From a virus (lineage: Duplodnaviria > Caudoviricetes), in IMG/VR virus record IMGVR_UViG_3300031627_000003, positions 1 through 36,544 of that record: a stretch of DNA of 36,544 nucleotides. One strand, 5' to 3'. Both the position numbers and the translations under genes were made by a program. The notes below the pieces were generated by a model that was given only the letters and a program-made list of their open reading frames with translations, was not told the DNA's origin and did not search any database. Positions 1-36,544 of the stretch are shown piece after piece. How positions within the stretch are numbered: the stretch's first letter is position 1; each line of letters opens with the position of its first letter.

Positions 1-231
1 GCTCAGATCAAGGCGGCCTACGAAGGCGAAGTTAACGCCTTTACTGACACTCAGTTCACAAAGCTCGACGGGATCGAAACCAGCGCAACTGCTGACCAGA
101 CCGGTGCTCAGATCAAGACGGCCTACCAAGCAGAAACTAACGCCTTTACTGACGCCCAGTTCACAAAGCTCGACGGGATCGAAACCGGCGCAACTGAAGA
201 CCAAACTGATGCTCAGATTGAGACTGCTTAT
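1..231 (+). repeat. 105-bp (35-aa) coding tandem repeat, two full units plus a partial third
   Basis: Units begin with gctcagat at 1, 106 and 211. Units 1 and 2 share aacgcctttactgac and cagttcacaaagctcgacgggatcgaaacc. Confidence 0.95.
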
Positions 232-696
232 AACAATCAGGTTGCCATAGTTTCTCTAGTTGATGCGGTGTCGGGAACGGCTACGGTAGCTGCACGCTGG
301 ACACCCCAGCGAGTAGCGCAAGCAATCGCGGCACTGGCTGGCGACGTTCGCCATGTCCAGACCAAAGAGATCACAATCGAAGATCCAATCGCGACTGAAG
401 ACGTTGCGATGTTCTACTCGCACACGGCTATCACAATCTCGCGGCTCACTATTATTTTGGTGGGATCAGGCTCACCGAGCGTGACCGTGGACATAAGGCA
501 CCACACGGATAGGAGCAACGCGGGCACTGCTCTCATCACAACTCCATCAGCAACGACAAGCACAACGGGCGGGAACAAAATAACCGTTTTCAACAATCCG
601 GCGGTTGGCGCCGGGAGTTTCGTAAGGTGCAAGACTACGGCACAGGGCGGAACGGTCACGGAAATGATGGTCACAATCGAATACATAGAGGACTGA
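1..696 (+). CDS. Tail fibre protein, C-terminal part (5'-truncated by window edge)
   Basis: Frame 1 is open from base 1 and continuous with track ORF 268..696. It translates AQIKAAYEGEVNAFTDTQFTKLDGIETSATADQTG..., the KLDGIExxATADQT repeat common in phage tail fibres, followed by a beta-rich C-terminal domain. Confidence 0.75.
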   Translation, partial: AQIKAAYEGEVNAFTDTQFTKLDGIETSATADQTGAQIKTAYQAETNAFTDAQFTKLDGIETGATEDQTDAQIETAYNNQVAIVSLVDAVSGTATVAARWTPQRVAQAIAALAGDVRHVQTKEITIEDPIATEDVAMFYSHTAITISRLTIILVGSGSPSVTVDIRHHTDRSNAGTALITTPSATTSTTGGNKITVFNNPAVGAGSFVRCKTTAQGGTVTEMMVTIEYIED

Positions 697-701
697 AAAG
701 T

Positions 702-1430
702 ATGGGACTGCTAATCAGAAGAACGGCGGGTGGACCGTGGACACCGGCAGACCTCGGATCACAACGATTTTGGATTGACGCGGACCAGTTAGGGCTTGCG
801 AATAATGATCCTGTCGCCCAGTGGGATGACGAGTTCGGGTCTTACAATTACCACTTTTTGCAGGGGCTGACCGCGAACAAGCCCACGTTCAAAACCGGGG
901 TAAAGTTTGGAAGACCAGCAGTGTATTTCGATGGAGGCGACAATATGCAGACGGCAAATACATCGGACATGAACAACGTCAGCGGCGACATGGTGTTCTG
1001 GTGCGTTTACAAGTTCAATTCGTTCCAGCCAGCATTGAGCGCGGTGTTCGACAAGTCAGACGACGCGACTGCGGCAGGAACAAAATTCCAGCTCACGAAT
1101 TGGAATGGGTATGACGCAACGTATTGGCAGTCGGGAGTCGGAACGTCTAGCATCATTCTGGAAGACGCCTCCTCGGAAGACACGAATTGGCACTACGCGA
1201 CCGTTGCGCGAACCGGTTCAACGTGGACGTACCGAGAAGATGCAGCACTGCATGAATCGGGAACTTTAGCGGGGAACATCAATGACTGCCTGTATAAGCC
1301 CACGATTGGAAGCCTGTCCAACGGGGCTTGGAAGATGTCGGGATACATCGCGGAGATGGGCTTGATCGCAGAATACGAAGACCCGACAACAAATCTGGAA
1401 CCGTATCTGGCAACAAAGTGGGGAATTTGA
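702..1430 (+). CDS. LamG/concanavalin-A-like lectin-domain virion protein (putative receptor-binding or tail accessory)
   Basis: Probable start is ATG 702 after AGAGGA; the track start at 627 overlaps the upstream gene. Motifs WTPADL..W.DA, VAQWDD, PAVYFDG, WHYATVAR and GYIAE..YLATKWGI are typical of phage LamG-like proteins. Confidence 0.7.
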   Translation: MGLLIRRTAGGPWTPADLGSQRFWIDADQLGLANNDPVAQWDDEFGSYNYHFLQGLTANKPTFKTGVKFGRPAVYFDGGDNMQTANTSDMNNVSGDMVFWCVYKFNSFQPALSAVFDKSDDATAAGTKFQLTNWNGYDATYWQSGVGTSSIILEDASSEDTNWHYATVARTGSTWTYREDAALHESGTLAGNINDCLYKPTIGSLSNGAWKMSGYIAEMGLIAEYEDPTTNLEPYLATKWGI

Positions 1431-1868
1431 ATGGCACGTAAAAAACCAAGAAACCGAAAACCGAACAACCCGCCAGTGTTCTCGACAGCACCGACGCGGT
1501 GTTTCATCGTCGTGCCTTCATCACAGATCGCAGCCGCAAACACGTTCGGAAGTGGAACACTCTCGAACGGCGGTGATATGTTCGTTGCGGACTGGACTGA
1601 CAGTTCCTCGGACACGGTGGGAATAGCGGGGATATTGCTGAATGCTACGGATAAAACCGCATTGGACACGTTTGTAACAGCGAACCCCGGCATCACCGTG
1701 GAAACATACGATGAGGATACGAACGGGGCGTATCTGTATGACCGGGCGGCAGAACTTGGATTTACGAACGCACCAACATTTGATGGCGCTCCCGAAGATT
1801 CAGGGGAAGGCGAGGGCGATGATGGTGAAGCTGGCGATGGTGGAGGTGGGGAAGGTGGTGGGCCATGA
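1431..1868 (+). CDS. Hypothetical protein with basic N-terminus and Gly/Glu/Asp-rich C-terminus (possible tail-fibre accessory)
   Basis: ATG directly follows the upstream TGA and the gene sits in the tail module. Function not recognisable. Confidence 0.6.
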   Translation: MARKKPRNRKPNNPPVFSTAPTRCFIVVPSSQIAAANTFGSGTLSNGGDMFVADWTDSSSDTVGIAGILLNATDKTALDTFVTANPGITVETYDEDTNGAYLYDRAAELGFTNAPTFDGAPEDSGEGEGDDGEAGDGGGGEGGGP

Positions 1869-1887
1869 TCTGCAAAAGTAAATAACT

Positions 1888-3642
1888 ATGCCGCTCTGGG
1901 ACAATAATAATCTCGACGACCAGCCAGTTTGGTCTGCTGCTGCTGACTTTCGCGGCGGTATGAACACGACGGTGCTCCCGCACGTTCTGACAGACAACCA
2001 GTATGCCAAGGGCATCAACACGACGCTGCTGAAGACCGGTCGCATCCGCACACGCGGCGGCATGGTCGCCAACGGCGTCATGGCATCCCCTGCGACGGTT
2101 CAGGGGATGGCCTATTACGAGACCGGCCCCGGCACAGAGGAGGTGCTAGTGGTGAACGACAACGAGCTCAAGGTCTGGAACAACTCGTCGTTCACAGCTG
2201 TGCCCGGCTACACGCTTACCGGGCGCGTCTCGGCGTTCCAAGCACAGCGACACGCGCTTTTCTTCAGTGACACTGCTGCAATGTATTACGACGGCACGAC
2301 TGTCCGCGCAATCAACCACGCCACAATCCCCGTGGTTTTGGTTACCGGCTCAGGCTACGTCGTAGGCGACCTCTTAACGCTGACCGGCGGAACACCGGAG
2401 ATCGATGCAGTTGCCCGTGTCGCGACTATCGGCGCCAGTGGTGAGGTCTTGACGGTGGACTGGGGAACTGGGGCCACCCGTGGCCGGGGCTACACTGCTG
2501 CCCCCTCGGGATACACCGGCGGCTCTGGGACTCTTGCGACGTTCACCTACGCGTTGACAACCCCGCCGGCCGGCAACATTGCAACGTGGCATACCGAACG
2601 TGTGTTCCTAGCCGGCGTGGCTGCTGATAGGGACACGCTTTACGTGTCGGACATCCTCGAGCTGGACAGATTTCCGACGCTCAGCACGGTCACCATTGGG
2701 AGCGACGGCGAGGCAATTACTGGCATTCACAGCTGGGACAATTTTAGCTTGCTGGTCTTTAAGGCGAACTCAACCTACACCGTATCGACGGACCCCCGCG
2801 CTGAGGTAGTTGACTGGGCGGTGTCCAAGATCAGTTCTACAGTTGGATCGGTATCGCACTGGGCGACGATGCAGGTCGGCGCAGACGTGTGGTGGCTGTC
2901 GAGGGACGGCGTGCAGTCTGTCCGACGCATGATCCAAGAGACCCAGAGGGAGATCTCTGGTTCAGTGTCGGTGCAGGTTCAGAGCTACATTGACGACGTC
3001 AACTGGGCGCAGGTCCACAAGGCGTCCATGGGCTACTTCGACAACAAACTTTTCCTGTCGTTCGCGTCAGGTACGTCAACCGACAACAACACCCTGCTGG
3101 TTTTTGACACATACCACCAAGTCTGGAGCAGCGAGTGGACTGGGCCGAATGTGTCCCTGATGGTTCGCTCAAAGTTCAGGAATGAGCAGAGGCTCCACTT
3201 TGGAACAGATGACGGCTTGATCCGAACCTACGTCGACAGCAGCGAGGTGGACACCGATGAGCTGGCGGCAACAACTGACATCCCAACCGAGCTCTGGTTC
3301 CGGTCGTTCAGCTTCGGGGAGCCGGTCTCTCCGAAGTCCCTGCTGAATATCGAGCTGGAGTTCACGGACTCAACGGCTACGCTAGACTTATCGCTGTCAG
3401 CCGAAGGTACGCCGTTTGAAACCGTCGCCGCAGGCTTAGCGTCCTCGGTCGCTCTGCTGCTGCTGCCGTTCGACCTCCCGGCAAGTCTGAGCGACGGTGG
3501 GCACTACCGGCGGGCCTACAATTTGCTCAAGTATCGTCAGGTCAGCGAGGCGCAACCGAAGGTCACAGCCGCCGCTGGCCGTGTCTCGCTCAGGGCACTG
3601 GTGATGTCAGCGTTTATTGAACCGATGCGGATTGACTACTAA
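1888..3642 (+). CDS. Tail nozzle / head-closure beta-propeller protein (P22 gp10 / T7 gp12-like)
   Basis: 584 aa with DFRGGMN..RIRTRGG at the N-terminus, beta-rich repeats (LYVSD, GEAITG, LLVFK, VGSVS, VWWLSRDGV), and a position upstream of the ejection proteins. Confidence 0.75.
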   Translation: MPLWDNNNLDDQPVWSAAADFRGGMNTTVLPHVLTDNQYAKGINTTLLKTGRIRTRGGMVANGVMASPATVQGMAYYETGPGTEEVLVVNDNELKVWNNSSFTAVPGYTLTGRVSAFQAQRHALFFSDTAAMYYDGTTVRAINHATIPVVLVTGSGYVVGDLLTLTGGTPEIDAVARVATIGASGEVLTVDWGTGATRGRGYTAAPSGYTGGSGTLATFTYALTTPPAGNIATWHTERVFLAGVAADRDTLYVSDILELDRFPTLSTVTIGSDGEAITGIHSWDNFSLLVFKANSTYTVSTDPRAEVVDWAVSKISSTVGSVSHWATMQVGADVWWLSRDGVQSVRRMIQETQREISGSVSVQVQSYIDDVNWAQVHKASMGYFDNKLFLSFASGTSTDNNTLLVFDTYHQVWSSEWTGPNVSLMVRSKFRNEQRLHFGTDDGLIRTYVDSSEVDTDELAATTDIPTELWFRSFSFGEPVSPKSLLNIELEFTDSTATLDLSLSAEGTPFETVAAGLASSVALLLLPFDLPASLSDGGHYRRAYNLLKYRQVSEAQPKVTAAAGRVSLRALVMSAFIEPMRIDY

Positions 3643-4053
3643 ATGGACCAGATCGCTCCAGTCGCGCAGCTCATACGAGAGAACATCTCGAGCTTTTCGA
3701 CGTGGAGCGACCTTGCGTTAGCGTCATGGGTCGGTTTTGCTATTGCCCGCCGCCGAATGGTAAGCGTCTACAGCTCGGATCGCACCATTGTTGGCGTTGG
3801 GGCTGCTCGGTGCGTGTCGGACACCACTGACGTTGATGACTGGTATGCCCACGATGAGCTCGGGGATACGATTTTCATCGACCTCGTTGTTGGGCCGCGA
3901 GTGATGCCGGTCCTTTGGCAGGCGATGAAGCAGCGATACGGAAAGCGCAAGCTCGTCTCGTTTGACCGTGCGGATCGTGAAGGTCGGCGGACATTCCAAT
4001 TTGATAGACTCGAAACTAGATTGAACCATGGCAAAGAACCCACCACCGCCTGA
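3643..4053 (+). CDS. Small virion-assembly protein, possibly GNAT-fold (T7 gp13 / P22 gp14 position)
   Basis: 136 aa between the nozzle and the first ejection protein, with a GDTIFIDLVV strand. The call rests mostly on synteny. Confidence 0.5.
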   Translation: MDQIAPVAQLIRENISSFSTWSDLALASWVGFAIARRRMVSVYSSDRTIVGVGAARCVSDTTDVDDWYAHDELGDTIFIDLVVGPRVMPVLWQAMKQRYGKRKLVSFDRADREGRRTFQFDRLETRLNHGKEPTTA

Positions 4054-5038
4054 AGCCCCCGACTACGCGGCGGCAAACCGTGAGGGCATCCTCACTGACA
4101 TTGAGACCCTTCCGGTCCGCCGGCAGCTTGACGTTGCGTCACGCCTCGGCCAGAAGGGTTCCTTCGAGCTGGACGGCGAGACCTTCGAGTATGACTTCAC
4201 CGGTCTCGGGGATGCCGACGTGAACCGAGCACAGTTGTCAACCAACCGTGAGTCAGCGTTCGGACAGGCTCAAGACTTCCTCGACATCCAGAGCGAGTTT
4301 GGGCAGCAGTTTCTGGACACGTCCCGTGAGCAGCTGAAGGCGTCGGACCCCATTGGCTTTGCGCTCCGCGAAAAACTTGGCGGGGACGTTACCAGTGAGC
4401 TCGCGGCCGGTCGCGGTCTGTCCGGTGACCAGCTTCGTTCGGTCCAGCAGTCCACTCGAGCGTCGCAGACTGCCCGAGGGAACATCAATGGACTAGCGCC
4501 AGCGGTGCAGGAAGCTCTTTCCACCTCCCAGTTCTCTGACCAGCGTTTCCAGCAGCGTCAACAGAACGCCGCAGCGTTCCTGTCAGGCACGACCCCGCTG
4601 TCGCAGTTTGGGCAGCTGCGTCAGGCCGGTGCCGGTGCCGCTCCGTTCCAAGCACTGGCAGGAAACGCAGTCGGACTCGACCGCAACGCTGGCGCGGCAG
4701 CTGCCGCGTTCTCGCAGCAGTCCTTTGGTACCAATTCCCAGAACTACGCCACGCAGTCAGCACAGACGAGCCCGTGGATGGAGGGTCTCGGCATGGTAAC
4801 TGGCGCGGCAACCTCTCTCGGTTCCGCTGCGCTCATTGGCTGCTGGGTCGCTCGCGAGGTCTACGGCAACGACAACCCGAAGTGGAAGCAGTTCCGCGAG
4901 TGGGTAGCGACAGAGGCCAGCGACGACTTCCGCGAGTTCTACATCGCGAACGGCGAGAAGCTCGCTGAGTCAATCAAGGACAAGCCCGAGGTGAAGGCAC
5001 ACATCCGCAAGTGGATGGACACGAAGATCAAGGATTAA
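4028..5038 (+). CDS. Ejection/pilot protein with C-terminal CWVAREVYG (CFI-box-CTERM-like) domain
   Basis: PPPPEAPDY N-terminus, a Gln/Ala-rich helical body, a Gly/Ala hydrophobic segment, then GCWVAREVYG..KWKQFREW..FY..NGE from 4838. Confidence 0.7.
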   Translation: MAKNPPPPEAPDYAAANREGILTDIETLPVRRQLDVASRLGQKGSFELDGETFEYDFTGLGDADVNRAQLSTNRESAFGQAQDFLDIQSEFGQQFLDTSREQLKASDPIGFALREKLGGDVTSELAAGRGLSGDQLRSVQQSTRASQTARGNINGLAPAVQEALSTSQFSDQRFQQRQQNAAAFLSGTTPLSQFGQLRQAGAGAAPFQALAGNAVGLDRNAGAAAAAFSQQSFGTNSQNYATQSAQTSPWMEGLGMVTGAATSLGSAALIGCWVAREVYGNDNPKWKQFREWVATEASDDFREFYIANGEKLAESIKDKPEVKAHIRKWMDTKIKD

Positions 5039-5042
5039 AAAT

Positions 5043-6386
5043 ATGGCAAGCGATCTACTCAACGGGTTCCAAGCTGGTATGCAGATGGGACAGCCCTTCA
5101 TCGAAGCGGCGATGCGGAAGAAGTCACTCGAGCGCGAAGAGGCACGTCATGCCGGCGACCGAGCCTACCTTGCTCAGTCTCAGAATGCCGACCGTTCTTT
5201 GAAGGCGCGCATGGCTGCGGACGGAATCGAGGCAGCAGATGAAATATCTCAGCGACGCGAGAAAGGGCTGGATGCGCGTGCCAAAGCCTCGCTCCTTGCC
5301 GCAGTCAACGCGAGTCGGGCGACGGAGATGGGTAATGCTGCTCGGGCCAAGACTGAGGCCGCCCAAAAAGCCGACACAGCATTAGCCAAGAAGCTATCGG
5401 GAGACGCGGACCGAGATTCCAGAGAAGGCATAGAGAAGGCAAGGGTTGATGCGGCCAAGCCCATGACAATCCGCGACAACCAAGTCGATGCAATGACAGC
5501 CCAGATCACAGAAGAGTGGGACATTGTGCAGGCACTGGAAAACCCTGATATTGACCGCATTGCACGCCCCGGCTACAAGCAAGGGCTACAGGCAAGGCTG
5601 AAGGCAATTAGAACGCTGGACGAGATGACGGCAAAAGCGGCGGACATGGCTATTAACAATGGCAGCATGAGCGAACTAGAGAAGGTGACGGACTCTAGGT
5701 TCAAGGCGCTGCCCGTGGCAGAGAGCTGGTCTGCGGTCAAGCTCACTGAGATATACAACGATGACGGGACTAAGATCAGCGGATACACGATGGTCAACCA
5801 GCGGACCGGAGAGAGCAAGCCGCTGTCACCTAGCGCGGGTCAACGCTTACTCGACACCGGAGACGGCGTGCTTGACGGCGCTAGCAACGGCGGCGGCGGC
5901 GGCGGCGGTGTCCCAGAAGTGCCTGCTATTGACAACGCCGGGGGACTTTCTGTCACGGCTGACAGCCTTGCCGCCACAGCTGAAAGGTACGCTGGAGCGG
6001 CGTTTGTGGTTCCTGCCAGCTCAGGCTCCGGTCAGCTCGGTTCCGCAGCCGAGGTAGCTGGAGCTGTTCCGGCGGCAGCTGTTCCGGCGGCAGCTGTTCC
6101 GGCTGGAGCCCAAGTCAACTCACTTGGCCGTCGCTTTCTCAACGCTTCGCTGGGGTCCGGTAAACTGATCGGCACTACAGCAGGCTCGGTCGCGGCGTCT
6201 CGCAGGGACGGCCAGTCCACGGGTTCTGGCGTCGACACGATCACGCCCCGAGTTCGGGAGCTTCAGATGATGATTGAACAGATGCGGCAAGATCGTGGCG
6301 TTGCGCCGGGCAAGGTTCTGAAGCCTACCCAGATGCCAAGGAAGATGCGGGATGCGGTTCTTGAATTGCAGAGTTTGACGAGGTAA
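5043..6386 (+). CDS. Internal virion (ejection) protein
   Basis: 447 aa with an NGFQAGMQMG N-terminus, an Ala/Arg/Glu coiled-coil and a low-complexity Gly/Ala C-half. Lies between the pilot and giant ejection genes. Confidence 0.65.
   Translation: MASDLLNGFQAGMQMGQPFIEAAMRKKSLEREEARHAGDRAYLAQSQNADRSLKARMAADGIEAADEISQRREKGLDARAKASLLAAVNASRATEMGNAARAKTEAAQKADTALAKKLSGDADRDSREGIEKARVDAAKPMTIRDNQVDAMTAQITEEWDIVQALENPDIDRIARPGYKQGLQARLKAIRTLDEMTAKAADMAINNGSMSELEKVTDSRFKALPVAESWSAVKLTEIYNDDGTKISGYTMVNQRTGESKPLSPSAGQRLLDTGDGVLDGASNGGGGGGGVPEVPAIDNAGGLSVTADSLAATAERYAGAAFVVPASSGSGQLGSAAEVAGAVPAAAVPAAAVPAGAQVNSLGRRFLNASLGSGKLIGTTAGSVAASRRDGQSTGSGVDTITPRVRELQMMIEQMRQDRGVAPGKVLKPTQMPRKMRDAVLELQSLTR
6063..6103 (+). 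repeat. 15-bp coding tandem repeat (gctgttccggcggca, about 2.7 copies; AVPAA)
   Basis: Read directly. A (ggc)n poly-Gly run also lies at about 5889-5909 in the same gene. Confidence 0.95.
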
Positions 6387-6388
6387 TT

Positions 6389-9300
6389 ATGGGCGAAACT
6401 GGACTTCATCAGCGGTGGCAAGCGGTGCAGAGACACCCCAACTGGCCGAACCTGTCCCCCGAGGAGCAGACCCAGCGGCTCGACGCGTTTGTGGGCGACC
6501 TGCGTGCCAAGTTTGGGCACAAGGTGACGGGGCTTCAGGGCTTCCACAACAACGTCCGCGCACGCATCAACTCTGCACCCGAGGAGACTCGGTTTCTAGG
6601 CGACGCAGTCAACGCGTTCGGTGATGACTACCTGAGAGCACGGCAGGCTACTACCATCCGACCGAATGAGCTTCGCCGGATTCTCAAGTCGGAATACATC
6701 GCACAAGTCGAGGCCAACGGCTCCGACGCTTACGGAATGGCGGGAGGACTGGCGGGCGGCGTAGCTGCTACGATGTCCAAGGCTCTCCCGGCGGCTGGTG
6801 CAGGCTTCCTAATCGGCGGCCCGCCGGGTGCCGGGGTTGGGTTCCTTGGAGGCTCCCTTGTATCGGACGTCCCGACGCAGGTCGGGCACAGTCTCCGCTC
6901 TAACTTTTTCTCGCAACTAGACGAGGGCATTGATGAGGACGAGGCTTGGAGCCAGTCCGCCAAAGCCGCAGGCATTTCAGGTGTGCTGACCGGTGCGGCA
7001 AACGTCATCCCCGGCGGTGCGTTCGTCAAGCTCGGCACCAAGCTGGTCCCCGGCAAAGGCAAGGTCGCGCTTGCCGCGAAGAAGGTAATGCTAGCCGGAA
7101 GCTCTACCCGAGGCGGGAAGCGGCTTGCCGTTCAGGCTATCCAAGGTGGCGTAGATGACGTTGTGCTTGAAGGCGTCAATGTCGGACAGGAGCTAGCTTT
7201 CGGAATTGACGCCAGCAACTACCGGGGCACGCTTGGAGAGCGTGTAGCAATTGCCGGTGCAGCCGGCACGGCGTTGCGCGGCACGTTCCTTGGAGTCCAG
7301 AAGGGCGCCACGGGCATACAGAACGTAAGGGCTGGCAAGAAGTTTGGCGACCGGCTGTTCCACAATGAGAACGTCGAGGCTGTCCTTGGCGGTCTTGATA
7401 ACCAGATTCTGGAAGCCCAGCACGGTGTCCGACGCAGAGAGGGTGGTGAGGATCTTGAAGCCGCGCAGCAGTTGGAAGGCAGCGGGCTGTTCGGCCAGCG
7501 GACCCGCTCTGAAAAACTCAGGGCTCTGAAGGCGAACAAGGAACTTCTGTTGAACGTGTGGGACACGATCACCGATGGCACTATGCCTCTGGATCTTGAA
7601 GTCCTTGCGAAGGAGGGTAGCGACGGGCAGGACGCGCAGTTCAACCCGGCGTCCAACTCGATCTCTGCGTTCCTCAGTATCTTTGAGTGGAAGGGCGACG
7701 CTATCCAGCGCATTACGCTGAACCATGAGGCGGCTCACGCTCACCTCCGCACGCTTCCTCCGCGCATCCGAGAGAAGCTGCGAGATCTGAAGACAGCTGA
7801 GTTCGCCGAGAGAGCTGGCCCGCTATTCGACGCCGATGGCAACCCACGCAAGAACATCTCCAAGGATCTGTTCTCGACGGACCCTGAGCGTCAGTTCAAC
7901 GAGTGGTATGCTGAACGTGTGTCGCTCCGCAACGACGCGTGGGCGAAGGGCAGGCTCAGTGATGCTGAAGCCAACCCCATTGAGGGCTGGATGGGCAATC
8001 TGGCAAGGGACTTCCGAGTCAAGGGCGAGAAGGTCGGCCGAAGCCTCGGCTTTGTCGACGGGCTGGACGCGTCCTTCCGCGACTTTCTTGATGCTGGCAA
8101 GAAGTATGAGTTCGACCGTGAGACTCGGACAACCGCAGGGGATCTCGAAGCCGAGATCAACGTGCGCGAGGCGCGGCTGGAGCAGGCATCCGCTCAGGGG
8201 GATACTAAGCTAGTCAGGAAACTTCAAAAAGAGATCTCCGAGCGGACCGCGAAACGTCAACGTCGACTCCTGCCTGAAACCGTCGACACAATCTTTTTCG
8301 GCAAGGGCGACACGGGCAGTCGCGGCCTTGACGACGCCATCAGCCAGACTATTGACCGAAATACTCGGGGACGCGCTGGTGTTCCAGAGCCTGAAGCTGA
8401 CCTCAACAAGCTGGGTCAGCTGGGTCAGCTTGATCCGGCAGCCCGTGAAGCCGTTGTCGGTCCCATTGAGCGGATCAAGGCTGAGGCAGCAGCGCGATCT
8501 GCTCTTGAAAGTGAGCAAGCTGGCGGCGTCCGACACCGGGCGGACATCCGAGAAGCTCAGCGAACTGAGTTTGATGCGCCAGTCAAGCGGCCGGTTCAGA
8601 CCCGAGAGACCCCGCTTGTCGGTCGTGACCGCGAAGTCACGCAAGCTCCCGATTTAGAACTCCCCGGCCAGCGGCCGGGTCAGCACTCAGTTGAGCCTGA
8701 CCTCAGTGCGATAGCGCAGCTCACTGGGCGGCAACGCCCAAACCGAAACCCAGACCGTGGACGTGTTGACCCCGAAGGCGGTCGCACTAGTCGCGGCTTT
8801 TTGGGTCGAGCTGAATTTGACGAGGCTCAGGGTGGCACCGCCACGGCATCCAAATCCGAGCCGAGTGTCAGGACACCGGGCCAGCTGGTGGCCGCCGCTC
8901 AGCGGGCAACTCCGAGCGATCAGTCCACCAAACAGGGCGACTTTGGTTTCGGTGACGAGGGCGGACGGCTTTCTGAACCGCCGACCGCGCCACACCAACC
9001 GCCGGTGGAGTCCAAGTCCAAGTTCTACGACCCAGACAGCGCGGACAGCAAGGCTCGCGTCAAAGCTAGCATCGACAAGCAGGAAGCTGTTCTCAAAAAG
9101 CTAGCCGGCAGGGTCGACGACGCGATCACAAATCTGGCTGAACCGGCGCAGCTACACCGCCTCGCCAAGCAGGCGCAGGAGAATAGCTTCATCTCCAAGG
9201 ATGACGTGAAGGAGCTGCGCCGAATCCAGCGCGAGGTAGGGAACAAGGAAGACACTAGCGACGCGCTTGATGAGCTGCGGTTCATGCTTGAGGACGCGCA

Positions 9301-12300
9301 AGACTTTTACGATAAGTTCAACCGGGGTGAAGGCACCGTTGAGCACGCTATCACCACGCGGGAAGAACGGAATCCCAGCCGTGGTCGTCCGCCGCAGGAC
9401 ACCGAGGCTGGGTCGGACGCCACACCGGCCCAGCCTCAACCTGTTGACCCCGACGCCCCGCTCTTCTCTCGCCGAGGCGAGCGCGGTAACGACCCAAACC
9501 GCGCTCTGGTCGATCAGGAGCTGACGCTGTCTGGCAAATACAAGGTTGTCGCCGGTCAGACACTCCCGACCGCGCCGCCACGGGATGCCGGGACGTCGCT
9601 TGAGGAACAGATTGCCACCGGGGAGGCTGGGCACACTAGCTACGAGAACTACCTGAAGCAGGAGAGCGCAGCTCTCAACGCAAACTTGATCAAGGACTGG
9701 TCAATCATGCGGAACTTCAAGGGCGGCAGTGTCCGACAGACTTACGACGAGCTGATTCGACTGGTGAAAGGCAACCTGCTCGCGCTCCATGACGGCATGG
9801 ACTCGACGCTGCGTGCCCGCGCCAAACTCTGGTATGAGGGCGCGAACCGCATCGCGCAGGACTTTTCTGCGCGATACAAGGTGACGCTTGAGCAGGCCAG
9901 CGCGACGATGGCTGTCCTGTCGCCACAGAAGGACTGGTTCCAGAACGTGTCACTCGCCGGCCGGGTGCTGGACATCTGGGGCACCAAGCAGAACGCCTCG
10001 GTCACGCCCGAGATGGCAAAGATGCTGGTTGAGGACATCGCACTCCGAAAGACTAAGGAGCAGAAGAACATGAGCACTCAGCGAGAGGTGCTTGCGGATC
10101 GGAAGGAACGCGTGATTGAAGCCAAGCAATGGGTTCAACTCTACTCGGGCAAGACCCTAGCCGACATCACTGACGACCATCACCGTGCGATGTTTGTGCG
10201 GATGTGGGACGAGGCGCACAACCCCCGTTCCTACGCCGTGCTCACACCGGAGGGTGACCGTGTCCGACTCCAAACCAACAAGGACGGGTCGAACTCGGGT
10301 ATTGGGTGGGGCTCCTACGCTGAGATCAACAAGGCGATCAAGGCGTCTCAGGGCGACACGATGACCATCCACATGATGCTGGGCGACCAGCACAAGGTCC
10401 GCAACTTCTACAACAACATCGCTGACCCGACTAACCCCGACCACGTCACGATGGACACGCACGCCATTGCGGCCGGGCTGTTCCTACCGCTGGCGGGAAG
10501 CAGTGGTGAGGTCGCCAACAACTTTGGTTCGAGCGGGAAGGACCAGCCGGAATTCAAGAACTCCAACCGTGGCGCGAAGCTCCACGGTCAGCAGGGGATC
10601 TACGCTGTGTTCGCTGAAGCCTACCGGCAGGCAGCCAAGGATCGTGGTCTCCTTGCCCGCGAGATGCAGTCGATCACTTGGGAGCAGATCCGCACGCTGA
10701 TGTCGGACAGCCAGAAGCGTCAGCTGGCCGGTCCTGCTAAGCTCCGAAAGAGCTTGGTGACCGGCGTGGAGACGATGGCGCTCGTTCCGCTGCGAGACCC
10801 TACTGAAAAACCATTGCCAGCCGCACGAAAAGTGTGGAAGAATACACCTAACGATGAAACAGCACGCCAAATTATCACTGAAGGCTTTGGAGGGTTTAGC
10901 CTCCCAGATTGGGCCCCATCAAGCTATGGCTCAAGCCGTGTTAAACCGGGTGAGGCTGCGGCGACCGGTGCCGAAAGCGTTATCGTTGGAGGAGATGATT
11001 CCACTGGTGTACGAACAAGGCGCCGACGTGGAAGCCCTCAAGTCCGATTTCCCCGAGCAGCTGACCTCGAGTCTCTAGTACAGCAGCGCGGTGAGGCTGC
11101 GAAGTTCGACGAGTTCATTGACCGGGGCGGACAGTTCAGCCGACGCGGAGGCGACGTGGAATACCAGCAGCTGGTCGATGCCGGGGACACTGCTGGGGCG
11201 CAGCAAGCCGTGGACGCTGCCGCGAAAGCAGCAGGATTCGACCCAACCCCGGCCTTCCACCGGACTTGGGGTGAGTTCCGCAAGTTCGCGGCTGGGGGAG
11301 AAGAGCCGAGGCAGCAGTCGTGGCCTGACGGCGACGGCGGGACGCACACGCTAGTCGGCCCATCCGGTCGTGCCGTCTTCCTATCCTACGACGCCGAGAA
11401 CACCCCAGCTTTTCACAACTCCAAGCCGACAGGTCAGCGAATTCTGCGCGTTTACGCGAAGCAGAAAAACCCACTCGTAGTGGATATGGACACCAAAGCG
11501 TGGGCGACCGACGTGTTCGCGGGAGGGCACCGGGAGTTCCCGCAGCTCATCACCGAGGGAGCACGACAGAATTTGCTGGCGGAAGGTCACGACGCGATTC
11601 AATTCTATCAAGGCGAGCGCACCCCGGCCGACGGGCTCCCCGACGAGCTGATCGTGTTCAACCCGAGCCACATCAAGTCCGCCGACCCGGTGACACGCGA
11701 TGCCGCTGGCGTCGTCGTCCCGCTCTCGAGACGGTTTAGCACCGCGTCGGACGACATCAACTTCAGCCGACGCGGAGGCCGCGAGGAAAATCGTCCGCTG
11801 ATCAATCAGGAGCTGGACCCTGACAGCGAGCTCCTCACCCGAAACTTTTCTGACCGAGCAGCGGGGTCGGACCCCGAGCTGGCCGCGATCCGAAGCAAGA
11901 ACCCCGACATCGCCTTTCGCGACACGCAGTCAATCAAGGACATCCAAGACGGGCACGCTGGTCGGACTGACGACGACCTTGACGCTAGTGTCACCCGACT
12001 TGAGACACTGCGTGAGGAGGGGCCGAAGAACACAGCGATCCTTGACGGCATGGAGCGGATGCGCCGAGCACAGGACGCCGGGGATTCCGTAGGAACGAAA
12101 CGGGTCTTCAGCGCACTGGCGAAAGCCGGGACTACCATTGGGCAGCTGCTTCGCCAGTTCCGAGAGTTCAAGGGAGCGGCTGCTACCACCCATCGGCTCG
12201 AGCTGATGGAGCTCCAGCTACTCAAGGACGGCCGCAAGATGACCCCGAAGCAGCGGGACGTGATGTCCCGGCTCATCAATGACGATGCCAAGGCCAAGGT

Positions 12301-14422
12301 GGTCATGGACAACGCCATCGAGGCCGCGCTTGACAACCCCACCGACCGCACGCGGATCACCGCAGCCCGCAAAGCTGAGTCCACCGAGAACCTCGCCTTC
12401 CGCAAGCTGGTTAACGAGGCGCGTTCGCTGATGCCGCGCAAACTGCGTCAGCTTCCGGCCGACCTGCTTGCACTGATTCAGGGCAACCTGCTGACTCCGG
12501 TGTCCACCAACCGGAACGCGTGGGGCAACTACATTTCCATGATCCCCCGGCTGGTCGGCCGCATCCCGGCCACAGTCGCTGACATCGTTCGCGCCAAATT
12601 CTCCAAGAGCGGTGACCGAACGGTCGCACTGCCGTCGCGACGCGAAGCCGCGTGGTTTACCAGCGGCACGCTGCGCGGGGTTCGCCGAGCTTTTGAGTCC
12701 TTCCGATACGGAACCTCTGAAGATATCATCGTTGGCGAGGTCATTCGCGGGTTCAACCCCGGCAAAGCGTTCGCTCGAGCGTTCACCGGTAACCTGCCTG
12801 TCGATGCCAAGACCGGCAAGGTCCGCGTGTCCGACACGGTCGGCAAGATCTTCGAGGGTATCTTTGGATTCCCTGCTGAGTCCATGCTCCGGTCGCTATC
12901 GGCTCTGGATGAGCTAGCGAAGGAAGGGTTCCGCTCCCAACGCGCTGCCGAGGAGACCCAGATCAGGAATGTCAAGCGGGGCACCCGTGAGTTTGCTGAG
13001 ATCGAACTGCTGCAAGACGCGCAAACGAAAGCCGCTGCCGATGAGCAGGCACTGCAATACACCTACCAAAACGCCAGCGCGATGGCGAAGGCAGCGCAGT
13101 CCATTGACAACGCACTGGCTGCTACGCCGGTCCTTGGCCCCACACTCCGATTGGGTGCGCGTGTGGCTTTCAGCCCTTACGTCCGAACGCCCATCAATCT
13201 GTTCTTGGAGGGCGCCAAGTTTGCTGTGCCGGGCTTTGGCTTTGCTCACAGTGCTGCCAAGGCTATGCAGGCAACTCACGCTACGGACGCCACCGCCAAG
13301 CGGCTCCTGATACGCGAGAGCCAGCTGTCCGCCAGCTACGCTATCGTCGGCATGAGCATTGCGGCGGTTGCTGAGGCTCTAATCGCGGAAGACCTAATCT
13401 CTGGCGGACCCGAGGGGGACACGGCTGAGAACCTTGTGAGATCCGCATCCGGCATGGGCTACTTCCGCATGAATATGTCAGGGTTCTTTCGGATGCAGGG
13501 CGAGGAAGACGCGGGCTATAGGCCCGGCGATCACACAATCCGCTTGGACTCGCTGGGCGTGGTTGGCTATGTGCTCGCGGCTAAGGCCGAGGCTGCCCGG
13601 CTGCAAGCCAAAGACCCGACGCAGATCCCCGACCCGATGGTCACTAAACTCGGGCTCGACCAGATTGGGACGAGCATCGCAATGGGCCGGTTTGCGGTCA
13701 ACCAGACCATGCTTCAGGGTGTCTCCTCGCTTACCAGCGCACTGGAGCGGGGCAGCACACACCGCTGGGTCGGTGACAAGGTAAACCTGATCTCGTCCAT
13801 CGCGATGCCGAACACTGTCATGGCGTGGCGAAACACTAAAGAGGATGCGCCGAAGGTGAACCTGACTGTGCCGGGCGACAGCTACAAGACTGCCCGCAAT
13901 GTGCTGATCCACAAGTTTGGTGATCGGGAGATGCTGCTCACCAAGCGGGACATCTTTGGCAAGGAGATTACTGCGACACCAAATGTGCAGTATTCCAAGA
14001 TCCCGTTTGCGTCCGATGAGCAGGTCTACCACATGCTTGATCACTTCAAGAGTGAGAGTATCGCGAACACTGCGAACAACGCGCTCTACGCAATCTACAG
14101 GGACACTGGCGATGACCGTGTGATCCCGAGCGTTGTGTCTCGTAACGTCACGCACTCAGGGCAGAAGATGGCGCTGACTCCTGAGCTCTACGACTCGCTC
14201 TACGCTGACGTGCAGGGCGCGAAGGGGAGAGCGTTTGTCCAGATCAGCAGCTCGGCTAGCTGGCAGAACCTTGCTGCGAGGTTGCCGGGACGTGCGGTCG
14301 ACGTGCTTGAGAAGCGCTACAGCACTGCGGGTCGTATTGCTAAGCAAGCGTGGCAGAGGAAGAACCGACGTGAACTAAACCGCCTCAAGTTGGACGTGTC
14401 TGCCTACCTGAAGTCCCGCTAG
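6389..14422 (+). CDS. Giant polyvalent internal virion/ejection protein (2677 aa) with Gly-zipper, zincin-like HExxH, HhH-glycosylase-like and ADP-ribosyltransferase-like domains and a helical C-terminal region
   Basis: Last gene of the virion operon. Motifs: GAGFLIGGPPGAGVG; HEAAH at 7724 with downstream EWYAE; LSPQKDW..N, KVRNFYNNI, VTMDTHA and QSITW; AFHRT, VFLS, VY..NP, GHDAI and ELIVFNPSHIKS. Confidence 0.8.
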   Translation: MGETGLHQRWQAVQRHPNWPNLSPEEQTQRLDAFVGDLRAKFGHKVTGLQGFHNNVRARINSAPEETRFLGDAVNAFGDDYLRARQATTIRPNELRRILKSEYIAQVEANGSDAYGMAGGLAGGVAATMSKALPAAGAGFLIGGPPGAGVGFLGGSLVSDVPTQVGHSLRSNFFSQLDEGIDEDEAWSQSAKAAGISGVLTGAANVIPGGAFVKLGTKLVPGKGKVALAAKKVMLAGSSTRGGKRLAVQAIQGGVDDVVLEGVNVGQELAFGIDASNYRGTLGERVAIAGAAGTALRGTFLGVQKGATGIQNVRAGKKFGDRLFHNENVEAVLGGLDNQILEAQHGVRRREGGEDLEAAQQLEGSGLFGQRTRSEKLRALKANKELLLNVWDTITDGTMPLDLEVLAKEGSDGQDAQFNPASNSISAFLSIFEWKGDAIQRITLNHEAAHAHLRTLPPRIREKLRDLKTAEFAERAGPLFDADGNPRKNISKDLFSTDPERQFNEWYAERVSLRNDAWAKGRLSDAEANPIEGWMGNLARDFRVKGEKVGRSLGFVDGLDASFRDFLDAGKKYEFDRETRTTAGDLEAEINVREARLEQASAQGDTKLVRKLQKEISERTAKRQRRLLPETVDTIFFGKGDTGSRGLDDAISQTIDRNTRGRAGVPEPEADLNKLGQLGQLDPAAREAVVGPIERIKAEAAARSALESEQAGGVRHRADIREAQRTEFDAPVKRPVQTRETPLVGRDREVTQAPDLELPGQRPGQHSVEPDLSAIAQLTGRQRPNRNPDRGRVDPEGGRTSRGFLGRAEFDEAQGGTATASKSEPSVRTPGQLVAAAQRATPSDQSTKQGDFGFGDEGGRLSEPPTAPHQPPVESKSKFYDPDSADSKARVKASIDKQEAVLKKLAGRVDDAITNLAEPAQLHRLAKQAQENSFISKDDVKELRRIQREVGNKEDTSDALDELRFMLEDAQDFYDKFNRGEGTVEHAITTREERNPSRGRPPQDTEAGSDATPAQPQPVDPDAPLFSRRGERGNDPNRALVDQELTLSGKYKVVAGQTLPTAPPRDAGTSLEEQIATGEAGHTSYENYLKQESAALNANLIKDWSIMRNFKGGSVRQTYDELIRLVKGNLLALHDGMDSTLRARAKLWYEGANRIAQDFSARYKVTLEQASATMAVLSPQKDWFQNVSLAGRVLDIWGTKQNASVTPEMAKMLVEDIALRKTKEQKNMSTQREVLADRKERVIEAKQWVQLYSGKTLADITDDHHRAMFVRMWDEAHNPRSYAVLTPEGDRVRLQTNKDGSNSGIGWGSYAEINKAIKASQGDTMTIHMMLGDQHKVRNFYNNIADPTNPDHVTMDTHAIAAGLFLPLAGSSGEVANNFGSSGKDQPEFKNSNRGAKLHGQQGIYAVFAEAYRQAAKDRGLLAREMQSITWEQIRTLMSDSQKRQLAGPAKLRKSLVTGVETMALVPLRDPTEKPLPAARKVWKNTPNDETARQIITEGFGGFSLPDWAPSSYGSSRVKPGEAAATGAESVIVGGDDSTGVRTRRRRGSPQVRFPRAADLESLVQQRGEAAKFDEFIDRGGQFSRRGGDVEYQQLVDAGDTAGAQQAVDAAAKAAGFDPTPAFHRTWGEFRKFAAGGEEPRQQSWPDGDGGTHTLVGPSGRAVFLSYDAENTPAFHNSKPTGQRILRVYAKQKNPLVVDMDTKAWATDVFAGGHREFPQLITEGARQNLLAEGHDAIQFYQGERTPADGLPDELIVFNPSHIKSADPVTRDAAGVVVPLSRRFSTASDDINFSRRGGREENRPLINQELDPDSELLTRNFSDRAAGSDPELAAIRSKNPDIAFRDTQSIKDIQDGHAGRTDDDLDASVTRLETLREEGPKNTAILDGMERMRRAQDAGDSVGTKRVFSALAKAGTTIGQLLRQFREFKGAAATTHRLELMELQLLKDGRKMTPKQRDVMSRLINDDAKAKVVMDNAIEAALDNPTDRTRITAARKAESTENLAFRKLVNEARSLMPRKLRQLPADLLALIQGNLLTPVSTNRNAWGNYISMIPRLVGRIPATVADIVRAKFSKSGDRTVALPSRREAAWFTSGTLRGVRRAFESFRYGTSEDIIVGEVIRGFNPGKAFARAFTGNLPVDAKTGKVRVSDTVGKIFEGIFGFPAESMLRSLSALDELAKEGFRSQRAAEETQIRNVKRGTREFAEIELLQDAQTKAAADEQALQYTYQNASAMAKAAQSIDNALAATPVLGPTLRLGARVAFSPYVRTPINLFLEGAKFAVPGFGFAHSAAKAMQATHATDATAKRLLIRESQLSASYAIVGMSIAAVAEALIAEDLISGGPEGDTAENLVRSASGMGYFRMNMSGFFRMQGEEDAGYRPGDHTIRLDSLGVVGYVLAAKAEAARLQAKDPTQIPDPMVTKLGLDQIGTSIAMGRFAVNQTMLQGVSSLTSALERGSTHRWVGDKVNLISSIAMPNTVMAWRNTKEDAPKVNLTVPGDSYKTARNVLIHKFGDREMLLTKRDIFGKEITATPNVQYSKIPFASDEQVYHMLDHFKSESIANTANNALYAIYRDTGDDRVIPSVVSRNVTHSGQKMALTPELYDSLYADVQGAKGRAFVQISSSASWQNLAARLPGRAVDVLEKRYSTAGRIAKQAWQRKNRRELNRLKLDVSAYLKSR
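11135..11779 (+). repeat. Exact 18-bp direct repeat ttcagccgacgcggaggc at 11135-11152 and 11762-11779
   Basis: Both copies read directly, 627 bp (209 codons) apart and in frame. Each encodes FSRRGG. Confidence 0.95.
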
Positions 14423-14631
14423 CCGGTCTTCTTATTGAACACTCGGCGCAGGACGTAGGAGCGCAACACGCTGATGACCGTGTAGACTAGCCCCAGCCCG
14501 AGGTTGGTAGTGAACGCGATGTTGATCCCGAACAGGGGGAAGATCAGGAGGTTCGCGACAATGTTGATGGCGTAGCCGATAGCGACGTTGGTCCACGCCT
14601 CGACCCAGCTGTGCGTCTTGGACTGGCTCAT
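14419..14631 (-). CDS. Small two-TM phage membrane protein (DUF7220-like)
   Basis: Start at ATG 14631 via ATGA overlap. MSQSKTHSWVEAWTNVAIGY..FPLFG..N..TVISVLRSYVLRRVFN matches a widespread phage family as I recall it. Confidence 0.75.
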   Translation of the reverse strand: MSQSKTHSWVEAWTNVAIGYAINIVANLLIFPLFGINIAFTTNLGLGLVYTVISVLRSYVLRRVFNKKTG

Positions 14632-14888
14632 AGTCCCACCTTCCCCCTGAACTGCTCCCACAACCAGTGGCTGCGCTCGGCGATCTGCGGGCCGAGCGGC
14701 TTCGCGTCGTCGAAATCCTTGTAGGCGTTGCCGAAGGACATGCCGGGGGTGCCATCAGGATTCTGCGTGTCGAGCTTGGCGGCGACGATGATGTCTCCCC
14801 ACTTGTTGCTCTCGACAACGACCTGCCACTTCCGAAGACGCAGCTGGTCGCTCTGCTTCCCGTCGCTTTTCTGTGAGCCCTTCTTCAT
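14628..14888 (-). CDS. Hypothetical protein
   Basis: 86 aa with ATGA coupling at both ends. Confidence 0.65.
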   Translation of the reverse strand: MKKGSQKSDGKQSDQLRLRKWQVVVESNKWGDIIVAAKLDTQNPDGTPGMSFGNAYKDFDDAKPLGPQIAERSHWLWEQFRGKVGL

Positions 14889-15034
14889 GCGCTTACACTT
14901 CCAGTCGGTGGCGTAGGGTCCTCATCGTCGTGGTCGTGGTCGTCATCGTCGATGAGTCCGCAGACCATTATGAACGTCCCCACGGCCATGCCAGTAATCC
15001 ACAGTCCTTGCCATGTTATGAACTCGGCAGTCAC
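14885..15034 (-). CDS. 49-aa single-TM protein with acidic/His tail (not in ORF track)
   Basis: Manual translation MTAEFITWQGLWITGMAVGTFIMVCGLIDDDDHDHDDEDPTPPTGSVSA. GTGA overlap at the start and ATGA overlap at the end fill the gap exactly. Confidence 0.7.
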   Translation of the reverse strand: MTAEFITWQGLWITGMAVGTFIMVCGLIDDDDHDHDDEDPTPPTGSVSA

Positions 15035-15345
15035 TTGAACCCTAACCGGTCAAGTATGGCGTCCTCATGCGATGTGACGCGCCGCCTATCGGCCTCGCTG
15101 CGACACGGGCTGTCTCTGTGGCTCCCATCAGCGTCCAACGCGGTCGGGATGTAACTAGACTCCAACATCGTCGTGGAAACTCTGGGGGGTTCTAGCCCCC
15201 GTCGTTTCCAGAAGCGCAGGTAGCCTTGGTCCACCATACTAACCGTGTCGGCAAACCACTTGGTTGACATGGTGCGGACACGGTCTACGTCGGGTCGCAG
15301 GCCGGCTGATATGTCGCCCCAGCTTATTTTAGGTTTATCCGCCAT
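15031..15345 (-). CDS. Hypothetical protein
   Basis: Likely start ATG 15345 (MADKPKISW) preceded by AAAGGAG. The longer track ORF overlaps the helicase. Confidence 0.65.
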   Translation of the reverse strand: MADKPKISWGDISAGLRPDVDRVRTMSTKWFADTVSMVDQGYLRFWKRRGLEPPRVSTTMLESSYIPTALDADGSHRDSPCRSEADRRRVTSHEDAILDRLGFK

Positions 15346-16658
15346 TGGGTAACTCCTTTCACTCGCCGCCTTGTTAGGCGTGTTGGGTGCGTCTTGGACA
15401 TCCGGCCGAGGTATGTGCCGCAGGCACCGCTCCACGACAGGAGCTTTCTGGACTGGCTGATAGATGGCATTGATCCGCCGAGGAGGATGCGCTCCAGCTC
15501 CACGCTGGTGCCGGTCCACTCGGCATCACCAATGAACACAGACGGCAGGTCGTTGATGATGATGTCAAGCAGCTGCTGCTCAACGCCTGCTTCTCGCTCC
15601 ATCTCCACCAGCTTGGGGTCGTGCCACGCCTTCACGCCGTAACGTGCTGTTATGATGGCCTTGGGAACCTCAAAGTTGTCGATGGCGAACGCCAAAGCGG
15701 GAAGCTCATCGGCCACAATCTTGTCCCACGCGGACCACTGACTGGTGTCGGACAAGTCCACCGGGAGCCGGGGCTGGTGGCACTGAATCAGCATGATCTT
15801 GTCGAGGATGCTGTCGTCAAGCGGCGGGAGCACGCGTAGATTCTCAGCCTCGTTGTTCATTGACATAGACACGCGCCACTTGGGCTTGAGCGTGACCGCG
15901 TCAGCCCCCTTGCCGTGGCAGCTCTGGACCGCGTTGACTGCCAGCTCCTTGATCTTCGCTCCGAACTCCCGGCGACCCTTGCCGCCGGTGTCTGAGAACT
16001 GGTCCTCGATGATGAGGTGCTCAGCCTTGAACAAGTCAGCGTTGAAGCTGGTTGCACCGCTCATGTATCTGAACGGGTCCGACGCGTGACCACCAAGCAG
16101 TTCAGTCGTAAGCTGCTTTTGCAGGAAGCTCTTCCCGATGCCGGGTGCGCCCACGTAGACCATGACCTGACCGGGCAGGTTGCTGTTCCGTGACATGAGG
16201 TTGAGCCGTGCCCACTTCCACCAGCCCATCTGGTGGTCGATCACGTTCTCACCGAGGAGCGTCTCGAGGTAGGTCTTCAGGTGCCCCCACTCGCCCTCTA
16301 CCGCCTTGGTCGGCGTGCAGCTTGTCGTCACAAGCAGGCGGCTGCCGTCAGCCTTCAGCAAGCCCTCAGCGTAGCCAGCGAGCGGGATGGCGTAGTCCAC
16401 CCGGTTCTTTCGGATGATGTAGAGCAACGCCTGATCCACCTCGGACAAGTTGTCGCTCTTCTGGCACTGAGACTGGAGGTTGCAGTCCTTCAGCCACGTT
16501 CGCGTCATGGCTTCACTGTTGGGATACCAGCCCGGCACGCCGTCATGGTCGGTCTGCTTGATCCAGTAGGCTGCCGGTTTGTGCGTGTAGGCTACCTGAA
16601 GCAGCGTCTCGTCAAGGTTCCTTACGGGTATGGCCGACGTGATTACTTGGAAATCCAT
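15324..16658 (-). CDS. SF3 / D5-like (NrS-1-type) replicative helicase
   Basis: Likely start ATG 16658 (MDFQVIT) after GGAAAGGAG. Walker A GAPGIGKS, FNADL, Walker B LIIED, motif C MSMN. Confidence 0.8.
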   Translation of the reverse strand: MDFQVITSAIPVRNLDETLLQVAYTHKPAAYWIKQTDHDGVPGWYPNSEAMTRTWLKDCNLQSQCQKSDNLSEVDQALLYIIRKNRVDYAIPLAGYAEGLLKADGSRLLVTTSCTPTKAVEGEWGHLKTYLETLLGENVIDHQMGWWKWARLNLMSRNSNLPGQVMVYVGAPGIGKSFLQKQLTTELLGGHASDPFRYMSGATSFNADLFKAEHLIIEDQFSDTGGKGRREFGAKIKELAVNAVQSCHGKGADAVTLKPKWRVSMSMNNEAENLRVLPPLDDSILDKIMLIQCHQPRLPVDLSDTSQWSAWDKIVADELPALAFAIDNFEVPKAIITARYGVKAWHDPKLVEMEREAGVEQQLLDIIINDLPSVFIGDAEWTGTSVELERILLGGSMPSISQSRKLLSWSGACGTYLGRMSKTHPTRLTRRRVKGVTQWRINLK

Positions 16659-17596
16659 AGTAGGCGTTGCTCCTTTCCGCTCGAGGCGCGTGTCTGACCG
16701 GCGAGTCGGACGGGTTGAGCGAGGCGCATGGTGGCCGGGTCTGCTCCCATTGCGGGCAGAACCTCCCGGCACCAGCGGTAGATGTCGTCGCCGGGGTATT
16801 CAAACCACCCGTGCAACGATTTGTTCCCGGCATCGACGACGGCCCTCAGCTTGAGCTGCGGCTTTCTTGCCATGGCATACTTGAATATCGCACCGCAGCA
16901 GTCGCGGTTGGTGTCCTTGTCGGCGTGGCAGTCGTCGCCCTCGATTACGAAGTAGCGCTTCACTGCGAGCTGCTTTGTGCCGCGCTGATGCGTGCCGGGT
17001 GGGAACGTGTTGGGGCAAATGAACTCGGACTCGGAAGCTGGTGGCGAGCTTAGCCACGCGTCCACAGTCTGGAACTGTGATGCAAACGCTGGGCCGCTTT
17101 GATACGGCTGCCCAATCCAGACGGTGTCGTGCAGCCTGAACATCTGTTGCAGGAAAAGCTCGCGGTGGTTGAACTGCCCGAGCGGGCCGTCAGGGTTGTC
17201 CGCAGCTATCTGCTCAGCCGGCCACGCGTGCAGCCCAAACACGTCGTCGATTCTAACGCCTACCGAAAGGTTGTGCGCGTCCTTGGCGTTGCCGTGCTTT
17301 GCTGCGGTCCGGTCTCGGACCTCCTTGCTCATTGGCGGCTGCTCGTAGCCCGAAGCCTTCAGGGCTCCTCGGACATTCTCAGTGAGAGTCTCGACCTCCT
17401 CCGCGCACTTCTGGTGCAGGCAGAACACGTTGGGCACGCCGTTAATGTAAAGTCGGGTGTCGCGCCGACCGGTTGAGTGCGTGTGCTTGTCTGCGCCGGG
17501 GCATGTGATGTAGCCCGTTGTCGGGTCGTTCGCATCCCAGTCGACAGCGTCGCCGAACAGTGTGGCGAGGACTTCCTCCTGTGCTTCAGGCAGCAT
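16643..17596 (-). CDS. AEP-like primase with N-terminal Zn-binding domain
   Basis: CPG..H and CLHQKC Zn ligands, acidic motif YFVIEGDD, His motif DAGNKSLHGWF, and QPVRL. Immediately upstream of the SF3 helicase. Confidence 0.7.
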   Translation of the reverse strand: MLPEAQEEVLATLFGDAVDWDANDPTTGYITCPGADKHTHSTGRRDTRLYINGVPNVFCLHQKCAEEVETLTENVRGALKASGYEQPPMSKEVRDRTAAKHGNAKDAHNLSVGVRIDDVFGLHAWPAEQIAADNPDGPLGQFNHRELFLQQMFRLHDTVWIGQPYQSGPAFASQFQTVDAWLSSPPASESEFICPNTFPPGTHQRGTKQLAVKRYFVIEGDDCHADKDTNRDCCGAIFKYAMARKPQLKLRAVVDAGNKSLHGWFEYPGDDIYRWCREVLPAMGADPATMRLAQPVRLAGQTRASSGKEQRLLWISK

Positions 17597-17981
17597 AGTC
17601 AGCCCCTCCTTGGCTTAGCTCGGACCGAAGCTCAAGCGCAATGTCGAGGGCTACTATGCCGACCGCGTCGGTGCTGCCAATCTCGCGGATGACCCCGTCA
17701 AGCATCAGTATGATTCTCGGGAATGGGTTGGGCGCGTCGGACACCGGTTCTTTGGACACCGGTTCTTTGGACACCGGCGCGTCGTGCGGGTGCGGCGGCT
17801 GCTCATACAGGACGTCCGACTCAACGTGTTTGTATACTCCCAGTCGGTGCTTGCCGTTGATGCTAGTGCTGATGCGGAAGAACTCGTCAAGAGCCCCAAG
17901 GAACTGGCCGGGGTCGTTGACCTCGGTCTTGTGTGTGCGGACGGTGCCGCCATCTGATGTCGATTGTAGTTTTATCCTCAT
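17586..17981 (-). CDS. Hypothetical protein containing a PVSKE tandem repeat
   Basis: 131 aa with ATGA overlap with the polymerase stop. Confidence 0.65.
   Translation of the reverse strand: MRIKLQSTSDGGTVRTHKTEVNDPGQFLGALDEFFRISTSINGKHRLGVYKHVESDVLYEQPPHPHDAPVSKEPVSKEPVSDAPNPFPRIILMLDGVIREIGSTDAVGIVALDIALELRSELSQGGADYAA
17739..17777. repeat. 15-bp tandem repeat ggacaccggttcttt, about 2.6 copies
   Basis: Read directly and flanked on both sides by ggcgcgtcg. Confidence 0.9.
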
Positions 17982-19741
17982 TTTGTGTAGTGCTTATGAA
18001 TTCCGCCATCCGCTGCAAGCGGAAGATCTGCAATCCACTCGGGTGGAGTGGACATAATTTGGGTCAGCGTGTCGAGCGCGTCCTTGGCTTGGTCGTTGGG
18101 CACCTCCGCGACAATCTCATCGTGGACGGTGAACGTGACCGGGATGCCTGCATCCTCGGCTTGCCGAATGTGGTGCGCGAATACGTCGCGGCTCAAGGCT
18201 TGGACGACGTTCTCTGTCAGCTTCCCGCCCCATGTGAAGCACTTGAAAGTGCCATTGGTCTGGTTGACGACCGTGTCGTTGGTGTCCTCCCGGTCGGCCC
18301 GTGGTTGCCACCACTTTACTGACCGACCGGAGGGCAGCTCGAACTCAAGCAGGTCTTGCTGCTGGTTCTTGGCGTGCTCCAGCCGGCCGTCAAGCGTCTT
18401 CCAGAAGCGGGTCGTTGTCGTGTTCAGCCCCCGCCAGTTGGCTACGGTGTTCTTAGCCTCCTCATCAGTGAAGACGATGCCGGCCCACTGGTGTGCGAGT
18501 GCTTGGAACTTAGCCCAGCCGCAACCGAAACCCAGACCGAGGATCTGAATCTTGATGAGCTGGTAGAGCGCGGGGTCGCCGCTCTTCAGCGTAGCATCCT
18601 TGTCCCACAGCCCGTTGGCTCTGGCGTATGCCTCGTAGAGCGAGCCGCCACCGGTCCTTAGCTGGTCGAGGAACGTGGCATCTCCACCGAGCCAAGCGAG
18701 GACGCGGGGCTCAATCTGAGCCAGATCCGAGATGATAAACTTGTGCTTGGGTTTCGGGCGAACCATCTCACGCAGGTTGACCCCAAACATCTCACCACGG
18801 GGGAGGTTCTGTACGTTGACGCCTGCGTCTCCAGACCATCGGCCGGTGTGACCTCCCCAGTATTTGAGGTAGACGGGCATGGTGCCGTCGTGTCGGACAC
18901 GCACGCTCATGTTGTTCAACTTCGCGAGCAGCATGTTCGTGCGGCGGTAGTCCCGCAGTGCGGCGACCCACGCTAGCTTGTCGCCATACTTCGTCTCCCA
19001 TTCCGCAGCCTCGGGGCTGTCCTTCGCCAGTGACTTGGGCGCCGGGATGCCGAGGGCGCGGCAGTAATCCCGCAGGGCGGGGAGCGACAGTATCTTGCCG
19101 GTGGATCGCCACGGGACAAGACCCTCTGCGGTGTCTCGTAGATCTTGCAGCTGCTTGATGCCGCGCTTCAGCGCAGGCTTCTGCACAGTCACCCCTCGCC
19201 AGATGAGCTGTCGCGTGTGCGCGGATAGCCAACGCTCGGATGCCGGCCACGCTGGGCTGTGCTTTTCCCATAGCTTGAGGCACCAGATTGAATCGTTGAG
19301 CGCATACTCAAGTAGCTCCTTGTCTTTGCCCTTGGCCTGCGCGTCTGCCCAACGCTTACCGGACATCCAGTTCCGCATAACTTTGGGCAGCTCAACGCCG
19401 AATGAGATCTTGCACGCCTTGGCAAGAGCGCGAGGGTAGCCGCAGTAAGCCATGAGGTCGGCCGAACAGCTCCAGCTGGCGTAGTCAAACTGAGGAATGA
19501 GATCTCGCGCCTGACCCGCGAGGCAGATGACCATGTCAAACCCGGCGTTGTGGCTGACGAGGTGCTTGCCGGCAAGCAGTGACCAGTCAAACGCTGTCGG
19601 ACAGCCTACAAACTCGACACCCTCCCCAACGACCGACACCATGTAGATGTCGGTGTCGGGGTGGTGCGCGTAGCCCCACGGTCCCATGGTCTGGACTGTG
19701 TGCGTTCGCGAGTAGTAGGTCTCAAAGTCGACGGCGATCAT
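17978..19741 (-). CDS. polA: Family A DNA polymerase with 3'-5' exonuclease
   Basis: Exonuclease motifs VDFET, HNAGFD and YALND; TGRWS..QNLPR; motif A SDLAQIEPR; motif B KIQILGLGFG; ENVVQ; motif C VHDE. Confidence 0.93.
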   Translation of the reverse strand: MIAVDFETYYSRTHTVQTMGPWGYAHHPDTDIYMVSVVGEGVEFVGCPTAFDWSLLAGKHLVSHNAGFDMVICLAGQARDLIPQFDYASWSCSADLMAYCGYPRALAKACKISFGVELPKVMRNWMSGKRWADAQAKGKDKELLEYALNDSIWCLKLWEKHSPAWPASERWLSAHTRQLIWRGVTVQKPALKRGIKQLQDLRDTAEGLVPWRSTGKILSLPALRDYCRALGIPAPKSLAKDSPEAAEWETKYGDKLAWVAALRDYRRTNMLLAKLNNMSVRVRHDGTMPVYLKYWGGHTGRWSGDAGVNVQNLPRGEMFGVNLREMVRPKPKHKFIISDLAQIEPRVLAWLGGDATFLDQLRTGGGSLYEAYARANGLWDKDATLKSGDPALYQLIKIQILGLGFGCGWAKFQALAHQWAGIVFTDEEAKNTVANWRGLNTTTTRFWKTLDGRLEHAKNQQQDLLEFELPSGRSVKWWQPRADREDTNDTVVNQTNGTFKCFTWGGKLTENVVQALSRDVFAHHIRQAEDAGIPVTFTVHDEIVAEVPNDQAKDALDTLTQIMSTPPEWIADLPLAADGGIHKHYTK

Positions 19742-20106
19742 GCGACAGTGAAGCTGAACTCCCCTTGGCGGTCATCGCTGGTGGCGACGTTTTTCTGCTC
19801 CTCCAACATACCGAGGGCCAGCAGGCTGTAGCCGATCAGGTCTTTGAATGCGTCCTCGACTCCCTCTGTCTCGACAGCCAGATCGCCCGTCTTGCAGAAC
19901 GACTTGACCCGGTTGAATTTGTCGTTCATGCGATTCGACAAACCGGCCAGCGGGTCGATGCCGAACTGCTCAGCCTCTCGGAAATTGCGGAATGGGTCCG
20001 ACTCCAGCGCTCCAGCCGTATAGTCGTTGTTCTTCTTCTCGATCAAGGCCCGCATATCCGTGAAGGTCTTGTCGATGAACTGAAAATATTTTGTCTTTGT
20101 GAACAT
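19738..20106 (-). CDS. DUF1599 / Nmad1-like nucleotide-modification-associated helical protein
   Basis: Likely start ATG 20106. Signature KKNNDY..DPFRNF..RMNDKFNR..DAFKDLIGY. Confidence 0.75.
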   Translation of the reverse strand: MFTKTKYFQFIDKTFTDMRALIEKKNNDYTAGALESDPFRNFREAEQFGIDPLAGLSNRMNDKFNRVKSFCKTGDLAVETEGVEDAFKDLIGYSLLALGMLEEQKNVATSDDRQGEFSFTVA

Positions 20107-20127
20107 ATCTTTGTAGCGAAATTGAGT

Positions 20128-20230
20128 GCCCCGGTGGCGGGTCGAACACTGAGCGGTGTTGTTGTTGTGTATCCCTACAGCCAAGCCATTGGTGTATTGA
20201 TGTGCTCAGTGCTCGACTCGCCACCGGGGC
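20128..20230. repeat. 27-bp inverted repeat (2 mismatches) around a 49-nt loop; candidate structured RNA
   Basis: gccccggtggcgggtcgaacactgagc (20128-20154) versus gctcagtgctcgactcgccaccggggc (20204-20230). Confidence 0.9.
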
Positions 20231-20236
20231 GGTTGA

Positions 20237-20995
20237 CTAGCCAACGAGGGAGTCAGCCCATGCTTTGAACTCCACATTGTTCTCAACCCCAGCGGTGAGC
20301 TTGGGGTTCGCGATGGTGTTACCGTTGCCGAGCACATGCTTGGTCGTGATGGCAGTCCACTCGCGCTGATGGAACGACGTGAGGTGCATGGTCCTTGCAG
20401 TCAGCAACGGCTTGGCCGCAGCGTTGTAGGCCGACCAGCTGCCGATGGTCCACAGCGCCATCGCATACTTCTCGCCGTTGAACTCCAACGCGAACTCGGG
20501 GGAGTCTGCGTCAGTGCTGCGGATGAGGAGCACCACGTCGAGGCACTGGTTCACCTCGGGTCGATCACCGGACGCGGAGTCGAACTCAACGCGGAGTCCC
20601 GCATTGAGCGCTTCCGCCTTGGTGTTGAACACACGGGGGAACGTGTCCGACCCGTATTCCAACGCCTCGACGTAGGTCTTGCGACCGCTGAGCGGGGTGA
20701 AGTGGACCGGGTCGCCGAGGCCCGCGAGCTGCGTGGTGCGGGACAGCACCCATGCGCCGAACGGCCAGTCGTCGGACAACGGTCCGATTTTCTGGGCGAT
20801 GTTCAGCTTGGGGATCTTGATGTCCGACTTCTCCATCTCGCCCTCGAAGTCGTTTGCGCCGTTGACGGGCATTCCGACATGCGACGTGGGTGCCTGCTGC
20901 GCGACCGCGTGGGTTCCAATGGGCGCTTCGATGCCGTCAGTGGGCGCCGTGTTGCCGACGTTGTTCTTGGTGGTTTCTTTCTTTTTTGATGCCAT
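20237..20995 (-). CDS. Putative ssDNA-binding/annealing protein
   Basis: 252 aa with SDIKIPKLNIAQ motif. It lies between the Cas4-like nuclease and PolA, where SSBs usually sit. Mostly synteny. Confidence 0.5.
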   Translation of the reverse strand: MASKKKETTKNNVGNTAPTDGIEAPIGTHAVAQQAPTSHVGMPVNGANDFEGEMEKSDIKIPKLNIAQKIGPLSDDWPFGAWVLSRTTQLAGLGDPVHFTPLSGRKTYVEALEYGSDTFPRVFNTKAEALNAGLRVEFDSASGDRPEVNQCLDVVLLIRSTDADSPEFALEFNGEKYAMALWTIGSWSAYNAAAKPLLTARTMHLTSFHQREWTAITTKHVLGNGNTIANPKLTAGVENNVEFKAWADSLVG

Positions 20996-20996
20996 G

Positions 20997-22088
20997 CTAT
21001 TTTCTTTTTAGGTAGTTTGTCTTGGGGTTTTCTGCTTCCAACAGACCGCCAGCGATGAGCGCTGCGATCAAAGTTTCTTCAACGCCATTCTTCTTGGCTT
21101 TCTTCTTCAGCTGGCTGATCGACAGCGAGCAGCACTGGAGTATCTCGTCCTTGGGAATGCCGAGCGACATTGCGAGGTCCACCGACTTGGACGTGTCGCC
21201 CTGTAGCTTCTGGATCGCTGCGCGTTCGCCGACGACGTGGTGCTTCATCTCTTCGCCATCGAGGAGGAGGTCCATTGCCCGCTTCTTGACGGACTTGGCC
21301 CACGCTTCGACCAGTCGGGCGAACGGCAGGCCGAACTCGTCAAGCTCCACGACAGTCATGCTCGCCGGGTCGGTGTTACTGGGGGCGACCAGTCCCCCGG
21401 TCTGGCTCAAGCCGACCTGAGTGATCGTCTTCGCGATGGCCGGGCACCCATCGAACTTGGCGCAATACTCGCACGCCTTGCACGGTGTCCGACGCGGGTC
21501 GGGCGCAGTTATCAGGTCGAACAGGTCGGTCAACTCCTTGACGTAGCTGTCCAGCTTGGCGCGGACCAGCGTCGCGCTGGACACGTCGCCCTGCCGTGGC
21601 ATTACGAAGAACACCGTTATCTGGTCAACCTCTGGGAACTTCTGAAAGGCTCCCACAGCGTAGGCTAGAGCCTGAAGGTTCTTCTCTGCGTGCGGCACGG
21701 GTAGCCTGCCGAACTTCCAGTCGGCGAGGACTGCCTCAGTCTGTGTGCCGTTTGGTTTGTTCTTCTGGATACTGAACCAGTCGGCAGTGCCGAACGTGCT
21801 GTGCCCGTTGCCAAGCTCGATGTTGACTCGGACCTCCTTGAAGATCTTCTTCGCGTTGGCTTTTATGTTCGCCATGAAGTCGACCACGGTCTGCACCGCA
21901 CGCTCCTGCTCGGGGTCGAGCGCGTCTAGGAACCCAGTCTCCACTGCGGCGTGCATGAGGCTGCCCTCATCTGCCGCCTCGGACGTCCCTCCCCGGTTCT
22001 CCCACGCGTTGCATTGGCGTCGGTAGTTCAGGCTTGAGGGTCCGAGGCGGTGGTGGACATCTGGCCCGGCCTGTTCTGCGCCGTCCAT
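20997..22088 (-). CDS. DUF2800 / Cas4-like PD-(D/E)xK exonuclease
   Basis: H..LGPSS..C, AADEGSLMH, FGTAD, LADWKFG, NLQALAY, and C-terminal C..CEYC....CP. Confidence 0.85.
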   Translation of the reverse strand: MDGAEQAGPDVHHRLGPSSLNYRRQCNAWENRGGTSEAADEGSLMHAAVETGFLDALDPEQERAVQTVVDFMANIKANAKKIFKEVRVNIELGNGHSTFGTADWFSIQKNKPNGTQTEAVLADWKFGRLPVPHAEKNLQALAYAVGAFQKFPEVDQITVFFVMPRQGDVSSATLVRAKLDSYVKELTDLFDLITAPDPRRTPCKACEYCAKFDGCPAIAKTITQVGLSQTGGLVAPSNTDPASMTVVELDEFGLPFARLVEAWAKSVKKRAMDLLLDGEEMKHHVVGERAAIQKLQGDTSKSVDLAMSLGIPKDEILQCCSLSISQLKKKAKKNGVEETLIAALIAGGLLEAENPKTNYLKRK

Positions 22089-22450
22089 TACTTGTCCCCC
22101 TCTGGGCTGGCAGCATCCACGTTGGTCGGGTCAGCGGGCGTCCCGGCTTTGCGGATGAAGTGCGCCTCAACCTCAGTGAAGAGGTCGTCGGCGCGACTGA
22201 TAACCCCGGTCGCGCCGAGGTAGCTGTTGTCCTCGCTGACGATGTTCGATGCTTCCACGGCGCAGACCAGCGACATGAAGTGGTTGACGCGGGCAAGGCG
22301 GTCAACCTCACGCTCCAGCTTGCCGTTGGCATACGCAAACTGGTTGGCGGCTTTCTCGGCAACGTCAAGCTGTTGCTTCAGCTGGGTGATTTCAGTGCGC
22401 TGTTCCACAATGAGAACGTCCTTCGGGATCTTTTCTGGGGTTAGTTTCAT
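22088..22450 (-). CDS. Hypothetical coiled-coil protein
   Basis: 120 aa, tightly packed between the helicase and the nuclease. Confidence 0.65.
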   Translation of the reverse strand: MKLTPEKIPKDVLIVEQRTEITQLKQQLDVAEKAANQFAYANGKLEREVDRLARVNHFMSLVCAVEASNIVSEDNSYLGATGVISRADDLFTEVEAHFIRKAGTPADPTNVDAASPEGDK

Positions 22451-22452
22451 GT

Positions 22453-23688
22453 TTAGTATAGGTCTGCTGTTGTTAGCGTTTCAATGTTCTCTCTTCGCGC
22501 CATCACCCGTGGCATCAGCTTGTGCTGCTCCATGGTTCCAGCTGCAAAAATTATTTTGTGGACAGCCTTGGACTGTCCACCTGCCCGGTGCGTGCGGCCG
22601 AACTCCTGAAGGAGTATCGGCGCGGAGTGGGGCGGGGAGATTATGGTGACGACGGGACCGTGTCCGACATCATGCAAGTCCAGTCCTTCGCCGGCAGCCT
22701 GCCCGTTGCACGCTATGATTGCCGGCGTCGGGCTCATCTGGTGGTTCTTTCGGAGGTTCTCGCGGTCAGCCGGCGGCACGCTGCCGTCGATATATGTGCA
22801 GCCCGTCTCGGCAGCGAACGACAGCAGGGGAGCCTTGAAGTTAAAGAATGCCACGACCTTGTTGCCTTGGGCAATCTCGTCGCGGGCCAGCGAGACCATG
22901 GCGGGGACGCGTATCATCTCCAGCTCTGCGCGGATCTCCATCGTGCTGCCTGAGTTGCCCTCGACTAGTCCCGCACGGATCTCGTCGACGCGCCGGGCAT
23001 CGGCCTTGGTGATAGGGACTGGGACGCAGTCGACGACGTAGTCGGGGAACCCCTCAACGTCGGCCCAACCGGTCGCAACAATGCAACCCTTGAGGACTTC
23101 CTTCAGCTTTAGCATGTCCTGCTTGTCCCCCACAAACTGCCACGGCTTTCCGCGAATCCAGTTGCATCGAACGCAGCCCCAGTTTGGGATTGAGGAATAC
23201 CAGCTATCCCAATCCACCTTGTTGGTCAGGTGCAGGAACGCACGGGACTTGAGCGGGTTGTCAAATGGGGTGGCGGTAAGGCACAGGATGCTGAAGCCAG
23301 CATTCTTGAGCTGGACCGCAAGCAGTGCTTGAAGGGACTTGGGGCTCCCAATGCGGTGCGCCTCATCGAACACGATGAGGTCACGCTTAGGGTCAAGCTC
23401 TGCGCGTAGCTTGGCTTGACCCTTGGCGGTGCGTGCCTTCTCGTAGTTGGTCCAGTTGAACCCGTCGCAGTAACCTGCGGTCGACATCATGCCTGCCTTG
23501 TCTTTCCACCCCGGCCCAACTCCCAGCGGGCAGATCACAAACGCCTGCTTCTTGAGCAGGTGCGCCACAGCAAGCGCGGTGATTGACTTGCCGGTCCCCG
23601 TGGACGAGGCGTCGATGGCGCTGCCGCATTCGCGGATGCTCTTGATGAGGTCCGCCGCGTTGGTGAGCTGGTGTGGGTAGAATTCCAT
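22453..23688 (-). CDS. SF2 (DEAH-box, SNF2/ResIII-like) helicase
   Basis: YPHQ, STGTGKS, DEAHR, LTATP, GEGLDL, QEFGRTHR. Confidence 0.9.
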   Translation of the reverse strand: MEFYPHQLTNAADLIKSIRECGSAIDASSTGTGKSITALAVAHLLKKQAFVICPLGVGPGWKDKAGMMSTAGYCDGFNWTNYEKARTAKGQAKLRAELDPKRDLIVFDEAHRIGSPKSLQALLAVQLKNAGFSILCLTATPFDNPLKSRAFLHLTNKVDWDSWYSSIPNWGCVRCNWIRGKPWQFVGDKQDMLKLKEVLKGCIVATGWADVEGFPDYVVDCVPVPITKADARRVDEIRAGLVEGNSGSTMEIRAELEMIRVPAMVSLARDEIAQGNKVVAFFNFKAPLLSFAAETGCTYIDGSVPPADRENLRKNHQMSPTPAIIACNGQAAGEGLDLHDVGHGPVVTIISPPHSAPILLQEFGRTHRAGGQSKAVHKIIFAAGTMEQHKLMPRVMARRENIETLTTADLY

Positions 23689-23689
23689 G

Positions 23690-24157
23690 TTAGTTTAGGT
23701 TGTGTCCGACACCTACGGAACCCGCAGTGAGCGCACTGGTCAGCGCGTGGTGCCGGTCCCGTAGCTCTTGATGCGCGACCTCGACGGCGATGACTCGGGA
23801 GACGAGCTGATCGTGCTGGGCCAGTAGGTCGACGTGCCGACCCAGCAGGTCGTTGTATCCTGCGCCGGGTTTACCGTGACCGGGCTGCTCTGCGGTTGCC
23901 ATTGCCGCCTTGTCGAACGGCGAGGGCAACCCGATAGCAGCGAACAGCTCGCGAACCGTAGTCATGCCGCAATTCTTGGTGCGGATAACCAGCTTCACGT
24001 TGTCGTTGTCCGACAGCCACTCCGAAAGCTCGTTCCGGCTGGTGATCTTGTTGGTGGCGCAGACTGTAGCGGCAGCGGTGCCGAGCTTAGTCATTGCAGG
24101 ACACCCGGCGAAGATTGCGCGGGCGATGGCTGATCCGTTTCCGTGTTTCTTGGGCAT
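23690..24157 (-). CDS. Hypothetical protein with RNAP alpha-CTD-like HhH segment and C-terminal coiled coil
   Basis: LGTAAATVC..NKITS..EL..RTKNCGMTTVREL resembles the alpha-CTD pattern LSVR..NCL...I.T..DL..NFG.KS..EI. Similarity judged by eye only. Confidence 0.5.
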   Translation of the reverse strand: MPKKHGNGSAIARAIFAGCPAMTKLGTAAATVCATNKITSRNELSEWLSDNDNVKLVIRTKNCGMTTVRELFAAIGLPSPFDKAAMATAEQPGHGKPGAGYNDLLGRHVDLLAQHDQLVSRVIAVEVAHQELRDRHHALTSALTAGSVGVGHNLN

Positions 24158-24162
24158 AGTGT

Positions 24163-24474
24163 TTAGCCTTGAAATGTGATGGAGTCTTGCGTGAGCACGA
24201 ATCGCGTGTTCGTAAAACTGCTTTTGTGGAACTGCTCGCAGTGCCCGTCGTGTCCGACGTAGATGGCCGTGTCAACGTTGTCAATGACGAGGACGCGGTC
24301 GGCGTCCTTGATGTGGGGTGCCTCGCTGTCGACGGCCCGGTAGACGCCGGGCTCGTCAAGCATTTGCTCGCGGGTTACTGTGTGACACTTGGGGGGTTCT
24401 GGTGTTATTCTTACGTCCATGATGATATTAGTGTTTATGCTTGCTTGAGTCTGTTTATGCTGTTGAGCGGACAT
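24163..24474 (-). CDS. Hypothetical protein (start uncertain, 24474 or about 24420)
   Basis: Fills the gap in the minus-strand operon. Confidence 0.6.
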   Translation of the reverse strand: MSAQQHKQTQASINTNIIMDVRITPEPPKCHTVTREQMLDEPGVYRAVDSEAPHIKDADRVLVIDNVDTAIYVGHDGHCEQFHKSSFTNTRFVLTQDSITFQG

Positions 24475-24498
24475 GATCGTCAGCTTCGGTCATGTTTG

Positions 24499-24972
24499 TC
24501 AAATAAAATGTGGACCGGCTGCAAGAATGAGCAACGCGTCCGCAGTTTTTAGTGTGATCTTGAGGTCTGGGTGGCGACGCTGGGCGGCTGCCTTAAGGTG
24601 GTTCTTCCACGCGGTGGTTGTCCTGCCATCCTTTGTGCCCAGACTCAGCTTCCGCATCCATGCTTGCGGCTTGATGAGCGCGACCGGGATGTCCATTGCC
24701 GCGAACGTGCCAAGCACGTATCCAAAGTTCCGGCCAAACTTAAACATGGCAGAGCCCGGCTGTCCGACACCGCCGACGTAGCCGCCGACCTCCTCGACAA
24801 ACGCTGTTGTTGCACAGCCACCTTTCCACCGGCGAACGCGGATTTCGGAAATCAGGTCCGTGAAGTCGCGCTCGGTTTCCGGCATCCCTTGGCAGTGCGT
24901 GTTGCCGTCGTAGTCGCGCCATGCGATGCCGCCGCTCTTGCCGGGGTCGATGGCGATGTGAGTCATGCTCAC
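24499..24972 (-). CDS. ruvC: RuvC-like Holliday junction resolvase
   Basis: IAIDPGKSGGIA, FVEEV, MFKFGRNFG, PQAW, ADALLI. Confidence 0.85.
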   Translation of the reverse strand: MSMTHIAIDPGKSGGIAWRDYDGNTHCQGMPETERDFTDLISEIRVRRWKGGCATTAFVEEVGGYVGGVGQPGSAMFKFGRNFGYVLGTFAAMDIPVALIKPQAWMRKLSLGTKDGRTTTAWKNHLKAAAQRRHPDLKITLKTADALLILAAGPHFI

Positions 24973-25166
24973 ACGTCCACCCTCCCGCCGCCGCCTAAGC
25001 GCAGCCCCGCGTGACGCCAGCCGTTCCTCGAACTGGGCGGTCGACCGACTGGCTTGCCGCAGTGCTTGGCGACGAGGCCAGCGTAGACGCTGCCCAGCGT
25101 GGCGGGTGCGCTGCGTGCGCCTCGGGTTAGCTTACGCAGTGGGATGTAATCGTCGGAGTAGCTCAC
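24969..25166 (-). CDS. Small hypothetical protein
   Basis: GTG start after AAGGAG, with GTGA overlaps at both ends. Confidence 0.55.
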   Translation of the reverse strand: MSYSDDYIPLRKLTRGARSAPATLGSVYAGLVAKHCGKPVGRPPSSRNGWRHAGLRLGGGGRVDV

Positions 25167-25318
25167 GGTTCGATGACTCCTTCCGCGTCGAGCGCGGCGC
25201 GAAGTTTGCCGGCAGCACCGCGCCGGTCACGCCGCTTGGGCGTTGGAGCGCGAGCGCAGACCAGTGCGAGGAACGCGCCGAACATGACCAGCCCGACCAA
25301 GGTCGCGGTAGGTGTCAC
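25163..25318 (-). CDS. 51-aa single-TM protein (not in ORF track)
   Basis: Manual translation MTPTATLVGLVMFGAFLALVCARAPTPKRRDRRGAAGKLRAALDAEGVIEP. AAGGAGG upstream and GTGA overlaps at both ends. Confidence 0.65.
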   Translation of the reverse strand: MTPTATLVGLVMFGAFLALVCARAPTPKRRDRRGAAGKLRAALDAEGVIEP

Positions 25319-25527
25319 TGTGCCACCTCCTTGTGTGCCGTCGTCAGGAACGCGGTGACGTCGGCAGCATCGAACCGGACGACGTTGCCGCCCATGCGAT
25401 AGACTGCGACGACGCCGGTGTCTGCCCAGCGGAGTAGTGTGCGGGAGGTGACGCTCAGTCGCGCCGCCGCCTGCTTTGTGGTTAAGAAGTCAATGTTTTC
25501 GTTCATGTGGTGGTGCTTTTCATTCAT
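25315..25527 (-). CDS. xis: Excisionase-like MerR-type HTH protein
   Basis: FLTTKQAAARLSVTSRTLLRWADTG..YRMGG.VVRF, adjacent to the recombinase. Alternative start at 25506. Confidence 0.8.
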   Translation of the reverse strand: MNEKHHHMNENIDFLTTKQAAARLSVTSRTLLRWADTGVVAVYRMGGNVVRFDAADVTAFLTTAHKEVAQ

Positions 25528-25575
25528 GTGGTGGTGGTGATAGCCTGCGGGTGCTGTTGTTGTCCAGAGAAATCG

Positions 25576-26709
25576 TCAGAAGCCATGATCGAACGCCAAC
25601 GCCCAGTAGCTGGCAGCCTGCTGCTCATTGACTGCTCTGCGGTAGGCCGCGAAGGTCTGCTGTGTGCTGGTGTGCCCCATCTCGGCGGCAGTCTGATGCG
25701 GTTCTTTGAACGCAACAAGGTGGTGCGACGCGTAGCTGTGCCGCATCCCATTGCGAGGGACGGTGACACCGGCGCGAGCAACCGCGTCTGCGCGGTGCTG
25801 CCGCAGATTGGCACCCGTGACAACCGGCCCGTGCGAGGGCTTCAGGGTCCAGTCGAACGACTGCAAGGGCGGGGTGAACTTTACCCAGCGTTCCGCCGCT
25901 GCGGTCTTGCCGGGTCCGACATACAGGTTGCCGGGGGTATCGGACTCAGGGTCCATGTTGGGCTGCACGTCGGCCCAGTCGAGCCGTCCAATCTCAGAAG
26001 GTCGGAGTCCCATGAACGCGCCGAACACCAACGCCCACGCGACCGGGGGGTGCGCCGCAGACTCATCAAGCAACGCCCCGAGGGCACTGGGGGTAAGTAT
26101 TCCGACAGCGGCCTTGGTCGCGTGGGCGAGGTAGGTGCCGGCGGCGGGGCTGCGGTCCAGCTTTCCGAGACTGACTGCGTAGTTTAGTATTGCCTGCAAC
26201 ATCCGTTGCAGGTTCCGGCGCGTGTCCGACGCGCCGTCGAGTGAGTCAAGCCACGCCTGCGCGTCTGCCTGTGAGATCTCGCGGACCGCCCGATCACCGA
26301 GGACCGACAGCCGCACCAGCCGGGATAACCTTTCGCAGTCCCGCAGCCGCAGGTCGCCGATCACACCAGCGCGGTGCTTCTTGACTTGGGCTTGGACGTA
26401 GTCGTCGCAGATGCTTGAAAGGATGTGGGGGGTGGGCGGTGCGACGGTGTCGACCTTGCCGGATAGCGCGGCGTCCATCTGTGCCAACGTCAGCTTGCCA
26501 CGCCAGCGGGCCAGCAGAAGAGCCTCGTCCCGAGTTACCGGGACGGTGGCGAGGTTGCGGATCTGCTCCTTGATCGCCAGCGCGGTGGCCTGTGCGATTC
26601 CCCGGTCATTGGTGCGGTGTCGTTGTCGACTCCCAAAGACATGCGGGGGAACATTCACCTCCCAAGCGTAGCGGGGGTGCGATGACACTGTGACGGTAGG
26701 TTGATACAT
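25576..26709 (-). CDS. int: Tyrosine recombinase / integrase
   Basis: Likely start ATG 26709 (MYQPTV). Catalytic set GLRPSE (R), GKT (K), NGMRHSYAS, MGH and AAYR (Y). Confidence 0.9.
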   Translation of the reverse strand: MYQPTVTVSSHPRYAWEVNVPPHVFGSRQRHRTNDRGIAQATALAIKEQIRNLATVPVTRDEALLLARWRGKLTLAQMDAALSGKVDTVAPPTPHILSSICDDYVQAQVKKHRAGVIGDLRLRDCERLSRLVRLSVLGDRAVREISQADAQAWLDSLDGASDTRRNLQRMLQAILNYAVSLGKLDRSPAAGTYLAHATKAAVGILTPSALGALLDESAAHPPVAWALVFGAFMGLRPSEIGRLDWADVQPNMDPESDTPGNLYVGPGKTAAAERWVKFTPPLQSFDWTLKPSHGPVVTGANLRQHRADAVARAGVTVPRNGMRHSYASHHLVAFKEPHQTAAEMGHTSTQQTFAAYRRAVNEQQAASYWALAFDHGF

Positions 26710-26789
26710 CTGGCGACCTTGGCACAGCCGGGGCAGCGGAGTCAAGGCCGCACGATGCAGCCCCCGAGTGTAGTGTGCAGGGTGCCGGA

Positions 26790-27180
26790 ACTGGTGCCAC
26801 CCAGAGTGCGCGGAATGTGTGATTTTGCTGGGGTAAATGGGTGGCACCAAAAATTGATTTGGTGCCACCTACCTGCCTCTGGTGCCACCTGTTTTTGTGG
26901 GTTGCGGTGGCAAGTGGTAGTGTCCGACACGTAAGTCTCAGAACGTGCCGCCACAGAGTTAAAGGTAGCGGCCGGGGGCAGTGTCCTCAGAACCGGAGCG
27001 ACCCTGCCACCTACCTGCCTCGAGGGTGCCCCCCAGCTAAGTGGTTGCAAACCAGCGGTCTCGGAGTCGGTGGTGGCACCACTACTAACTCTTTACAAAA
27101 ATAAAAGTAAAGAGAGAGAGAGAGGGTAGTGGTGGTGCTGTACAGGCTGGGGGAATAGTGAAACGACCCTGCCACCCACA
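26790..27180. promoter_or_regulatory. Non-coding control region with iterated (GG)TGCCACC sites (origin, attP arm sites or operators)
   Basis: GGTGCCACC or its complement at 26793, 26840, 26861, 26881 and 27072; TGCCACC core at 26906, 27005 and 27170; a 12-bp perfect inverted repeat at 26840-26869; an A/AG-rich tract at 27095-27125. Confidence 0.65.
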
Positions 27181-27181
27181 G

Positions 27182-27216
27182 AAAAGCCCCAGCTGGCTAA
27201 ACCGGCTGGGGCTTTT
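27182..27216. terminator. Bidirectional intrinsic terminator
   Basis: aaaagccccagctgg-ctaaa-ccggctggggctttt, a GC-rich stem with a T-run on each strand, just downstream of the minus-strand small-ORF cluster. Confidence 0.8.
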
Positions 27217-27230
27217 GTAGTTTTGGGGGC

Positions 27231-27386
27231 TCACCCACCGGCTGGTGGGTGCCACTGTTGGCGGCGAAGTCGCCGCCCTGTCGGCCGCCCTCGCCGGGGC
27301 AGCCACAGGTTGCCCTCGCGGGTTCGCCTCGGCTGGTCCGTGTGAACCTCGCGGGCCCGGCCAGCGTTGCGCTTGGTCTTGCTCAT
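27231..27386 (-). CDS. 51-aa Arg-rich peptide (not in ORF track)
   Basis: MSKTKRNAGRAREVHTDQPRRTREGNLWLPRRGRPTGRRLRRQQWHPPAGG. ATGA-coupled and ends just before the terminator. Confidence 0.5.
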   Translation of the reverse strand: MSKTKRNAGRAREVHTDQPRRTREGNLWLPRRGRPTGRRLRRQQWHPPAGG

Positions 27387-27532
27387 CGCGCAGCCTTGCG
27401 GTTCTGGAGTGCCACTCTTCTCTCGATCACCTTCAGCCTCTGACGACCGTGCCGGAGATCGCCGAGGATGAACCCGAGGGACACCCCTGCCCCGCCTACG
27501 GCGGCCAGCAGTAGCAGTTCAGCCCCGCTCAC
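27383..27532 (-). CDS. 49-aa single-TM protein
   Basis: GTG start at 27532 overlapping the upstream TGA. MSGAELLLLAAVGGAGVSLGFILG followed by a basic tail. Confidence 0.6.
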   Translation of the reverse strand: MSGAELLLLAAVGGAGVSLGFILGDLRHGRQRLKVIERRVALQNRKAAR

Positions 27533-27804
27533 TGCCCTTCCTCCAACCGCGTCCGGTGCTGGAGTGCCACGGCGGCGTTGAACAGGCCGTAGTTGTAGCG
27601 CGGCTCTGGCGGGTGCCACGTTAGCACGACCACCGGGCAGTCGACCTCTGGTGCGCTGCCGTAGTCAGGCGTGAGCCTGAGCGGGTCCACGACGATAAGC
27701 CCGCACCCAGCGGCGAGTGTGGCGTTGCCGTCAGAGAACAGCGTGAGCGTGGTACGCCCATCACAGGATGCGGCGATGGTTTCTATTCTGGAGTTTGTGT
27801 TCAT
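27529..27804 (-). CDS. Hypothetical protein
   Basis: Likely start ATG 27804 after an A-rich leader (CCCAAAAAAATT). Confidence 0.6.
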   Translation of the reverse strand: MNTNSRIETIAASCDGRTTLTLFSDGNATLAAGCGLIVVDPLRLTPDYGSAPEVDCPVVVLTWHPPEPRYNYGLFNAAVALQHRTRLEEGQ

Positions 27805-27826
27805 AATTTTTTTGGGGATCAGTGAC

Positions 27827-28030
27827 TCATGTGAATCGTGACCGGCGTTTGAGTTTGATGAGCCGGCCGACCAGCTTCTTGGTCTTGGGTGCTGGGCCGG
27901 GTCGGACACAGATCACCGGCCCGATCCCGGCCTTGAACGTGCGCGCCTTCATGTTGGCCGCGATCTCGGCAGGCGTGTCGCCGTATGGCGACCAGCCTGC
28001 CCCGTCTGTCCCATCCGCGAGCAGGATCAT
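27827..28030 (-). CDS. Hypothetical protein
   Basis: 67 aa, ATGA-coupled to the upstream ORF. Confidence 0.55.
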   Translation of the reverse strand: MILLADGTDGAGWSPYGDTPAEIAANMKARTFKAGIGPVICVRPGPAPKTKKLVGRLIKLKRRSRFT

Positions 28031-28245
28031 GCTGTCGCCTCCTGTGCGCGCCGCTCCTGCATCGTGAGCCGCTCAGCCCCTCGCCGGTGATGGCGCGGGT
28101 TCCCGCAGCATTCACAGCTGCACGCAGCCGGTGACCTAGCTGCCTTGCCGATTGCTCGTGGGTCTCCAGCAGCATGTGGGTGCTGCCGGGCAGCGCGTGC
28201 TTTTGCAGCTGCGGAGCTGCGTCGTCGGTCGTTCTTGGTTTTCAT
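28027..28245 (-). CDS. Small basic Cys-cluster phage protein (CSC..CGNPR..LT.QERR type)
   Basis: CSCECCGNPRHH..LTMQERR, a motif I recognise from small uncharacterised phage proteins. A-rich leader. Confidence 0.7.
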   Translation of the reverse strand: MKTKNDRRRSSAAAKARAARQHPHAAGDPRAIGKAARSPAACSCECCGNPRHHRRGAERLTMQERRAQEATA

Positions 28246-28267
28246 AGAGTTTTTTGTGTTGGGAATT

Positions 28268-28287
28268 GGGGGAGGTTGCCCTCCCCC
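28268..28287 (-). promoter_or_regulatory. 8-bp GC hairpin with GCAA (GNRA) tetraloop and no U-tract
   Basis: The minus strand reads GGGGGAGG-GCAA-CCTCCCCC between the VWA gene and the next ORF. Confidence 0.6.
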
Positions 28288-28296
28288 GGTTGAGTC

Positions 28297-29880
28297 CTAT
28301 CGGACGATGTATTTGATCAGCGAAGTCGCGAGGTCAAACGCGCAGCGGTCGCTGAAGTAGCGCCCGAAATGCATCGACATACACTCATCGAGCACGCCCG
28401 ATGCGCTGCCGACATACGCGCCGACGACGTCGACGCCCTGACCGCGCAGCCGGTTGGTTTGCAGCTCGGCTTTGCCGAGGTTGCCGTCGGTGTAGATGAT
28501 GCAGCAGCGGCTCTGGTCAAGGTCGTGCCGGCATTCGGTCGTGCTCAGCGTCTCGTCCAGTCCTTCCCCACCGCCCTCCGAGCAGAGCCCGGCGAGGATG
28601 CCGTCAGGAATGGACGTGTCGAGTTTAGCGCGGCAGCTTGAGCCGCTGAGCCAGATGCGCACGTCGAGCACGCCCTTGCGATCCAGCCTCGCCAGCGCGA
28701 TCAGCAGCTCCTTCGCCGCTTTGAACGGGTCGCCGTCCATGCTGCCGCTGGTGTCGACGATGAAAGTCAGAGCCTTTCTGCCGTCCACTTTTATCTGCCG
28801 GCGAAACGCCGCCGCCGAGCCGCTGATAGCGTTGGGGATGTGGAGCCGGCTGCCGGTCATGCTGGCCTGCTGTGGCGCGTGCGCTGCCCGAGCCACCAAC
28901 CGACCCAGCTTGCCCGTCAGCTGGTCGACCACGCCCCAGTTGACGCGCTCATTGGAGCCGGGAAACAGCCGCCACCATGTCCTGAGCTCCGCTTTGATTT
29001 GCGAAAGGCTGCGCTCTGTGTCTTCTTTTATTTGCTCGGGATCGACTGCCGGCTTCTCCGTTTCATCCTCCTCTTCGGTCCCTATGCCTTCGCTCTCTGC
29101 TGCCGGGCAGAGCTCGCCGCCGAGCCACGGACTGAAGCCTCGCAGGTCTTGCCCCTCGGAGACAGGCGCCGGGAACTCCTTGACCCATGCCTCCAGCAGC
29201 GGCAGCAGTAGAGCCGTTGTCGGCATGTTGCAGGCTGCCCTGTAGAAGTATTGCACGCGCTTCTTGACGCGCTCAGATCCCAAGAACCGAGGCTGTCCGA
29301 CAGACGGCGATGAGTAGCTGCTGGCCTCCCGGTTAATGAGATTCCAGAAGAGGTTGCGCGGGCTCTCGGTCATTATGCAGGGCGTCCAACGCCACCAGCG
29401 AAACCTCTTGTAGCTGTTGCCATCTTTTGTGCGCTCACGCTCGAGATGCTCGATACGCGCATCTTCAAACAGGTTCCAGATGTCGAAGGGGATCTTCTTC
29501 TCACGCAGGCGGCGGGACATCTCGCGGGGCAAGATCTCTGTGTGTTCCCCGTGATTCGCCTCATGGCGAATGAGCGAGCAGGCGAACGCCAGCAGCTCCT
29601 TTTGGTCTTCTTGCAGCCTGCCCGGCAGGGGCTGGGCGAAGTCCAAGCCGACCTTTATGTCGTGGAATGCCGTAGAGAACGCCATCGAGCCGGTCGACCC
29701 GATAGACCAGCATGCCGTGTTGAGCCCCGGCTTCATTTCGAGATCCACCCGGTGAGCCCCGTGCTTGCCCAGCGTCGCCAGCCGGCGAACGATCCCTTGC
29801 TTCTGCTTAACGCCCTTGTTGCGCTTCGCGTTTCGCCACGCCTTCGTGATGATGAATTTGATGTCTGCTTCGTTTAACAT
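28297..29880 (-). CDS. VWA-domain protein with N-terminal zincin-like domain (CobT-like MoxR partner)
   Basis: HEANH..WNLFEDARIE, MIDAS DTSGS, and IIYTDG. Confidence 0.85.
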   Translation of the reverse strand: MLNEADIKFIITKAWRNAKRNKGVKQKQGIVRRLATLGKHGAHRVDLEMKPGLNTACWSIGSTGSMAFSTAFHDIKVGLDFAQPLPGRLQEDQKELLAFACSLIRHEANHGEHTEILPREMSRRLREKKIPFDIWNLFEDARIEHLERERTKDGNSYKRFRWWRWTPCIMTESPRNLFWNLINREASSYSSPSVGQPRFLGSERVKKRVQYFYRAACNMPTTALLLPLLEAWVKEFPAPVSEGQDLRGFSPWLGGELCPAAESEGIGTEEEDETEKPAVDPEQIKEDTERSLSQIKAELRTWWRLFPGSNERVNWGVVDQLTGKLGRLVARAAHAPQQASMTGSRLHIPNAISGSAAAFRRQIKVDGRKALTFIVDTSGSMDGDPFKAAKELLIALARLDRKGVLDVRIWLSGSSCRAKLDTSIPDGILAGLCSEGGGEGLDETLSTTECRHDLDQSRCCIIYTDGNLGKAELQTNRLRGQGVDVVGAYVGSASGVLDECMSMHFGRYFSDRCAFDLATSLIKYIVR

Positions 29881-29899
29881 ATTGGTATTGGTATTGGAA

Positions 29900-31324
29900 T
29901 TAAAGGCTGCGGAGGCTGTTCGTCCAAGCGGCCACCGTTTCCGCGCTGTGGGAATCAGTGTCGCCGAGGTCGCCGTCCCACAGCGCGGTGTTGTCCGACA
30001 GCCTCTTGGCTACCTGCTGGCCGACTGCCGCCTCCGTCGGATCGGCGGCGACCATCGCCGCACGCTCCAACATGCGGAAGTCGATGGGCATCGCCGTCGT
30101 GCCCTTCTTGACTGACTGTCTGCTGTCAGACATCACATTGGCAAACTTTGTCGCCAGCCGGCCGCGAGCGCAGTCGATGCCTTTGGCCTTCAGGATGCTG
30201 GTGGCGGTCGCCGCAGCGTCGGTCTTGTTGAACTCTATGCGGAGGGTCTCCCAGCGGCTCCAGAACGCCTGCACGGGCATGGTCATGGTCAGATTGGTCG
30301 CGGCGACGAAGTGCAGGTTCTCACACTTGCATTCGATCACCTCGAGGTTGCCGCGAACCTCACCAGTCGATTGGACGATGTGCCGGGTTCGCAGACGATA
30401 CACGCGCCCGGCTTCAGTCTCTACCCCTGTCAGGATCGTGAGCAACCAGCTCTGGACGACCTCGGGCAGCCGCAGCACCTCGTCGAGCAGCAGCAGCACC
30501 TTCTGGCCTTCGCTGGCCCGTCGGAATGCCTGAGCCAACACGCCGTCGAAGACGACGAACGCGCCTTTGCTATCCGGCGTAGGGTTGCCGAGCAGTGTGC
30601 TCATCTCATCCATGTCTGTGCTGCAACCGTGCTCGAAGTAGGCGTCGTAGGATGTGCCCAGCTTCCGAATGGTGTAGGACTTGCCAAAGCTCGGAGGCGA
30701 GCACACCAAGAAGTTGCTGCCGCAGTCGACGCCCGGCCGATAGTAGGGCGCCAGCTCGGCCATGATCTTGTTGCCGCCCGCAATCGCTGCCAGCACCGGT
30801 GTGCGCGGGCTGGCGTTGACCTTGCCATCAGCCGCCATGGCATCAATTACGGGCTGCACGGGGGCGAGGGCCACCGCCAGCCGCGCATCGACGGTGGCCT
30901 GCACGTCGACCTCGGAAGCATCGAAGACCTCGGCGCAGATCTCCGCGACAGCGTCGCGGTCCAGCCCCGGCTTGTGCTGGGCGAGCTGGGCTTGAATCAC
31001 CGACGCCAGCGCACCCTCGAGACCGCCTGCGGCCGGTGCGGGGATCTCTGGGGCAGCCGCAGAGTTATCGTGCGGCCCGGCGTGGATGAAGACGCCGCCC
31101 TTTGCGCTGATCGCCGACTGGGCCAAGACCAGCTCAGCATCGCTGGTGTCGTTCAAGACGTCGTGCATCTGTCCGACCGTCATGCCGTTCACGACGTCCG
31201 TCTGGACACCGGCGGCCTTGAGCCAGTCGCGCACGGACTTTTTTTGCATTCCGTCACGGCTGGCCGTGAATATGATGTGGCCGCGAGCGGCTCCCAATAG
31301 TGTCTCAAGTTGCTCTGTTTTCAT
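29900..31324 (-). CDS. MoxR/CbbQ/CobS-like AAA+ ATPase
   Basis: Walker A SPPSFGKS, Walker B LLLLDE, sensor-1 AATN, AFWSRW, DFRML. Adjacent to the VWA gene. Confidence 0.85.
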   Translation of the reverse strand: MKTEQLETLLGAARGHIIFTASRDGMQKKSVRDWLKAAGVQTDVVNGMTVGQMHDVLNDTSDAELVLAQSAISAKGGVFIHAGPHDNSAAAPEIPAPAAGGLEGALASVIQAQLAQHKPGLDRDAVAEICAEVFDASEVDVQATVDARLAVALAPVQPVIDAMAADGKVNASPRTPVLAAIAGGNKIMAELAPYYRPGVDCGSNFLVCSPPSFGKSYTIRKLGTSYDAYFEHGCSTDMDEMSTLLGNPTPDSKGAFVVFDGVLAQAFRRASEGQKVLLLLDEVLRLPEVVQSWLLTILTGVETEAGRVYRLRTRHIVQSTGEVRGNLEVIECKCENLHFVAATNLTMTMPVQAFWSRWETLRIEFNKTDAAATATSILKAKGIDCARGRLATKFANVMSDSRQSVKKGTTAMPIDFRMLERAAMVAADPTEAAVGQQVAKRLSDNTALWDGDLGDTDSHSAETVAAWTNSLRSL

Positions 31325-31469
31325 GTGTTCTATTTGCTTGTTTTCGTTTCAGTTTGTTGCGTTAGCCCCGCCGGGACAGGTGTTGTCGCCAATACACTAC
31401 AAAGACGCAAGGAGTTTCGTTGCCTAATTTCGCCGCTCGACCGCCCGCTGGCAACGCCTACGCTGGGAG

Positions 31470-32036
31470 GTGATGACTGCCCCAATCAAGACCAAGGTCC
31501 GCGCTGCGCGTCGGACACCAGTGCGTAAGCTGGGCAAGGAGCCGAAGACTAAACGCAAAACGCTCGCCGACGTCCGCACCGCGCTCACCGATCCCGGTGT
31601 CGGACACCGGGCCGCTGGCCGTCCGCTGCGTCCGTTCGACCCAGCCGTCGCCGACGACATCGTTGCCCGGCTGCATCTCGGGCTCCCGCTCAAGACAGCC
31701 GCAGCCGGCAGGGCCAGCTATGATGTGCTGCTCCGCTGGATGGGGGATGAAGAGCATTTCGCTGTCGCCCTTCAAAAAGGCGAGGCGGATGAGCAGCTGC
31801 GCTTGCTCCAGTCGATGGAGACCGCCCCCGCTGGCCGGTGGCAGGTCTTCGCGTGGAAGTTGGAGCGCATGTGGCCTCATCTGTATGGGCAGAAGGCCGA
31901 GCTGCGCGTTGAAAAGGTCCACAAACATGAGGTCAACGCTGAGATGTGCGATGAGATCGGGGCCAGCTTCGCCGCATTCATGCTGGCACAGCAGGCGATC
32001 CCCCCCGCGCAGCCGACACCCCTGATTGATGCGTGA
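31470..32036 (+). CDS. terS: Terminase small subunit
   Basis: HTH-like segment (IVARLHLG..AAA..LLRW), WQVFAWKLERMWP motif, and position upstream of terL. Start 31470 or 31473. Confidence 0.7.
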   Translation: MMTAPIKTKVRAARRTPVRKLGKEPKTKRKTLADVRTALTDPGVGHRAAGRPLRPFDPAVADDIVARLHLGLPLKTAAAGRASYDVLLRWMGDEEHFAVALQKGEADEQLRLLQSMETAPAGRWQVFAWKLERMWPHLYGQKAELRVEKVHKHEVNAEMCDEIGASFAAFMLAQQAIPPAQPTPLIDA

Positions 32037-32157
32037 TGCCGGGCACCTGTGGGATACATGAGTTGCCGCAGACGACAGGCAACGCCTGCGACAAGGCTTT
32101 TTAGCCCTTACCGACCCACCGACGCGACCTTGACCCGAAATGCTGAGAGGTTTGTCA

Positions 32158-32178
32158 GGGGGGCGGGGGGAGGGGGGG
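32158..32178 (+). repeat. G-tract G6-C-G6-A-G7 between terS and terL
   Basis: Read directly. Confidence 0.85.
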
Positions 32179-32281
32179 ACGCCGCAGATTCCCTTCGTGA
32201 GACACCATTCAAAACGAGTGCAATTTTAAAAGGGTTTTTTCCCACAGGGGAAATCCCGCATTGTTGGAAATTCAGGAACCT

Positions 32282-33745
32282 ATGGACCCAAAAATTACGG
32301 CTGAAAAATCACAGGCAAAATCTACGGAGGCTGTCTCATCGCTTGCCAGTGACCCCATGCTGGCGAAAGGCACACCCATCTGGTTTGCCAGAGAGATACT
32401 CAAGATCGAGCTTTACCCGTGGCAGGAGCGGGTGCTCTGGGATCTGGCGGTCGGCACCAAGCCGGTGTTTATGAAGGCTGCCAATGGGTCAGGCAAGACT
32501 CAGGGCATAGCTACAATCGCGCTCCTGTGGCACGCTGCGACGTTTAGGAACAGCCAAGGGCTGACCACGGCCGGCGTCTACCGGCAGGTCAAGGAGCAGC
32601 TCTGGGGGAACCTGCGAACGCACGCAGCGCGGCTTGGGCCCAAGTGGCAGTTCAACGCTACGGACTTGCACGCGCCCAACGGAAGCAAAGCTCTGGGGTT
32701 CTCAACGGATGACCCGCACAAGTTCGAGGGCTGGCATAACAACAACCAGCTGATCATTCTGGATGAGGCCAAGTCGATCCCCGACGAGATCTGGGAAGCG
32801 GTGCAGCGGTGCAACGTACCTGAGAACAATGTAGGCGGGAGGCTGCGCGTGCTGGTGATGTCGTCAACCGGAGGCACTGAAGGGTTCTTTCCACTGGCGT
32901 TCACCAAGCGTCGCAAGTTCTTTTCATGCCACTCAGTTACAGCGTATGACTGCCCGCACCTGTCCGACAAGTGGGTCAACGAGCAGATCGAGATGTGGGG
33001 GCGGAACCACCCGCTCATACGCTCCATGATTTTCTCAGAATTTGTGGACAGCGGCGGCAGCCAGTATGTGTGTAGCCCCGTTCACTGGACAAACTGCATG
33101 GACAACCCCCCGGTGCATGAGGACGGTGCGCCCTTGGCGTTCATTGACTGGGCGGCTGGCGGGGACGAGAACGTGATTGCAGTCGTGAAGGGCAACAAAG
33201 TCACCGACGTCATCTGCTGGCGGGACAAGAACACAATGATGGCAGCAAACCGGGCAGCGATTGAGCTGACCAAGTTGGGCGTGCCTGTCGGTCGGACGTT
33301 TGCGGATGACGGTGGACTCGGGCACCCCATCAACGACGCGATGGAGATGGGCGGCTTCCAGATCCGCCGGGTGCTCAACAACATGAAGCCCACCCAACCG
33401 GACCACTACGCCAACCTTGGGGCTGAGCTGTGGTATATCGCGGCCCGTGCCATCGAGAAGCGCGAGATCATACTGCCGAAGGACGATGTGCTGATGGAGC
33501 AGGCCACCACGCGGAGGTCTTCACTCACGCCGGTCGGCAAGCTGGCTCTCGAGAAGAAGGACGACATGCGACGCCGGGGTGTCTCAAGTCCTGACCGGGC
33601 CGACGCGGTCCTGTCCGCGATTGCTATTGCCAAGACTATTGGCAACCAATACGATGTGAGCGTTGACAGCCAGTTCGACGGTCTCACGGATACTCAGCTA
33701 GGCAGCATGGAAGACGACCACCACGGCATGTTCTCAGGATTATGA
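32282..33745 (+). CDS. terL: Terminase large subunit
   Basis: LYPWQ, Walker A AANGSGKT, Walker B IILDEA, SST, nuclease FIDWAAGGD and SPDRADA. Likely start ATG 32282. Confidence 0.93.
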   Translation: MDPKITAEKSQAKSTEAVSSLASDPMLAKGTPIWFAREILKIELYPWQERVLWDLAVGTKPVFMKAANGSGKTQGIATIALLWHAATFRNSQGLTTAGVYRQVKEQLWGNLRTHAARLGPKWQFNATDLHAPNGSKALGFSTDDPHKFEGWHNNNQLIILDEAKSIPDEIWEAVQRCNVPENNVGGRLRVLVMSSTGGTEGFFPLAFTKRRKFFSCHSVTAYDCPHLSDKWVNEQIEMWGRNHPLIRSMIFSEFVDSGGSQYVCSPVHWTNCMDNPPVHEDGAPLAFIDWAAGGDENVIAVVKGNKVTDVICWRDKNTMMAANRAAIELTKLGVPVGRTFADDGGLGHPINDAMEMGGFQIRRVLNNMKPTQPDHYANLGAELWYIAARAIEKREIILPKDDVLMEQATTRRSSLTPVGKLALEKKDDMRRRGVSSPDRADAVLSAIAIAKTIGNQYDVSVDSQFDGLTDTQLGSMEDDHHGMFSGL

Positions 33746-34248
33746 AACGACTCAGGCTTTACTTCACCGAACCCCAAGGCAGCAATCTGCTTGCGGGCCT
33801 ATGGGGAACCCTTGTGCTTTCAACGCTGCTGGTGTTCGCAGCGGGAACGACCGGCTGCCAGACGAGCACCTACGATCAGGAAGCCGGTCCCACCGCCAAG
33901 TGGCCTGAGCGTGCCCAGACCGGCGACGCTGCAAGCGAGCCGCACGGTGCCCGTGTCCGATACGAGTTTGACCCCGTCACCGGTAAGTTGCTCGCAATTG
34001 AGTTCGACGTCACCAACGCCACCGAGTTCGCAATGCTGGATATGTCTGGCATTAGCTCGAAGTCCGCCATCAGCAAGAGCTCCCTCTCTGCCGCCGGCTC
34101 CAGAGACGGCATGAACGGCAACGTCACCGAGGTAAGAGGCGAAGCCAAGACAGAGGCGAAGCTGGACGCAGTGATTAAGTCACTGGCCGGTCTGGCAAAA
34201 GAGGTCGCTAAGATGAAGTCTCCAGTCCCATTGCCCGACAAAGAATAG
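33742..34248 (+). CDS. Putative lipoprotein or membrane-anchored protein
   Basis: Hydrophobic segment LWGTLVLSTLLVFAAG followed by a lipobox-like TTGC. ATGA overlap with terL. Confidence 0.6.
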   Translation: MKRLRLYFTEPQGSNLLAGLWGTLVLSTLLVFAAGTTGCQTSTYDQEAGPTAKWPERAQTGDAASEPHGARVRYEFDPVTGKLLAIEFDVTNATEFAMLDMSGISSKSAISKSSLSAAGSRDGMNGNVTEVRGEAKTEAKLDAVIKSLAGLAKEVAKMKSPVPLPDKE

Positions 34249-34321
34249 ATACTATGCTGTGACGGGTTTACCGTCTTAGGATGTCCCTCAAACGGTCATT
34301 AAGCAGCCTCCACCTTTTTGA

Positions 34322-34729
34322 ATGTCAGATTCCACGCCACCTGTCGCTCCCGGCTTGGAGCAGCACAAACTTGCGGACCTCAAGGCACCACCGTCGTTCT
34401 GGAACTCTTCGCCTGAAGCTCGAGCCTTGCGCTGCAACGGCGCGGGGGCGAAGGGTGGCATCGCGGTCCCCAACACATTCTGGGGTCTGTCGTGTCTCGA
34501 AGCGTTCGACATCCACGACTGGATGTATGCCGAAGGAGGCAGTAACGAGCCAGCAAGGCAGACGGCCGACATCTACATGCTGGTGAACTGCCAGCTGCTT
34601 ATCGAGCGAAGAACCACGGGGACGTGGTTGCTCGGCAAATTTATGCGCTGGCTCAGGGGAGTCCGAGCGAACACCTATTACAATGCGGTCCGAGACTTCG
34701 GAGCCAGCGCGTTCTCATTCAATACATGA
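34322..34729 (+). CDS. DUF1353 / phospholipase-A2-like HDxxY protein
   Basis: CNGAG, IHDWMY, R.TAD and YYNAVRDFG pattern. Confidence 0.6.
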   Translation: MSDSTPPVAPGLEQHKLADLKAPPSFWNSSPEARALRCNGAGAKGGIAVPNTFWGLSCLEAFDIHDWMYAEGGSNEPARQTADIYMLVNCQLLIERRTTGTWLLGKFMRWLRGVRANTYYNAVRDFGASAFSFNT

Positions 34730-36544
34730 TCCACAACCCCGAAACGACCGGAACCCAGACCGTCTCTGAGGGAGACCTTGACCCTATCGAGGTGATCCGA
34801 GCTGAGGTTGACGCAGCACTCTCAGCCCGTGGGGTGTGGGAGGAGCGACAGACGATGTGGTATAAGCTGCGCCACTCAGGGCTGAAGCGACCCCGAAAGC
34901 CGTTCCCCGGCGCAGCCGACATGACGTGGCCGTTGTCGGACATGATGATCGAGAAGCTGAAGCCATTCTACATTCAGCAGACGTTTGCGAACGAGCTGGT
35001 TGCCAATTTCTACTCCCTGCGAAGCTCACAGCAGGAATTCAACACCGCAGCTGCCCAGTGGTTCGACTACAAGCTGCGGCAGTTCACCAATTTCGAGAAC
35101 GAGATCGTCAGCGTTGCGGACTACATGCTCATGGGTGGCAAGGGCATCATCAAGATCCGGTGGGACGAGAACAAGAAGGAGGTCGCGTTTGACTCGGTTG
35201 ACCCGATGATGCTCATCGTGCCGTCCGACACCGTCGATTTGCAGGACGCTGACTGGGTGATTCAGGTTCACCAGATCAGCGAGGCTGCCTACCGGCGGAA
35301 CAAGCAATACAATCAGGCCATCCTCGATCAGGTCGTTTCTATGAATGGCGCAGAGGCCGAACGCCTACGTGATTCTGAGAAGATGGTCCGCGAAGGCATC
35401 ACGCACACGGCCACGGCTGGGAAGGTCGTGCTCTGGGAGTGCTACAAGAAGCTCGACGACGGCACCATCGAGGTCTGTGTCTTTGCACCGACGCTCCCTG
35501 AGCAGTTCATTGTTGAACCCAGCAAGAAGCTGCACGGGCCAAAGGTCCACCCGTTTGTAGAATACAACTCGGAGATCAAGGACAAGGGCTACTACGCCAG
35601 CCGGGGTCTACCTGAGCGCGTGGCTTCCATGCAAATGTCCATGAGCAAGCTCTGGAACGAGAAGCTCGACGCCATCACGGTGTTCAACCGCCCGATTTTC
35701 ACCAGTGACAACCCGATGGTGAACGCGGGGAACATTCGCATGAACCCCGGCGACATCATCCCCTTCCCCGTTAAGAAGATTCCGATGGACACTCCCCCGA
35801 TCAACTGGGATCTGGAGATCAACCAGCACCGCATGACTGCGGAGCAGCTGGTGGGCGTGCCGGATGCCGGCCTGACGCAAGCGTCAAGCAGTGAGCGGCG
35901 CACAGCGAGTGAGGTAAACCTGATCGGGTCACTCATGTCACAGGTAGTCGATCTCAGAAGCCGTGTGTTCCGCAAGGCACTGGCTGAGACATTCCGTCAG
36001 GCGTGGACCGTTATGATGGCCGAGTCTTCCGAGGACTTGGGGTTCTTCTTCCGAAACGATTTGATGGCGCTGCCCCCTGCGGCAATCCATGAGGAGTATC
36101 GCATTGAACCGCTGGCGAGCGCGGACAACCTGAACACGCAGTTCGTTTATCGCAAGAAGCTCGAGCGGTTCCAGCTGTTGCAGGGCAACCCGCACGTCAA
36201 CCAAATGAACCTCACCCGCGACCTGATTGCAGCCGGCGACCCACAGGACGTGAAGTCACTGATGATGGACGACAGCACGCAGGCAGCTGACCACGCGGAA
36301 GACCAAGCTACCGAAATCAACCGGATGCTCATCGGTTTCCCGTCGCAGATCAAGCCGGTCGATGACGATGCTGTCCATCTGGCGATCATCAAGGGCTTTG
36401 TGGAGCGGAGGGTCACGATGGACGAGGAGCTGACGCCCGAACTGGCGACGCTCCTTATGAACCACAGCAACATGCACTTCCGGCAGCTCCAGCAGAAAGA
36501 TCCCGACAGGGCTGGTGAGATGGAACCCGAGCTCCAGAAGATGG
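34726..36544 (+). CDS. Portal protein (3'-truncated; absent from ORF track)
   Basis: ATG 34726 (ATGA overlap). The frame appears open to the window end (606 codons or more; spot-checked by hand). Contains KPFPGAAD, GKGIIKIRWD and RTASEV, and follows the terminase. Confidence 0.85.
   Translation, partial: MIHNPETTGTQTVSEGDLDPIEVIRAEVDAALSARGVWEERQTMWYKLRHSGLKRPRKPFPGAADMTWPLSDMMIEKLKPFYIQQTFANELVANFYSLRSSQQEFNTAAAQWFDYKLRQFTNFENEIVSVADYMLMGGKGIIKIRWDENKKEVAFDSVDPMMLIVPSDTVDLQDADWVIQVHQISEAAYRRNKQYNQAILDQVVSMNGAEAERLRDSEKMVREGITHTATAGKVVLWECYKKLDDGTIEVCVFAPTLPEQFIVEPSKKLHGPKVHPFVEYNSEIKDKGYYASRGLPERVASMQMSMSKLWNEKLDAITVFNRPIFTSDNPMVNAGNIRMNPGDIIPFPVKKIPMDTPPINWDLEINQHRMTAEQLVGVPDAGLTQASSSERRTASEVNLIGSLMSQVVDLRSRVFRKALAETFRQAWTVMMAESSEDLGFFFRNDLMALPPAAIHEEYRIEPLASADNLNTQFVYRKKLERFQLLQGNPHVNQMNLTRDLIAAGDPQDVKSLMMDDSTQAADHAEDQATEINRMLIGFPSQIKPVDDDAVHLAIIKGFVERRVTMDEELTPELATLLMNHSNMHFRQLQQKDPDRAGEMEPELQKM

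What the first reader, a model, noticed from the sequence alone, without database searches (positions are those of the whole stretch)
2645..34942. Genome-wide highly iterated palindrome TGTC(C/G)GACA embedded in coding sequence
I count at least 19 exact copies by eye, starting at 2645, 3815, 7180, 9730, 10701, 12828, 15746, 18891, 19595, 22661, 23703, 24007, 24761, 26921, 29294, 29992, 31598, 32961 and 34934. One-mismatch copies also occur (e.g. 24251, 26223, 30124). A rough base-composition estimate at about 60% GC predicts around 0.3 copies. The motif falls in genes on both strands and in all three frames (VSD at 2644, VGQ at 7181, VRQ at 9731, CPT at 19595), so amino-acid preference does not explain it. 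Eight copies extend to palindromes of 11 bp or more, mostly GTGTCSGACAC, and one reaches 19 bp (31593-31611). Average spacing is about 2 kb. I infer a DNA-level signal for a dimeric protein: a host nucleoid, segregation or methylation mark analogous to HIP1, matS or SlmA sites, a distributed phage repressor/stoperator site, or a self-recognition tag. I know of no description of this motif.
Basis: partly seen in the sequence, partly recalled or inferred. Interest (0 to 1): 0.85.

Follow-up and report, generated by a model that had tools for sequence, protein, structure and literature searches.

The report
Private palindrome code across phage genes
An uncultured marine phage carries the same nine-letter DNA palindrome about every 2 kb inside its genes, its relatives carry their own sister words at different places, and the word is likely a landing site for one of the phage's own replication proteins, most likely its primase.

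Summary
Confirmed: 19 exact TGTCSGACA (0.47 expected), 18 inside genes, against 1.6-2.1 under synonymous-codon shuffles; the proteins are also bent to fit it. The window is a temperate phage, host probably Verrucomicrobiota. It is not a host HIP1: no sampled genome of that phylum (401) or order (351) comes within ten-fold of the phage's density. Five syntenic relative lineages each carry a sister word with TGTC/GACA arms (centres W, AST, CGA, CG/half-site, or spacers 1-3 mixed) at non-homologous positions, without strand polarity. A sixth, distant phage has TTCTAGAA 35 times. All word-positive phages share a Zn-finger RepB'-like primase plus their own PolA, but also an SNF2-type helicase and an integrase; phages with that primase but no PolA, or PolA with another primase, lack a word. 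Best reading (0.4): distributed priming sites; close rival (0.3): another phage DNA-binding protein. No repressor is conserved, so stoperators are unlikely. No binding was measured. Closest precedent: Cluster O mycobacteriophage dyad repeats. This scan has reported similar genome-wide phage words, some read as primase sites, on other DNA.

The parts
2645..2653 (.). TGTCSGACA site in tail gene 1888-3642
3815..3823 (.). site in gene 3643-4053 (11-bp palindrome)
7180..7188 (.). site in 2677-aa virion gene
9730..9738 (.). site in 2677-aa virion gene
10701..10709 (.). site in 2677-aa virion gene
12828..12836 (.). site in 2677-aa virion gene (13-bp palindrome)
15746..15754 (.). site in D5-like helicase gene
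18891..18899 (.). site in PolA gene (13-bp palindrome)
19595..19603 (.). site in PolA gene; gives Cys where 5 of 6 relatives have Asp
22661..22669 (.). site in SNF2-type helicase gene
23703..23711 (.). site in gene 23690-24157
24007..24015 (.). site in gene 23690-24157
24761..24769 (.). site in Holliday-junction resolvase gene
26921..26929 (.). the only intergenic site, upstream of the integrase
29294..29302 (.). site in vWA-domain gene
29992..30000 (.). site in AAA ATPase gene
31598..31606 (.). site in terminase small subunit gene (19-bp palindrome 31593-31611)
32961..32969 (.). site in terminase large subunit gene, at a conserved peptide
34934..34942 (.). site in portal-like gene, at a conserved peptide
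2919..31517 (.). eight TGTCCGACG variants (2919, 7426, 17735, 20770, 21486, 24251, 26223, 31509), the commonest near-match
16643..17596 (-). candidate reader: AEP primase, RepB'-like catalytic domain with an N-terminal Cys/His (putative zinc) domain
   Evidence: fold Z 11.9, rmsd 3.1, 144 aligned to RepB' 3h20
17978..19741 (-). family A DNA polymerase; present in every word-positive phage
15324..16658 (-). D5-like helicase
22453..23688 (-). rival candidate reader: SNF2-type helicase, same distribution as the word
25576..26709 (-). rival candidate reader: tyrosine integrase, same distribution as the word among whole records except G766

Best explanation
The palindrome is a phage-private signal kept about every 2 kb regardless of gene, strand or position, and it is likely read by the phage's own primase, which would use it to start new DNA strands on either strand for the phage's own polymerase. 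Shown: enrichment, location in genes, amino-acid accommodation, sister words in relatives, absence of host-wide iteration in the genomes searched, an AEP primase of RepB'-like fold.
For: (1) Density, not position, is kept: 7 of 1026 cross-lineage site pairs fall within 2 alignment columns, and spacing is more even than random in the window (CV 0.54, P 0.003, largest gap 3365) and in G758 (CV 0.64, P 0.003). (2) Arms are constant and the centre loose: G407 has TGTC-N1, N2 and N3-GACA 13, 10 and 13 times against 0.8 each; G408 is enriched mainly for the half-site TGTCC, 224 against 99; TGTC itself is 1.13-1.62-fold enriched in 9 clade contigs against 1.06 in 76 distant terminase loci and 1.00 in 16 bacterial-genome loci. 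(3) Distribution: the word is present in the window clade and in G758, whose virion genes belong to another group; both have the Zn-finger AEP plus PolA. It is absent in 4 of 4 records with PolA and D5 but another primase N-terminus (G759-G762) and in 4 of 4 records with the Zn-finger AEP but no PolA (G763-G766). In the latter group 74 of 80 loci have a RepA-like helicase instead, and 44 of 54 readable ones share one conserved inverted-repeat core downstream of it, as expected of a single origin. (4) The closest solved fold is RepB', a primase with long specific sites (PMC8567376, passages); NrS-1 primase reads an 8-base word (PMC8718748, passages); T7 primase reads GTC through a zinc domain (PMC3610141, passage). 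(5) L127/L128 (3-base spacer) group with G406/G407 in the primase tree (support 0.875) but not in the D5 tree.
Against: The Zn-finger primase alone does not predict a word: 0 of 59 loci of 9 kb or more reach the threshold, so the reading needs two factors and was fitted after the fact. The SNF2-type helicase and the integrase track the word equally well with one factor, and SSB, exonuclease, SNF2 and virion-protein trees group the lineages as the primase tree does. No strand polarity (window TGTCCGA 19 top, 18 bottom; G408 TGTCC 104, 120), which simple lagging-strand priming would give. No pooled stem extension, against a hairpin. A single-strand reader has no need of a palindrome. The N-terminal domain did not match a known primase zinc domain (best Z 5.9, unrelated proteins). 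Even spacing weakens for wider site definitions (P 0.03-0.12) and in most relatives singly. Only 7 word-positive lineages, 6 of them one clade.
Confidence: 0.4

Rival explanations
1. Another phage-encoded protein binds the palindrome on double-stranded DNA along the whole genome (to organise, protect or tag it as self): the SNF2-type helicase, the integrase or excisionase, or a small fast-changing protein that sequence searches miss.
For: Dyad symmetry without polarity and independent flank preferences suit duplex reading. SNF2 helicase and integrase are in all word-positive and none of G759-G762. All clade genomes purge many restriction sites (CCWGG 0 of 80 expected in the window), so defence pressure is strong. 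The Cluster O authors suggest dimeric regulators for their repeats (PMC4351075 section 8).
Against: Spacers of 1, 2 and 3 in one genome and a half-site in another. The integrase region has its own clustered word, GGTGCCAC or GGTCCACC. G766 has a distant integrase and no word. The SNF2 protein shows only helicase-core families. Excisionase was not found in G758. The giant virion protein has a homologue in word-negative G765.
Confidence: 0.3
2. A host factor reads the word (a HIP1-, Chi- or nucleoid-type mark or a defence self-tag) and each phage lineage mimics its own host's version.
For: Lineage-specific words could follow host ranges; G177 has the same core in intergenic 9-base tandem repeats; an earlier scan note reports TGTC-N6-GACA across a myxobacterial genus (not tested).
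Against: No host-wide iteration in 401 phylum, 351 order and 31 family genomes, nor in the genome holding the closest integrase (12 per Mb). G177's repeats are tandem, intergenic and vary outside the core.
Confidence: 0.12
3. No reader: a phage replication or repair step writes the word into the genome (for example retained DNA primers or biased repair), and it accumulates nearly neutrally.
For: Sites turn over between lineages; there is a gradient of near-matches; RepB' makes DNA primers (PMC8567376).
Against: Even spacing in two unrelated phages; peptides compatible with the word are three-fold enriched (36 against 11.5), including a Cys at an otherwise Asp column of PolA.
Confidence: 0.1
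4. Distributed repressor operators (stoperators) that silence the prophage.
For: All word-positive records have an integrase; G406, G407 and G758 have ribbon-helix-helix genes.
Against: No such gene in the window, G408 or G409, and such genes also occur in word-negative G759 and L276 (about 6 kb of the window's genome is missing); sites are mid-gene and not oriented with transcription.
Confidence: 0.06
5. By-product of codon use or of restriction-site avoidance.
For: Avoidance is extreme and was not built into the nulls; two sites sit at conserved peptides.
Against: 18 observed against at most 7 in 2000 synonymous shuffles; the word recurs with constant arms in six lineages.
Confidence: 0.02

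Closest known systems
17-bp dyad repeats of Cluster O mycobacteriophages (TGTTCGG-N3-CCGAACA; PMC4351075, passages and section 8 read)
   Same: Phage-private palindrome spread over the genome, partly inside genes, no meaningful orientation, absent from the host, function unknown.
   Different: Here 9 bp, 18 of 19 inside genes (about a third there), positions not kept between lineages, the centre and spacer change between relatives, and the phage is temperate.
HIP1 of cyanobacteria (GCGATCGC; PMC5861425, abstract and outline read)
   Same: Short palindrome strongly over-represented in coding DNA, no peptide-level explanation, non-random spacing.
   Different: HIP1 is a host-chromosome feature; this word is not iterated in the host-phylum genomes searched; no methyltransferase was found in the window.
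RSF1010 RepB' with ssiA/ssiB (PMC8567376, passages)
   Same: The phage primase's catalytic domain has RepB' as its best structural match; RepB' reads long, structured sites on both strands.
   Different: RepB' uses two 40-nt hairpin sites at one origin and a C-terminal helix bundle; here there are many 7-11-bp sites and an N-terminal Cys/His domain.
Primase recognition sites of T7 gp4 (GTC; PMC3610141, passage) and NrS-1 prim-pol (TTTGGTTA, GTG; PMC8718748, passages)
   Same: Sequence-specific priming; each arm here contains GTC; an 8-base primase word has precedent.
   Different: T7 primase is a different fold; neither word is a palindrome, and the passages read report no genome-wide enrichment.
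Stoperators of Cluster A mycobacteriophages (as described in PMC4351075 discussion)
   Same: Many sites across a temperate phage genome.
   Different: Stoperators are asymmetric and oriented with transcription; these are symmetric and unoriented, and no conserved repressor was found.

Membership tests
HIP1-type host palindrome | hyper-abundant across the host chromosome | tested here: not met
   Top 40 per Mb of 401 phylum genomes against 520 in the phage; about 60 per Mb of 351 order genomes against 602; true host not identified.
HIP1-type host palindrome | over-represented in coding DNA beyond codon effects | tested here: met
HIP1-type host palindrome | site is methylated | not testable with these tools
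   only assembled contigs were available
matS / SlmA-type host nucleoid site | tens of copies confined to one chromosome domain, with a cognate host protein (recalled) | not tested
   only counts per genome were taken; host unknown
Cluster A stoperators | asymmetric and oriented with transcription | tested here: not met
   palindromic; sense and antisense both enriched
Cluster A stoperators | cognate repressor encoded by the phage | tested here: inconclusive
   none found in window, G408, G409 by Pfam, PHROGs or own HMM; about 6 kb of the genome is missing (42,512-bp contig on record)
Cluster O-type dyad repeats | dyad-symmetric, genome-wide, phage-private | tested here: met
Cluster O-type dyad repeats | 17-bp TGTTCGG-N3-CCGAACA sequence | tested here: not met
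   the word is TGTCSGACA
Cluster O-type dyad repeats | sites at similar positions among relatives | tested here: inconclusive
   not kept among relatives at 55-61% PolA identity; Cluster O members are far closer, and the one near-identical record L123 differs by 2 bases in 21.8 kb
RepB'/ssi priming system | AEP primase of RepB' fold | tested here: met
   Z 11.9, rmsd 3.1, 144 aligned; PF16793 on 47% of one Atlas cluster
RepB'/ssi priming system | one pair of 40-nt hairpin sites at the origin | tested here: not met
   19-46 short dispersed sites; no pooled stem extension
Primase recognition site (T7/NrS-1 type) | primer synthesis starts at the word | not testable with these tools
   needs an enzyme assay
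Primase recognition site (T7/NrS-1 type) | word co-occurs with the primase family | tested here: inconclusive
   present in 7 of 7 lineages with Zn-AEP plus PolA, absent in 59 of 59 Zn-AEP loci without PolA and 4 of 4 PolA records with another primase
Primase recognition site (T7/NrS-1 type) | known zinc-binding recognition fold | tested here: inconclusive
   invariant C32, H38, C59, H61, C64; no clear structural match

The most novel reading that the evidence does not exclude
A phage lineage writes a private priming address into its genes every 1-3 kb, read by a new Zn-finger RepB'-like primase, and rewrites dozens of coding sites each time the primase's specificity drifts, so that each lineage's replication machinery copies only its own genome.
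Probability: 0.35. Interest if true: 0.8.

Novelty: new variant of a known kind. Interest (0 to 1): 0.6.

Why it matters
Dispersed phage palindromes such as the Cluster O repeats have had no assigned function. Here a set of seven lineages with different words and a short list of three candidate proteins makes the question directly testable by swapping words and proteins in vitro.

Tried and rejected
Literature: the exact words appear in 5 unrelated papers only; searches (listings) gave no description of this motif or of genome-wide primase words in phages; the library lacks most subscription papers, and no supplements were opened. PMC9723563 (passages) held nothing relevant. Cultured relatives: PolA and terminase matches are at most 28% and 35%; primase, SNF2 helicase and D5 have no match. 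Same word in unrelated viruses: a paired-site scan gave 119 loci (80 with long flanks, scan stopped at 60 of 64 parts); of the 20 inspected, the multi-copy cases were coding repeats or local iteron-like arrays, none genome-wide. Host tandem repeats in G177 share the core but differ in form. Simple rule 'word follows the Zn-finger primase' rejected; power check: 16 of 22 20-kb slices of positive genomes pass -4 (one with an unrelated word, none of 4 from G407), 0 of 24 such loci of 17 kb or more do, but many of those loci are near-identical phages. 20 chromosomal D5 regions, 7 with the full primase, show no word, though diluted by host DNA. Virion and ejection proteins as reader: homologues in word-negative G765. 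D5 as reader: present in negatives, tree discordant. Hairpin: no pooled flank co-variation; the window alone gave P 0.01 at one position. Strain variation at sites: contigs from 4 runs over 17000-36544 showed only 40 of 256 differences, none in a site, uninformative. Prophage with this PolA: none in 31 family genomes. Third-position GC skew differs between the two gene blocks but is confounded with early versus late genes. L005 and L084 (terminase 57-59%) lack the word but cover no replication genes. No complex prediction was run: it cannot score DNA.
Full report
Observation. The 19 copies of TGTCSGACA are at the stated coordinates; shuffles give 0.47. Eight extend to 11 bp or more and one to 19 bp. 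The core GTCSGAC occurs 46 times and the wobble is lopsided, with TGTCCGACG the commonest variant (8 copies). Eighteen sites lie in genes, in all frames and on both strands; keeping every protein and permuting synonymous codons gives 1.6-2.1 sites, at most 7 in 2000. The proteins themselves offer 36 places compatible with the word against 11.5 in shuffled proteins (60 shuffles, largest 26), and half are filled. In PolA the word gives Cys where 5 of 6 relatives have Asp. Spacing of the exact 9-mers is more even than random (CV 0.54, P 0.003; largest gap 3365 bp), less so for wider definitions.

What the window is. It is a whole virus record encoding terminase, virion proteins, a 2677-aa protein, PolA, exonuclease, SNF2-type and D5-like helicases, resolvase, integrase and excisionase, and an AAA/vWA pair; the portal-like gene is named from position and homology to relatives, not from a family hit. 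A 42,512-bp contig with the same terminase is on record, so about 6 kb is missing. Seawater, marine and brine runs of three further studies hold 73-82% of its sampled words. 15 of 17 terminase relatives in named genomes are labelled Verrucomicrobiota or a subgroup; 52 of 401 genomes of that order hold a D5 relative; and G437 holds a lone integrase 51% identical to the window's with two TGTCCGACA in 1.1 kb (P about 9e-5 at that genome's rate). The host is therefore inferred to be a verrucomicrobium; it is not identified.

Not a host-wide mark. Among 401 phylum genomes the top density is 40 per Mb against 520 in the phage, and in that genome most of the inspected hits are intergenic 9-base tandem repeats. 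TGTC-N1-3-GACA reaches about 60 per Mb among 351 order genomes and 40 among 31 family genomes, against 602.

Relatives carry sister words. Syntenic phages with PolA 55-61% identical show: G409 GTCWGAC 40 times in 25 kb; G406 TGTC-N3-GACA 17 times, 10 as TGTCASTGACA; L127 and L128 GTCCGAGAC 9 times each; G408 and L003 TGTCCGG 57 and 13 times; G407 TGTC-N1, N2, N3-GACA 13, 10 and 13 times against 0.8 each. Sites are not at homologous positions: 7 of 1026 cross-lineage pairs coincide, about what a rough hand estimate of chance gives (no permutation was run). There is no polarity by genome strand or by transcription and no pooled co-variation of flanks. All these genomes purge many restriction sites, which may prune the allowed centres (inference). 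76 more distant terminase loci show no such word.

Which protein could read it. A scan with the primase alignment found G758, a complete 47-kb phage with unrelated virion genes and its own palindrome TTCTAGAA 35 times (control 1), evenly spaced. G758 shares with the window clade a primase with an N-terminal Cys/His domain, PolA, D5, SSB, exonuclease, an SNF2-type helicase and an integrase. G759-G762 have PolA, D5, SSB and exonuclease but another primase N-terminus, no SNF2 helicase and no integrase, and no strong word. A large group with the Zn-finger primase, a RepA-like helicase and window-like terminase and portal, but no PolA, has no word (0 of 59 loci of 9 kb or more out of 80 fetched; 0 of 4 whole records) and instead one conserved inverted repeat after the helicase. 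So the word goes with 'Zn-finger primase plus PolA', and equally with the SNF2 helicase or this integrase group. Virion proteins, D5, PolA, SSB and exonuclease occur in negatives. No repressor is conserved. A separate clustered word upstream of the integrase (GGTGCCAC or GGTCCACC) is the likelier origin or attachment signal.

The primase. Its model is confident (pLDDT 90) and residues 140-317 match RepB' of RSF1010 best (Z 11.9, rmsd 3.1, 144 aligned), then S-2L PrimPol. The N-terminal domain has five invariant Cys/His residues and no clear structural match. RepB' reads long structured sites and makes DNA primers (PMC8567376, passages); NrS-1 primase reads an 8-base word (PMC8718748, passages); T7 primase reads GTC through a zinc finger (PMC3610141, passage). 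A primase is the one conserved protein here whose job needs sites that are spread out but free in position. Against it stand the lack of polarity, the palindromy, and the need for a two-factor rule. I give it 0.4, another phage DNA-binding protein 0.3, a host factor 0.12, neutral drive 0.1, stoperators 0.06 and by-product 0.02. No binding or priming was measured.

Comparison and novelty. The closest described kind is the Cluster O dyad repeat (PMC4351075, section 8 and passages), also of unknown function; this case is shorter, almost wholly coding, and drifts between lineages. It works statistically like HIP1 (PMC5861425, abstract) but fails the host-chromosome test. It is not a stoperator by symmetry and orientation. 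The searches made found no paper with this word in this sense. Earlier notes of this scan report genome-wide words in other phages, several read as primase sites; they are unchecked and are not counted as support. My primase idea predates them (30%); they prompted the test of whether the word follows the primase, which failed in its simple form. Verdict: real, new variant of a known kind, interest 0.6.

Noticed in passing
window 26793-27612; G406 21909-22331; G407 1777-2089; G408 5800-6700; G409 17000-18150: Cluster of GGTGCCAC (window, G406, G407) or GGTCCACC (G408, G409) in both orientations upstream of the integrase; likely origin iterons or integrase arm sites.
   Followed up: partly
G758 (L355-L357), whole record: TTCTAGAA 35 times in 47 kb, evenly spaced, control 1.
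   Followed up: yes
window 24802-24839: 31-38 bases inside the resolvase gene match six order genomes at 92-97%; the four contexts read look like one conserved host helicase gene (priA by recall); not seen in relatives; chance or attachment core.
   Followed up: partly
G437:C66:17335-18465 (L433, L434): Lone integrase 51% identical to the window's with two TGTCCGACA, upstream of CRISPR-Cas-like genes and repeats; a tRNA-like 3' fragment precedes it by eye, ARAGORN called no gene.
   Followed up: partly
G177 (L101-L116): Intergenic 9-base tandem repeats with GTCCGAC core inside a larger repeated element with inverted flanks.
   Followed up: partly
window, whole: Extreme avoidance of restriction-type sites: CCWGG 0 of 80 expected and over 20 six-base palindromes absent; similar in all relatives.
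   Followed up: partly
L150 4405-4727, L164 10001-10323, L216 10001-10323, L208 10001-10457: TGTCSGACA as local iteron-like arrays in unrelated phages, inside one gene family or intergenic with about 32-base period.
   Followed up: no
L277 11954-12190 and related loci L275-L354: Conserved AT-rich tract and inverted repeat after the RepA-like helicase in 44 of 54 loci; probable single origin.
   Followed up: partly
L408-L412, L417, L418: Chromosomal elements with Zn-finger AEP plus D5 helicase and no PolA are common in this order; several have short repeats downstream of the helicase.
   Followed up: partly
window 23690-24157 (-): 155-aa protein that resembles an RNA polymerase alpha C-terminal domain by recall (no Pfam hit) and holds two sites.
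   Followed up: no
window 6389-14422 (+): 2677-aa virion protein with DUF7178 and a sub-threshold ART-PolyVal match; conserved C-terminal 900 residues.
   Followed up: partly
L194 (10.6 kb): GCCACCTAA 9 times, at least 150 bases apart, in an unrelated viral contig.
   Followed up: no
window 17267-17596 (-): Primase N-terminal Cys/His domain folds confidently (pLDDT 89) with only weak matches to KA1/TBP-like folds.
   Followed up: partly
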